A DNA stretch of 53,980 nt, taken from Parcubacteria group bacterium (GTDB lineage: Bacteria; Patescibacteriota; Minisyncoccia; Phycocordibacterales; JABMOB01). Below the pieces are notes generated by a model. The model was not told where the DNA came from, did not search any database, and saw only the letters and a list, made by a program, of their open reading frames with translations. Numbering within the stretch: the first letter of the stretch is position 1; the number at the start of each line of letters is the position of its first letter. Positions 1 through 53,980 of the stretch are shown here, piece after piece. The stretch covers positions 1 to 53,980 of the forward strand of contig JABMOB010000002.1 of NCBI GenBank assembly GCA_013204345.1. The letters are read 5' to 3'. Made by a program: the position numbers and the translations under genes.

Positions 1-758
1 ACCCCTGCCTCCCCTGCCACAGCACGTGCAAGCAAAGTTTTTCCAGTTCCCGGCGCACCCATAAGTAAAATACCCTTTGGAATACGAGCGCCAATTTCCA
101 AAAACTTTTTTGGATTTTTAAGAAAGTCTACGATTTCAGAAAGCTCTTCTTTCGCCTCTTTTACCCCAGCGACATCTTTAAAAGTTACCCTCTGTTTTTT
201 GTCATTCGGTGAAATCATTCGCGCTTTTGACTGTCCAAAAGTAAACGCTTGCATACCCGCGCCCTTGACCTGCCGTGTCATATACCACAAAAAGAAAACT
301 ATAAATATAATTGGGATAAGAATAGGGGCTAGACTCAAAGCCCAATATCCAAAACCTGTATCACTTTTGATTTCAATTTTTACATTTCCAAGCTGAGTTT
401 GGGGTACACCATAATTGAAAAACGTTTGAGTGAGCGCGGTCGTGTCTTCTTTTTTAGAAATTTTCTTTTCACCATTTGTATAATCTATACTCAAACTCTC
501 CCCTGAAACAGTGATATCGGAAACTAGACCTTTTGTGATATCAGTAGCAAGTTGAGAAATCGGTATTTGAATATCTTTTGAGGCATTATCGGTAATAAGA
601 GAGTAAAGACCAATCAACACGAAAAAAATCAAGATTGTGGTAACAATATTAACCCAAAACTGGTTTTTATCCGGTAGCTTGCCCTTCCCACCACTATTCC
701 CACGCTTTAGAATAATCTTTAGCTTCTTTTTTCCTTTATTATTGTTGAATAAGTCCAT
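1..758 (-). CDS. ftsH: ATP-dependent zinc metalloprotease FtsH, 5' part (runs off window start)
   Basis: Not in ORF track. Minus-strand frame from ATG at 758 reads hydrophobic N-terminal segments, then [27 protein letters not shown] (FtsH Walker A context). Confidence 0.95.
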
Positions 759-793
759 ATTATGATTGAAAATCTAGTATAACAGAAATTACA

Positions 794-926
794 CCCCGAC
801 ACCAAGTTTCTTATTGTTTTTGCCCAGACTAGTTTTTATTCACCTAAACCAAACACCTTAATACATTTTATTAATTATTTTACATTAATTTTAAAAAACT
901 GGGCGATAAGAAACTTAGTGTGGGGG
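794..926. repeat. Imperfect inverted-repeat (MITE/REP-like) element upstream of ftsH
   Basis: ccccgacaccaagtttcttat...gcccag pairs with ctgggcgataagaaacttagtgtggggg. Confidence 0.7.
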
Positions 927-1055
927 TAAAAAAAGTTAACTATGCAAAATGTTAGCGAGTAAATATTAAAAACTTCCCTTGTTTATGGATAACCATAGTT
1001 TATATGTCACATTGTGGGAATTGAGTTGGGTGTTGAAATAATGTAAACTTGTTTT

Positions 1056-1544
1056 ATGGATAATAAACTCATAGTTATTATAGGTATCCCTGGCTCTGGA
1101 AAAAGTACTTTGGGTAAAAAAATAGCTGAATTAAAAGGTTACACTTTTTATGATATGGACGACACAATGCCAGAACATATGAAGAATAAGATGAGAAATA
1201 AAGAACTTGTTAGTGAAGAAGAAAGGGGCGCTTATACAAAAGTCTGGTTGAAAGATTTTAGGAAACTATTAAAAAATAATTCAGTTGTCGCGAGCATGGT
1301 TATACCAAGAGAACGACAAAGAGAAATGGTGTATGAGAATTTTCCCAACGCTATATTTATAAACCTTGATATACCATTAGAAGTTTTGAAACAAAGATTA
1401 CAAAATAGAAAAGACCATTTTTTTAGTATAGAAACATTGGAAAAAGCCTTCAATAATAATGAAAAAATTCTAATTAAACATTTTGATGTTGATGCGACGC
1501 AAAGTATAAACAACGTTACTGACGATATCCTCAAATTGATATGA
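1056..1544 (+). CDS. P-loop small-molecule kinase (gluconate/shikimate kinase-like)
   Basis: GIPGSGKST Walker A, DMDD, RLQNRKDHFF motif typical of gluconokinase-like proteins. Confidence 0.75.
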   Translation: MDNKLIVIIGIPGSGKSTLGKKIAELKGYTFYDMDDTMPEHMKNKMRNKELVSEEERGAYTKVWLKDFRKLLKNNSVVASMVIPRERQREMVYENFPNAIFINLDIPLEVLKQRLQNRKDHFFSIETLEKAFNNNEKILIKHFDVDATQSINNVTDDILKLI

Positions 1545-2287
1545 TGGAAAAAATAGAATCAAAAGAAAATTTAAAATATAGTATCAATATAATTATTCAT
1601 CGTCACGGACCCAAACAGGACATTGACGGACCTCTCTCAGAGGAAGGCAAAAAATTGACGGGAGATTATTTTGACGAAGCTTATGAAAATATAACTATGG
1701 ATTCTTCTTCTGGTGGTATTGATATTGAATCATCTCCAATCCATAGAGCAGAACAAACAGGGCAAATATATTCAACGGCAATTAAAAGAGCGGGTTTAGG
1801 CGAGATAAAATCAAATAAAACAGATGAGAGGCTTAGTGAAGGTGGCATTGCGGAAAATAAAGATGTTTTTGATAAATTGAAAGAAAAATATCCCAAGGGG
1901 AGCGAGTGGCTTAGGGGTTGGTTAGAAATGGAATCTCGTCCAACACCTGAAATAAAAACTGGGAAAGAAGCCGTAGCAGATTTTTCAAGTTGGATTTTAG
2001 ATAAAATTTTAAGTAATAAAGAAAAAGGAGGTTATCAAGAAGTTGACGCTTTTTCCCACGGTCCAGTTATGGCAGTATTCATAATAAAATTAGAAGAAAA
2101 ACTAAAAATAAAGTTACTTCCTGATAATTGGCAGGATACAAAAATATGGAACAACGTATTAAATTATTTTTCAGGAATACACTTATGGGCAGATTCAAAT
2201 ACTCCAGACATTGTAAACTTATCCTTTGCAGATTCTAAAATAGAAATCCCAATTTCCACCTTAGAAGAATTAGCTACAGAAAAATAA
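1541..2287 (+). CDS. Histidine phosphatase superfamily protein
   Basis: RHG motif, SSPIHRAEQT, RLSE, SHG. Confidence 0.8.
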   Translation: MMEKIESKENLKYSINIIIHRHGPKQDIDGPLSEEGKKLTGDYFDEAYENITMDSSSGGIDIESSPIHRAEQTGQIYSTAIKRAGLGEIKSNKTDERLSEGGIAENKDVFDKLKEKYPKGSEWLRGWLEMESRPTPEIKTGKEAVADFSSWILDKILSNKEKGGYQEVDAFSHGPVMAVFIIKLEEKLKIKLLPDNWQDTKIWNNVLNYFSGIHLWADSNTPDIVNLSFADSKIEIPISTLEELATEK

Positions 2288-2316
2288 AACCCTGCATAAA
2301 GCAAGGTTTTATTTTT
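2283..2316. terminator. Hairpin terminator between convergent phosphatase gene and ssrA region
   Basis: aataaaaccctgc-ataaa-gcaaggttttatttt. Confidence 0.6.
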
Positions 2317-2319
2317 GTT

Positions 2320-2485
2320 GTGGAGATGGCGTTATCGTTCCTTACAGGAACAGTACCCCGATTGGCTCGCCTTGCTCGGCTCAATCGGGCTTCGATTCTC
2401 GCACGAAAGCATCCCATGCTTTCTCATCTCACCCAAGCAAAAACTGCCCTTTAAGGCAGTTTTGTGCTAACAGGTGGAGATGGCG
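2320..2485. repeat. Mini-element bounded by 12-bp direct repeat of the tmRNA 3' end, containing an inverted, interrupted copy of the T-arm
   Basis: gtggagatggcg at 2320-2331 and 2474-2485; ttcgattctcgc[hairpin]catctc at 2391-2430 is complementary to gagatggcgagaatcgaa. Confidence 0.65.
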
Positions 2486-2878
2486 AGAATCGAACTCGCG
2501 TGCAAGAGACCGTCAAATATGAATCTACAAAGTTTAGTGTGTTTTTTCTGCTTGACGCAGATTTCGAAAGAGTAAGTATTAAACAAACAAAACCTTACAA
2601 TTTCTATCCTCTAAGTTTCAAGAACAGATCGAGAAAATCTATTCCTTATTCCGAATATATAACATTTATGTGTCCCTATCGGACGTCGGGCCAATAAACG
2701 TCGCTTACGATAAAACGTGAGCGAAAGCAAAATCGTTGACTCCAAAATATGGAGAAACCAATGATTTAGCTCTTGTAACTAAGTTTTTTGCGCTTAGAAT
2801 TTCCATCAGATTTAGGAGTTAATGGTGCTCCACTTTGCACATATGAGAGCAAGCCTTTTGTCTAGGCCGATCATCCCC
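2473..2878 (-). ncRNA. ssrA: tmRNA
   Basis: 5' GGGGATG pairs with 3' CATCTCC-ACC; T-loop GTTCGATTC; resume context TAAGC-GCA with tag ORF 2791-2705; immediately downstream of smpB. Confidence 0.93.
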
Positions 2879-3042
2879 CCAAAATACACATGTAGACCGT
2901 TAACTCTTTTCTCGGCATATATTTTAGAAAACACACATAATTTCTGGCTCGAAATTTGCTATGCTCGGCCCGTCGGCCTGCGCAATGTTTTCTAAAACAT
3001 ACGCCCTCGACAGGGTTAATTTTTACAAACATACTTTGGGGG
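2876..3042. repeat. Long imperfect hairpin element between smpB and ssrA
   Basis: Nested pairings ccccaaaata/tactttgggg, ttaactct/agggttaa, ggcatatattttagaaaaca/tgttttctaaaacatacgcc. Confidence 0.7.
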
Positions 3043-3080
3043 ACTGATTTGCTATGTCAAAAAACTTTAGGAAGTTGGGG

Positions 3081-3527
3081 TCAACGATCTTTAAATTCAC
3101 GCCGAACTTCTCTTAGGGCATCACGCTTTTTTATTGTCTCACGTTTATCAAATTCTCTCTTCCCGCGGACAGACGCGATTTCTACCTTTATCTTTCTTCC
3201 TTTATTATACACCGAAATAGGCACACTTGTCAATCCTTTTTTTGATTCGATTTGAGATAGCAAAATAATCTCCTTTTTCGTCAATAGTAACCTACGATTC
3301 CTTTTTGGGTCGTAGTCCTCTGGTGTGTTTTTTGGTTGAAATGGCGCGATTTGTGCCCCGATTAGATACGCTTCTCCTCCTCGCATCGTGACATGCGAAC
3401 CATCCAACGTACACTGACCTTTTCTCAAAGACTTTACCTCAAAACCAAAAAGTTCAATTCCGGCAGTAAATTTTTCCAGAACCTCATAATTGAAAGCTAC
3501 TTTTTTGTTATAAGCCAAATTTGCCAT
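3081..3527 (-). CDS. smpB: SsrA-binding protein
   Basis: NKKVAFNYEVLEKFTAGIELFGFEVKSLR, RRLLL, GKREFDKRETIKKRD. Confidence 0.97.
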   Translation of the reverse strand: MANLAYNKKVAFNYEVLEKFTAGIELFGFEVKSLRKGQCTLDGSHVTMRGGEAYLIGAQIAPFQPKNTPEDYDPKRNRRLLLTKKEIILLSQIESKKGLTSVPISVYNKGRKIKVEIASVRGKREFDKRETIKKRDALREVRREFKDR

Positions 3528-3658
3528 ATATCAATAATAGCAGGATAATCCGCTATACACAAAAATAAAAGTAATAAGTCAACTATACAAAAAAAATCTA
3601 TAGGTTAGACTGAAATCGGACGGAACACTCAAAAACAAAGAACCCAAAGGAGGGTCAA

Positions 3659-4093
3659 ATGACTCGGAAATACAAAGTCTACATCGGATGCAGTCTCACT
3701 TATGCCACGCCGGAATTCAGACAGGCTGTGGAAGACTTCAAGGACACCCTGCGCACTTTCTGCCAAGTTCTTGATTTTATGGGCATCGAAAAAAAACCCG
3801 GCCGAACAGCAGAAGACATCTATCTTCACGACATCAAGCATTGCGTCGGAAAAGCCGATCTCATGGTAGCCATCTGCGACCAACCATCCACCGGTCTTGG
3901 CTACGAAATGGCGACTCAAATCGAGATGCGTGGTAAGCCAGTTTTGGCTGTGGCACAAACAGATTCGTTGGTAAGCGATTTGATTCTCGGAATCAATGGA
4001 ACGAATTTTGAGTTTCGGCGCTACGGCAACCTTACCGAGGTTACGGCGTGGGTCAAGAAAGCACTGGAAAGCATAGCTCTCCAAGCGGCCTGA
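3659..4093 (+). CDS. Nucleoside 2'-deoxyribosyltransferase / Rcl-like N-glycosidase family protein
   Basis: VYIGCSL...IYLHD...ADLMVA..DQPSTGLGYE...GKPVL pattern; strong SD (aaaggagg). Confidence 0.75.
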   Translation: MTRKYKVYIGCSLTYATPEFRQAVEDFKDTLRTFCQVLDFMGIEKKPGRTAEDIYLHDIKHCVGKADLMVAICDQPSTGLGYEMATQIEMRGKPVLAVAQTDSLVSDLILGINGTNFEFRRYGNLTEVTAWVKKALESIALQAA

Positions 4094-4139
4094 CACCCCC
4101 TCACAATGTTCACAATCCATCTGGTACAAACAAACATCT

Positions 4140-4174
4140 AGCCCCGCCAATCAAATGGCGGGCTTTTCTTTTTT
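4140..4174 (+). terminator. Rho-independent terminator
   Basis: agccccgcca-atcaaa-tggcgggct followed by T-rich tract. Confidence 0.7.
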
Positions 4175-4217
4175 AAAATAGTTGACGACAAAAGCAAACC
4201 GACTAAACTTAATTGAT

Positions 4218-5294
4218 ATGTCGCCATTAAACTGGAAACTCTACAAAACCTCTAGTGAAGCACTAGATGCAATGCTCGAGATGTGTCAAAATGCCCACAC
4301 TTCTATAGATATGGAGCAATACATTTTGAGTGATAGTGAAATCGGGAGACAATTTATAGATATTTTAATAGAAAAAGCAAAAGCTGGCGTGAGGGTCCGC
4401 CTTCTTTGTGACCATGGAGGAAGTTCTGATTTATACAAATCCTCCCTACCGGCAAAACTTCGTAATGCCGGCGCAGAGATTAGATTTTTCAATATAATTA
4501 GATTGTGGAGACTTCGTGATTTTTCCTCTTGGTTTTTTAGAGATCATAGAAAAATACTCATCATTGACCAGAATCAGGGTATGACGGGTGGAGTCGGAAT
4601 AAGGGATGACATGAAAAAATGGAGAGATACATCTGTACTCGTAGAAGGTGAGGTCGTAGAAGAAATGTCTAATTCTTTTGAACAAATGTGGGAACAGGCA
4701 AATGAAAATGATGTGCTTATCCGCATACAGAAAGCAAGAAAGATAAAAAAGGGAAATTGGTTTATCACAAGCGCACCATATTTTAAAAAAAGATTTTTCT
4801 ACCATGAACTCCTCAGAGCAATCCGTGGAGCAAAAAAATATATCTTTCTTACCACCCCGTATTTCATACCCGACCATAGACTAATGCGTGTACTTAGACT
4901 CGCTTCCAAACGCGGTGTGGATGTCAGAATAATGATGCCGAGAGAGCATGACCTGCCGATTGTTGAATCTTGTTCACATGCTTTTTTCGAAAAACTATTG
5001 AGACATGATATAAAAATATTCCAATACACAAAAGAATTTTTGCATGCAAAGACAGCGGTTGTAGATGATATGTGGTCTACAGTCGGGAGTTTTAATCTAG
5101 ACAGTCTGAGCTTTTTTTATAACTATGAAGCAAACATTATAAGCACCGACCAGAAATTTGCCTTAGAAATAAAAGGACATTTTTTGGAAGATATGTCTCG
5201 GGCTACCGAAGTCCTACTACCCAAATGGAAAGATCGTTCATGGTTTTTGTGGATACAAGAAGTGTTTGCTCTCCCCTTCCGTCGAATACTTTAA
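4218..5294 (+). CDS. cls: Cardiolipin synthase (phospholipase D family, ClsB-like without N-terminal TM)
   Basis: Two HKD motifs (HRKILIID, HAKTAVVD), TPYFIPD, GSFNLD; ATG at 4218 preferred over TTG at 4182. Confidence 0.88.
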   Translation: MSPLNWKLYKTSSEALDAMLEMCQNAHTSIDMEQYILSDSEIGRQFIDILIEKAKAGVRVRLLCDHGGSSDLYKSSLPAKLRNAGAEIRFFNIIRLWRLRDFSSWFFRDHRKILIIDQNQGMTGGVGIRDDMKKWRDTSVLVEGEVVEEMSNSFEQMWEQANENDVLIRIQKARKIKKGNWFITSAPYFKKRFFYHELLRAIRGAKKYIFLTTPYFIPDHRLMRVLRLASKRGVDVRIMMPREHDLPIVESCSHAFFEKLLRHDIKIFQYTKEFLHAKTAVVDDMWSTVGSFNLDSLSFFYNYEANIISTDQKFALEIKGHFLEDMSRATEVLLPKWKDRSWFLWIQEVFALPFRRIL

Positions 5295-5371
5295 ACAAAC
5301 ACTATTTTAGGTTGCTTTTTTAAGGCAAATATGTTAAATTTTTAATGTATTTAACATTTAAATCTATATAT

Positions 5372-5881
5372 TTGAGCACCAGCGTTAGAATAAATCATCA
5401 GATCAAAGCCCCAGAACTTCGGGTTATAGGCCCAGAGGGTGAGAACTTTGGAGTAATTACCTTCAAAGAAGCCTTCGAAAAAGCGGTGTCTTTAGGTCTT
5501 GATCTTATAGAAATATCACCAAATGCCACTCCACCGGTTGCAAAAATAACAGATTATGGTAAATTTCAGTACGATGAAAATAAGAAGCAGAGGGTAGCAA
5601 AAACCAAAGCCCATGTAGTAGAAGTCAAGGTTATTCAGGTAAAAGTAGGTACTGGAGAGCATGATTTAGCACTAAAAGCGAAGAAAGCGTCTGAATGGCT
5701 AAAGGAAGGCGATCGAGTAAAAGTAGATCTATTTCTCCCAGGAAGAACTAAATACATGGATATAAAATTCCTCAAAGAGAGGATGGATCGTGTTTTGAAA
5801 CTTATCACTGAAGATTACAAAATTGCTCAAGAACCAAAGAAAAGTCCGAAGGGATTGAGTGCGATAATTGAGAGAAAGTGA
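5372..5881 (+). CDS. infC: Translation initiation factor IF-3 (start uncertain; probably non-ATG near 5366-5372)
   Basis: RINHQI, LDLIEISPNATPPVAKITDYGKFQY; upstream of rpmI-rplT. Confidence 0.95.
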   Translation: MSTSVRINHQIKAPELRVIGPEGENFGVITFKEAFEKAVSLGLDLIEISPNATPPVAKITDYGKFQYDENKKQRVAKTKAHVVEVKVIQVKVGTGEHDLALKAKKASEWLKEGDRVKVDLFLPGRTKYMDIKFLKERMDRVLKLITEDYKIAQEPKKSPKGLSAIIERK

Positions 5882-5890
5882 TATAGAAAT

Positions 5891-6100
5891 AAGGAGCTAC
5901 GGCGACTATTTTTCTAAGAAACCCTGTTAAATAGTTTTTAAATAATAATTTAAAAACTAACATTTGATAAAAAGCAGAAAATAAGTAATATTATAAGGCC
6001 TAGAAAGTTTCAAAGGGAAGGAATATGGTTCTTAAATAACATCAAATGTTATTTAACAGGGTCATTATTTTCTAAAACTCGCTACGCTCGTTAAGAAAAT
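5891..6100 (+). repeat. CCCTGTTAAAT structured intergenic repeat, long form, copy 1 (infC-rpmI)
   Basis: Core IR accctgttaaat...atttaacagggt 5921-6062, internal hairpins; near-identical arms at 43331-43537 and 47375-47580. Confidence 0.9.
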
Positions 6101-6102
6101 AT

Positions 6103-6288
6103 ATGAAAACAAACAAATCATTTGCAAAAAGATTAAAAGTCACCAAGAATGGAAAAGTCTTGGCGAGAAAAACCGGTCAAAACCATTTTAATTCAAAAGA
6201 AAGTGGCCGAAGTCAATTAGCAAAAAAAAGAAGTGTTGAATTTAAAGTTAATAATAAACTTAAAAGCCGATATCTAGTAAATCTATAA
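6103..6288 (+). CDS. rpmI: 50S ribosomal protein L35
   Basis: MKTNKSFAKRLKVTKNGK; synteny infC-rpmI-rplT. Confidence 0.95.
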   Translation: MKTNKSFAKRLKVTKNGKVLARKTGQNHFNSKESGRSQLAKKRSVEFKVNNKLKSRYLVNL

Positions 6289-6289
6289 T

Positions 6290-6634
6290 ATGACACGAGT
6301 AAAGAAAGGAACGAATGCATTAAAAACGAGAAGGAATATTTTACGAAAAGTAAAAGGTTATCGTTTTGGACGTTCCACAAAAGAAAAACAGGCGCAAGAA
6401 GCAATATTCCATGCTGGAGCATACGCTTTTGCACACAGACGCGACAAGAAAAATGACTTTAGAAAACTTTGGAATGTGAGAATCAGCGCCAAATCAAAAG
6501 AACTTGGTATTTCATATAGTAAATTAATCGGAGGAATGAAAAAGAAAAACATCCTAATTGATCGAAAGATCCTCGCTCTCCTAGCCAACGAGAATCCAGA
6601 GACCTTCAAACGAATCCTCGCAAAAATAGCGTAA
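6290..6634 (+). CDS. rplT: 50S ribosomal protein L20
   Basis: MTRVKKG...KGYRFGRS...HRRDKKNDFRKLW...IDRKILA. Confidence 0.97.
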   Translation: MTRVKKGTNALKTRRNILRKVKGYRFGRSTKEKQAQEAIFHAGAYAFAHRRDKKNDFRKLWNVRISAKSKELGISYSKLIGGMKKKNILIDRKILALLANENPETFKRILAKIA

Positions 6635-6644
6635 GACGGATGAT

Positions 6645-6674
6645 AAAAAGCCCCTTCATTGGGGCTTTTTCTTT
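6645..6674. terminator. Bidirectional terminator
   Basis: aaaaagcccc-ttcatt-ggggcttttt between convergent genes. Confidence 0.8.
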
Positions 6675-6682
6675 ATCTTCAT

Positions 6683-6704
6683 ATACTACGATATATCGTA
6701 GTAT
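6683..6704. repeat. Perfect 22-bp palindrome
   Basis: atactacgatatatcgtagtat equals its own reverse complement. Confidence 0.8.
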
Positions 6705-6740
6705 TTTACTAAATACTATTTACCAGCTACCTGTTATTGG

Positions 6741-8126
6741 CTACTTGAGCTCGTACACCTTTCCTTTTTCCGGATATATCGCATTAATTCCCACCTGATC
6801 ACGCAAGCGTTGAACTAGAAACAATGATGCTTTTGGTTCTCCCATTGCCACAAAAACTTGTTTGACAGTCTCGGCTGTACCACCCACAAACTCTACCAAA
6901 TGATCTGAGTCTTTATGTGCGGAAAAACCACTGATCATTTCAACACGCGCTCGAACTGTCACCATTTTACCATGTATAGATACCTTTTTAGCTCCTTCTT
7001 GAATCTGACGACCTAGTGTACCTACCGCCTGATAACCCATAAGTAAAATTGTGCTTTTTGGATCAGGTAAATAGTTCGTTTCATGATGTACCACCCTACC
7101 AGCATTGGACATACCGGAGCCAGCAATAATTATTTTTGGATTCGGAACAGAAAGAATAGCTTTTGAATCTTGACTTCGCGCAGTTTCTTTGATTTTTGGG
7201 AAGTTAAAAATATTATCACCAGAAGCAATTTCCTCTCTAACAGCTGGACTATAATATTTCGATATTCTTTTATATATTTCAGTAACTTTTATAGCTAATG
7301 GTGAATCCAAAAAAACAGGTACTGATTTTATCTTGTGCTCTTCTACCAAATTGTTTATTTCATATAAAATATCTTGCGTTCTTTCCAAAGAAAAAGCGGG
7401 AATAACCAAAGCGCCACCGGAAGCAACGGTTTCTTTGATGATTTGCTCAAACCTTTTCTCCCGTTCTTCTTTTGATTCATGATTTCTATCACCGTAAACA
7501 CTATCCATAATCATATAATCTGCATCGATCACAGATTCAGCATCCCTGAGAATGGTTGACGGTGAATTTCCAAGATCACCCGTAAATACAACTTTCTTTT
7601 TCGAGCCATTTTGAGGATCGGTATATGTGAATTCGTATATTGATGAACCAAGAATGTGTCCAGCATCTTTTAAATAAACTTCAAAACCATCGGCAAAAGT
7701 TTTTTTCTCATGATAAGAAATAGTTTGCCAAAGAGAAAATGCGCGGGCAACATCGTCTGCACCATATAGAGGCTCCTCACCGGTCCTTTTTGCTTCAAAT
7801 GACATTATATTCACAGCATCGGCAAGCATAAGTTCGGTAATACTTTTTGTTTCTGGAGTAGAATAAATCGTCCCAGAAAAACCGTCTTTCACCAACTTTG
7901 CTACCTTACCAATGTGGTCAAGATGAGCATGGGTGATAAATAAAAAATTGATTGATTTTGGATCATAAGGAAAAGATTTTTTATTTTCTTCGTGGGCCTC
8001 GGCAACACCCTGTAAAAGTCCACAATCTATAAGAATTTTTGTATTTCCATCATCTAAAAGAAAGTTGGCGCCAGTTACCACACCTACCCCACCCCAACAA
8101 GTCAAAGAAAGATGCCTGTTATTCAT
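6741..8126 (-). CDS. MBL-fold beta-CASP ribonuclease (YSH1/CPSF73-like)
   Basis: THAHLDHIG, AGHILGS, FTGDLG, AGSGM..AGRVVHH, FSAHKD. Confidence 0.92.
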   Translation of the reverse strand: MNNRHLSLTCWGGVGVVTGANFLLDDGNTKILIDCGLLQGVAEAHEENKKSFPYDPKSINFLFITHAHLDHIGKVAKLVKDGFSGTIYSTPETKSITELMLADAVNIMSFEAKRTGEEPLYGADDVARAFSLWQTISYHEKKTFADGFEVYLKDAGHILGSSIYEFTYTDPQNGSKKKVVFTGDLGNSPSTILRDAESVIDADYMIMDSVYGDRNHESKEEREKRFEQIIKETVASGGALVIPAFSLERTQDILYEINNLVEEHKIKSVPVFLDSPLAIKVTEIYKRISKYYSPAVREEIASGDNIFNFPKIKETARSQDSKAILSVPNPKIIIAGSGMSNAGRVVHHETNYLPDPKSTILLMGYQAVGTLGRQIQEGAKKVSIHGKMVTVRARVEMISGFSAHKDSDHLVEFVGGTAETVKQVFVAMGEPKASLFLVQRLRDQVGINAIYPEKGKVYELK

Positions 8127-8230
8127 CCCCGTTAGAAAAATTTAATTTCTGATTATATGATAATACCACTTTTATATACTAACATTTTTAGATGAAAGAC
8201 TATATCAAATTTGCTGATTTTCTAACGGGG
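8127..8230. repeat. 104-bp element with 13-bp terminal inverted repeats
   Basis: ccccgttagaaaa ... ttttctaacgggg; fills the whole intergenic space. Confidence 0.85.
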
Positions 8231-8665
8231 CAGGTTGTTTGTTTTTTTATATTCAGTAAAAAGATACCACGATGACGCAAGAGCCCCCAAACAATCAAAA
8301 ATTATATCGGACATTGTATCTTTCCAATACCCACGAAACAAAACCGAAGTGACCCCATTTGTAACTTCAAAAATCTCCCAAACAATACCCGCGAATAGGG
8401 CCGAGAAAAGAGCGATAGATAAAAAATGTATGTATGTTCCTTTGAGGGGTTTTATATATCCGGATAAAAACAGAAACCACAAAACGACAAAAGCAATCCA
8501 AAAACCACCTAGAAAATGCACAACCATATCAAACCACCAAACATTAGAGTAGAGATAAAATTTTAGAGCAAGAATATGGAGGATGGCGACAACCAAAACA
8601 ATATATAACAAATGTCTAAAGAAAGCCGTTTTTGGTGCAGAAATTTTTTCCATAATCATCATCAT
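8222..8665 (-). CDS. Membrane protein (VanZ/DUF2238-like)
   Basis: About 4 hydrophobic segments; WWFDMVVHFLGG, WEIFE, DTMSDIIFDCLGA. Confidence 0.7.
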   Translation of the reverse strand: MMMIMEKISAPKTAFFRHLLYIVLVVAILHILALKFYLYSNVWWFDMVVHFLGGFWIAFVVLWFLFLSGYIKPLKGTYIHFLSIALFSALFAGIVWEIFEVTNGVTSVLFRGYWKDTMSDIIFDCLGALASSWYLFTEYKKTNNLPR

Positions 8666-8693
8666 AACTTTTATTCATAAATAAAAAAACTAC

Positions 8694-8781
8694 CCCATCA
8701 CCAGAGGTCATATAGGCTTGCGCTTCGCCCAGCAAAAAATGTGCTATTCGCACACGCACTCGCCTTGGTGTTGGTGATGGG
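8694..8781. repeat. GC-rich structured intergenic element
   Basis: Terminal IR cccatcacca/tggtgatggg with internal small hairpins (tgtgc-tattc-gcaca). Confidence 0.55.
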
Positions 8782-8867
8782 TTAATATTTACAAATCATG
8801 TTTTGTTATTCCAAACAAAATCACGAGAAAATATTAAAATTAAAACACCCCCGAAGGAGTGACTTAA

Positions 8868-9020
8868 GTAGGGTCACTTGGAGATATACCCTAGTAGTAA
8901 AACTAGGTGGGTGTCCTCAATGTGTGTTCGTCTGAAATCAATTAAGTTCTCATCGGAACGACATAATATTGAACTCCCTTGATATTGCTTTAATCTAGAT
9001 AATATCCCAAATAACCCTAC
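8868..9020 (-). ncRNA. ssrS: Probable 6S RNA
   Basis: Closing stem gtagggttatttgggatat/atatctccaagtgaccctac; GGGAG and GAGGACACCCACC motifs as in Firmicutes-type 6S; TTGCAC-16-TATAAT promoter at 9052-9025; hairpin plus U tract at 8861-8840. Confidence 0.75.
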
Positions 9021-9113
9021 CTTAATTATAGTCTCATTAAAAAGTAGTGCAAGCGGGAAAAGGTATGCTGAATATTAAAAATAGATAACCTGCGATCCAA
9101 GGCCTGGTATCTA

Positions 9114-9140
9114 GACTTTATAGACTTTTGACTTTCGGCT
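9114..9140 (-). repeat. AAAGTC tandem repeat downstream of ndk
   Basis: gactttata gactttt gactttcggct; same family as 12571, 13085, 14191, 44195, 45664. Confidence 0.7.
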
Positions 9141-9147
9141 CGATGGT

Positions 9148-9762
9148 TTATTCCAATAAACCATCAAGATTCACATCATAGAGAATCTTGTCCTGAACAA
9201 GATTGTAATCCGTTAATTCATTTTTACTAAACCAATGTTTTATTTCATCTTCCGCTTCTTTTGGAGAACCAGAGGCATGAACTAAATTTCTCACGGCTCG
9301 AGTATCATTGTCGGACATTTGGTAAGAGTCTAAAACAAAATCTCCGCGGATTGTTCCAACGTCAGATGTTAAAGGTTCTGTTCCTCCAGTTATTTTTCGA
9401 ACAATTTTTACGACATGAGCTCCTTGCCAAACCATAGCAATCACTGGACCGGATGTAAGATATTTTATTAAATTTTTAAGTACTTTTTCTGTAACTTCAA
9501 AGGGGTCCGTAGTAGGAGGGGTCAAACCTTTATCCAAGTAACCTTTTATAGCTTTTTCACCAGTAATACGTCTCCACTCTGGGTCAAGGGTATAATGTTC
9601 CTCTACCAAATCTGCCGACGGCACGAACATTTTTACACCAACAAGTTTTAGCCCTGTTCTTTCATAACGTTTTATAATCTCACCAATAAGTGAGCGTTGA
9701 ATACCGTCTGGTTTTATCACAACTAATGTTCTTTCTGTTTTAGGGTGGTTCGTCGTGGTCAT
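9148..9762 (-). CDS. ndk: Nucleoside diphosphate kinase
   Basis: ERTLVVIKPDGIQRSLIGEII, GTIRGDF, RNLVHASGS. Confidence 0.95.
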   Translation of the reverse strand: MTTTNHPKTERTLVVIKPDGIQRSLIGEIIKRYERTGLKLVGVKMFVPSADLVEEHYTLDPEWRRITGEKAIKGYLDKGLTPPTTDPFEVTEKVLKNLIKYLTSGPVIAMVWQGAHVVKIVRKITGGTEPLTSDVGTIRGDFVLDSYQMSDNDTRAVRNLVHASGSPKEAEDEIKHWFSKNELTDYNLVQDKILYDVNLDGLLE

Positions 9763-9825
9763 AATTTTTTGATAAATTTAGTTAATATGAATCACATTGT
9801 ACTACTCTCTAAAAAAATCGCCAGT

Positions 9826-10596
9826 TTATTTTGTTAATATATTTGCCTTACTTTCTGTAATAACAATTGTGTGTTCGAAATGTGCGCTTCGCCTGCCATC
9901 TGATGTGTGGTAAGTATATCCGTCTTTTGCGAGAACAACCTTGCCCGTGCCTTCATTCAACATCGGCTCAATAGCAATGACCAAACCAGGCTTTAGTATC
10001 TCACCCTCGCCTTGCTTACCCTGATTTGGCACAAAAGGATCTTCGTGGACTTTATAACCGACGCCGTGACCAGATAGACCTTCTGCATGCCCATAACCAA
10101 ATGGTTCTACAAATTTTTCTATAGCAAAACCGATATCACCAACAGTTGCTCCCCCGATCGCGGCTTTGATACCAACATCAAGCGCTTCTTTTGTAACTTT
10201 TAAAAGTTTTTTTGCTTCTTTGTCGATTTTACCAACGCCAACCGTGACTGCAGAATCAACAATAAGTCCGCCGTGAATTATTCCCATATCAAGACTAATG
10301 ATGTCTCCATTTTTGAGAATTTTTGGCTCTTCATTCGGTATCCCGTGAACAACCTCATCATTTATCGAAACACAAAGACTTGCAGGATAAGGGCGCTTCG
10401 CTCCCCACGGTTGATAATTCAAGAAGGCGGGTGTGTCACCCTTTTCTGTAGTAAGTTTACGCGCCAAATCATCGAGTTCCTTAGTAGAAACCCCTGGTGC
10501 CACTACACGAGAAACTACCTTGAGAATTTTGGCCAACCTTTTACCACCCTCTCGCAAAACTTCAATCTCTTCCTTTGTTTTTATCGTAATGGTCAT
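9826..10596 (-). CDS. map: Methionine aminopeptidase type I
   Basis: CVSINDEVVHGIP, GHGVG..VHEDP, AIEPM, SAHFEHT. Confidence 0.97.
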   Translation of the reverse strand: MTITIKTKEEIEVLREGGKRLAKILKVVSRVVAPGVSTKELDDLARKLTTEKGDTPAFLNYQPWGAKRPYPASLCVSINDEVVHGIPNEEPKILKNGDIISLDMGIIHGGLIVDSAVTVGVGKIDKEAKKLLKVTKEALDVGIKAAIGGATVGDIGFAIEKFVEPFGYGHAEGLSGHGVGYKVHEDPFVPNQGKQGEGEILKPGLVIAIEPMLNEGTGKVVLAKDGYTYHTSDGRRSAHFEHTIVITESKANILTK

Positions 10597-11187
10597 CTAA
10601 ATTTTCAATTTTGCGATTATTTCCTTATTAACCTCCTCGATCGTTTGTTCTCCATTTATATCTAGGAAATTATAATCAGAATTATTTTTATAAAAATTAA
10701 CTGTCGGCATTACTTCACTATCAAACCAATCTAACCTTCTTTCTATAACCTCCGGTTTATCATCTTTCCGTGCTCGTCCCAACAATCTTTTTTCTGACCA
10801 CTCCCGACTGACATTCATATAAATAATATTTGGTTTTTTTATGCTATAAAATTTAAGTGCAGAATCCAAAAGTTGCGCCTCATGAAGTTTTCTTGGTGCG
10901 CCATCAAAAATGAGATTCTCTTTACCGGTATAATTATCAAATAAATAATTTTCCCAAAGAGCCACCATAACGGATTCCGGCATAAGAGCTCCTTCATCTA
11001 GAATTTTCTTGGATAGCTTTTGGGTATAAGAATCACCTTTCACAAATTCGCGCAAAAAAGATCCCGTTTCAATATGGAGGGTTTTACAGAGATTATCGTG
11101 CTCACATAGGTGTGCGGTCAATAAATCAGCCTGAGTGCCTTTCCCGCACCCAGAACGGCCTATAAAAATGAATGTTTGTGGGTTCAT
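10597..11187 (-). CDS. adk: Adenylate kinase (short, no large LID)
   Basis: GRSGCGKGTQA, FDGAPR, RKDD; secY-adk-map synteny. Confidence 0.9.
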   Translation of the reverse strand: MNPQTFIFIGRSGCGKGTQADLLTAHLCEHDNLCKTLHIETGSFLREFVKGDSYTQKLSKKILDEGALMPESVMVALWENYLFDNYTGKENLIFDGAPRKLHEAQLLDSALKFYSIKKPNIIYMNVSREWSEKRLLGRARKDDKPEVIERRLDWFDSEVMPTVNFYKNNSDYNFLDINGEQTIEEVNKEIIAKLKI

Positions 11188-11189
11188 AA

Positions 11190-11281
11190 TTAGTCAGTAG
11201 TTAATAGTAAATAGATAGTAGTATTATACAGATTTTACTCCTTTATTCTACAAACTACTGACTACTAACTATAGACTAGTT
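11190..11281. repeat. Inverted pair of degenerate heptamer tandem repeats (TAGnnnn / CTACnnn) between secY and adk
   Basis: tagtcag-tagttaa-tagtaaa-tagatag-tag ... ctacaaa-ctactga-ctactaa-ctactat. Confidence 0.7.
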
Positions 11282-11283
11282 AT

Positions 11284-12555
11284 CTAGTATTCTCTAATAG
11301 AAACCTGAGCGTCGATTTTTTTGATTAGATCAATCACAACAGAAACAACGATGAGAAGTGCTGTACCTCCGATGGCGAAAGCTGTGATTCCCGTCACTGC
11401 TCGAATAATAAGAGGTAGAACAGCGATTGCACCCAGAAACAATGCACCAACCAAAGTTAATCGAGTAAGAATTTTTGCAATATAATCAGATGTGGGTTGA
11501 CCTGGACGAACACCGGGGATAAATGCGCCACCTTTTTGAAGATTTGTAGAGATAGAATCTGGATCAAAAGTAACAGCTGTATAAAAATACGTAAATACAA
11601 AAACCAATAAGAAGTATAAAACAGCATAAACCCAACCGTTAGCGAGCAGGTCTAGAATATAAGATGAGACTGATTTGACTACGGGATTTGCAAAATTAGC
11701 AAAGAAACGCAAAATCATTTGAGGAAAAAGTAAAAGAGATAGTGCGAAAATAATCGGGATAACTCCAGCTTGGTTTACACGCAAAGGAAGATACGTTGAG
11801 ACTCCACCATAAACCTTCATTCCACGCACTCGTTTTGCATAAGTGACGGGTATTGGTCTTTCCGCTTCTGTAACAACCACCACTCCAGCAGTAACAAGAA
11901 TAATAACCACAAAAAAGGCTAGATAAACCGGAATTTGAGATGGGTCAAAAGTAAAAATAAGTTGACTAATAGTTGTCGGCAGAGTTGCGACAATACCTGC
12001 AAAAATAAGCAGAGATACTCCGTTTCCTACCCCATATTCGGTCATGAGCTCACCAATCCACATTATCAAAAGAGAACCTGCTGTAATAACAAGAACATTT
12101 ATAGTCTGATCCGTCAGACTCAAACCACCCAAAATTCCCTGACCTTTCAAAATGGCTAGAAAACTGAAAGCCTGGACAAAGGCCAGAGGAACAGTGAGAA
12201 TCCTACTATATTGGCTAAATTTCATCCTTCCCGCCTCACCTTCGTCTTGGTATAAAGCTTTGAGCCTAGGCGACATAATAGTCAAAAGCTGCATAATAAT
12301 AGAGCTTGTGATATATGGACCAACTCCAAGCATAATAATAGAGAGGTTTGAAAGACCACCTCCAGAAAAAATGTTTAGAAGTCCCAAAAATTCGTTGTTC
12401 GCCAAAAGTCCTTGGAGTTTGATAGCATCAACACCTGGAATAGGGATCGTCGCAAGTAATCTAAAAACAATCAAAGCCACCAAAGTAAATAGAACTCTTT
12501 TTCTTAAAACTTTATCCTGAAATATGAGAGCTATTTTATTTAGTAATGTTTTCAT
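11284..12555 (-). CDS. secY: Preprotein translocase SecY
   Basis: LGVGPYITSSIIMQLL, GVGNGVSLLIFAGI, AGVIPIIFA, FIPGVRPG, GGTALLIVV. Confidence 0.98.
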   Translation of the reverse strand: MKTLLNKIALIFQDKVLRKRVLFTLVALIVFRLLATIPIPGVDAIKLQGLLANNEFLGLLNIFSGGGLSNLSIIMLGVGPYITSSIIMQLLTIMSPRLKALYQDEGEAGRMKFSQYSRILTVPLAFVQAFSFLAILKGQGILGGLSLTDQTINVLVITAGSLLIMWIGELMTEYGVGNGVSLLIFAGIVATLPTTISQLIFTFDPSQIPVYLAFFVVIILVTAGVVVVTEAERPIPVTYAKRVRGMKVYGGVSTYLPLRVNQAGVIPIIFALSLLLFPQMILRFFANFANPVVKSVSSYILDLLANGWVYAVLYFLLVFVFTYFYTAVTFDPDSISTNLQKGGAFIPGVRPGQPTSDYIAKILTRLTLVGALFLGAIAVLPLIIRAVTGITAFAIGGTALLIVVSVVIDLIKKIDAQVSIREY

Positions 12556-12570
12556 GAAATTTTTTTCTTC

Positions 12571-12620
12571 TACTTTCGACTTTACTTTATAGACTTTACG
12601 GACTTTACAGGCTTTCGGCT
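12571..12620 (-). repeat. AAAGTC 9-mer tandem repeat starting at rplO stop
   Basis: mRNA strand TAG-CCGAAAGCCTGTAAAGTCCGTAAAGTCTATAAAGTAAAGTCGAAAGTA. Confidence 0.8.
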
Positions 12621-13059
12621 ATTGTATCGTTCCCCCCGCTTTCTCTATTTTTTCTTTCGCTTTAGTGGAAAGTGCGCACCCAGAAACTACAACTTTTTTA
12701 CTGATTTCCCCGCCAGAAAGAATTTTTACTTTAGGAAATTTACCTTTTTTTATCGAAATTAACCCCTTTTCTACTAAAATCTTTGGACTAATCTTTTCTC
12801 CATCTCCAAAAGCTTTTTCTATCACAGAAAGTGAAATTACTTCAAATTTTTCTTGGATAGTTCGAAGCCCAGCAATACCACGACCACGAAGTTTTGGAAT
12901 TCTTTTTATAAAATCTCTGATTTCTGGACGAGTGTTATGTCCAGCACGAGCAGTCTGACCTTTCCCTCCACGTCCAGATGTTTTTCCACGCGTACCACCA
13001 CGTCCAACCATTTTGGATTTTTTATTTTTTGTTTTTCTTTTTAAATTATGGAATTGCAT
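12619..13059 (-). CDS. rplO: 50S ribosomal protein L15
   Basis: VGRGGTRGKTSGRGGKGQTARAG; KIEKAGG. Confidence 0.97.
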   Translation of the reverse strand: MQFHNLKRKTKNKKSKMVGRGGTRGKTSGRGGKGQTARAGHNTRPEIRDFIKRIPKLRGRGIAGLRTIQEKFEVISLSVIEKAFGDGEKISPKILVEKGLISIKKGKFPKVKILSGGEISKKVVVSGCALSTKAKEKIEKAGGTIQ

Positions 13060-13084
13060 GTTTTGAATTTTTATATTTTGTTTT

Positions 13085-13135
13085 TACTTTAAGGACTTTA
13101 CGGACTTTGGACTTTGGACTGGTTGGCAAAGCCGA
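13085..13135 (-). repeat. AAAGTC tandem repeat after rpsE
   Basis: actttaagg-actttacgg-actttgg-actttgg-act. Confidence 0.75.
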
Positions 13136-13807
13136 CTATTCTTTAACCTCTTCCTTCTTTTCAGCTTTTGCTTCAATTTTCGCACCCTGTTTCACTGGTC
13201 GTAACTGACTGAGCGCTTTTATCGCCGCTTTGGCATTATTTACTTTATTCTTTGTTCTTGAGAAAAGTTTACCATTTATATCTTTTATACCAGCAAGTTC
13301 TATGACATTTCGGACAGAACTTCCAACAAGCACTCCTCTACCCGGGGCTGGCATAAGTACTACACGAGAAGCACAATATTTTGCACTTACTTCGTGAGAA
13401 ATAGACATATTTTTTGTGAGATTTATTTTAACCATACGTTTTTTAGCATCTCGAAGAGCTTTATCAATAGAGAGAGAAGTATCTCCGGCTTTTCCCATAC
13501 CTACACCTACTGATCCTTTCCTATTTCCAGCAACAAGGGCCACACTAAAAGCAAACCTTCGGCCTCCAGTAACAACACGAGTCACCCGTCTAATACTAAT
13601 TATCTTCTGATCAAATTCTGGTTTAACACGACTTTCTCGCCTAGGGGCGCGTCTTTCGTTTTTCTTAAATCCTCGATCGTCGTTTTGGAAAGGGTTTTTT
13701 TGGGGACGAGTATCCGTGGTAGATTTCGCTGCAACAGGAACAACCGGAGTTACGTCGGTTACTGGAGTATCTACATTATTATTATTTTTTGTTGTGTCTT
13801 TTTCCAT
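13136..13807 (-). CDS. rpsE: 30S ribosomal protein S5 (with N-terminal extension)
   Basis: IRRVTRVVTGGRRFAFSVALVAGN..GSVGVGMGKA. Confidence 0.97.
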   Translation of the reverse strand: MEKDTTKNNNNVDTPVTDVTPVVPVAAKSTTDTRPQKNPFQNDDRGFKKNERRAPRRESRVKPEFDQKIISIRRVTRVVTGGRRFAFSVALVAGNRKGSVGVGMGKAGDTSLSIDKALRDAKKRMVKINLTKNMSISHEVSAKYCASRVVLMPAPGRGVLVGSSVRNVIELAGIKDINGKLFSRTKNKVNNAKAAIKALSQLRPVKQGAKIEAKAEKKEEVKE

Positions 13808-13822
13808 ATTTCTGTTCAGATA

Positions 13823-14173
13823 TTAAAATTCCAAACCTCCTTCCCTAGCACCATCGGCCAAAGCTTTCACTCGACCAGTATACACAAAACCTCCTCGGTC
13901 GAATACCACATTTTTTATTTTATTTTCAATGGCTTTTTTGGCAATATTTTTCCCTGTTTCTTTCGCCTTCTCCAACATTAAACCCGTTTTTACCTCTTTA
14001 GTATTAGCGGAGACTATTGTATTGCTTTTTGTATCATCAATAAGCTGGGCATAAAGAGTTGTGTTTGATTTAAACACACAAAGACGAGGTTTTTTTGCTG
14101 TTCCAAAAACTTTCGCCCTGATTTTAGCGTGCGTTCGTTCTCTTTTTAATTTTTTTGCATTTACGTTTTTCAT
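13823..14173 (-). CDS. rplR: 50S ribosomal protein L18
   Basis: [38 protein letters not shown]. Confidence 0.97.
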
Positions 14174-14190
14174 TGAATTTTATTTTGTCT

Positions 14191-14243
14191 TTACTTTATG
14201 GACTTTATGGACTTTCGGCTAGACATAGTCGGCACGGCCGACT
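14191..14243 (-). repeat. Small hairpin plus AAAGTC tandem repeat after rplF
   Basis: TAGTCGGCCGTGCCGACTA hairpin includes the rplF stop, then TAGCCGAAAGTCCATAAAGTCCATAAAGTAA. Confidence 0.75.
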
Positions 14244-14775
14244 ATGTCGTTTTCTTACCCTGCTTCCTTCGAATAACCTCATCTGCATAACGTATACCCT
14301 TTCCTTTATAAGGTTCTGGTTTTTTCAAAGCCCTAACCTGTGCTGTAAACTGACCGACGGTTTCTTTGTTTACACCCGATACAGTAATAATATTTTTTTC
14401 AGAAATAACTTTCAGATCTTTAGGTATGTTTACTTTGATTATATGTGAGAAACCGAGATTAAGTTGCAAAACATCCTCTTTTACTTCAGCTTTAAAACCA
14501 ATACCTTCCACGATAAGCTTTTTTTCAAAAGCCTTATTCACACCAGCAACCATATTTGAAATATGAGAAGAATATGTACCCCATAAAGCAGAATTTTCCA
14601 AACTTTCTCTTATTGGTTTTAATGTAACTTCTTTTTCAGAAATATTTATAGCGATTTCTCCGGTAAAATCTCTTGACATAGTCCCGAGAGGACCTTTTAC
14701 AGTAACAACCCCACCTGAATTTGTAACTTCAGTTTTGTCGGGAATCGCTATTATTTTTTTTCCTATTCGTGACAT
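14242..14775 (-). CDS. rplF: 50S ribosomal protein L6
   Basis: MSRIGKK, KGPLG, PEPYKGKGIRY. Confidence 0.98.
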   Translation of the reverse strand: MSRIGKKIIAIPDKTEVTNSGGVVTVKGPLGTMSRDFTGEIAINISEKEVTLKPIRESLENSALWGTYSSHISNMVAGVNKAFEKKLIVEGIGFKAEVKEDVLQLNLGFSHIIKVNIPKDLKVISEKNIITVSGVNKETVGQFTAQVRALKKPEPYKGKGIRYADEVIRRKQGKKTT

Positions 14776-14816
14776 GCCAATTTTATATGAATGCTAATGA
14801 ATAATTAAATTGCGCG

Positions 14817-14924
14817 CCCTGTTAAATCCCGCCTTGCGGGATCATTCGTTGGTACGAATGATATTTAACAGGGTAGTGTTTTGCATCCACACTTTGAAGT
14901 TCGCAAGCAAACTCCAAAGTGTGG
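14817..14924 (-). repeat. CCCTGTTAAAT repeat, short form (rpsH-rplF), plus adjacent ccacacttt/aaagtgtgg hairpin
   Basis: Core 14817-14873 nearly identical to 50042-50098 with compensatory changes; second IR 14887-14924. Confidence 0.88.
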
Positions 14925-14934
14925 GCACAAGCCA

Positions 14935-15324
14935 CTACCATATTCTAAACAAAACCTCACCCCCAACGTTTTCTTTTTTAGCTTGCTTATCACCCATAAT
15001 ACCTTTTGGAGTCGTCAAAACGAGCATACCAAACCCTTGCTTCACTTTCTTTATATCCTTAGCTTTGTGATAAACCCTTCTTGAAAATTTAGAAACTCTT
15101 TCTGCTCCCTTTATTCTTGACATACCATCTTCATAAATAAGGCCAATCTCAATAAGATTTGTGATTTTTTTGCCTTTTTTTGTGACATCTTTCAAATAAC
15201 CTTCTTTTTGCAAAAGTTCAGCTATAGCGAGCTTGAGTTTTGAGTACGGCAAAAGCAAAGACTCCTTTTCGGCTTCTCCTGCATTCTTTATTCGTGTTAT
15301 CATATCCGCGATTGGATCGTTCAT
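14935..15324 (-). CDS. rpsH: 30S ribosomal protein S8
   Basis: DPIADMITRIKNA, RVSK.SRRVY, TTPKGIM, GGEVL. Confidence 0.98.
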   Translation of the reverse strand: MNDPIADMITRIKNAGEAEKESLLLPYSKLKLAIAELLQKEGYLKDVTKKGKKITNLIEIGLIYEDGMSRIKGAERVSKFSRRVYHKAKDIKKVKQGFGMLVLTTPKGIMGDKQAKKENVGGEVLFRIW

Positions 15325-15354
15325 ATTTTGTCTTGGTAGTATCAGATTACTGAC

Positions 15355-15540
15355 TTACCATGATGATTTTTTAATTCCGGGAATTTTCCCTTCGTTGGCT
15401 AATTCTCTAAAACAGATACGGCAAAGGTCAAAGTCTCTCATAAATGCACGCTTTCGTCCACACTTAAAGCATCTTCGAACAATTCTTGTCGAAAATTTTG
15501 GTGTCTTTTTAGCTCGTGCGATTACTGATTTCTTTGCCAT
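15355..15540 (-). CDS. rpsN: 30S ribosomal protein S14 (Zn-binding, type Z)
   Basis: 61 aa, RCFKCGR...[21 protein letters not shown]. Confidence 0.97.
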
Positions 15541-15569
15541 AAAAAAAAGCTTTTAAGAGCTTGGGCTAC

Positions 15570-15598
15570 ATACTAACAAGACCACTATAGAATGTCAA
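15570..15598 (-). promoter_or_regulatory. sigma70 promoter for the rpsN-secY-map block
   Basis: TTGACA-17 bp-TAGTAT. Confidence 0.7.
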
Positions 15599-15609
15599 TC
15601 CAATAGTTA

Positions 15610-15694
15610 ATTTTGGCACTACGCCTTAGGTGCGGGCTATTTTAGCCTTGTGCCAAAATCCCTGCCTGCCTCGCTATACTTGGCGCAAGCAGGT
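15610..15694. repeat. Two adjacent REP-like hairpins at the island edge
   Basis: attttggcac...gtgccaaaat (15610-15659) and cctgcctgcc...caagcaggt (15661-15694); the latter resembles 44215-44242. Confidence 0.55.
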
Positions 15695-15819
15695 ACTACC
15701 AGATCAACCCTTTATACCTTAAATCACATTCCTCTTAATTTAAGCCATATTTTGGAAGAATAAAGGGGCTGTTTAAGTAGACCCTTGACAAATATGGCTA
15801 TATAACAAAGACTGTACAT

Positions 15820-16010
15820 ATGGATAGAAATTGTCAAAAACCAAATAAAAGATATATGACCCAGAAATCTAATGGGTTCATTTCTGCGCTTACTACAAGC
15901 GTAGCACTTATATTTGGCCGAGATAATTTTAAGATGTCACTATTCTCCTAATACACACCTAAAATCAACTTAGAAAAATCCCGGCTAAATGGAAGTCGGG
16001 ATTTTTATTT
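15820..16010 (+). promoter_or_regulatory. Putative leader-peptide attenuator upstream of GNAT gene
   Basis: uORF 15820-15951; terminator aaaaatcccggct..agtcgggattttt 15974-16006; uORF segment ttggccgagat can pair with its 5' arm; TTGACA at 15785. Confidence 0.55.
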
Positions 16011-16063
16011 AGCAAAAATGTTCACAAATTGTTCTTTTACAACTCACACAAAGGAATCTAGGT

Positions 16064-16669
16064 ATGAAAAAGAAACGTCGCTCAAAAAAGAAAGACTGTG
16101 TTATTTTTCGCAAAGGCAAGAGGGTGTTCCTCGGCCCGATTGAGCTTGAACATGTTCCCCTGCTCACAAAATGGATCAATGATCCTGAAGTGAATGAATT
16201 TCTCACCATCATCAAACCAAACTCTTCTCTCAGCGAAGAGAAGTGGGTGCGATCTTTAGGTGACAGAGAAAATGACGTCACATTTGGCATCTTTCTTTTC
16301 TCCACTGGAGAAATGATTGGTGTGATCGGTCTTCATCAGATCAACAATGTGAACGGAACTGCAACTACTGGCACGATTATCGGCGAGAAAAACCAGCAAA
16401 ACAAGGGCTACGGAACGGAAGCCAAAATGCTTCTCCTTGAGTACGCCTTCAACACACTCAACCTGCGCAAAATTTGTTCTCAAGTCTACGACTTCAACGG
16501 CAGAAGCAGGAAGTGTTTGGAGAAGTGCGGTTATAAACTTGATGGAGGTGACCCGCTTAAGGCTCATGTTTACCGTAACGGTAACTTCGTAGATTTATAC
16601 AATCTCGCGGTTTTTAAGGATGATTTCCTCAAGCTTTGGGCAAAATACAAGAAAAAGTATCTTGCCTAA
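16064..16669 (+). CDS. GNAT N-acetyltransferase (RimJ/RimL/SpeG-like)
   Basis: WINDPEV, IGVIGL, QNKGYGTEA, AFNTLNLRKI, FN.RS..CLEKCGY. Confidence 0.88.
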   Translation: MKKKRRSKKKDCVIFRKGKRVFLGPIELEHVPLLTKWINDPEVNEFLTIIKPNSSLSEEKWVRSLGDRENDVTFGIFLFSTGEMIGVIGLHQINNVNGTATTGTIIGEKNQQNKGYGTEAKMLLLEYAFNTLNLRKICSQVYDFNGRSRKCLEKCGYKLDGGDPLKAHVYRNGNFVDLYNLAVFKDDFLKLWAKYKKKYLA

Positions 16670-16679
16670 AACAACACAA

Positions 16680-16708
16680 AAAACACCAGCCCCGACCTGG
16701 TGTTTTTT
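16680..16708. terminator. Bidirectional terminator
   Basis: aaaacaccag-ccccgac-ctggtgtttt between convergent genes. Confidence 0.7.
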
Positions 16709-17648
16709 ATAATATAGTTAAAATTAATTTCTCAGCTTGTTCTAGATATTTTTCTTCAATAAGGCTTGGGGCATCTAAATCTGAGTGATAAACGGTCATC
16801 AAATGTTCAATATTTGCACCGATAGTAGAAATCTTGGAAGAATGTAAATCTATATTATCTATTGGAAAAGCGAGCTTGATTATTTTGGGATCAGTAATAA
16901 CTTCTGACGGACCATTCCCAACACAATCTACTGCGATAATTTGCTTAGCTACTTTGAATAAATTGGGGTACTTTTTTTGGAATACTCGAAAACCATGACC
17001 CCAGTATACGGGCATATCGTAGGAGAGTTCTTCATTACCATCAAAAACAAAAAGTGTGTTCTCCAGCAAAGAAGGTTTTTCTATCAAAAGTGAAAGAGAG
17101 GTAGCGACGCCAGAAGCATTATCAATGGCCCCAGGTCCGATAGAATCATAGTGAGCAAATACAATTGTTTTTGGTGATAATGAGTTGCCGACTAGAATAT
17201 GAAACGAATCCCCCACCCACCGCTCTACTTCTACCTCACCTCTGATTTTTTTTGCCAAAACAACTTTCTCTAAATTTTCCCTTGAAATAGCAACGGACGG
17301 TACAAAATAGAAATTACTCTGAGAAATTGCCTCACAGTTTGGATTGAAATTAATATTTGGTACATCAATAAGATATTGAGATGAGATTAGAGAACTTACA
17401 ATTGAATCTTTTTTATCGATTATTCCTGAAACTGTCGAACACCCCTTGCAGGGCACATCTTCTCCGTCAACATTTAGAAACGCCTTTTCTATAACCGGTA
17501 TAGTAATTTCAAATGGCTCAACCTTGTGTTCAATTTTGTTATCTTTTAATACGCGAATTATCAGCTCTGCACCTTTTTGCATAGCACTACCTTGGCGTGC
17601 TCCCAACTGCACCAGATCATTAATAAATTGTATCGATTTAAATTTCAT
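16707..17648 (-). CDS. M28 family metallopeptidase
   Basis: AHYDS, GAIDNASG, GNEE, DCVG, YHSDLD; ATG at 17648 preferred. Confidence 0.88.
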   Translation of the reverse strand: MKFKSIQFINDLVQLGARQGSAMQKGAELIIRVLKDNKIEHKVEPFEITIPVIEKAFLNVDGEDVPCKGCSTVSGIIDKKDSIVSSLISSQYLIDVPNINFNPNCEAISQSNFYFVPSVAISRENLEKVVLAKKIRGEVEVERWVGDSFHILVGNSLSPKTIVFAHYDSIGPGAIDNASGVATSLSLLIEKPSLLENTLFVFDGNEELSYDMPVYWGHGFRVFQKKYPNLFKVAKQIIAVDCVGNGPSEVITDPKIIKLAFPIDNIDLHSSKISTIGANIEHLMTVYHSDLDAPSLIEEKYLEQAEKLILTIL

Positions 17649-17704
17649 ATTTTGTAACTTAATTATAATAAAAATAGGGCCTGATAAACAGACCCTATTT
17701 TGAA

Positions 17705-18679
17705 TCATCGAAATTGAATGACTTTCTCGGCAATCGTTCGAAACGTATTGCACAAAGAAGAATGTTCAATCTGATGATTCATAGAAAGGAGACGAGTCAA
17801 AGCTTCTGGATCGTCGATAAACACCTTGTTGCAGTAAAGCATATCCGGAGTAAGGGGCGGGACTTCTATCACAATAGGATACGCACCCATCATAGATTGT
17901 ATTATCTTCATTGTTCGCTCAAAAAGCTTTTTAGCTTCAGGAACACCGCTATCAGGATTTTCATAGGTCTCCAAGAGAACCATATCCCCAAGAAGAAACA
18001 TTGCCAAATACAATGGGTAATACCACGATGCCGGAGGTCTGTATGTGTCATCAGCATTATCCACACCATCCATAAGAGAGTCTCTAACGTCATAACCATC
18101 AACGTTTTTATAGACAAACGACGGTCTTTTGGTAGATTTGGCTAAACATTCAGCATGAAACAGAGACAGGTCAGGACAAAGATAGTCGGGTCCAAAAACA
18201 GATGCCCGCAAACCATTGTGGTAACTAATTAGATCTTTCCCATATTTTGTTTGAATACAAGAAAGAACTCTACCGGACAATTTGTCACTACTTTCAGCCG
18301 CCACATTATCAACATTGACAACGAAGTTACCTTTTTTAGACCAATATGTCCACGGCACCTTTATACGAGCTCGCTTGTCGTGATTCTCAAATACAAACTT
18401 ATCACGAACAAACTGAAGTGTTATAGGTTTCAAACCCAAAAGATTAGAACCGATATACACAGCGATATCTTCGGTGCAAATAGAAGCAATTTGTCTAGCG
18501 AGAATACTGCACACCACACCATTCTTACAAAATGGAGTGTGTTTTTCCACAATTCGAGAAAAGTCCTGCAAACCATAGGCTTTATGGGCCCATTCATCAA
18601 GGCGCTCACGAATTTTTTCTTTAATAGAACGTCTTTCCACCAAAACACTTTCAAGCGCATCTACAGTCCTGATATACAT
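17705..18679 (-). CDS. Uncharacterised 324-aa protein (probable enzyme)
   Basis: Long ORF 2 bp after the upstream gene's stop; motifs ARQIAS, DKF..ENHDK, YH, WYYPLYL, LLETY; no family recognised. Confidence 0.75.
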   Translation of the reverse strand: MYIRTVDALESVLVERRSIKEKIRERLDEWAHKAYGLQDFSRIVEKHTPFCKNGVVCSILARQIASICTEDIAVYIGSNLLGLKPITLQFVRDKFVFENHDKRARIKVPWTYWSKKGNFVVNVDNVAAESSDKLSGRVLSCIQTKYGKDLISYHNGLRASVFGPDYLCPDLSLFHAECLAKSTKRPSFVYKNVDGYDVRDSLMDGVDNADDTYRPPASWYYPLYLAMFLLGDMVLLETYENPDSGVPEAKKLFERTMKIIQSMMGAYPIVIEVPPLTPDMLYCNKVFIDDPEALTRLLSMNHQIEHSSLCNTFRTIAEKVIQFR

Positions 18680-18681
18680 GA

Positions 18682-18963
18682 TCAGTTTCCTTTTGTAAGT
18701 TGTTCCAATAAGAGTTTTCGAAATTGAACACGTTCACTATCTGTGAGTTCCATTTTCTTTTTCAACACAGTTGAGACATAAAGCACGTTCTCCTTTTCAA
18801 AGACATCCACAATATGCAAACCCGTCTCGCCATTTCTATCGACGATTTTACAAATCGCCCGCGTCTCGCTGACGAGATTTTCCAATCGACTTTTTCCCTC
18901 TTTTGTGTGTGCTACCTGTATGTAGATTTCACGAAAACAATACTGAATCAAAAAACGATCCAT
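18682..18963 (-). CDS. Uncharacterised 93-aa protein
   Basis: SD AAGGAG before ATG; first gene of a three-gene minus-strand run. Confidence 0.65.
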   Translation of the reverse strand: MDRFLIQYCFREIYIQVAHTKEGKSRLENLVSETRAICKIVDRNGETGLHIVDVFEKENVLYVSTVLKKKMELTDSERVQFRKLLLEQLTKGN

Positions 18964-18980
18964 TTATTCTCCTTTCAAAG

Positions 18981-19020
18981 AACTACCAGCTTTCCCCTAT
19001 TGAAAAGCTGGTATGTAGTT
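18981..19020 (-). terminator. Attenuator hairpin 2 (directly before SD)
   Basis: taccagcttttc-aatagg-ggaaagctggta followed by gttctttg. Confidence 0.6.
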
Positions 19021-19047
19021 TGGGAAGAATTATTTCCAATACACAAA

Positions 19048-19134
19048 TCAGCCCTCCAAGTAGGAAGATGTATAGTGCGCCCAATGCCAATATGAGATTT
19101 TTATGATTTGTATTTTAGATTGATTTTTTTTCAT
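19048..19134 (-). CDS. Leader peptide 2, MKKNQSKIQIIKISYWHWAHYTSSYLEG (28 aa)
   Basis: Manually translated; below ORF-track cutoff; shares MKK..I..WH-x-x-H-aromatic..Y..G with peptide 1. Confidence 0.65.
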   Translation of the reverse strand: MKKNQSKIQIIKISYWHWAHYTSSYLEG

Positions 19135-19152
19135 TTATTTTAATTAGTTAAT

Positions 19153-19189
19153 AAAACAAAACACCCCTCTTAGTTCGAAGGGTGTTTTT
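19153..19189 (-). terminator. Attenuator terminator 1
   Basis: aaaacacccttc-gaactaa-gaggggtgtttt then gttttatt. Confidence 0.72.
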
Positions 19190-19220
19190 GATTAAAGATA
19201 TGTGTCCTGTTTAGATAGAT

Positions 19221-19301
19221 TTAGCAGACGCACCAATAACCCCCTTCGTATGAGAAGTGGTTATAATGCCAGTTATTCAATGTTATGGCTGTCTTTTTCA
19301 T
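19221..19301 (-). CDS. Leader peptide 1, MKKTAITLNNWHYNHFSYEGGYWCVC (26 aa)
   Basis: Manually translated; ATG 9 nt after TTGACA-16-TAGTAT promoter (19338-19311); coding segment cgaagggggtt can pair with the terminator 5' arm. Confidence 0.68.
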   Translation of the reverse strand: MKKTAITLNNWHYNHFSYEGGYWCVC

Positions 19302-19339
19302 TACTTATTTATACTACTACATACCCAAATCCTGTCAAC

Positions 19340-19413
19340 CTACTTCACCGCATTCAATTCCACGTAGAAAGTGGAGCCTTTGCCAGCAACGGTGGATTCT
19401 ACCCAGATTTTAC
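19340..19413 (-). pseudogene. Remnant 3' end of a histidine kinase gene
   Basis: Reads KIWVESTVAGKGSTFYVELNAVK*, matching KIWVESEGQGKGSTFFVEFPAKK* at 20266-20339. Confidence 0.8.
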
Positions 19414-19447
19414 TGTTTCAACATACTCTCCAATTGCGATTGCCTGA

Positions 19448-20134
19448 CTAAAGTTTCTTCATGTAAGCAAGCCAATAATTTCTTTTATATGACTGCCTAT
19501 TAAACTGAGCATAGTTTGTCTTTTTGATAAGTTTCTGTATTTCAAAATACTTAGAATACACAACGACAAAATCGTCACGAGAAAAGACTCTTTCGGTAAG
19601 ATTCATATCTTTATTAATATAAGTATCATATTCTGAACCTGGGCTCTGCCGAAGTAGATTTTTTGCATTCTTATCTCCATCCTTACACAAAGCACGTACA
19701 AAAAAATGTCCATTTACCTTTAATACTCGATGAACTTCTTTCAGATAAATTTCTCGCTCTCTCTCATTAAGAGAATTGGATGACATAACATCTACAATCA
19801 AATCAAAATATCCATCATCAAAATGGTACGGAGCTCCTATATCTCCCATCTTATAATCAACCTTAATGTTCGTTTCTTCCGCTCGAGAAATAGCTAATTT
19901 AATAGCGACTAATGAGATTTCAAGACCAATAACGTTATTACCCATCTGCGCTAAATAATTTGCATTTTTACCATTCCCTGACCCTAGATCAAGAATATTC
20001 AAATTCTCTACAAGCACTTCCTCGTCTTTTCTGAGGAACTTAATATATTTTCTAAGATCACCCCTCGGCTCTTCTCCTATTTTCAAAAGTTGAGGATTCT
20101 TATATTCTCGTTCCCACGCATCTCTTTGGGGCAT
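19448..20134 (-). CDS. Class I SAM-dependent methyltransferase
   Basis: ILDLGSGNGKN, GLEIS, FDLIVD, EVHRVLK.NG. Confidence 0.9.
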   Translation of the reverse strand: MPQRDAWEREYKNPQLLKIGEEPRGDLRKYIKFLRKDEEVLVENLNILDLGSGNGKNANYLAQMGNNVIGLEISLVAIKLAISRAEETNIKVDYKMGDIGAPYHFDDGYFDLIVDVMSSNSLNEREREIYLKEVHRVLKVNGHFFVRALCKDGDKNAKNLLRQSPGSEYDTYINKDMNLTERVFSRDDFVVVYSKYFEIQKLIKKTNYAQFNRQSYKRNYWLAYMKKL

Positions 20135-20265
20135 AATTTTAATGATTACTATGGTTTGAAAAGTAAGCCTCTCAACTTACCCGAGTTTACCCTGTTGCGA
20201 GCCCTTCCTTATAGTCAGCTGTGCCGTCTATTAGGACTTGCCTGCGACAGTGATTTGACCATTAC

Positions 20266-21885
20266 TTACTTTTTTGCAGGGAATTCCACAAAGAAAGTAG
20301 AGCCTTTGCCTTGACCTTCGGATTCCACCCAGATTTTACCTCCATTTGCTTCTACAATACCTTTAGCGAAGTATAGGCCATAACCGGTCGAGCTGACGTT
20401 AACTTTGACAGAATCTTTGCCACGACCACCTTCTGTGAATAGATGTGTTTTGTCCTCCGGAGTAATCCCTACACCTGTATCTTTAAACGAGAAAATAACC
20501 CTTCCATCAGTTCGCAACAAAGCAACCTTCAATCCACCGGTCGGTGTGTATCTTATAGAATTGTCTATCAAATTTCTAACGACATGTTTTGCAATCTGAT
20601 CCTGATCACCCACAACAGTAAAATCAGCACCTTCAGGAATATTCGTTTCAACAGAAAGTCCTTTTTCTTCGGCATCCGCTTTCAAATCAGAAACTATTTC
20701 CAAAACTGAAGTTTTCATATCAAACGGCTTCATGTCCATTTTCATTTTACCGTTCTTCAAGTCAGACGAGCTCAAAATATTCATAACCATATCTACCGCC
20801 TTTTTGGTATCTTTGTCGGCAACTTTCACAATATCTTTAACTTCTACCGGCACATCACCATAATCCCCTTCCAAAATTCCGCCAAAAACAGCTCTTCCTT
20901 TACCCAAAGCACCTTTAACCTCGTGACTAATGAAGTGTACGAGGCTCTTCAACTGCTCTGCCAACATTTCAATCTTTTCTCGTTGTTCTATCTCCTTTTT
21001 GACACTGTGAATCAAGTTGAGTCCAATGAATCCAGTCAAAATCAATGTGATGGCAACAAGAATTTGGTTTGTGCTATTTTGTATAAAGAAAAATTCTGAA
21101 CCGATAACAATAACCAAAGAAACAACAAGCGCTTGTGCACCAATCAATTTAACACTGAACGCCCTGAACTTAACGATCATATAAACAAGAAACGCCATGA
21201 ATACAGGCATACCGAACAAACCATACTGTAGAATTTTCCAATTGTCAGGATTATCAGGGTTGACCAATGATGCAATACTACCTATCAAATTGCTCCCGGA
21301 AAAGGAAAAAGAGAAAAAGAGAACACCTATGGCAAAAAGCATAACCTGACTTCTTTTTGGCTTGACCGATTTCACCATCTTCCTTATCAGGTATGTAAAG
21401 AGAAACAGAAAATTAAATACTTCTATGAAATAGAAATAATTTATAAGTGGTCCTTGTTGAGATTCGCAATTGGCAACATTGAAGCCGTATAAATTAAGTT
21501 GTGTGGGAATTAAAACAGCAAACGATAATAATATAAAACCAAAAAGCAACTTGGCCCAAAAAGGAGGAGTTTTTTTGTCAAGAAAGCTGTATGCAAAATA
21601 TAAGACTGCCATAGAAATAGAAATCTCAACAAGATTTACTATAGACCAGAAAAACATCACCATTCTACTGTCCGGGCTTACCCAAATAATTATGTCACTA
21701 GCCACCCATATTGAAAAAAGAATTCCGATTACCAACAAAAGTCTTGAGGCAAAAAGTTTCCTGTTGTTCGTAAAAACAAAAATACCTAATATCAAACAGA
21801 TAACGGCCGTTGGTATATGAGAATAATAAAGTAAATGGGGAATATCGAAGTAACAAATTTGTATATTTGAAATAAGGTTATACAT
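20266..21885 (-). CDS. Multi-TM sensor histidine kinase (no response regulator in window)
   Basis: Hydrophobic N-half; SHEVKGAL H-box, NLIDNSIRYT, DTGVGI, TGYGLY, GKGSTF. Confidence 0.92.
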   Translation of the reverse strand: MYNLISNIQICYFDIPHLLYYSHIPTAVICLILGIFVFTNNRKLFASRLLLVIGILFSIWVASDIIIWVSPDSRMVMFFWSIVNLVEISISMAVLYFAYSFLDKKTPPFWAKLLFGFILLSFAVLIPTQLNLYGFNVANCESQQGPLINYFYFIEVFNFLFLFTYLIRKMVKSVKPKRSQVMLFAIGVLFFSFSFSGSNLIGSIASLVNPDNPDNWKILQYGLFGMPVFMAFLVYMIVKFRAFSVKLIGAQALVVSLVIVIGSEFFFIQNSTNQILVAITLILTGFIGLNLIHSVKKEIEQREKIEMLAEQLKSLVHFISHEVKGALGKGRAVFGGILEGDYGDVPVEVKDIVKVADKDTKKAVDMVMNILSSSDLKNGKMKMDMKPFDMKTSVLEIVSDLKADAEEKGLSVETNIPEGADFTVVGDQDQIAKHVVRNLIDNSIRYTPTGGLKVALLRTDGRVIFSFKDTGVGITPEDKTHLFTEGGRGKDSVKVNVSSTGYGLYFAKGIVEANGGKIWVESEGQGKGSTFFVEFPAKK

Positions 21886-21891
21886 AATATT

Positions 21892-22785
21892 TTATTCGTA
21901 AAAAGATAATTTACCCTTATCTTTCAACAACTTATAAGAAATAATATCGTAAGATAATTGAGCTGCGGCATATTGTGTCAATACATCATCCTTTATCGGA
22001 GATACTTCTACAATATCAGCTCCGACCAAATCCCTACTTTTAATCAAAGATCTGATCAGTTTCCTGGTGTAATGCCATTCCAGACCACCCGGAACTGGCG
22101 TACCAGTAGCCGGCATATGTGCTGGGTCTAAACCATCGACATCTATAGTTAAATAAACCTTTTTTGTTTTTATCGAATCTATTATAGATTTTATACTATG
22201 TTTTTTGCCTCTTCCCCATTCAAAAACTTTTAAGTTATTTTTCTTTATAAACTTGCTATCAAAAATAGAATACGTCCTAATCCCAACCTGAACAGATTTA
22301 AAACCCAATTCACAACCCCTTCTCATTGTAGAAGCATGGCTAAACTTGTCAGATGTTTTCTTGTAATCATATGTGCTATCTCTTAAATCAGGATGAGCAT
22401 CAATCTGTAAAATGGTCACGTCAGAGGGTTTGTGCAATTTAGAAATTCCAAAAAACGAGCCTATAGACACCGAATGATCTCCGCCCAACAACACAATAAA
22501 CTTATCGCTATGATTAGTATAAAAATCTTGTATTTTCTGAACCATTTTATCTGGAGATAATTTATTTAACCCCTTCAAATCATGGTGAAAAATTTTTAAA
22601 CTTCTAAAAGACTCCTCTTGCAAAAATCTGTCAAAAAACTCCAGATTACCATGTAAACATTCAACAATTGCATGCGGTCCGTTTTCCGCACCAGACCTAT
22701 AGGTAAACGAATGACCGTATGGAGCACTTAAAACTACTACTTCAGCTTCTTTTATATTTTTACAATTTATTATGGATTCAATCAT
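21892..22785 (-). CDS. speB: Agmatinase (ureohydrolase family)
   Basis: GGDHS, DAHPD, SHAS, DVDGLDP...TGTPVPGG, DIVEVSP. Confidence 0.88.
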   Translation of the reverse strand: MIESIINCKNIKEAEVVVLSAPYGHSFTYRSGAENGPHAIVECLHGNLEFFDRFLQEESFRSLKIFHHDLKGLNKLSPDKMVQKIQDFYTNHSDKFIVLLGGDHSVSIGSFFGISKLHKPSDVTILQIDAHPDLRDSTYDYKKTSDKFSHASTMRRGCELGFKSVQVGIRTYSIFDSKFIKKNNLKVFEWGRGKKHSIKSIIDSIKTKKVYLTIDVDGLDPAHMPATGTPVPGGLEWHYTRKLIRSLIKSRDLVGADIVEVSPIKDDVLTQYAAAQLSYDIISYKLLKDKGKLSFYE

Positions 22786-22796
22786 TATATAATATC

Positions 22797-23159
22797 CTAA
22801 TTAACCGGCGTTGCTGTGGAACACTCTTCTCCGTCTGATATATTATCTGGCGTACAATAAGTAACGGTACAATCTATTTCTCCACTTTTACAAACAAGAG
22901 CGTCACAACTAGAATCTGCTGGATCACAAAGACTCACATTAAATGCCTTCTTCGTTACAACTTTATAATAATCTATATTAGTGGAACAATCTGAGTCTTC
23001 ACATGGTATATAAAAACAAGACTCTGTTTCTGGATCACAACTTGCATCTGCTGTTATTAGATAATCTTCCTCGATAACATACCTATAAAACGTGTAGCCA
23101 ATAGCGACAAGGGCAACTAAAAGTATAACCGCTAGTAATATTTTTGACTTTTTGTCCAT
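22797..23159 (-). CDS. Membrane-anchored Cys-rich small protein
   Basis: N-terminal TM then CDPETESCF..PC...C repeats; N-terminus shared with 26532-26759. Confidence 0.75.
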   Translation of the reverse strand: MDKKSKILLAVILLVALVAIGYTFYRYVIEEDYLITADASCDPETESCFYIPCEDSDCSTNIDYYKVVTKKAFNVSLCDPADSSCDALVCKSGEIDCTVTYCTPDNISDGEECSTATPVN

Positions 23160-23237
23160 TTGATTATTATAACAATAATTACAATGTATTCACAGAAAAT
23201 ATGAAAAGAAATAAATTAACTTTTTTCTCCATACTCT

Positions 23238-23272
23238 TTTATTCTACCACAAAATCCCCCGCTGGTGGGAAA
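23238..23272. repeat. 35-bp direct repeat, copy 1 (copy 2 at 23853-23887)
   Basis: tttattctaccacaaaat-cccccgc-tggtgggaaa vs tttattctaccacaaaat-ttaccgt-tggtgggaaa (31/35 identical). Confidence 0.8.
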
Positions 23273-23589
23273 TTTTCCAAATCAACTAAAACCTTTGGAA
23301 AATTAGGTTTTTCTAGGTTCTCCCTTAAGATTGTTTTATGATATAAATCTATAGGTTCAGTAGATTTTTCCAAAACTTCAAATACTTTTTTAATATCTAT
23401 ACATTTCATCACATAGAACAAATAGTTTTCACCCTGCTGGCAATCAATAAAAGCGCTCTCAAATATTACACCCTCTTTTTTTAATGTTTGTAAAGCCTCA
23501 TCTTGTCTAGAATTTATGACTCCAGCCCATTCTTCGATTTTTTTAAGCGAGCCTTCTTTTATTTTATATTTTGCAATAAATGTTTTCAT
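23239..23589 (-). CDS. Hypothetical protein (DUF6176-like)
   Basis: EALQTL..EGV..ESAF...YL.YVM...PIDLYH pattern. Confidence 0.65.
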   Translation of the reverse strand: MKTFIAKYKIKEGSLKKIEEWAGVINSRQDEALQTLKKEGVIFESAFIDCQQGENYLFYVMKCIDIKKVFEVLEKSTEPIDLYHKTILRENLEKPNFPKVLVDLENFPPAGDFVVE

Positions 23590-23657
23590 ATATTTATTTT
23601 TATGGAAAAAAATGTGGTTCCGAAGGATAAGGCCTTTTCCATTTTAGAGTTAATGGG

Positions 23658-23846
23658 GTCAGCCACCATTTATACTCATCTTCTTCAAATCCTTCTTCGC
23701 AAAAACTCCCTTACCATATCTCTCCGTATCTCTAACCTCCAACTTAGGATTCACCCATACACTAAAATTTTAGTGTATGGGCAGGTCCATGAAAACATCC
23801 GCTTTTTGGATTCCAATCCCCCATCAGAATTCTTTTCCTCATTCAT
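23658..23846 (-). pseudogene. Truncated SET-domain gene start disrupted by a 32-nt palindromic insertion
   Basis: Removing 23755-23786 restores MNEEKNSDGGLESKKRMFSW-VNPKLEVRDTERYGKGVFAKKDLKK (SET N-terminal G.GVFA..D motif). Confidence 0.65.
23754..23781. repeat. Perfect 28-bp palindrome (REP-like insertion)
   Basis: cccatacactaaaattttagtgtatggg. Confidence 0.85.
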
Positions 23847-24036
23847 TATATTTTTATTCTACCACAAAATTTACCGTTGGTGGGAAAGGTGGGAATTTTA
23901 ACTTTGACAGCGACACAAGCGAGATGTAATCTTATACATAAACACTCTTTCACAGTAATGTGTTGTGAAAAGTATGTTCTTTGCAAAAGAGATCGTTTCT
24001 CTCATTTTGGGTTAATCCCAGAAAGTTTGGTGTTTT

Positions 24037-24624
24037 ATGACTGCCACAAGCATGTTGGTTCCACCAATCAGAGTGGAAAGGGGTAATGTCGCACCCTCGT
24101 CTGCGATACCGGTTCAAGGGGTTCTCAGTGAGCTGATAATCCCCGCAGTACGGGGCGAGTACTACGCCTACTCCTCCGAATTCACGGGGGAACGACCTCT
24201 CTACGCACTTTTGAAGTGCAAAGCGAACAAAGCCCGCCCAATCCCGGACGCAGAGGAGCTTGGCCGTGAAGTCAACTTCCTCTTCCTGTTCGGTAGCCCG
24301 ACCCATATCCAAATCTATGCGATCAGGGAGGCGCACACTTCTGGTCTGCTAGGCAATTCCGTTAACGGTAAATTGTTTGGCGAAACGTGGATCGCACCTG
24401 CTGAAATCACAGCCGAAAAATTCTACGAGATCCGCTCGCGTAAAGACGTGACGGCGCTGGTGAAGACCTGCGAAACTGCGTGCTCGAAGCGCAAGGTGTC
24501 CATCGCCCTGAATCAGGGAGCGGTTGTCGCCATGATGACCGATGGTGGCAAGTACGGCCTATTTGTTGTGAAGGAAATCACATCAGCATCGATCAAGATC
24601 GATGCCTGTCACATTCTGCTGTAA
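24037..24624 (+). CDS. Hypothetical protein, visibly GC-richer than its surroundings
   Basis: 195-aa ORF with GC-ending codons; followed by a strong hairpin. Confidence 0.7.
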   Translation: MTATSMLVPPIRVERGNVAPSSAIPVQGVLSELIIPAVRGEYYAYSSEFTGERPLYALLKCKANKARPIPDAEELGREVNFLFLFGSPTHIQIYAIREAHTSGLLGNSVNGKLFGETWIAPAEITAEKFYEIRSRKDVTALVKTCETACSKRKVSIALNQGAVVAMMTDGGKYGLFVVKEITSASIKIDACHILL

Positions 24625-24647
24625 ACCCGCACGACTCATCAACAACC

Positions 24648-24690
24648 TCTGCCACCAAGGGAACACTAACCTTGGTGGCAGATTTAATTT
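24648..24690 (+). terminator. Hairpin terminator
   Basis: tctgccaccaagg-gaacactaa-ccttggtggcaga tttaattt. Confidence 0.7.
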
Positions 24691-24728
24691 AAGGACCAAA
24701 CATAAAATAGGTATATAATATATAAATT

Positions 24729-25715
24729 ATGAAAACAATTATTCCAGATAAATTAAAAGAGGGTGATAAAGTTATGGTGGTAGCACCTTCTGATTCTCTT
24801 AGTCTTATTTCTAAAGAAACAAGACTTATTGCAGATGAAAGATTTAGTAGAATTGGCCTGGAGTTATCTTTTGCCAAAAATGTTAATGAGCTGGATGAAT
24901 TTGATTCTTCGAGTATTGAATCGAGGGTCAGTGATTTACACAAAGCTTTTTCGGATAAAAATGTAAAAGGGGTATTTGCTGTAATTGGAGGTTTTAATTG
25001 CAACCAGCTTTTGCGTTATTTAAATTGGGACCTAATAAAAAATAATCCGAAGGTTTTTATTGGTTATTCAGACACGACCGCGCTACAAAATGCCATATAT
25101 GCAAAAACTGGGTTGGTCACATACTCTGGGCCAGCATATGTCACGTTTGGTCAGAAACTTTATTTTGACTACACATTGGAATATTTTAAAAAATGTTTAC
25201 TCAGTGACAAAGAATTTGATATTTTACCTAGTGAATCATGGAGTGACGACAACTGGTACAGAGATCAGGATAATAGAAAGTTAATCAGGAATAATGGCTG
25301 GCTAGTTATTAATACCGGCAAAGCAAAAGGAACGATTCTTGGTGCAAATATCTGCACCCTTAATCTTCTCCAAGGAACAGAGTATCTCCCAAATATATCT
25401 AATTCTATTTTATTTTTGGAAGACGACGGTGAATCAAAGCTAACAAATTTTGATCGCGACTTACAATCTCTTATCCATCTTCCGAACTTCAATGAAGTAA
25501 AAGGTGTAGTTATAGGACGATTTCAAAACGCAAGTGAAGTAAAAACCGAGCAACTGAAAAAGATTATTAAATCAAAAAAAGAATTGGATCACATACCAGT
25601 ACTGGCAAATGTTGACTTCGGGCACACTGATCCCATGATTACTTTCCCCATAGGGGGAGAAGTCGAATTGACTGTATCTGACAAAAAATCGACGCTAAAA
25701 ATGGTCAAACATTGA
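24729..25715 (+). CDS. S66 family LD-carboxypeptidase (MccF-like)
   Basis: VAPS, IGGFN, FIGYSDTT, LFLEDD, DFGHTDP.ITFPIG. Confidence 0.92.
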   Translation: MKTIIPDKLKEGDKVMVVAPSDSLSLISKETRLIADERFSRIGLELSFAKNVNELDEFDSSSIESRVSDLHKAFSDKNVKGVFAVIGGFNCNQLLRYLNWDLIKNNPKVFIGYSDTTALQNAIYAKTGLVTYSGPAYVTFGQKLYFDYTLEYFKKCLLSDKEFDILPSESWSDDNWYRDQDNRKLIRNNGWLVINTGKAKGTILGANICTLNLLQGTEYLPNISNSILFLEDDGESKLTNFDRDLQSLIHLPNFNEVKGVVIGRFQNASEVKTEQLKKIIKSKKELDHIPVLANVDFGHTDPMITFPIGGEVELTVSDKKSTLKMVKH

Positions 25716-25767
25716 TTAAGTAAACTGGTAAGGATAATGGAAACGAGTTTTTTAATTTTTAATAGAC

Positions 25768-26478
25768 ATGTCAAATCCGATAATTCAGTTGAAATTCGAT
25801 CAAAAACTAGACCTAGAGATGGGTTGGGAATTTTATTCGGACCAGGAATTTGGTGGTTGTAATTTTTGGAAAGAACGAGCATTAGCTCACCACCCAAAGC
25901 TTTCAGAAATTGAAATGGCCAAAAATCCACATCTTTTTTTAGATCAGTACATTTCTGAATTTTACAATATTCATTCTTCAGAGATGAATGGCCTTAGCCA
26001 AAAGACACCTTTGTATCTTAGTGAATCTCAAGATCTCTTTTTTGAATTGGTTGACAAGATATTTAATCATTACCCTTGGCCAAAAAAAGAGTTCGTCGGC
26101 ATCTTTTCAATTTTTGATTTTTGTCCGCGTTTTATAGATTCAGGCAGTTTCCAAATTTTTCTTTATGATAATCGCCGTATGCAACTTTTTACTATTTTCC
26201 ACGAAATGTTACATTTCATTTTTTATGCTTATGCTCAAAAAACTTTTCCGGAAAAGTTTACAAATTTAAATACTGATGAGGGTAAATTTTGGGATTTAGC
26301 AGAAATATTTAATGCTGTGATTCAAGATACGGATGATTTCATTAAACTCCACGGCAAAATAGAGGGTATTGGTTATCCAAACCACCAAGAAATGATTATT
26401 ACTGGTAAGGATTTATGGAAAAATAATCCTAATATTAATGGGTGGATTACTGAAATGATGAAAACTCTCTCAAAATAA
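25768..26478 (+). CDS. Hypothetical protein with HEXXH (possible Zn metalloprotease)
   Basis: FHEMLHF and downstream LAE. Confidence 0.6.
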   Translation: MSNPIIQLKFDQKLDLEMGWEFYSDQEFGGCNFWKERALAHHPKLSEIEMAKNPHLFLDQYISEFYNIHSSEMNGLSQKTPLYLSESQDLFFELVDKIFNHYPWPKKEFVGIFSIFDFCPRFIDSGSFQIFLYDNRRMQLFTIFHEMLHFIFYAYAQKTFPEKFTNLNTDEGKFWDLAEIFNAVIQDTDDFIKLHGKIEGIGYPNHQEMIITGKDLWKNNPNINGWITEMMKTLSK

Positions 26479-26531
26479 ACGCAGCAAAAAATATGCAGAA
26501 CTATCTTACGTATTTGAAAATATTATTCGGC

Positions 26532-26759
26532 CTACAAATTGTCGCCAGAGGTCGTGTCAAGATTTTCCTCATCAATAACTGGAGTATCAGAAGCTTGTTC
26601 TCCACCGTCCGTTAGAGCTTCCTCATCAGTGACAACTTCTTCCTCGGTATTCACCACTTCAAAATCCTGTCTTATAACAGTCTTGTAAAAAGTGTAGCCG
26701 ATTGAAGCGACAGCAACGATTATTATGACCCATAACAATATCTTTGATTTTTTATCCAT
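26532..26759 (-). CDS. Small membrane-anchored acidic protein
   Basis: MDKKSKILL..TM..IGYTFY, paralogous N-terminus to 22797-23159. Confidence 0.7.
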   Translation of the reverse strand: MDKKSKILLWVIIIVAVASIGYTFYKTVIRQDFEVVNTEEEVVTDEEALTDGGEQASDTPVIDEENLDTTSGDNL

Positions 26760-26787
26760 TGTAGTGCTATTATGATTCTAATTATAT

Positions 26788-28095
26788 ATGAAAATACTAT
26801 TTGTCACAAATGACCTAATTGCCGGGAATCTTGCATATCTACTCACACAGGAGGGTCATGACGTGAAGCTTTTTGTCCAAGAAAAGGACCGACGCAAAAA
26901 TTTTGACCATATGGTCAAAAAAACCAACAACTGGAAAAGGGAGGTGAAATGGGTGGGTAAAGACGGACTTATCGTCTTTGATGATGCCGGCTACGGTAAA
27001 GACCAAGATAGGTTGCGAAAAAAAGGATACACGGTCTTTGGGGGATGTGAATTGGGAGACAAACTTGAAAACAACAGGGAGTATGGGCAAAAAATATTTG
27101 CCGAATGTGGTATGAAAACAGTAATGCTCAAGGATTTTGACAATATGGATGATGCAGTAATGTTTGTTAAGAAACACAAAAAGGCATGGGTGATCAAACA
27201 AAATGGACACGCAGCAAAGACGTTAAATTATGTCGGAGTATTTTCGGACGGACGTGATGTTATAAGTGTTCTGAAAAATTATCTGCAAAATAGATCGACA
27301 AACAGGGAGAAAATAACTTTGCAAAAGAAAGTTGCTGGTGTAGAAATCGGTGTTGGTAGATATTTCAATGGAAATGATTGGGTGGGGCCAATGGAAATGA
27401 ATATAGAATACAAGAAATTTTTCCCAGGCGACATAGGAACAACAACAAGCGAAATGGGTACACTTGCTTGGTATGATGACAACGAAAACAATAAACTATT
27501 CAAGGAAACTTTGGCCAAAATGAAACCCTACCTAAAAAAAATAAATTTTAAGGGTGATATGGAGGTGAATTGTATTGTGAACGGAAATGGGGCTTTCCCC
27601 CTAGAAGCAACGCCCAGATTTGGCTCACCGATAATCCATCTGCATAGCGAAATACACAATTCGCCTTGGGGAGAATTGCTCTACGCTATAGCATCTGGTA
27701 AACCTTACAATCTAAAATGGAAACGTGGTTATGGGATAGTGGTGCTATTGGCATTGCCACCATTTCCATACACAAAAAACATCAAAGGAAATCTGTCTTA
27801 CGGAATGAGTGTCCATTTCAAAAATATACCCAAAGAAAAAATGAAACACATACATTTTGAGGAAGTTTCAAAAAGACCTGCAGAAAATGTGAACGGGGAG
27901 ACATCTTATTACGTATCAGATAACAGGGGTTATGTTTTATACGCAACCGGAATGGGCAAAACTGTAGAACAAGCAAGCAAGAATACTTATAGATTAGTGG
28001 AAAAAATTATTCTTCCCAAAACATTTTACAGAAATGATATCGGAGAATCTTTCAAAACAGATCAAAAAAAGCTCAAAAAATTGGGATACCTATAA
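26788..28095 (+). CDS. PurD-like ATP-grasp ligase
   Basis: LENNREYG, WVIKQNG, EYKKFFPGDIG.TTSEMGT, LEATPRFG.P; no other pur genes nearby. Confidence 0.8.
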   Translation: MKILFVTNDLIAGNLAYLLTQEGHDVKLFVQEKDRRKNFDHMVKKTNNWKREVKWVGKDGLIVFDDAGYGKDQDRLRKKGYTVFGGCELGDKLENNREYGQKIFAECGMKTVMLKDFDNMDDAVMFVKKHKKAWVIKQNGHAAKTLNYVGVFSDGRDVISVLKNYLQNRSTNREKITLQKKVAGVEIGVGRYFNGNDWVGPMEMNIEYKKFFPGDIGTTTSEMGTLAWYDDNENNKLFKETLAKMKPYLKKINFKGDMEVNCIVNGNGAFPLEATPRFGSPIIHLHSEIHNSPWGELLYAIASGKPYNLKWKRGYGIVVLLALPPFPYTKNIKGNLSYGMSVHFKNIPKEKMKHIHFEEVSKRPAENVNGETSYYVSDNRGYVLYATGMGKTVEQASKNTYRLVEKIILPKTFYRNDIGESFKTDQKKLKKLGYL

Positions 28096-28113
28096 ATGCC
28101 GAAAACAAATCGT

Positions 28114-28506
28114 TTAATAGATATTCTTGGGAGGATATTTTAGTCCCCTTTTTATAAAGTTGGTCTCAACTTCTTGTAAATCGAATTTTTGTTTGAAATA
28201 GTTTGTGATAAAATCTTTATCCAAACCGTTTTTACAAGTATAAACGTCAATACTTACAAAACCTCTCTTTGGAAAAGTATGGATACTAATGTGACTTTCA
28301 TCAATAATAACCACACCCGTATATCCACCAGGGTCTTTTTTGCCATTATCTTCGGCCCGATAAACTTCCGGATCAGAAAGTTTTTTCATCCCCAACAGAC
28401 CAGGTAACTCTTCCAAACATTTTCTAACAAGTTGTTTGTCGTCAAGTAAACCTTCGTTTCCACCATAACCGTCTAGGGTGATATGTTCACCAAAATGCTC
28501 ATTCAT
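28114..28506 (-). CDS. speD: Pyruvoyl-dependent decarboxylase, AdoMetDC (SpeD/SpeH) family
   Basis: GEHITLD, GGYTGVVIIDESHISIHTFP, IDVYTC (E-S self-cleavage site). Confidence 0.85.
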   Translation of the reverse strand: MNEHFGEHITLDGYGGNEGLLDDKQLVRKCLEELPGLLGMKKLSDPEVYRAEDNGKKDPGGYTGVVIIDESHISIHTFPKRGFVSIDVYTCKNGLDKDFITNYFKQKFDLQEVETNFIKRGLKYPPKNIY

Positions 28507-28584
28507 AATTTTCATTATATCACTTTCTGGTATATTGCAAATAATTATATTAATGGACACAAAAAAAGAGCTTGTGGATGTAAA

Positions 28585-29091
28585 TCACACAAGCCCTTTG
28601 ACGATATTCCAGAGCCAACTTATGGCATTCATGCCGGTGAAAAGTACAAATACCCACCAGAGATTACCAACAAACACACTGCCAAGAAAGATCTTCCAAT
28701 CTCGACGACTGAGCCCGTTGTAACTGCCCTTTCGCATGTACACAGTTACAATGAACGGGTCGAATTTGATGGACAGGAGAATCATTGCGATGGGATCACT
28801 TTTGGTGAGAACCCACGCGATAATCCGGCGCATCCTACCACCCTTCGACTCTTTGAGAAGCTTCAGGGTCTCAATGCCTAGCCAGTCCTGTTTGGACCAG
28901 TCGTAAAACAGAATGGTGAGGTAACAAAGCACCAAAGAAATCAGCATCACAGCGACCGAACCCCACACTAACCCTCCGTAATAAAGAGCGAGAGGATCTA
29001 CAAAAAAATCAATCCCCCAGACCATCAGTTGGTTGGCAAGGAGGCCAACCCCAATAATTCCAATACGAGCCTTGACTGATTTAGAATCCAA
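28585..29091 (-). CDS. Hypothetical membrane protein
   Basis: TTG start with GGAGGT SD; several hydrophobic segments. Confidence 0.7.
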   Translation of the reverse strand: MDSKSVKARIGIIGVGLLANQLMVWGIDFFVDPLALYYGGLVWGSVAVMLISLVLCYLTILFYDWSKQDWLGIETLKLLKESKGGRMRRIIAWVLTKSDPIAMILLSIKFDPFIVTVYMRKGSYNGLSRRDWKIFLGSVFVGNLWWVFVLFTGMNAISWLWNIVKGLV

Positions 29092-29096
29092 GAGTC

Positions 29097-29211
29097 ACCT
29101 CCTTTCTTTGTTTGATTAGTTGGTTGAAATTGCCTGAAACGGCTTCAAAGGACACGAAAATCACACTGACTTTCTACTTTTTATTCTATACTATTTCCCC
29201 CAAAAAGTCAA
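29097..29211 (-). promoter_or_regulatory. Promoter + 5'UTR + SD module, copy 1 (copy 2 at 35355-35470)
   Basis: TTGACT-17-TAGAAT, hairpin gaaaRtca-gtg-tgattttc, ttcaaccaa, aaagaaaggaggt shared by both copies. Confidence 0.8.
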
Positions 29212-29285
29212 GTGCTATCGGGTTGAATCTATTTTTTAGATTTTCTCACATTTCTAAATACTTATTTGTATATATCTCAAGGTGG

Positions 29286-29876
29286 CTAGTCTTTAAACTT
29301 AAACTGAAAGAAAAATTCTTCCTTTTCAGACAAAATCTTTACGATAGACTCAAAATATTCCGCAATCAGAGGATGAGAAACCACCTTATCTTTCTTGTTT
29401 TCAATTATCTCCAAAAGCGATAGATCATTTTTTTCCCACGAGTAACCATCATCCAGATAGATGTTTAATATTGGTAGTAATTTGTCTAATGCATAAACAA
29501 AATTTGCTTCAGGCGATTCCCTTCTCTCATAAATTTCTATGAGAGAATAGATCTCTCTATTTTCAGAAAATTCTTTTTTCAATGTCTCAAGGGCTGTCTT
29601 CTCACCCTTTTTCTTATTTTTATGTTCTGAAGAAAAGGAAGAGAAATCACCTGTATATCTCTCCAATAAATCATGTACTAAAGAAAACTTAACTACGACA
29701 GAAATATCTAAATCAAGCTTTTCTTTCTCTATAACCATCCACGCAACCAAAGCAAGCTGAAAACTGTGCTCGGAGTCATTTTCTTGCCGTTGACCGTTTC
29801 TCCTCCACACTTGACGTTTTATATTTTCAAATGATCTAGTAAAGGATACTGAGTTTAATAAGTAAGTTAATTTCAT
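29286..29876 (-). CDS. HD-domain phosphohydrolase (YfbR/HDDC2-like 5'-deoxynucleotidase)
   Basis: ENDSEHS, LVHDLLE..TGD, EANFVYALDKL. Confidence 0.85.
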   Translation of the reverse strand: MKLTYLLNSVSFTRSFENIKRQVWRRNGQRQENDSEHSFQLALVAWMVIEKEKLDLDISVVVKFSLVHDLLERYTGDFSSFSSEHKNKKKGEKTALETLKKEFSENREIYSLIEIYERRESPEANFVYALDKLLPILNIYLDDGYSWEKNDLSLLEIIENKKDKVVSHPLIAEYFESIVKILSEKEEFFFQFKFKD

Positions 29877-29924
29877 TAAGTTGTATTTTAACACAAAACT
29901 ATGCGATAGTTATGACACCAAACT

Positions 29925-30707
29925 ATGAACGGATTTATATTCAAAAGCAACAAAAAAGATAGATCTGTTAAAATAGACGCCAAGCGTGGATCTGTGATCA
30001 AAATGATTTTAGATCCCCGTGTTCTAAAAAAAGAATATTCCGTCCAACGTTTTTTGGGCGATGCAGGTATCGCACCCAAGGTAAGGACACTATCAACTGA
30101 AAAAAGGTTTTTTGAGCAAATTTTTACAAAGCAAAAAACAAAGAACCTCGAACTGACCAATGAAAACATTAAGGCTCTTGCGCTGCTACTGAAAAAACTC
30201 CATTCAACAAAGATTCCTCGAAGTATTTTAGAATATGTTAATAATCCTTTTTTGAATCGAAACCTGTATAATCCCCTATTGGTGTGTGAAAAAATGTTAG
30301 AGAATAATAATTGCTTACAGAAAAATAGAGAGCTTTTACAGAAAAAAATGAATACCTACTTACAGATACTGAAAAAAACTTCTTACAAAGTAGGTCTCAT
30401 ACACGGCGATCTAAGGAAAGAGAACATCCTTTTGTTTGATCAAAATATTTTGCTAGTTGACTGGGAAGATTGTCGCATTGATATAACAAGTTGCGATGTT
30501 TCTCAGCTATTTTACCTGCTTGATTTTGACAATACTCAAGAGAATATTTTTTTAAAATATTACAATGAAAAATATATAACCAAAGATATCCTCACAATGC
30601 ACAAGGTCCTCTTAATCGTGTATGAGATTATATATCAAAAAGTTGTTAACGGTGTAGATGATATAGGTCGCATACACAAACTCCAAAAAGTCTTGGATCA
30701 AGCCTAA
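29925..30707 (+). CDS. APH/choline-kinase-like phosphotransferase
   Basis: LKKLH, IHGDL..ENILL, LVDWE. Confidence 0.82.
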   Translation: MNGFIFKSNKKDRSVKIDAKRGSVIKMILDPRVLKKEYSVQRFLGDAGIAPKVRTLSTEKRFFEQIFTKQKTKNLELTNENIKALALLLKKLHSTKIPRSILEYVNNPFLNRNLYNPLLVCEKMLENNNCLQKNRELLQKKMNTYLQILKKTSYKVGLIHGDLRKENILLFDQNILLVDWEDCRIDITSCDVSQLFYLLDFDNTQENIFLKYYNEKYITKDILTMHKVLLIVYEIIYQKVVNGVDDIGRIHKLQKVLDQA

Positions 30708-31333
30708 TTAAGATATTTTTTCAATATATTGAGAAGTGAAGACGGACTATCCACAAGTTCTATCTTAAATCCCAATTTTTTATAAACACCAGTTTTATCG
30801 TCACAGTCATCCAACAACACTACGTCTTTATAGGTTAAGCTATTCTTTTTAAGATAATCGTCAAAAAAAGGAATGGCGTTCTGCTCGGTTTGATATTTTA
30901 CCACTTGAAGTTCATTGGAGACAAGAAAGTTATCGAAATAATTTTCAAGACCCAACGAAGAAACAGTAAACCTTCTAAAGGTATCCATATTATCAGTTGC
31001 TATAACAACACTTACCCCCATGTCTCTTATCTCCTGCACAACAGGAAGAACACGATCATTTGCAAGCCTCATATTCATACAACTTTCCTTGAGAGTACTG
31101 AGGATAATCTCATATTTAATTCCCGTTGCAAATGATATCTTTTTACATATATCCTCTGATGAGAACTTGCCAAGCATCCAATCCTTAGAAAGATTTGGAT
31201 TTTCTAAAAAAATATACTTGGTTATTTCCTTATGGTAACAATTATATGGATGATTTGGCACAAATAATTGACTCCAAAAAAGAGAATCAGATAACGTATT
31301 AAACCAGTCAATAAAAATTGTTTTGTACCCCAT
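30704..31333 (-). CDS. HAD-superfamily hydrolase
   Basis: IFIDWFNTL, ATDN, K, LLDD motifs. Confidence 0.75.
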   Translation of the reverse strand: MGYKTIFIDWFNTLSDSLFWSQLFVPNHPYNCYHKEITKYIFLENPNLSKDWMLGKFSSEDICKKISFATGIKYEIILSTLKESCMNMRLANDRVLPVVQEIRDMGVSVVIATDNMDTFRRFTVSSLGLENYFDNFLVSNELQVVKYQTEQNAIPFFDDYLKKNSLTYKDVVLLDDCDDKTGVYKKLGFKIELVDSPSSLLNILKKYLN

Positions 31334-31390
31334 CTTTTACTTATTAGATTAATTATAGCATACTATGAACATACCAAGCTAATATAGAAA

Positions 31391-32089
31391 ATGTCTATAA
31401 AAAACAAAATTGTATGTTTTTCTCCTCATCCAGATGACGAACTTCTGGGTTGTGGGGGAAGTATCATAAAAGCCATAGAAAAAGGTGCTGATGTTCATAT
31501 CTGCTATATGTCATACGGTGAAACTGGTAGTCCTAAACACAACTTTGAAGACCTCGGAAAAATCAGAAAAAATGAGGCATTGAAAGTTTGTAATTTTATT
31601 GGAATCCCAACAAAGAATATACATTTTCTTAAAATCCCCGATAATCAGATAGAAGCAAGCGACTTTGGGAACTTTACACATATTATGAAAATAGTGCGAG
31701 AAGTAAAACCCAATATTGTATACCTGCCTCATATCAATGAGCAATCACACGACCATGAACAAGCGCACAAACTTGTTATGAGATTGGATATGGCAGCCAG
31801 TAATAATTTTTTTGAATTCGGAAAATCGGCGTGGTGGGTTGAAACCGTACTTGCCTACGAAGTCTGGACCCCAATGGAGAAGTATCAGTACTCGGAGGAT
31901 ATATCAAAATATCTTGATAAGAAAATAGAAGCTTTAAAAATGTATGAGTCCCAGACAAAAGAACAAGGGAATGTGTCAGATTTTATAAGCAATAAAGCAA
32001 AGTGCCTTCCTGGATATAGAGCGGCAATGACTATTGGCGAATATCGGGAAATGTTTCAGGTTTTAAGAATGCCTACCTTGTATGAATAG
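31391..32089 (+). CDS. PIG-L family N-deacetylase
   Basis: SPHPDDELLGCGG, R..EA, SHDH, K..AL..Y.SQ. Confidence 0.9.
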   Translation: MSIKNKIVCFSPHPDDELLGCGGSIIKAIEKGADVHICYMSYGETGSPKHNFEDLGKIRKNEALKVCNFIGIPTKNIHFLKIPDNQIEASDFGNFTHIMKIVREVKPNIVYLPHINEQSHDHEQAHKLVMRLDMAASNNFFEFGKSAWWVETVLAYEVWTPMEKYQYSEDISKYLDKKIEALKMYESQTKEQGNVSDFISNKAKCLPGYRAAMTIGEYREMFQVLRMPTLYE

Positions 32090-33356
32090 CGACCATATAT
32101 CAAGAAGTAAATTAAATAAATTCCTTAAACCCATTAATTTTGCTGGATACGAACGTGAAATGGAATCGATGCCAAAATCTAGTTTTTTGTTTGTTACATA
32201 TAATAGGTGTCCATACAAAAATTTTGATAGAAATCCTTTAGTTTGGGCATTCCAAAGTTTAATAAACAACCGACGTTATGAAATTAATGATTATGTTGTT
32301 ATTGATGATTGTTCTACTGATTATACGAGAGATTGTATACGATGGTTATCCAAAAAATACGATATAAAAATCAGATATTTCAAAAATCGTAGAAAAAAAG
32401 AATATTCCCATAACAGGCGTATGGGAATCTACAAAACAAAAAATAATTTAGTCTTCATGGGAGATGATGATTGTATATACGCTCCTGAATTTCTTGCTGG
32501 TAGTATGTTGACTCATTATCTACTAGAAAAAAATCTTGGTAAATCAAAAATCGCTGTCATTAATCTTCCTGCTTACGAAAAAAGCATTTACCCAAAGAAA
32601 AGTGTACAATTAGCTGACATTGGAAAGGTTTTTCTTAAAAAAACCTACTTCCGGCATGAATTTGATAAATTCCCAAAGGAATATTTAAGACACCCTCGAT
32701 ATATCAACAAAAAAGGTGACATTCTTGAACCGATAGAAGTAGATACATTCAAAGGGGTTAACTTATGCAACAAAACACTCATTCTTAATTGTGGTAACTA
32801 TATGGATTTATCGGAATGGAACTATGGATACTCGGAGCACATCGAATTATCCAGAAGAATAAACACAATGGGTTACCTTATATTTCATCAACCAGACCCA
32901 AGAATAAGTTGCATTCACTTACAATTTGGCAAAAAACAAACAAAAGACATTCTTAATAGTAGATTAAGAAATAAGAAAATCCTAGGGCTCAAATATTCTT
33001 TAGGAAAAATGGTAGATTTATCAGAAATAAACAATTTAAATACCGGCGCAAGAGATTCAGTTGAAATATTTCACTTTGTTGAGATTGGTAGTTTTTTCTC
33101 TTTTTACCTTAAAATATCAACATCTCTGGGTTTAAAATTTGCAATCAATCAATATAAATTTTTTGTACTGCAAGAAAAAGTATACCCATTCATACCTAAA
33201 TTTAATTATCTATCAAAAGAAAAACGGAAAGACATATTTTACAAAGCAATCCAAAAAGGGCTAGAGGTTAGTAAAAAACAAAGTAACAAAAAATTCAACG
33301 GAATATATAAAAAAATAATAAAAGAAACACAAAAATTATGTACTACGTTTTCATAG
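32082..33356 (+). CDS. Glycosyltransferase family 2 (soluble)
   Basis: VTYNR, VIDDCSTD, MGDDD. Confidence 0.82.
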   Translation: MNSDHISRSKLNKFLKPINFAGYEREMESMPKSSFLFVTYNRCPYKNFDRNPLVWAFQSLINNRRYEINDYVVIDDCSTDYTRDCIRWLSKKYDIKIRYFKNRRKKEYSHNRRMGIYKTKNNLVFMGDDDCIYAPEFLAGSMLTHYLLEKNLGKSKIAVINLPAYEKSIYPKKSVQLADIGKVFLKKTYFRHEFDKFPKEYLRHPRYINKKGDILEPIEVDTFKGVNLCNKTLILNCGNYMDLSEWNYGYSEHIELSRRINTMGYLIFHQPDPRISCIHLQFGKKQTKDILNSRLRNKKILGLKYSLGKMVDLSEINNLNTGARDSVEIFHFVEIGSFFSFYLKISTSLGLKFAINQYKFFVLQEKVYPFIPKFNYLSKEKRKDIFYKAIQKGLEVSKKQSNKKFNGIYKKIIKETQKLCTTFS

Positions 33357-34699
33357 TTACCATATTACTTTTATTTTTTCGGACAGTGTACTCCACACTT
33401 CAATTACTGACTTCAATCTACTGGCTTGAAAAAAATAGACATAAGGATATATCAATACCAAATGAAGATATTCAGTTTTTCATCTTAATCCCGGTTTTAA
33501 GAGAGCAAAAAATATTAGAAAATACTGTAAATAATTTTCTGAAACTTGATTACAAAAAAACTAAGATAACTATTTTTTTAATTTCTACAGAAAAAGAAAA
33601 TCTTGACGCTCATGGCAAAAAATATTTCGGTTATACAACAATGGATTTAATAAAGAAAATAAAGAACCAAACAAACGCTATCCACAAAAAACAAATCATC
33701 AAACATATTCATTATCCACATACTACCGGCAAGATGGTAGACCAGTTAAATTTTGCTCTGGAACAAATAAACGAAACAACAAAAAAAAGGGAGGGGGTAT
33801 TTTTTGCTATTTATAATGCAGACTCAAAACCACACATTGATTCGTTTAATAAAGTTTCCGCACTTGCCCGCAACAAAAAAATAAGAGTATTTCAACAATC
33901 CTCTCTCTTTTTGAGTAATTTTTCAGACATGGAAAAAGAAAGTTGGCTGTCAGAAAAATATCTAAAAACCAATGCTGTTCTGCATAGCCGCTGGACATTG
34001 GCACATGAGATCCCGAGAATGTTACGTCAATCTTTTTTTCTTAATACATACAAAAAAAGATTTTTTCTATCTCACTGTGTTGGACATGGACTTTTTTTAC
34101 GAGCAGATTTAGTTACTGATATAGGTAAAATCCCAGATACAACAATGACCGAGGACTTGTTTCTTGGATATAATCTTTCGTTATTAGGTGAATCAATTAA
34201 CCCCGTACCTGTTCTAGAAAACGCAGAGGCCCCGAATAATTTTATCGGTGCGCTCAAGCAAAAATATGTTTGGTTCTTTGGTCCGTTAGATCATTTTAAC
34301 TATGAAAGATTTTTTAAACTTAAATATGGAACTAAAGTAAATTCGATATTAATAAAATGGTTCACATTACAAGGAATCCTACCAGCAATTGCATGGCTTT
34401 TGATGGGGTGGGTACTTATTGCCGTACTAATCTACCCAATAGTACTGGGTGATCATTGGTTGTTATTAGTGAGTATGCTAATAATTATACTCTACGGACC
34501 AATTGGATATTTATTAGTTATGATATACGCAAAAAAAATCGGACTTCTCGACGCACGGATAAGTGACTATTTTTGGATACCAGTATTTATCATACCAACT
34601 GTTTTTTTACACAGCTTACCACCAATCTATAGTATTTTTAGTAAGTCTAGAAAGTTTTTTACTGGAAAAGATCCAGACAAACCTAAAACAGAAAGATGA
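33338..34699 (+). CDS. Membrane-bound GT2 glycosyltransferase (processive-like)
   Basis: LIPVLRE, YNADS, VGHGL, TEDL, QKYVW (QxxRW-like), C-terminal TMs, KTER end. Confidence 0.82.
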   Translation: MYYVFIVTILLLFFRTVYSTLQLLTSIYWLEKNRHKDISIPNEDIQFFILIPVLREQKILENTVNNFLKLDYKKTKITIFLISTEKENLDAHGKKYFGYTTMDLIKKIKNQTNAIHKKQIIKHIHYPHTTGKMVDQLNFALEQINETTKKREGVFFAIYNADSKPHIDSFNKVSALARNKKIRVFQQSSLFLSNFSDMEKESWLSEKYLKTNAVLHSRWTLAHEIPRMLRQSFFLNTYKKRFFLSHCVGHGLFLRADLVTDIGKIPDTTMTEDLFLGYNLSLLGESINPVPVLENAEAPNNFIGALKQKYVWFFGPLDHFNYERFFKLKYGTKVNSILIKWFTLQGILPAIAWLLMGWVLIAVLIYPIVLGDHWLLLVSMLIIILYGPIGYLLVMIYAKKIGLLDARISDYFWIPVFIIPTVFLHSLPPIYSIFSKSRKFFTGKDPDKPKTER

Positions 34700-34741
34700 A
34701 CAGATAATAAAAATAGAAGGAGATTTTTTAAAATACCCCTT

Positions 34742-35350
34742 CTACTGTAGCTTGCCAAATCGTCGGATAATTGCCAAAATTTCTTCCTGAACAATGTCAG
34801 ACTCGGTATTTGCATCAACTCTTACGAATTGGTGACTTTTTGTGGCTTCGTTTCGGAAGAAATCCGTTAAATACGTATTAAATATCCGATCGTAAAAATG
34901 TGGTAAAAATCTATCCCTAAAATGAGCGATGCGTTTCTCAAGTTCTACCTGGGATACATCCATAAACACAGTAATGTCAGGTTCAATTTTATGGAAAGAC
35001 AACCATAGTCTCTCGACATCTTTGTAGACGGCGAGGCCTGTAATGTGTTGCGCTGCGAACTCAAAACCAAGGCAACTTAGATAAGTACGATCAACCAGAA
35101 CGATTCCTTCTTGATCGTACCGATCATTTTCAAGATCAACCAAGCGCCGTTTTTCAATATCTATAAAAAATTTTGCTGCCTCCAAGTTTTCCACACATGA
35201 ACGTGGTGGAAAACTTGGGGGAAAAAGATTCAGTAATTTGACATAATAACCATACTCATTCACAATTCTAGCCTTCAAAAGATACGACAAACGGTGGATC
35301 ATTGTTGTTTTTCCAGCACACACAAGACCATCAAATCCAATTATAAACAC
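34742..35350 (-). CDS. Thymidylate/deoxynucleoside kinase-like protein
   Basis: GTG start after SD; FDGLVCAGKTT, LVDRTYLS, PDITVFMD. Confidence 0.8.
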   Translation of the reverse strand: MFIIGFDGLVCAGKTTMIHRLSYLLKARIVNEYGYYVKLLNLFPPSFPPRSCVENLEAAKFFIDIEKRRLVDLENDRYDQEGIVLVDRTYLSCLGFEFAAQHITGLAVYKDVERLWLSFHKIEPDITVFMDVSQVELEKRIAHFRDRFLPHFYDRIFNTYLTDFFRNEATKSHQFVRVDANTESDIVQEEILAIIRRFGKLQ

Positions 35351-35354
35351 AGAA

Positions 35355-35470
35355 ACCTCCTTTCTTTGTTTGGTTGAAATTGCTCGAAACGTCGGGAATA
35401 GATTCAAAGAGCCTGAAAATCACACTGATTTTCTACTCCTTATTCTATACTATTTTCCCCCCAAAGTCAA
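35355..35470 (-). promoter_or_regulatory. Promoter + 5'UTR + SD module, copy 2
   Basis: Imperfect direct repeat of 29097-29211. Confidence 0.8.
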
Positions 35471-35750
35471 TGGTTTGAGAAATGGCCTATTTATTGATTA
35501 CCCCACCCAATCCGTTATGATACAGATATTTGAAAATCAAATACTTATCAAAGTGATTCAAAAAACTCAAAATGAGTGGTAGTATAAGTGCAACAAAAAA
35601 GCAGTTCATGGTTGGTTAAATAAACTACCCTGTGACAAAGACAGCAGGGAAACGAGTTATACCACAAAGTTGTTGGTAAGGGCATGTTTTTTATAAAGTT
35701 TCTGGCCTTAAGTATTTCCGTAAAAGAACCGAAGGTGGTAAAATAAAAAA

Positions 35751-36221
35751 ATGACAAAGAAATTTACTGACGAAGAATACGCCGCAATACTTCCCAAAAA
35801 ACAAGTTGGAACGGCAGTTTTGTTTTTTAACACAAAAGGAGAATTGCTTATTCTAAAACCAGATTACAAAGACGGATGGCTTGTCCCAGGAGGATCAACC
35901 GATAATGATGAATCCCCCCTCCACTCGGCTATTCGAGAAACAAAAGAAGAGATTGGGCTCGATATTACCGAATTACAATTAGTAGGGATATACTATGGGC
36001 CTAGAAAGGGAGTTTTTACAGACTCTCTAAAATTTATTTTTTCAGGAGGCACTATTACTGATAACCAAATAATGCAAATAAAATTACAAATAGAAGAATT
36101 GGAAGAATACATTTTTGTTTCTCCAGAAAAGGCAATACCCCTATTGTCTCCGAGCTTACAGAAAAGCATACCCGCATGCTTAGAAGCCCTAAAAAACAAT
36201 ACCGTTGCGTATATTGAATAA
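35751..36221 (+). CDS. NUDIX hydrolase
   Basis: PGG.....ESP..SAIRETKEEIG Nudix box. Confidence 0.92.
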   Translation: MTKKFTDEEYAAILPKKQVGTAVLFFNTKGELLILKPDYKDGWLVPGGSTDNDESPLHSAIRETKEEIGLDITELQLVGIYYGPRKGVFTDSLKFIFSGGTITDNQIMQIKLQIEELEEYIFVSPEKAIPLLSPSLQKSIPACLEALKNNTVAYIE

Positions 36222-36493
36222 AAAAAATCGGAATCCCCTGCTGGTGCAAACATCGCAATACGTTTTTGGAAAGATTATTCTCATTTTTATAATTTTTACC
36301 TGAAAATCAATAACGAAGCGGAGCGAGTAGCTTTTAGGCTATTTTTGGTTTAATATAGATAACAACATGATAACCTCAAAAACTATCACTACTTGGTCCA
36401 GTTTTATTTAAAACGAACACACTGTTTCGTTTAGTTTGATTTACGTTAATTAGAAGAAGAAAGTCTCATAACTCAACCCAAAGGAGATCTCTC

Positions 36494-37102
36494 GTGACTT
36501 ACTGTGCTGTCGGAAACCGCTGTGCTGTTGATTTTACAGATTTACAACTCACAATCCCCCCAGATAAATGTCTAGAAATTCTTAGGCAAAAAGGGTTTCG
36601 AGAGATTAAAGTTAATCTCGTAGAACTCGCCCGTAAATGTGTCAGCGTTTCAAAATATCGGCGAGGTGCCAGACTGGATGAATCACCACAAGTGTTTGAT
36701 TGCTCAAGTTTTATAAAGTGGCTTTACGGCCAAAAAGGCATCTGGTTGCCACGCCGTGGGATACAACAAAGAGAGTTTGGCGTTCCGGTAAACCGCGAGA
36801 AAATTAAGGCTGAAGACCTTGTATTTGTCTCTGGTTATATTGATTACTACTCCACAAACCCTAAGGACGGTGTCGGGCATATCGGTATAGCTACTGGTGA
36901 CGGGACAATTATTCACGCCGCCAACAGCAAGTTGGGTGTAATCGAAAGTTCTTTCGAAGATTTTGTGAGCAAGGGGTTTAGAGGAATAAGACGAATTGTC
37001 CCAGATGGACACCTTGTCCATACACTCATTACCCCAGACGAACGCGGAGTAGAATGGTCTGACGATATTCGCTGGATTATTCTCCAAGAACCGCGAAAAT
37101 AG
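36494..37102 (+). CDS. NlpC/P60 family cysteine hydrolase
   Basis: FDCSSF, LPR...QQ, DLVF, GHIGI, IIHA; SD aaggag. Confidence 0.88.
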   Translation: MTYCAVGNRCAVDFTDLQLTIPPDKCLEILRQKGFREIKVNLVELARKCVSVSKYRRGARLDESPQVFDCSSFIKWLYGQKGIWLPRRGIQQREFGVPVNREKIKAEDLVFVSGYIDYYSTNPKDGVGHIGIATGDGTIIHAANSKLGVIESSFEDFVSKGFRGIRRIVPDGHLVHTLITPDERGVEWSDDIRWIILQEPRK

Positions 37103-37113
37103 TTCTTTGCATC

Positions 37114-37148
37114 AAAAGCCCACGACCCAAAATCGTCGGGCTTTTTTA
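37114..37148. terminator. Bidirectional terminator
   Basis: aaaagcccacga-cccaaaa-tcgtcgggctttttt. Confidence 0.65.
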
Positions 37149-37193
37149 TTTAATCAAAAAAAGAAAAAGCTAAAAATTATTGCTGTTTGTTTT

Positions 37194-37835
37194 TTAAACA
37201 AACAAAGATGCATCAACAGAAACTAGTTTAGACGCTGATGTCTCTGGATGTTTTTTTAAATATTTGTCCACTAGATCGTACCCCAGAGTATATCCAGTCC
37301 AACGTGGTATTTCGACAGGTTTTGAACCAAAAAACCATAGATTATTATCATATGTAGGTTTGTTCCACTCTTGCACAGCCTTTTTCATAAATATTTTCTT
37401 CTGTTCAGGAGTCAATGCGCAAGAATAGGGTGACGGTTTTGTCCTACCAACTACTTCCATAGCAAAACGATCCGCTAGTCCTTCAAAAACGAGTGCTTCA
37501 AGCAAAGTATCACCCTCTACAGATTTCTGCCAGCGAATTGTGTGATGAAATTCATGGGAGAGAATGAATAAAAGTTCTTCTTCGAGAGCTTTCTTAAAAT
37601 TCACATGTCTAGGGTTGAGTGAAATAAAAATTTGATTAGCATTAGGTGTAAAACCACCAATACCGCCTATTTCATCGATAGTTCCTCGCGGATTATCATA
37701 AAATACAATATCCACTTCTTTAATAGGCAACAATTTTTTAACTATATCAGTAGTAGATTGGGCTGTTGACCTCAATTCAGATTCATAAGGCTGTAAATCT
37801 TTTGAGGCAGTAAGAATATGAAAATCGATAGACAT
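37194..37835 (-). CDS. DUF2268-type Zn-dependent protease
   Basis: HEFHH, EGLA..F, W.GY.LGY.LV. Confidence 0.8.
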   Translation of the reverse strand: MSIDFHILTASKDLQPYESELRSTAQSTTDIVKKLLPIKEVDIVFYDNPRGTIDEIGGIGGFTPNANQIFISLNPRHVNFKKALEEELLFILSHEFHHTIRWQKSVEGDTLLEALVFEGLADRFAMEVVGRTKPSPYSCALTPEQKKIFMKKAVQEWNKPTYDNNLWFFGSKPVEIPRWTGYTLGYDLVDKYLKKHPETSASKLVSVDASLFV

Positions 37836-37913
37836 AGAGGGATTATAACATTTATTTTATATAAGTAATTTTGATACTCAGACATTATTCAGAACTTTTG
37901 ATACAATTAAGAA

Positions 37914-38447
37914 ATGATTTATTTTGTAAGACATGGTTTAAGTGAAGCAAACGTTAAAAAGGTTTTTGCTGGTCAGAAAGATGATTCTTTACTAACTGAA
38001 AAAGGCAGAGAGCAGGCAAAAGAAACTGGAAAAGAAATTATTACAAGAAAGCTTTTGATCGAAAGGATCGTTTCCTCACCATCCAAAAGAGCGCTCGAAA
38101 CAGCGGAAATAATAGCGAGGGAAATAAATTTTGATATTTCAAAAATAATTATCGATGATCGCATTACTGAATACGATATGGGAAGTCTTTCGGGTACACC
38201 GTATAATGTAATTTCATCCTCAATTTTGGTGACTGCTGAAGGGACAGAGAATCCGCAGGTTTTCTGCAATCGTATTTGTTCTTGTATAAAAGAATTGGAT
38301 AAATTACATGGGAATACTCTAGTAGTAAGTCATGGCGGTGTAGGCAGAATGTTGGAAACAATTAAAGAAGGTAGAAATGTCGAATTGTTTTATGACACTG
38401 CAATTTTACCGAATGCCTCAATCACTGAGGTTAATTGGATAAAATAA
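37914..38447 (+). CDS. Histidine phosphatase (PGM-like)
   Basis: VRHG.S, SSPSKRA.ETA, VSHGG, NAS. Confidence 0.9.
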   Translation: MIYFVRHGLSEANVKKVFAGQKDDSLLTEKGREQAKETGKEIITRKLLIERIVSSPSKRALETAEIIAREINFDISKIIIDDRITEYDMGSLSGTPYNVISSSILVTAEGTENPQVFCNRICSCIKELDKLHGNTLVVSHGGVGRMLETIKEGRNVELFYDTAILPNASITEVNWIK

Positions 38448-38504
38448 GAAGAGATTCCGTTAATGCGAGAGAGGTATTCTTGGAGAAATAGATTTTATTT
38501 TGAT

Positions 38505-38945
38505 TCATGAAGCTGTACCTGTTTCCCAAAAATCATTATTGTTTTTGATGCTATCGAGAATATCTTTAACCGACTTTTGTGGTTTGAAATTTATTTTTGA
38601 AAAATCTTCCAGCGAGACCCACTCGAAAGCTAGATGATTCTCTTTTGATTTTATGTTGCTGTAATCACTCAGTTTTGTCAGATAAATGTAGAAAACTTCA
38701 TCGTATTTTTTACCCCCTTTCTCATACGCATTCCTTACTTCAGCAACTTTTTTCAAATCCGTGTAATTTTGTCCGATTTCTTCCATCAATTCTCTATCCA
38801 AAGCAATTTCAGGTGATTCACCATCTTCAATATGCCCTCCGGGTAAAAAGTAATGCCCTCCGCCTAGCAAATTTTTACAAAGCAAAATTTTGCCGTCTTT
38901 TACTATTAATGCTCTGACAATTCTTTCTAATTTTATTTCCAACAT
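38505..38945 (-). CDS. NUDIX hydrolase
   Basis: LPGGHIEDGESPEIALDRELMEEIG. Confidence 0.92.
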   Translation of the reverse strand: MLEIKLERIVRALIVKDGKILLCKNLLGGGHYFLPGGHIEDGESPEIALDRELMEEIGQNYTDLKKVAEVRNAYEKGGKKYDEVFYIYLTKLSDYSNIKSKENHLAFEWVSLEDFSKINFKPQKSVKDILDSIKNNNDFWETGTAS

Positions 38946-38946
38946 A

Positions 38947-39429
38947 TTAATTTCTAATTTTACTCAATATGATTTCCACCGTCTCCTCCGGAGTTTGTTC
39001 GGAATTATCAACCACCTCTCCAAAAGCTGGAGAATGTATGCCAATTTTGTAATGATGTTTTATCCTTTCTTGTTCTGAATCTTCCAATTCCCTGTTTCCT
39101 CTGTTTGTGAGTGTTTTTTCAAGTTTTGGTGCGAGAGTGAAGGTGTAAATTTGGGTATTAAGGTCTTTTAGACCATCTATCAGAAAATTATAATTTTTCT
39201 CTGATAAAGGATACGGGACAACTACATTTAGTCCCTCTTTTGAAAAATTCCTAGCTATAGAAACAGCGTTCTCAAGGTTTATTGATATAGATTGATCTAT
39301 TGGCATCCAACCAATCATTTCTCTGAGCGCATCAATCTCTAAAAGTGCAGTATTTGGCAACTTTTCTACCAAAAGTTTTGCAACGGTACTTTTACCAGCA
39401 TTTATTGATCCATTAAGTAATATAATCAT
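38947..39429 (-). CDS. P-loop kinase (TmrB/CPT-like)
   Basis: IILLNGSINAGKST, RG.R lid, DNS.QTPEE. Confidence 0.75.
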   Translation of the reverse strand: MIILLNGSINAGKSTVAKLLVEKLPNTALLEIDALREMIGWMPIDQSISINLENAVSIARNFSKEGLNVVVPYPLSEKNYNFLIDGLKDLNTQIYTFTLAPKLEKTLTNRGNRELEDSEQERIKHHYKIGIHSPAFGEVVDNSEQTPEETVEIILSKIRN

Positions 39430-39474
39430 ATTTATAATTTAACAAATATACACAGAAAAAGCCCCGAAATAGAA

Positions 39475-41271
39475 TTATTCTTGAACAAAACCTTTTACCT
39501 GTAGATTCCAAAGTTTTTGATATATTCCTTCATCTTTAACAATCAGTTCTTCATGTGTACCGTCCTCAACTACCTGGCCATCGTCCATAACAATAATACG
39601 ATCCATTTTGCGGATTGTTGAGAGTCTGTGGGCAATAATAATCGTAGTACGTCCTTTCATAAGAGTGTCCAAAGCATCTTGAATCAGTGCTTCGGAATGA
39701 GAATCTAGACTTGAGGTAGCTTCGTCAAAAATAATTATTGGAGCGTTTTTCAAAATAGCTCGCGCGATAGCAACACGCTGGCGTTCTCCACCGGAGAGCT
39801 TGATACCCCGCTCGCCGACAAACGTCTCGTATTTCAGCGGTAAATCTTCAATAAAATCGTCGCAGTGTGCCAATCGTGCAGCTAGAAAAACCTCTTCGTC
39901 GGTAGCATCACGCCTACCGTAACGAATATTTTCCATGAGTGTTCGATGAAACAATATAGGGTCTTGTGGCACAAGACTAACATTTAAACGAAGACTGTCC
40001 TGCGTCACTTTGGAAATATTTTGCCCGTCAATTGAGATTTTACCCGATGTCAAATCGTAAAAGCGCAAAATGGTTCTGACAAAAGTCGTCTTACCAGCGC
40101 CAGAATGACCCGCGAGGGCTATTTTCTGACCTGCTGGAATAACAACATTAACATTATCGAGAACTTTTCGTGTTTGATTGAAATTGAATGTAACATCCTT
40201 GAACTCTATCTCACCTTTTTCGACCATCAGAGTTTTTGCACGTGGAATGTCTTTTATTTCGTACGGCAAAGTGATTATTTCTACCAGCTCCTTTGCGTCC
40301 GCCATACTCTCATAAATGTTTCGAATTATTCTATTTAGACCCCAAAGATGACCTGCTAAATCTATAATATACACCTGTATCAAAACAAAAGTACCTATAG
40401 TCATAAGGCCCTTACCCCAGAAAAAGATAGCATAATAGAAAACGAAAAACTCTACAGCAACTATAAATAGCGCCTGTATAGCGTCGGCGATTTCTCCCAT
40501 TCGCCAAGAAAATAGAGTTTTATTGGCCTGATCGCCGGTAATTTCCTTGAAAGAGTCTACTTCTCCTTTATATCCAGTAAAAAGGGTGACGGTATTGTGA
40601 TTGGTGATACTATCTGAAACAAACCCTGTAGTGCGCGAGTCTGCGGCGGCGGCACTTACATCATACTTCATTTTCCAACGAGAAAACAAAATACTTATTG
40701 TTATTATACCAACAGCCCAAGCAATAATTATCCAAGAAATAATCGGTAACTCTGTCCATGTGACAACAACCGAGATAACGATGGTCACAAAAAGAGGGAT
40801 GACATTAAAAACCATAGTGTCGGCCAACTTGTCATATGCCCTAGCAAAACGGCTGATTCGCTGGACAAGACTGCCTCCAAAATTGTTTGCGAAAAAATTG
40901 TAGGAATGGAGCATTAAGTAATCAAAAGCGTTCTGTCTCAAACGTGCCATTACTTTTGCGGCAGTTTTATTGTGCAAAAACATACCAACCCTAATCACAA
41001 GCCATCTTATAGCGTTTAAAAGTAGAATAAAATAAATGATGTATATAAGAGTAGGAACTGCAATTACTTTGTCTCCGACCTCACCCAAAATATCAAAAAA
41101 CTGCTTATAGAGAAGGGGTATAAGGGCATTTATGATGGGCGATATCGTAAAAGCAATAAAACTAAACCAAAACAGCACTCGGTGTGGACGAACCCCATCC
41201 CAGATTTTCTTTAATATAAGCCCTGTTGAAACGTTATTTTCACTTTTTCCGATCATAATAGAAAACATCAT
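39475..41271 (-). CDS. ABC exporter, fused permease/ATPase
   Basis: TM domain, GHSGAGKTT, LSGGERQR, DEATSSLD. Confidence 0.95.
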   Translation of the reverse strand: MMFSIMIGKSENNVSTGLILKKIWDGVRPHRVLFWFSFIAFTISPIINALIPLLYKQFFDILGEVGDKVIAVPTLIYIIYFILLLNAIRWLVIRVGMFLHNKTAAKVMARLRQNAFDYLMLHSYNFFANNFGGSLVQRISRFARAYDKLADTMVFNVIPLFVTIVISVVVTWTELPIISWIIIAWAVGIITISILFSRWKMKYDVSAAAADSRTTGFVSDSITNHNTVTLFTGYKGEVDSFKEITGDQANKTLFSWRMGEIADAIQALFIVAVEFFVFYYAIFFWGKGLMTIGTFVLIQVYIIDLAGHLWGLNRIIRNIYESMADAKELVEIITLPYEIKDIPRAKTLMVEKGEIEFKDVTFNFNQTRKVLDNVNVVIPAGQKIALAGHSGAGKTTFVRTILRFYDLTSGKISIDGQNISKVTQDSLRLNVSLVPQDPILFHRTLMENIRYGRRDATDEEVFLAARLAHCDDFIEDLPLKYETFVGERGIKLSGGERQRVAIARAILKNAPIIIFDEATSSLDSHSEALIQDALDTLMKGRTTIIIAHRLSTIRKMDRIIVMDDGQVVEDGTHEELIVKDEGIYQKLWNLQVKGFVQE

Positions 41272-41286
41272 ACCTTAAAATTAATA

Positions 41287-41320
41287 AAAATCCCACGAAC
41301 ACGTTGTCCGTAGGGATTTG
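41287..41320 (-). terminator. Terminator after sigma factor gene
   Basis: aaatccctacgg-acaacgtg-ttcgtgggattttt on minus strand. Confidence 0.6.
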
Positions 41321-42289
41321 TCAGCAAGCTTTTTTTCGCCGCCGACCTCTGAACCGAGATGGGTCAAGCCCAAACTTTGCCCTCAACTTGTTTAGAGCGA
41401 TTGTTTCATACTGTCTAATTCGTTCGCGCGTGACACCACCATATTCGGAGATTTCTTTCAAAGAAACCGAGTCGCCATTAGCCAAACCAAATCTATCTGA
41501 CAAAATCATTTTTTCCAAATCTGTCAGATCTGTTTTGGGGTCGCGACAAGGTTGTTCCAAAAAATCCCAAAGCATATCTACATCTTCACGTGCAATTACC
41601 AAGCCAGGTAGAGACGCACCTTCTTGAGGTATACGACTTGCCATCGTATCATCAGTTTTTTTATTCTCTTTGTTGTAAGAAAATGGAACTCTAAAAACTG
41701 CTCGCACCACGGAAACTGATGTTTTTAAGTAATCAGCCAATTCTTCCAAAGAAGGCTCTCGTCTCAGTTCCTTCAGTAAATCTTTTCGGGCACTTTGACA
41801 TTTTGTCCCAAAGCCACAAGGAACGCGTATCATCCTTTTTTGTTCGCTTATTTTTCTTACAATAGCCTGCTTAATCCACACAGAAGCATACGTAGAAAAT
41901 CTCACATCAAACTTACTGGGATTAAACTTCTCTGCGGCTCGAACTATTCCAAACATACTACCTATATGCATCAAATCAGTAAAGCTGAGAAAATTTTGTG
42001 TCTTGTAATATTTTTTAGCGATTTTAAACACCAATCTCATATTACAACGGATCAATTCATCTCTAGCGGCCAAGCTAGTAGATTCACATTCATGGCTTTG
42101 AAACACAGTGATCAATTCTCGCTCCCTCTTCTTGGAAAGAAGTGGGTGTCTACAAAGTTGACTTATATACCTTGTGCTAACATCATTGATAGAATTTGAA
42201 GGTTTCTTCGAGACTTTTTTCTGTTTTTGCTTATCTACGATCTTAGACCTTTTAGCCTTTTTTGAGACATTTTCCATCCCTAACCCCAT
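41321..42289 (-). CDS. Alternative sigma70 factor (RpoD/RpoS-like regions 1.2-4, no region 1.1)
   Basis: PLLS...E, NMRLV..IAKKY, AEKF.P....RFSTYA..WIKQAI, RMIRVP, RFGL, TRERIRQ.E..AL.KLR. Confidence 0.88.
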   Translation of the reverse strand: MGLGMENVSKKAKRSKIVDKQKQKKVSKKPSNSINDVSTRYISQLCRHPLLSKKRERELITVFQSHECESTSLAARDELIRCNMRLVFKIAKKYYKTQNFLSFTDLMHIGSMFGIVRAAEKFNPSKFDVRFSTYASVWIKQAIVRKISEQKRMIRVPCGFGTKCQSARKDLLKELRREPSLEELADYLKTSVSVVRAVFRVPFSYNKENKKTDDTMASRIPQEGASLPGLVIAREDVDMLWDFLEQPCRDPKTDLTDLEKMILSDRFGLANGDSVSLKEISEYGGVTRERIRQYETIALNKLRAKFGLDPSRFRGRRRKKAC

Positions 42290-42396
42290 GTGTTGGTTTT
42301 TTGTTGTTTGTTAAAAGAACGCCCTAAAACAGCTTATACTTGTGACATTAAAAAGTCTAGCGACTTAAATGTCTTACCGAGTTTAGAATATTTTTA

Positions 42397-43017
42397 TTAG
42401 GCAACGTCCTCTACTTTTTCCGGCTTAGGCTTTCTGTCTCTTTTCTTTTTCTCTTTCTTGGTAGCTTCTTCTGCTTCAGCTTTTTTGAAAGGAAAACCTA
42501 GGTGATCAAAAAATGCCCGAGCCTCATCTTTGTTTTTTGCGGTAGTGACTATAGTGACAGCTAATCCAAAAACATCTTTGAGTTCTTCGTCTGTTGTTTC
42601 TGGAAAAATCGTGTTCTCACGAATACCTAATGTATAGTTACCCATAGGATCAATTCCTTTTGAAGAAATACCTCGAAAATCTTTTGTTCGTGGAAGTGCG
42701 ACGTTTATAAGTCTATCCAAAAAATCATACATTCTTTTCCCTCGAAGGGTTGTCTGGAAACCTACAGGATCACCCTCTCTAACCTTGAAAGTTGCGATTG
42801 AAACTTTCGCACCCTTTTTTGCGGCTTTTTGACCTGTAATTTTGGTCAATTTCTCAGCGACAAGATCAATTTTCTTTTTGTCTTTGAATGAGCCGACACC
42901 AGAAGAAACAACCAACTTTACAATTTTTGGTGCCTGCATTTTGTTGGTATAACCTCGAGTGGCTTTTAGAGCCTCAAATGCTTTGTCGTTTTTTTCTTTT
43001 ATGGAAATTGTTTTCAT
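42397..43017 (-). CDS. rplE: 50S ribosomal protein L5 (basic C-terminal tail)
   Basis: ITGQK, SIATFKVREG, TLRGKRMYDFL, LPRTKDFRG. Confidence 0.98.
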   Translation of the reverse strand: MKTISIKEKNDKAFEALKATRGYTNKMQAPKIVKLVVSSGVGSFKDKKKIDLVAEKLTKITGQKAAKKGAKVSIATFKVREGDPVGFQTTLRGKRMYDFLDRLINVALPRTKDFRGISSKGIDPMGNYTLGIRENTIFPETTDEELKDVFGLAVTIVTTAKNKDEARAFFDHLGFPFKKAEAEEATKKEKKKRDRKPKPEKVEDVA

Positions 43018-43022
43018 ATTTT

Positions 43023-43328
43023 TTACAAACTAACTCCGCTTTTCTTGCTAACCCTTATATTCTTTCCGTCAACATTTTTTATTCCTACACGGGAAGGCTT
43101 ACCGGTTTTTGGATCAACGATCATTACATTTGAAACATGTATAGGTAAAGCTTTATCAACAATCTGACCCTTCTGATCACTTTTGGTCGCTTTTTTATGA
43201 ACCTTTTTAACATTTACACCCGCAAGAAGAATTTTATTTTCTTCAGGAAAAGCTCTCAAAACTTTACCTGTTTTGCCTTTATCCTTTCCGGTAATCACTA
43301 TTACATTGTCATCTTTTCTGATTTTCAT
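43023..43328 (-). CDS. rplX: 50S ribosomal protein L24
   Basis: VIVITGKDKGKTGKV, PIHVSNV. Confidence 0.98.
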   Translation of the reverse strand: MKIRKDDNVIVITGKDKGKTGKVLRAFPEENKILLAGVNVKKVHKKATKSDQKGQIVDKALPIHVSNVMIVDPKTGKPSRVGIKNVDGKNIRVSKKSGVSL

Positions 43329-43330
43329 AT

Positions 43331-43537
43331 ATTTTCTTAACGAGCAAAGCGAGTTTTAGAAAATAATGACCCTGTTAAATAACATTTGATGTTATATGGG
43401 CAAAATCTTCTATTCTCTCTGTACTCTTTGTATATTACATATTACTCATTATTAGTTTTTTATCAAATGTTAGTTTTTAAATAATAATTTAAAAACTATT
43501 TAACGGGGTGTGAACATTATAGTCGCTCCGCTCCTTA
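43331..43537 (-). repeat. CCCTGTTAAAT repeat, long form (rplN-rplX)
   Basis: Core 43369-43509; arms match copies at 5891 and 47375. Confidence 0.9.
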
Positions 43538-43542
43538 ATGTT

Positions 43543-43914
43543 CTACACTACTTCTGGGGCTTTAGAAATTATTGTTTGGAAACCTAATTCTGCAATTTCT
43601 CTAGGAATAGGACCGAAGATTCTACCTGCGATAGGTTCATTTTTCTCTTTTTCTAAAATAACAACAGCATTTTCATCAAAACGAATGTACGAACCGTCTT
43701 TCCTTCGAAAAGGAACTTTTTGTCGAACCACAACGGCACGTAAAACATCTTTCTTTTTTACTGTTTTTCTAGGTTGAGCTTTTTGAACAGACAAAATAAC
43801 AAAATCTCCAATACGAGCATATCTCTTTTTTGAACTACCAAGAACCTTAAAAACCCTACCGATAGTTCCTCCAGAGTTGTCAGATATTTTTACAATAGAT
43901 TGTGGTTGAATCAT
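43543..43914 (-). CDS. rplN: 50S ribosomal protein L14
   Basis: MIQPQS...DNSG, RKDGSYIRFDENA, RIFGPI.RE, APEVV. Confidence 0.98.
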   Translation of the reverse strand: MIQPQSIVKISDNSGGTIGRVFKVLGSSKKRYARIGDFVILSVQKAQPRKTVKKKDVLRAVVVRQKVPFRRKDGSYIRFDENAVVILEKEKNEPIAGRIFGPIPREIAELGFQTIISKAPEVV

Positions 43915-43918
43915 GTTT

Positions 43919-44188
43919 TTATATTACTTTAAAATGCTTGTCTTTTGATATTGGAGCGACTTCAACAATACTCACAGTTTCACCTTCTTTTTTTGTATTT
44001 CCAGTATCGTGTGCTTTATATCGTTTGCTTACTTGAAAATATTTACCGTATTTAGGATGCTTCACAAAACGGTTCACGGATACAACGATCGTGTCTTTCA
44101 TTTTTGTGGACACAACCTTACCCGAAAGAACCTTACCTTTTGAAGATGTCGGTTTCTCTGTATTTTGTTTTGTTTCTGTGTTTTTCAT
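43919..44188 (-). CDS. rpsQ: 30S ribosomal protein S17
   Basis: GKVVSTKMKDTIVV, HPKYGK, KAHD, PISKDK. Confidence 0.97.
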   Translation of the reverse strand: MKNTETKQNTEKPTSSKGKVLSGKVVSTKMKDTIVVSVNRFVKHPKYGKYFQVSKRYKAHDTGNTKKEGETVSIVEVAPISKDKHFKVI

Positions 44189-44194
44189 GTATTT

Positions 44195-44250
44195 AACTTT
44201 ATGGACATTATAGACCTGTCTGCCGCGCTCGGCACAGGCAGGCTTTGGCT
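44195..44250 (-). repeat. AAAGTC repeat with nested CCTGCCTG..CAGACAGG hairpin after rpmC
   Basis: TAG-CCAAAG[CCTGCCTGTGCCGAGCGCGGCAGACAGG]TCTATAATGTCCATAAAGTT. Confidence 0.7.
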
Positions 44251-44425
44251 ACTTCTTATTCAATTCTGTCAAAATCCTAGCAATATCTTTTCGCAAAGCT
44301 TTACCCTCTTTTACATTTCTAGTCTTGCTCCCAGCGATACTGAAACGAAAATTCTTTAAAGCGACCCTCTTATCCTCAAGAGTTTTGACCAATTCGTTTT
44401 CTTTTTTATCTTTAAATTCTGACAT
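44249..44425 (-). CDS. rpmC: 50S ribosomal protein L29
   Basis: NFRFS...RKDIARILTELN; between rplP and rpsQ. Confidence 0.93.
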   Translation of the reverse strand: MSEFKDKKENELVKTLEDKRVALKNFRFSIAGSKTRNVKEGKALRKDIARILTELNKK

Positions 44426-44475
44426 AACATTTGGTAACCTATCATTAATCACCCACTATTTCAAGTGCACAGACC

Positions 44476-44901
44476 TTAAAACATATCTCTAGAAATCACC
44501 TTGGATTTTACAGGTAATTTTGTACCTGCCTTCCTCAAAGCTTCTCGGGCCACCTCTTCTGTGGCGCCGTCGCACTCAAAAATGACCCTCCCTGGCTTTA
44601 CGGGGACATGGTAACCCTGTGGGTCACCTTTCCCTTTTCCAAGCTTCACCTCGGCTGGTTTTGCTGTGTATGGCATATCTGGGAAAATTCTAATCCAAAT
44701 CTTTCCTGTCTTACCAAGAGTCCTAGAAAGAACTTTTCTGGCAGATTCGATTTGATTTGATCTGATTCTAAAAGGAGTTGTTGCTTTTAGACCAAATGAG
44801 CCAAAAGCAAGAGTTGTGGCACGGGAAGCAACTCCAATTTTATTTGGATTCTTTCTCATTGTGTGCCATTTTCTATGTTTTACTTTCTTTGGTAGTAACA
44901 T
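44476..44901 (-). CDS. rplP: 50S ribosomal protein L16
   Basis: MLLPKKVKHRK, QIESAR, WIRIFPD, GKGKG. Confidence 0.98.
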   Translation of the reverse strand: MLLPKKVKHRKWHTMRKNPNKIGVASRATTLAFGSFGLKATTPFRIRSNQIESARKVLSRTLGKTGKIWIRIFPDMPYTAKPAEVKLGKGKGDPQGYHVPVKPGRVIFECDGATEEVAREALRKAGTKLPVKSKVISRDMF

Positions 44902-44910
44902 GTTGGTAAA

Positions 44911-45579
44911 TTATACTTTCGGTTTATCATCAAAAATATCTCCTTTGTATATCCGAACTTGGATACCAATTTTTCCATAGGCAAGACGTGCTTCATATCG
45001 GGCAAAATCAACATCCGCACGAAAAGTCTGAAGAGGGACACGTCCTTTCTTCAACTTTTCTTTTCGTGACATATCCGCACCGCCAAGACGTCCCGAGAGT
45101 TGGATCTTTACACCCAAAACTTCTTTATTTGCCATAACTTTTTCTACTGCCTGCTTTACAACCCTACGGAAAGGCATACGTTTTTCCAAACCTTCAGAAA
45201 CCATCTGAGCTACAATGGAAGCGTTTGATTCTGGGTATCGAATCTCTTTGATATCGAGCTTAACTTCCTCACTACAAGAAAGACCTCCCCTTTCCAACAT
45301 CGCCATAATGTCATTTTTGAGTTTGACCGCACCTTCACCGTTCCGACCGATAAGTATGCCGGGGCGGGAAGTTTCTATGATAATTCGAAGAGTTTTTTGG
45401 CTTCTCTCCATTTCAATATTACTTATAAAGAAACCTCGGAATTTCTTTTCTAAATATTCACGTAGAAGTACATCACTTTTTAGAAATTCTTTATACTTTC
45501 CTTTTACACCAAACCATCGAGATTTCCAATCTCTAATAATTCCTAATCTATGTGAATATGGGTGGACTGTATGGGACAT
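44911..45579 (-). CDS. rpsC: 30S ribosomal protein S3
   Basis: VHPYSHRLGI..W.SRW, RPGILIGR.G, SGRLGGA, GRVPLQTFRA. Confidence 0.98.
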   Translation of the reverse strand: MSHTVHPYSHRLGIIRDWKSRWFGVKGKYKEFLKSDVLLREYLEKKFRGFFISNIEMERSQKTLRIIIETSRPGILIGRNGEGAVKLKNDIMAMLERGGLSCSEEVKLDIKEIRYPESNASIVAQMVSEGLEKRMPFRRVVKQAVEKVMANKEVLGVKIQLSGRLGGADMSRKEKLKKGRVPLQTFRADVDFARYEARLAYGKIGIQVRIYKGDIFDDKPKV

Positions 45580-45603
45580 GGATAATTAATTTAAAATTAC
45601 AAA

Positions 45604-46029
45604 TTATGAATTATCAATTTTAGCTTTTGATTCTTTTTTCGAAGCTGTTTTTGTTTTTGAATCTGACTTTACAGACTTTACAGACTTTGCACTTTCGACT
45701 CTCGGTTCGAGCACGACCGAGATATGGCTTGTTCTCTTGCGCATAGGATGAGCTCGTCCACGAGATGCTGGAAGCCTTCTATATAAAATAGATCCGCCAT
45801 CTACTCTAATTTCTTTTATAAAAAGATTTGAAATATCAATATTTAAATTTTTTGCGTTTGAAACAGCTGATTCTATAAGACACTTCAGCGGAAGACCCGC
45901 TTTTTTGTCCAGAAATTTTAGAGACTGAATCGCAACATCAACTTTTTTCCCTCTAACAAAATTGGCAACAACACGAACTTTTCGCGGAGAGTGTCTATAA
46001 TTTTGCAATGTTGCTGTAGCTGTGCTCAT
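45604..46029 (-). CDS. rplV: 50S ribosomal protein L22 with repeat-derived C-terminal tail
   Basis: SPRKVRVVA, SAVSNA, RGRA...RKRTSHI; tail ESAKSVKSVKSD. Confidence 0.97.
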   Translation of the reverse strand: MSTATATLQNYRHSPRKVRVVANFVRGKKVDVAIQSLKFLDKKAGLPLKCLIESAVSNAKNLNIDISNLFIKEIRVDGGSILYRRLPASRGRAHPMRKRTSHISVVLEPRVESAKSVKSVKSDSKTKTASKKESKAKIDNS

Positions 46030-46052
46030 AAATTTAATATGGTATGTTTGTC

Positions 46053-46397
46053 TTATTTTTTGGCTTCTGCTGTAGTTGTTTTTGCAGCTTGAGCACTAGC
46101 GATTTCACCCTCTTTCTTTTTCTGCTCCAAATCCTTCTGCATTCGTCCTCCATGTTTGATAAATTTGCGAGTTGGAGAAAATTCACCCAATCGATGACCA
46201 ACCATATCTTCCGAAACTAGAACTTCTATAAAATCCCTACCGTTGTGCACTCCAAATTTAAAGCCAACCATCTCAGGGGCAATCTGACTATCGCGCGCCC
46301 ATGTTTTAACAACACCAGCTTCCATAGCCTTTTTGCCTTCTATTTTTTTTAGAAGTTTTTCGTAGACATATGGGCCTTTTTTGGACGATCGTGTCAT
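46053..46397 (-). CDS. rpsS: 30S ribosomal protein S19 (C-terminal extension)
   Basis: [32 protein letters not shown]; ATG at 46397. Confidence 0.97.
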
Positions 46398-46434
46398 AAA
46401 ATATAGAAAACAGCTCCATACGAGCGTGGATAAC

Positions 46435-46463
46435 ATACTAAACGAATTGGCTAAATAAGTCAA
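46435..46463 (-). promoter_or_regulatory. Internal promoter upstream of rpsS
   Basis: TTGACT-17-TAGTAT. Confidence 0.65.
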
Positions 46464-46502
46464 CGCCTATGTAACTAAGCCATAAAAAAAACCGAATGAA
46501 CC

Positions 46503-46530
46503 TTAAAAAGCGAGATTATCCTCGCTTTTT
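46503..46530 (-). terminator. Terminator after rplB
   Basis: aaaaagcgag-gataat-ctcgcttttt. Confidence 0.7.
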
Positions 46531-46532
46531 TA

Positions 46533-47372
46533 CTACTTCTTTCCAACCTTTCTTCTAGAAACAATAAGTTTGTTTGAATATTTTTTAGGTCGGCGAGACT
46601 TCTGACCTTTTCCAACAGGCTTACCCCAACGAGTCTTGGCGCGTCGCAAACCTCTTCCAGATCGTCCCTCACCTCCTCCATATGGGTGATCAACGGGGTT
46701 TTGGGCAGTACCACGAACAGTAGGGCGGATTCCGAGCCATCGACTTCTTCCAGCCTTACCAATATTCACAAGACGATTTTCTTCATTTGAAACTTCACCA
46801 ATAGACGCCCAAGCTTTTTCTGAAATTTTTCTTACCTCAGTTGAGGGTAGTTTGATATCTACATAACCAGCATCTTTTGCGACTACTTCGGCGTAATTTC
46901 CCGCAGAACGTCCAAGTTTTGCCCCTCCGTTTGGTTTTACCTCAACATTGTATATAAAAGTTCCTACTAAAATTTCTTTTAATTGCAATCGATTACCTGG
47001 TTTGATAGGAGCTTTTGCTGATGTTATGAGCACATCCCCAACCTTTACACTTTTTGGAAGAAGTATGTATCTTTTTTCGCCATCAGCGTAATTAACCAAA
47101 CTGATGAAACCTGATCTGTTTGGGTCATACTCAACAGTCTTCACAGTGTAAGGAATGTCTATTTTATCAAATCGAAAATCAACAGCTCTCCACATTCTTT
47201 TGTGACCACCCCCTTTGTGACGAGTCGTAATACGTCCAAAACTGTTTCTACCCACAGATCTCTTGAAACCACCGGTCAGAGATTTTTCTGGATTTTGTGA
47301 AGTAATAACGCCCCTATATGAAATAGTCGTAAGGTGCCTTCGTGATTTACTTGTTGGTTTATAGTGCTTCAT
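46533..47372 (-). CDS. rplB: 50S ribosomal protein L2
   Basis: GRN..GRIT.RH.GGGHKR, EYDPNRS, GKAGRSRWLG.RP.VRG...NPVDHP.GGGEG. Confidence 0.99.
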   Translation of the reverse strand: MKHYKPTSKSRRHLTTISYRGVITSQNPEKSLTGGFKRSVGRNSFGRITTRHKGGGHKRMWRAVDFRFDKIDIPYTVKTVEYDPNRSGFISLVNYADGEKRYILLPKSVKVGDVLITSAKAPIKPGNRLQLKEILVGTFIYNVEVKPNGGAKLGRSAGNYAEVVAKDAGYVDIKLPSTEVRKISEKAWASIGEVSNEENRLVNIGKAGRSRWLGIRPTVRGTAQNPVDHPYGGGEGRSGRGLRRAKTRWGKPVGKGQKSRRPKKYSNKLIVSRRKVGKK

Positions 47373-47374
47373 GG

Positions 47375-47580
47375 ATTTTCTTAACGAGCATAGCGAGTTT
47401 TAGAAAATAATGACCCTGTTAAATAACATTTGATTGTTATATGGGTAAAATATTCTATTATCCTCATACTCTGTGCGTGTTACATATTACTTATTTTTGG
47501 TTTTTTATCAAATGTTAGTTTTAAATTGCTATTTAAAACTATTTAACAGGGTGAGTAAAATATAATCACTCTGTTCCTTA
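47375..47580 (-). repeat. CCCTGTTAAAT repeat, long form (rplW-rplB)
   Basis: Core 47413-47552. Confidence 0.9.
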
Positions 47581-47582
47581 TT

Positions 47583-47975
47583 TTACACCACCTCAATTTT
47601 ATCCTCTTTTTTCAAATAAACGTACGCTTTTTTTATACCTGACTTTGTACCACGCTTGCCTCTTACAAAAACACTCTTCTTGGGTGTATTTACAATATTT
47701 ACACGTACAGGAGTTACTTTATACATTTCGTGGACAGCTTGTGCAACAGATTTTTTATTTGCCTTTTTTGTAACCTCAAACACATGTACGTTTTCTGACT
47801 CAGATTTAAACGACGCTTTTTCAGTAATACGTGGACGAATAATAACAGTCTCTGTTCGACTTTTGACAGTAGCTGTAGATTCTACAACTGTAGGTTTTGA
47901 CGCCACAACAGCAACTTCTTTTACTTCTTTAACCACGTCAGCCTTTGTATTCTTTTTTCTTCCTAAAAGTGCCAT
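47583..47975 (-). CDS. rplW: 50S ribosomal protein L23 (N-terminal extension)
   Basis: RPRITEKA, F.V...ANK, KKAYV.L. Confidence 0.96.
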   Translation of the reverse strand: MALLGRKKNTKADVVKEVKEVAVVASKPTVVESTATVKSRTETVIIRPRITEKASFKSESENVHVFEVTKKANKKSVAQAVHEMYKVTPVRVNIVNTPKKSVFVRGKRGTKSGIKKAYVYLKKEDKIEVV

Positions 47976-47976
47976 G

Positions 47977-48759
47977 TTATTTTTGTTTGCTTTCTATAAA
48001 TTTTAAAGACTCTTTTGGTTCAGAAATAACAAGATATTTATACTTTAGAACTTTAATGGGATTTAGATTGCGAATTTCTTGAACTTCCATATTACCAAAA
48101 TTACTAAAACTTTTTTCAACCGCCATATCTTTTTTGGAGATAGTTATGAGAGTGGAGTTTGTTTTCTTGCCTACAATTCCACCAAAACCTTTTATTCCTT
48201 TTAGAAATGACAGAGTTTCTAGGGCTTCTTTTGTTTTTGGTTTAACAAAAGTTAGAGAGTCTATAAAAAGAATTTCCCCATCACGATATTTTTTAGAAAG
48301 AATCGTGAAAAGCGCCATGGCTTTCATTTTTTTGTTTACTTTTTTATCAAAATTTTTGTCGTTTCTTGGACCGTGAGTGACACCTCCTCCAACCCAAATA
48401 GGTGACCGCGTAGAGCCGTGACGAGCACGTCCCGTACCTTTTTGCTGCCATGGTTTCTTACCACCACCTCGCACATCCGCACGACTTTTTGTATGAGCGA
48501 TAGCGTTTCTTGCACTAGAGAGTAACGACTGCACAGTCTGATGAACAAGGTCAGCATTCCATCTCAAACCAAAAATGTCTTCTGGCAAAGTTATCTTTTC
48601 AACCTCCTTACCTTTTTGATCGTAAACAGTAGCTTCCATTGTGGTAGCCACCTTTTTTTCAACTTTTTCGCTTTTTGGAATTCCTTCAGATACAGGTGCT
48701 GCCTTTTTTGCTCGAGCAGAAGTTGTTGGAGTATTCTTTTTTACAGTAGTCTTTTCCAT
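47977..48759 (-). CDS. rplD: 50S ribosomal protein L4 (N-terminal extension)
   Basis: TKSRADVRGGGKKPWQQKGTGRARHGSTRSPIWVGGG. Confidence 0.98.
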   Translation of the reverse strand: MEKTTVKKNTPTTSARAKKAAPVSEGIPKSEKVEKKVATTMEATVYDQKGKEVEKITLPEDIFGLRWNADLVHQTVQSLLSSARNAIAHTKSRADVRGGGKKPWQQKGTGRARHGSTRSPIWVGGGVTHGPRNDKNFDKKVNKKMKAMALFTILSKKYRDGEILFIDSLTFVKPKTKEALETLSFLKGIKGFGGIVGKKTNSTLITISKKDMAVEKSFSNFGNMEVQEIRNLNPIKVLKYKYLVISEPKESLKFIESKQK

Positions 48760-48768
48760 ATAATATTT

Positions 48769-49380
48769 TTAACCTTTGATTTCTACCAAAGTCCCCCTTC
48801 TCCCTGGAATTGCACCACTAATCAAAATTTTATTGTTTACAGCGTCTATCTGCAAAACCTTAAGATTCTTTACTGTGATATTATCGCTACCCATTCGGCC
48901 AGGCATACGCATTGCTTTTGGAACTTTGTTTCTAAGTCCTCCTCCGATAGATCCCGGCTCTCTTTCTGAATGTTTTTGACCATGACTTCTTGGGCCACCT
49001 TTGAAACCGTGTCTTTTAACAACACCTTGGAAACCTTTGCCTTTTGAAATAGCAGAAATAGACACAGTATCGCCTGTAGCAAAAACTGAGGATTCAATTT
49101 TATCACCAACATTTGAAATAACGTCTTCTTCTTTTAATCTGATTTCTTTAACCTTAGCGAAATTACCCAGAGTTTTGAAATGACCTTTTTGTGCTTTATT
49201 GATATTTTTTTCGTGACGTTCGCCAAAACCAACCTGCACAGCTTTGTAGCCATCTTTTTCCTTGTCTTTGACCTGAACAACCACAGCGGGAGTTATCTCT
49301 ATAACGGTTGCAGGAAAACTACGGCCTTCGTCATCAAAGACCTGTGACATACTCAATTTTTTACCAAAGATAAATTTCAT
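48769..49380 (-). CDS. rplC: 50S ribosomal protein L3
   Basis: GKKLSM, DGY.AVQ, SKGKGFQGVVKRHGF, PGRMG. Confidence 0.98.
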   Translation of the reverse strand: MKFIFGKKLSMSQVFDDEGRSFPATVIEITPAVVVQVKDKEKDGYKAVQVGFGERHEKNINKAQKGHFKTLGNFAKVKEIRLKEEDVISNVGDKIESSVFATGDTVSISAISKGKGFQGVVKRHGFKGGPRSHGQKHSEREPGSIGGGLRNKVPKAMRMPGRMGSDNITVKNLKVLQIDAVNNKILISGAIPGRRGTLVEIKG

Positions 49381-49381
49381 G

Positions 49382-49586
49382 TGATTGATTTTAAAGGAAT
49401 GTAATGACTATTAAAATCATCACCCTGTTAAATAACATTTGATTGTTACAACAGGAGTGCATTCCTCTTACATAACCGTAAGTCCTACATACTACTTATT
49501 TTTGATTTTTAATCAAATGTTGATTTTAAATTATTATTTAAAATCATTTAACAGGGTAACTAAAAACATAGTCGCTCCGCTCCTTG
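49382..49586 (-). repeat. CCCTGTTAAAT repeat, long form with alternative 3' arm (rpsJ-rplC)
   Basis: Core 49422-49557; 49382-49433 identical (52 bp) to 50001-50052. Confidence 0.9.
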
Positions 49587-49593
49587 TTTTTGC

Positions 49594-50001
49594 TTACATT
49601 ATCTTCACGTCTATATTTACCCCAGACGGTAAACTCAAATTTGTGAGTGATTCAATGATCTTTTGACTAGGGTTCAATATATCAATCAACCTCTTGTGGA
49701 TTCTCATCTCAAATTGTTCTCGCGCATTTTTGTAGACGAAAGCAGAGCGATTAACTGTATATTTTTTAATACTAGTAGGAAGAGGTATCGGACCAAGAAC
49801 CTTGGCATCATACCGAAGGGCTGTGTCGATTATTTGCTTCACAGATAAATCAAGTATTTTGTACTCATATGCCTGAACACGTATACGAAGTTTTGAAATA
49901 CCCTCCTCTTTTGAGACGGTTTTCACTTTTTTGACACGCGGCGCCTTTGCTCGTACTGAGCCTGTCGAAGTATCTTTTTTTGTTATAGTTTCTTCAGCCA
50001 T
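49594..50001 (-). CDS. rpsJ: 30S ribosomal protein S10 (N-terminal extension)
   Basis: LRIRVQAY, GPIPLPT, REQFEMRIHKRLIDI, LPSGV. Confidence 0.98.
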   Translation of the reverse strand: MAEETITKKDTSTGSVRAKAPRVKKVKTVSKEEGISKLRIRVQAYEYKILDLSVKQIIDTALRYDAKVLGPIPLPTSIKKYTVNRSAFVYKNAREQFEMRIHKRLIDILNPSQKIIESLTNLSLPSGVNIDVKIM

Positions 50002-50127
50002 GATTGATTTTAAAGGAATGTAATGACTATTAAAATCATCACCCTGTTAAATCCCGCCTCGCGGGATCATTTGCTGGTGCAAATGATATTTAACAGGGTA
50101 AGGAAATTATAGTCGCTACGCTCGTTA
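50002..50127 (-). repeat. CCCTGTTAAAT repeat, short form with outer arms (tuf-rpsJ)
   Basis: Core 50041-50099. Confidence 0.9.
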
Positions 50128-50134
50128 ATTTTCC

Positions 50135-51334
50135 TTACGCCGTAATTTTTGTAACAACTCCGGCACCGACAGTTTTACCTCCCTCTCGTATAGCAAATCG
50201 CATCTTTTCTTCCATAGCTACAGGAGCGACAAGCTTAACTTTGAATGTAATTGTGTCTCCAGGCATAACCATTTCAACTTTTTCAGGAAGAGTCACATCT
50301 CCAGTAACATCCGTTGTTCTAATATAGAACTGTGGTTTGTAACCAGTAAAGAATGGAGTGTGTCGTCCACCCTCTTCTTTCTTCAAAACGTAAACTTCTG
50401 CATCAAAGTCTGTGTGAGGAGTAACGGATCCTGGTTTTGCCAAAACCTGCCCTCGATGAATTTCTTCTTTTTTTGCACCTCGGAGCAAAATTCCGGCGTT
50501 ATCTCCAGCCATACCTTCTGACAAAGATTTGTTAAACATTTCAATACCTGTAACTGTAGTTTTTGTTGTGGGTTTGATACCAACAATCTCGATATCTTCA
50601 CCGACCTTAATTCGCCCTCTTTCAATTCTTCCTGTAACAACAGTTCCTCGTCCTTCAATAGAGAAAATGTCTTCAACCGGCATAAGAAATGGCTTATCTA
50701 GGTCTCTTTCTGGTATAGGAACATATGTGTCCAAAGCATCCACTAATTCAAGGATTTTCTTTGACCATTCGTCATCATTATCCTTAGATTCAAGAGCTTT
50801 CAGAGCTGAACCTCGAATAACAGGAGCTGTTTCACCTTCAAAACCTTGTTTAGTCAAAAGCTCTCGAACTTCTTCTTCAACCAAGTCAATAAGCTCCTTA
50901 TCAGGAACCATATCGCATTTGTTTAGGAAAACGAGTACTTTTGGCACACCAATCTGTCTAGCCAATAGAATATGCTCTCGAGTCTGTGGCATAACACCGT
51001 CAGTAGCGGCAACAACCAAGATTGCACCGTCCATTTGAGCAGCACCGGTGATCATGTTTTTAATATAGTCTGCGTGACCTGGGGCATCAATGTGCGCATA
51101 GTGACGAGCATCTGAAGAATACTCGTTGTGAGAAAGGGCAATGGTAATACCTCTTGCCTTCTCTTCTGGGGCTGAGTCAATCTGATCAACTCCTTTAATT
51201 TTTACATCCTTACCCGCTCTCTGCAATACACTCAAGATTGCGGCGGTTAAAGTAGTCTTACCATGGTCAACGTGGCCGATTGTACCGACGTTAACGTGTG
51301 GCTTTGACCTATCGAAAACTGTTGCTTCTGCCAT
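50135..51334 (-). CDS. tuf: Elongation factor Tu
   Basis: [43 protein letters not shown]. Confidence 0.99.
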
Positions 51335-51495
51335 ATATTTTGTAACCTATCTAATGATGAGAGTTCAGCGCGCGAGAACTTTGTTGAACTCCAACAACCA
51401 GCTAGATTTTTAAAATTAAACTAATAAATAAAATTACCAATTATTTTTTCGTGCACAAACCAAAAACTAGGTAGGCACAAAAAGCAATAGAGGCA

Positions 51496-51525
51496 ATGAT
51501 AGCAAAGATTGTATGGCTACGTCAA
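51496..51525 (-). promoter_or_regulatory. Promoter for tuf
   Basis: TTGACG-18-TATCAT with TGn extension. Confidence 0.55.
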
Positions 51526-51608
51526 GCGCCTAAGTATATTGCAAAAAACCTTTGGCTAATTTATTATTTCATCAGAATGGAGTACAAATTTTTACAAAGG
51601 GCCTTAGG

Positions 51609-51890
51609 ATGATAGAACCCACCGGCAAGACAAACATTCCTCTGGTAATTCAAATACGTTCTCAAAACACATTGCGAAATCCTCACGATTTGATACAGGC
51701 AGCATCCAAACATATGACCGAAGCGAAGAAAAATCAGCAGTCATGTCATTTAGGTTTTGGAACAGCGACAGCAAAAGCCTTCAATCAGTTTGTGGGGGTG
51801 TTGATAGAACAAGACTGGGAAGTAAAACCGGGAAAACAACATCGGGAAATAATCTTGACCCCACCGGCAAATACGATTCGTTTATCGTGA
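51609..51890 (+). CDS. Hypothetical protein
   Basis: ORF on otherwise empty strand, followed by hairpin ccccaaccga..tcggctgggg; ATG at 51609 assumed. Confidence 0.5.
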   Translation: MIEPTGKTNIPLVIQIRSQNTLRNPHDLIQAASKHMTEAKKNQQSCHLGFGTATAKAFNQFVGVLIEQDWEVKPGKQHREIILTPPANTIRLS

Positions 51891-51995
51891 CAAGAGCAAT
51901 AGAGTGACACTTGAAAGCAAAACCCCAACCGACAATATCGGCTGGGGAATTTTTTATCCAATCTAAATCATCTCTTGAAACAAGGTGAAAAACCA

Positions 51996-52514
51996 TTAAA
52001 AAAGTGCTACCATAGCTACCGTCCAGATAATAGTTATAACTGTAAAAATCATTGCGTGACGTAGAGCTTTGTATTTTGCATCGGCAACACAAGCTAGGTT
52101 ATGAGAATTACCGTGTGTTTCACGAATAAATTCTTGCGGAGAAAGCTCACTTGCCTGTTCTACATATTCTTCATGAGAAAAAGTTGCAATGTCTTTGAAA
52201 AATAAAAGATTTTTCTTTTTTGACAAGGAAGTTCTTGGATATACTACTCTAATTATGAATTTTAAAGTAATAACTATCATGATCAAAGAAAAGGCAAATA
52301 GAAAAACCCACAAAGAATGACCGACTCCTATAGTAGACTTCAAGGTGTTCAATCTAGACAACAATGCCCCCGTGACAATACCCAATACACCAAGAACGCC
52401 AACAGCTTTTGTATCGGCTTGTTTTATCTGATCTGCAATGTTTGTAGAAATAAATTTGGCGAAATCAAAAAGCGTACGCATGTCCTTTATATCTTTTTCG
52501 TTTAAATTATTCAT
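51996..52514 (-). CDS. Pycsar effector-like transmembrane protein (DUF5706/PycTM-like)
   Basis: QADTKA + TM, TM + YPR, LLFF.DIA, A..KY..LR.A + TM architecture. Confidence 0.72.
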   Translation of the reverse strand: MNNLNEKDIKDMRTLFDFAKFISTNIADQIKQADTKAVGVLGVLGIVTGALLSRLNTLKSTIGVGHSLWVFLFAFSLIMIVITLKFIIRVVYPRTSLSKKKNLLFFKDIATFSHEEYVEQASELSPQEFIRETHGNSHNLACVADAKYKALRHAMIFTVITIIWTVAMVALF

Positions 52515-52633
52515 AACAAAAGTATAACAGAGAAAAAATATCTATGCCTGCTTTAATGTGTATAGAACAATCCGAAGCAAGGTTTGAGTTTCTATCCAAG
52601 ATTTTGTTTTAGATGAAAGTAAGAATGACTTAC

Positions 52634-53980
52634 TTACCCATCTACTAAACCTATTTTCTCCAATCGGGCTTGTATTCCGCCTCTTTTCCTACCAAATGTT
52701 TCCATTAATTTGGAGATCGTCACATTTTTATTAAAAAGTTCCTTTAGTTTTTTATCCTCTTCCGGTGACCACCTGCGATATGCGTTAGGATGTTTCTCTC
52801 TTATTTTTTCAAAACCATTTTTAAGAGAAATCTTCGTCATTTTACTCACCTTTTTTCTTGAAGTAATCTTACCGCCAAAAGCAGTGATAAAATTACTATG
52901 CATCTTTTCAAGTTTTTCTATGGGTATATCCAAAAAAGCTTTCTCTGCTTCAAGTGATGCACTTCGAAAGGCTTCGTCTTTTGCAATAATATCTGGATGA
53001 ACCTTAAAGGCCATCGCATTCCATCCCAATATATATAGCCCGGACAACCTACGTACGCGAGAAAGAGCTACGTATCCCTGTCCGTACTCAAAAACCTGAC
53101 TCAAATCCATCACAGCAGCATCCATACTCATACCTTGGCTTTTGTGCACAGTAATGGCCCAAGCAAGACGAAGCGGCACTTGGGTGATACGTGCGCGGAT
53201 TTTACCATTCTCCTCCACACTCCATTCCATCGGCTCCACAATAATCCTCTTACCATCTCTCGTTTCAACAATTGGATAACCATTTAGCCCTCCAAAGCCG
53301 GTTACAATCCCCAAAGTACCATTTACAAAACCTTCTTTTGGATTATTTTTTGTAAACATTATCTCTGCACCCTTTTTCAATGCAAGAGTTTCGGGCGAAA
53401 GACAACCTTTCTTGAGCACTGCAACAAGAGCGGGAGGACCATCAGAAATTACAGCGAAGGATTGCTTTGTCCCTTTTATTTTTTCTAATCTTTCTTGATT
53501 TACCATATCAACATCCATATTATGAGAAAAAAGTTTGGGAATATTTGTCGGCAGAGAATTGCTAGAGACTTTTCTTTTGGAAATAGAAACTAAATGTTCC
53601 TCATCAAAAGTATCACTTCGTATTGCCGATAAAATTTTTAGAAAGGCGCTATCGTCTTGACGATACTGCTCACTCAAATAACATACCACTGGATTTGCTT
53701 CTAACCACGCAGGTGAGCCATAGGCAAAATCGGCATGGTCCAACTCTATAAGCGCAATTTGTGGATCTTCATCAGTGTTTTTCTTGACTATCGGTGGTAA
53801 TTGAAAAAAATCTCCGACAAAAATTACTTGCAAACCACCAAAAGGTTCTCTGTTCTGTTTCACTTCTTTACATATAGCATCCACCATCGTAAGCATATTT
53901 GGAAGAAGCATAGATATCTCATCTATAATCAAAACTTTTGCTCTACGAATACGTTTTGCCACATATTCATTACTTGAGAT
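52634..53980 (-). CDS. PIF1/RecD-like SF1B helicase (5' part beyond window end)
   Basis: IIDEISM, PFGGLQ..VGDFFQLPP, L.EQYRQ, VNGTLG, PLRLAWAITVHKSQG, YVALSR; frame open to 53980. Confidence 0.92.
   Translation of the reverse strand: MSSNEYVAKRIRRAKVLIIDEISMLLPNMLTMVDAICKEVKQNREPFGGLQVIFVGDFFQLPPIVKKNTDEDPQIALIELDHADFAYGSPAWLEANPVVCYLSEQYRQDDSAFLKILSAIRSDTFDEEHLVSISKRKVSSNSLPTNIPKLFSHNMDVDMVNQERLEKIKGTKQSFAVISDGPPALVAVLKKGCLSPETLALKKGAEIMFTKNNPKEGFVNGTLGIVTGFGGLNGYPIVETRDGKRIIVEPMEWSVEENGKIRARITQVPLRLAWAITVHKSQGMSMDAAVMDLSQVFEYGQGYVALSRVRRLSGLYILGWNAMAFKVHPDIIAKDEAFRSASLEAEKAFLDIPIEKLEKMHSNFITAFGGKITSRKKVSKMTKISLKNGFEKIREKHPNAYRRWSPEEDKKLKELFNKNVTISKLMETFGRKRGGIQARLEKIGLVDG

Follow-up and report, generated by a model that had tools for sequence, protein, structure and literature searches.

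Ribosomal-protein spacers of a Parcubacteria genome carry structured repeats that are probably gene-less derivatives of a foldback element with a GIY-YIG nuclease gene

Main finding

Analysis of a 53,980-nucleotide stretch of a Parcubacteria group bacterium (contig JABMOB010000002.1; "the window" denotes this whole stretch) indicated that the structured repeats filling its ribosomal-protein spacers are probably the gene-less (MITE-like), non-autonomous offshoots of a mobile DNA element of very small size and foldback type. The initial annotation had raised the possibility of a mobile element that is non-autonomous and is kept in highly expressed operons, a reading supported by a putatively autonomous copy with the same repeat elsewhere in the genome (contig C40, 19643-19924), by filled and empty sites among relatives and by a bias towards ribosomal-protein genes. 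The C40-type element would be the autonomous form, with a predicted nuclease gene inside the inverted repeat. In the gene-less copies the loop would have been replaced by two small hairpins (short forms) or by a non-coding insert of approximately 80 nt (long forms).

Repeats in the window

A search for CCCTGTTAAAT with one mismatch allowed returned 12 half-sites in the window, forming six inverted pairs at 5922/6061, 14817/14873, 43370/43508, 47414/47551, 49423/49556 and 50042/50098. Shuffled windows contained 1.67 ± 1.35 half-sites, and at least 12 were reached in 0 of 100 shuffles. The copies were correctly placed in the initial annotation upstream of rpmI, rplF, rplX, rplB, rplC and rpsJ; Pfam assigned the downstream products to L35, L6, L24, L2, L3 and S10, respectively. 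Hairpin order and arms were alike in all six, giving one common orientation relative to the mRNA. Folding confirmed that each core consists of a closing stem with two abutting hairpins, with z-scores of −5.9 to −8.4 as DNA on either strand.

The first element (E1, long form, 5882..6102, plus strand) spans the distance from the infC stop (5879-5881) to the rpmI ATG (6103) and comprises a 5′ arm hairpin (approximately 5884-5921), a core (5922-6061) and a 3′ arm of type A (6062-6102). The other five are on the minus strand. E2 (short form, 14776..14934) separates the rpsH stop (14935-14937) from the rplF ATG (14775); its core (14817-14873) is flanked by divergent hairpins unlike the canonical arms. 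E3 (long form, 43329..43542) extends from the rplN stop (43543-43545) to the rplX ATG (43328), with a 3′ arm A at 43329-43369, the core at 43370-43508 and the 5′ arm at 43509-43542. The rplW/rplB spacer is occupied by E4 (long form, 47373..47582; 3′ arm A 47373-47413, core 47414-47551, 5′ arm 47552-47582), with the rplW stop inside the arm stem, and the rpsJ/rplC spacer by E5 (long form, 49381..49593; 3′ arm B 49381-49422, core 49423-49556, 5′ arm 49557-49593). E6 (short form, 50002..50134) fills the tuf/rpsJ spacer with a 3′ arm B (50002-50041), a core (50042-50098) and a 5′ arm (50099-50134) whose stem starts with the tuf stop codon. The reported 52-nt identity of 49382-49433 and 50001-50052 was exact.

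The accessory block, described as free of copies, has no paired copy at 15.5-42.3 kb but does contain an arm-like motif, AAGCGGAGCGAG, at 36316. The six canonical copies are joined by a seventh, a relative with a variant repeat (8127..8230, minus strand), which has a 13-bp inverted repeat, CCCCGTTAGAAAA / TTTTCTAACGGGG, adjoins the ATG of the gene at 6741-8126 and includes in its 5′ repeat the stop TAG of the gene at 8222-8665. The same repeat variant also brackets GIY-YIG genes in two related loci (L128 and L130).

Copies across the genome and the gene-bearing form

The whole genome (G000) contains 15 paired copies, and a search with up to two mismatches per half-site added none. Nine of the 15 are directly upstream of ribosomal-protein genes (binomial approximately 1e-7 at a prior of 6.7%), so that the bias is real but not exclusive genome-wide: the remaining copies were found upstream of nusG, mraZ, pilC (T2SSF) and a membrane protein gene, in the divergent rodA/galU spacer and after an M23 peptidase gene. 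The arm-core-arm unit measures 130-215 bp and leaves none of the spacer free between the stop codon upstream and the ATG downstream. In this arm-bearing CPR subfamily, the two flanking hairpin arms are each capped by CGAGCGNAGCGAG in mutually inverted orientation. The outer arms, initially suggested to pair with each other, are complementary at only 9-11 of 14 positions within one element, and two separate local hairpins gave the better fold. A simple terminator scan, modelled on unbranched stems, detected no terminator-like site at the elements.

The full-form copy on contig C40 is 282 bp long and lies between pilT and pilC. It has the layout 5′ arm, core containing the gene, 3′ arm, and the 14 other cores of the genome are gene-less. 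An intact gene for an 84-aa single-domain GIY-YIG protein is enclosed in the 11-bp inverted repeat CCCTGTTAAAT...ATTTAACAGGG, the 3′ half of which codes for the final residues Y-L-T-G, with the stop codon in the next three bases. The protein matched Pfam GIY-YIG (PF01541) with an E-value of 7.8e-18 over residues 1-71, i.e., the nuclease domain alone, and its closest solved structures were UPF0213 proteins (E 8.7e-5). A group I intron with a GIY-YIG homing endonuclease was rejected, since there was no intron model match, the nuclease domain stands alone and the only NCBIfam match, TIGR01453, was sub-threshold (23 bits vs. a cut-off of 56). Homologues numbered 4186 at E ≤ 1e-3, and 12 of 16 fetched ones end in KSYLTG; a plasmid tblastn search with the nuclease returned one weak Enterococcus match. 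A GIY-YIG enzyme is not known to act as a bacterial transposase. The initial annotation had considered a substrate of ssDNA recombination or of an HUH enzyme; the ssDNA part remains plausible, whereas the associated enzyme is a small GIY-YIG nuclease and not HUH/RAYT.

The predicted ssDNA fold of the C40 copy is a three-way junction in which P1 joins both ends, while in P2 and P3 the 5′ leader and the C-terminal codons pair with codons of the NLKLRFE motif. Compensatory changes have preserved both P2 and P3 in the ORF copy. Among themselves, the seven long cores share 74-88% identity; they lack similarity to the nuclease ORF, which indicates that the gene-less copies themselves have multiplied. 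Their interior as a decayed nuclease ORF was rejected, as alignment scores fell within the shuffle range for all seven.

Relatives and evidence for mobility

The element type is common in ultra-small (CPR) bacteria. The repeat-pair pattern was detected in 20 out of 301 genomes from the order, or 16 out of 190 genera, and the reversed control pattern in none; the exact repeat was found at 15 of 80 related loci, some of them in delta-proteobacterial and Nitrospirales MAGs. Among 72 related loci with an intact ORF of 70-100 aa, the bracket was at least 11/12 complementary in 48, compared to 2 of 72 with shuffled upstream sequence, and the bracket arms include co-varying variants such as CCCCGTGAGATA. 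Short cores across genomes had exactly two abutting hairpins in 53 of 59 cases, with 58 distinct inner sequences. The strong covariation is seen between genomes; within this genome, where compensatory changes had initially been noticed, only 2 of 31 predicted long-core pairs changed on both sides. A T.G/C.A mismatch is conserved just outside the P1 stem. Core polarity relative to neighbouring genes was weakly biased in other genomes (17 agree, 9 disagree).

Comparison of empty and filled sites revealed presence/absence polymorphism at orthologous positions. The site of an ORF-bearing copy (G167:129090-129372) is empty in the congeneric genome G294; conversely, G294 has copies at 41535, 34233 and 62911 whose sites in G167 are empty. 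In contigs from two runs of two studies, 94.7% identical to the window, position 43334 is joined to 43552 with 7 nt between, and the empty rplN-rplX site reads stop TAA, ATAT and ATG. No target-site duplication was visible: among 88 copies, flanks of 2, 3 and 4 nt were identical in 9, 8 and 1, where permutation gave means of 11.3, 7.8 and 1.1, and the three filled/empty pairs gave no clean element boundary. Genome G245 was compared with its congeners G174 and G300, G078 being from a different genus; in G300 the rpsM-rpsK spacer contains an unrelated 240-nt sequence.

Level of the structure and alternative explanations

The elements could instead be cis-acting structured RNAs (regulators, RNase processing sites or translational coupling devices) conserved in ribosomal-protein mRNAs, which we consider highly improbable. 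Every copy in this genome is in a transcribed spacer in one orientation, the same junctions are filled in other families (rplN-rplX in G000, G014 and G252; rplW-rplB in G000 and G040), the position upstream of nusA is occupied in four genomes, and hairpin loops on the sense strand are purine-rich (AAA 9 vs. TTT 0). However, G.U pairs (42 sense vs. 53 antisense, of approximately 1500 pairs) and folding energy (the more stable strand was sense in 20 elements and antisense in 25) lacked strand asymmetry, which indicates a DNA-level structure; single examples of mRNA-strand G.U pairs failed over 50 oriented elements as a sign of RNA-specific structure, and GNA triloops as marks of the folded strand were likewise rejected (9 sense vs. 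7 antisense, no bias). On the mRNA strand, P1 contains a C.A mismatch in two copies of this genome. No described RNA family, ribosomal-protein leaders included, matched the elements: Rfam 15 at gathering score found only tmRNA in the window, and in E-value mode there were no matches on 42900-50300 even at E ≤ 1 and three sub-threshold chance matches in 12 loci. The empty rplN-rplX site in the relative of about 95% identity, the different element types at the same junction in different genomes, and the bracketing by the same repeat of the nuclease gene and, in one genome, of a tRNA also speak against the cis-RNA or mRNA processing site initially suggested. Coupling by arms that bring the stop near the ATG through the SD-like AAGGAG failed as well. 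The host is without a Shine-Dalgarno system (the 16S rRNA 3′ end lacks the anti-SD CCUCC, and SD-like 4-mers precede 50 of 524 long ORFs vs. a background of 9.3%, i.e., no enrichment), so the AAGGAG of the arm does not serve as a ribosome-binding site.

A selfish origin followed by co-option of the long form as a portable adaptor is also unlikely. The 5′ arm would supply or embed the upstream stop, the long core an outward promoter and the 3′ arm an A-rich downstream leader. All seven long cores carry, in sense orientation, TTGAT[AT] or TTGACG, 15-16 nt and TA[AG]TAT; the most divergent copy (C41) keeps the hexamers though its spacer sequence differs, and the approximately 45 nt after TA[AG]TAT are variable. 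In E4, E6, C25 and L011 the stem of the 5′ arm contains the upstream stop, the core-to-ATG distance is 39-46 nt wherever the 3′ arm is present, and remnants of the form GGGG, 3′ arm and ATG survive at C6:15135 and C23:16860. Against this, promoter-like matches are frequent in this AT-rich DNA (28 vs. 19 ± 4.4 in shuffles of 7.4 kb), the −35 hexamer shares positions with the P3 stem, itself conserved in any case, and the motif is absent from the short forms, which fill the same kind of site. It is also rather improbable that the hairpins serve as target marks of an Ssn-type ssDNA nuclease, retained by the host and modulating recombination of incoming transforming DNA at the most conserved operons, a role proposed for NTS in Neisseria (PMC11893778). 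In the published system, NTS repeats are concentrated near particular genes and lower the transformation achieved with DNA that they flank (PMC11893778), the copies studied here cluster at core operons, and type IV pilus genes adjoin element copies in this genome. Conversely, the distribution is patchy (20/301 genomes), close relatives differ in the sites that are occupied, the SRM consensus finds no match, and only one nuclease gene in this genome has a matching repeat.

Proposed mechanism and significance

For the preferred explanation, gene-less derivatives of a foldback element, the analogy with Ssn enzymes suggests that the nuclease may recognise the folded ssDNA stem regardless of loop content and may act in trans on the gene-less copies. 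Copies probably persist in essential operons because initiation is SD-independent and the A-rich end of the 3′ arm adjoins the ATG. The strong bias of the arm-bearing subfamily towards ribosomal-protein and nusA starts, together with its fixed orientation, is beyond a simple selfish-element model. New here are the arm-core-arm unit filling stop-to-start spacers, the preference of the arm-bearing subfamily for ribosomal-protein and NusA genes, the conserved promoter-like motif in long cores and the conserved T.G/C.A mismatch just outside the stem; full-text searches of the literature outside subscription journals found no account of a hairpin loop that contains a GIY-YIG gene and has gene-less derivatives. 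More tentatively, and with some doubt, the elements might constitute an undescribed class of prokaryotic transposable elements: foldback cassettes moved as folded ssDNA by their own Ssn-like GIY-YIG nuclease, with the mismatch outside the terminal stem setting the strand and the gene-less derivatives serving as portable stop-promoter-leader adaptors that colonise ribosomal-protein operons of an SD-less CPR host.

If the 84-aa nuclease mobilises the hairpins, the element, at approximately 0.28 kb, would rank with the smallest known autonomous mobile elements, and the recently described Ssn-type ssDNA nucleases would gain a role in transposition. It would also exemplify selfish DNA able to live in the most essential, compact operons of genome-reduced, SD-less bacteria. 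It is the stem-specific, loop-indifferent recognition implied here that gives Ssn enzymes their appeal as tools for work with ssDNA. In annotation, spacers of 130-215 bp in CPR ribosomal-protein operons should be read as insertions, not as regulatory leaders.

Comparison with known systems

In bacterial MITEs and their parent insertion sequences (Correia/NEMIS, RUP, ERIC), short non-coding copies share terminal inverted repeats with a coding parent; such MITEs are intergenic and co-transcribed and may have promoter-like motifs. Likewise, the non-coding copies described here share inverted repeats with a coding element, lie between genes where they are presumably co-transcribed, may carry promoter-like motifs and show presence/absence polymorphism. 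They differ in the lack of a visible target-site duplication, in the maintenance of internal hairpins and in a parent that encodes a GIY-YIG nuclease rather than a DDE, serine or tyrosine transposase.

In REP/BIME with RAYT (Y1 HUH) and IS200/IS605, too, the hairpin repeats are believed to be processed as folded ssDNA, and a single small enzyme gene sits between its own repeats (PMC11893778). An asymmetric feature could set strand choice in both cases, here the T.G/C.A mismatch outside P1, but the enzyme class is different. No copies flank a RAYT/IS200-type gene, an association initially considered: within approximately 600 nt of the sole Y1_Tnp gene of the genome (C9:19608-19919) there was no P1 or arm motif, barring chance matches with three mismatches, and it is the GIY-YIG gene that carries the repeat. 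Non-intron insertion sequences encoding GIY-YIG proteins have been reported inside CPR rRNA genes (Tsurumaki et al., 2024; PMC11270868). These share with the present elements small CPR GIY-YIG genes in conserved, highly expressed genes and the lack of an intron family match, but they lie inside rRNA genes, and inverted-repeat brackets or gene-less derivatives are not among the features described in the sections of that paper considered here.

The closest parallel is with Ssn nucleases and their NTS/dRS3/SRM repeats, as presented in PMC11893778. Ssn nucleases cut ssDNA next to a hairpin and tolerate replacement or extension of its loop; the arrangement NTS-ssnA-NTS is similar to an insertion sequence (Chenal et al., 2025). 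In 12 of the 14 supplementary files of that paper, CPR names are absent. The SRM consensus HGTCWYN(0-2)YYVSBRHN(0-5)WNVSBRGN(0-2)RNCYNB had no matches in 756 kb on both strands (0-3 in five mononucleotide shuffles). Here, in contrast to the published systems, the gene is inside the repeat loop and the 3′ repeat half is coding, the core is a three-way junction plus two arm hairpins, and there are 15 copies rather than hundreds. Common to both are a single-domain GIY-YIG protein of roughly 85-95 aa (84 aa here), a gene flanked by hairpin-forming repeats, many intergenic gene-less repeat copies and a patchy distribution across bacteria. Loop content is irrelevant to the published enzyme, which fits the stems found here that enclose hairpins, a gene or a tRNA. 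By this analogy, the element would work much like the Ssn nuclease and NTS/SRM hairpin systems.

Structure and genomic distribution of the repeat elements

The initial annotation described six structured repeats in the window, upstream of rpmI (5891–6100), rplF (14817–14873), rplX (43331–43537), rplB (47375–47580), rplC (49382–49586) and rpsJ (50002–50127). A search with the motif CCCTGTTAAAT (at most one mismatch) recovered these as 12 matches forming six inverted pairs, compared to 1.67 ± 1.35 matches in shuffled windows; 12 matches were reached in none of 100 shuffles. Pfam upheld the identities of the flanking genes (IF3/L35, S8/L6, L14/L24, L23/L2, S10/L3, and EF-Tu/S10), and the uniform orientation relative to the mRNA was borne out: all six elements shared one plan of 5' arm, core, and 3' arm. 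In mRNA orientation, the 5' hairpin arm begins at, or just past, the upstream stop codon, the core closes a junction of two hairpins by an 11-bp stem (P1), as proposed earlier, and the 3' hairpin arm ends 0–2 nt short of the downstream ATG. The reported 52-nt identity between 49382–49433 and 50001–50052 was exact. The suggested pairing of the outer arms with each other found little support: within an element, the arms are complementary at only 9–11 of 14 positions, and each arm forms a local hairpin.

The window search also confirmed that the 27-kb block from rplE to rpsN is free of paired copies. This block (15541–42396) interrupts the S10-spc operon between rplE (42397–43017) and rpsN (15355–15540), and is made up of ordinary genes with metabolic, envelope, or regulatory roles (GNAT, methyltransferase, histidine kinase, arginase, LD-carboxypeptidase, glycosyltransferases, NUDIX, ABC transporter, sigma-70 factor). 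In the best-matching DNA sequencing run (X1), contigs stop at every repeat copy between 43370 and 50042, so that the assembly spans the elements solely through joins between repeat-bounded pieces; the genes across these repeats are in the canonical S10 operon order. Ribosomal protein S10 (49594–50001; 135 aa) carries an N-terminal extension of ~38 residues ahead of its Pfam domain (residues 39–133). Another type of element, built on a 13-bp inverted repeat (CCCCGTTAGAAAA/TTTTCTAACGGGG), is located on the minus strand at 8127–8230, where it adjoins the ATG of the gene at 6741–8126 and holds the stop codon of the gene at 8222–8665 within its 5' repeat. This repeat variant also brackets GIY-YIG genes at two Patescibacteria loci (L128 and L130).

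In the whole genome (756 kb in 47 contigs, the window being contig C12), exactly 15 paired copies were found with at most two mismatches per half-site. The bias towards ribosomal protein genes held genome-wide, with nine of the 15 copies directly upstream of such genes (L35, L6, L24, L2, L3, S10, L13, S18, and L10) vs. ~7% expected from an estimated ~52 ribosomal protein genes in ~780 genes (binomial probability ~1e-7). Single copies precede nusG, mraZ, pilC (T2SSF), and a membrane protein gene; of the remaining two, one occupies the spacer between the divergent rodA and galU genes, the other the stretch separating an M23 peptidase gene from its terminator.

An autonomous copy encoding a GIY-YIG nuclease

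Copies flanking a nuclease gene had been proposed as a possibility, and one 282-bp copy on contig C40 (19643–19924) indeed encloses an ORF, the product of which is an 84-aa GIY-YIG domain (PF01541, E 7.8e-18). The ORF (C40:19673–19924) starts 30 nt inside the 5' repeat, and its reading frame continues through the 3' repeat, so that ATTTAACAGGG encodes the terminal residues Y-L-T-G, directly followed by the stop TGA. Both inner stems, P2 (AATTTTAAATT/AATTTAAAATT) and P3 (AAGATTTGAG/CTCAAATCTT), are kept in this copy, with compensatory changes relative to the gene-less long forms; the codons of its NLKLRFE motif contain one half of each stem (3' for P2, 5' for P3). Among the seven long cores of the genome, pairwise identity is 74–88%, and none is similar to the ORF, indicating that the gene-less form has itself multiplied.

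Four further small GIY-YIG ORFs in the genome lack this repeat. One of these (C6:14518–14730) lies upstream of nusA, between the halves of a 16-bp inverted repeat of its own; this nusA was assigned by visual comparison with the Pfam-verified NusA at another locus (L013), which it resembles. Other small GIY-YIG genes, at C23:5711–6520 and on C24 and C35, directly adjoin tRNA genes, and the C23 insertion is flanked by duplicated pieces of the tRNA 5' and 3' ends.

Homologues of the 84-aa protein number 4186 at E ≤ 1e-3; the top 120 show 68–100% identity, and almost all of them are 84–86 aa long. A C-terminal KSYLTG was present in 12 of 16 fetched homologues. Relatives in species-representative genomes were found at 190 loci, of which 80 were kept. 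The same repeat pair occurred at 15 of these 80, including MAGs labelled delta-proteobacterium, Desulfobacteraceae, and Nitrospirales. Among the 72 loci with an intact ORF of 70–100 aa, the 5' leader and the 3' end of the ORF were complementary at 11 or more of 12 positions in 48, compared to two of 72 in the shuffled control. These brackets comprised 26 distinct 5' 12-mers (e.g., CCCCGTGAGATA, CCCGTTAGAGAT, and CCTGTGTAATAA), and thus the stem co-varies while the protein retains its LTG ending. In 40 of 45 callable flanks, ORF-bearing cassettes had the same orientation as the neighbouring gene.

Gene-less copies and site polymorphism in related genomes

Of 301 genomes in the order, 20, from 16 of 190 genera, carried the pattern CCYTGTTAAAT-N(20–300)-ATTTAACARGG at up to 18 copies per genome; the reversed control pattern was absent from all of them. 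In total, 88 non-redundant copies were collected. Four further ORF-bearing copies of 283–294 bp were present in genomes G167, G107, G197, and G245. Exactly two abutting hairpins inside P1 were found in 53 of 59 short cores (median folding z-score −5), with distinct inner sequences in 58 of the 59. Outside the window genome, the strand of gene-less cores agreed with that of the neighbouring gene in 17 cases and disagreed in nine. At one locus (L170; G039:C20:11692–11798), an intact tRNA-Gly(CCC) lies within P1 of the same repeat, and this unit interrupts an apparent second tRNA-Gly gene.

Comparison of empty and filled sites in relatives revealed presence/absence differences between the congeneric genomes G167 and G294. 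The site orthologous to the ORF-bearing copy at G167:129090–129372 is empty in G294, the G294 copies at 41535, 34233, and 62911 are all lacking in G167, and the G167 copy at 64444 corresponds to a 5'-truncated remnant in G294. For the rplN-rplX spacer, contigs of two metagenome runs from two studies, 94.7% identical to the window over 42902–43335, join position 43334 to 43552 with 7 nt between. Here rplN ends in ...APEIV and the stop TAA, followed by ATAT and the ATG of rplX; a close relative therefore has a spacer of only 4 nt where, in the window, the element fills 214 nt.

The three bases outside P1 were mostly TTA...TGA (13 of 88 copies) or its mirror TCA...TAA (15 of 88), while the fully complementary TCA...TGA was never observed among the 88; inverted complementarity of the 3-nt flanks was depleted (3 observed vs. 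15.9 expected). This bias produces a conserved T.G mismatch (C.A on the other strand), which gives the folded element a polarity. Direct identity of the flanks was at chance level in the 88 copies, and hence no target duplication was seen.

Hairpin arms, target preference, and promoter-like motifs

Each arm is a local hairpin with the tip CGAGCGNAGCGAG or, in the 5' arm, AAGGAGCGGAGCGAC, the tip motif reading in sense on the 5' side and in antisense on the 3' side. Arms flank both sides of most CPR relatives of the ORF-bearing cassette and none of the non-CPR ones shown; genomes of genus g70 have cores without arms. The core lies 39–46 nt from the ATG with a 3' arm and 2–9 nt without one. Among 49 candidate downstream ORFs scanned in other genomes, 37 had a Pfam match, including 11 ribosomal proteins (L14, L5, L2, L24 twice, L20, L10, L15, L11, S20, and S11) and four NusA. 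By our tally, nine ribosomal proteins and the four NusA are among the 24 ORFs at 34–47 nt and none among the ~10 at 30 nt or less, so the bias belongs to the arm-bearing subfamily. Since copies at the same junction differ in type between genomes, the data point to repeated insertion at favoured junctions rather than to one ancient insertion.

Hairpins with unrelated stems and the tip motif CGAGCGAAGCGAG also occur outside the elements (C33:23252, C20:4987, C38:1–136, C23:5525, C23:6366, and window 36316–36327). The first lies inside uvrC, apparently in frame with its coding sequence; two others are placed on either side of another small GIY-YIG gene.

All seven long cores carry promoter-like hexamers in sense orientation (TTGAT[AT] or TTGACG, 15–16 nt, TA[AG]TAT), followed by ~45 variable nt. 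The hexamers (43439–43466 and 47484–47511 in the window) occupy the same columns of the long-core alignment (A1) and point toward the downstream gene; the most divergent long core retains them with a changed spacer sequence.

DNA palindrome or cis-acting RNA

The initial annotation had also considered a cis-acting RNA. In 50 elements oriented by their neighbouring genes, G.U pairs numbered 42 in sense and 53 in antisense among ~1500 pairs of the predicted helices, and the better-folding strand was the sense strand in 20, the antisense strand in 25, with five ties. The elements upstream of rpsJ and rplF folded equally as DNA on both strands, in two copies P1 contained a C.A mismatch when read on the mRNA strand, and no Rfam family was matched. 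The lack of strand asymmetry, together with these observations, fits a DNA palindrome rather than an RNA under strand-specific selection.

Neighbouring ribosomal protein genes have no Shine-Dalgarno sequence before their start codons, and their leaders are A/T-rich. The AAGGAG of the 5' arm, which belongs to the arm motif, was rejected as a Shine-Dalgarno sequence because the 3' end of the 16S rRNA lacks the CCUCC anti-Shine-Dalgarno, and Shine-Dalgarno-like 4-mers are not enriched genome-wide (50 of 524 long ORFs, equal to the 9.3% background). The 16S rRNA gene on C18 (about 25900–27060, and around reverse-strand position 1509) contains an insertion with a coding sequence for a LAGLIDADG-type protein.

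Proposed mobilisation and comparison with known systems

The family thus comprises inverted-repeat cassettes encoding only a small GIY-YIG nuclease, along with gene-less derivatives; it is polymorphic for presence and structured on both strands. Ssn enzymes are described in PMC11893778 as binding a hairpin stem in ssDNA, cutting beside it, and tolerating any loop, with their genes placed between their own repeats in an insertion-sequence-like manner. By analogy, the nuclease may recognise folded P1 in ssDNA, perhaps together with the arm hairpins, and would thereby mobilise full and gene-less copies alike. The sense orientation of autonomous copies could reflect reliance on host read-through transcription, and essential operons would tolerate the elements if initiation needs just an A-rich leader, as supplied by the 3' arm.

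The single Y1_Tnp (IS200/RAYT-like) gene of the genome (C9:19608–19919) may have a separate repeat, as a short motif recurs in its translated flanks on either side. Nothing closer than the Ssn system was found by searches of the full-text literature and of the supplement to the Ssn paper. Tsurumaki et al. (2024; PMC11270868) reported that rRNA genes of CPR bacteria can contain non-intron insertions with GIY-YIG genes, and passages on these insertions do not mention repeat brackets. The published SRM consensus, the hairpin repeat of the Ssn/NTS system, had no matches here, and sections of PMC11893778 describing Ssn include neither the gene-inside-loop layout nor the three-way junction or the arm-core-arm unit. 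Ssn/NTS-SRM is the closest described system, sharing with the present family both the type of protein and the logic of a gene placed between hairpins.
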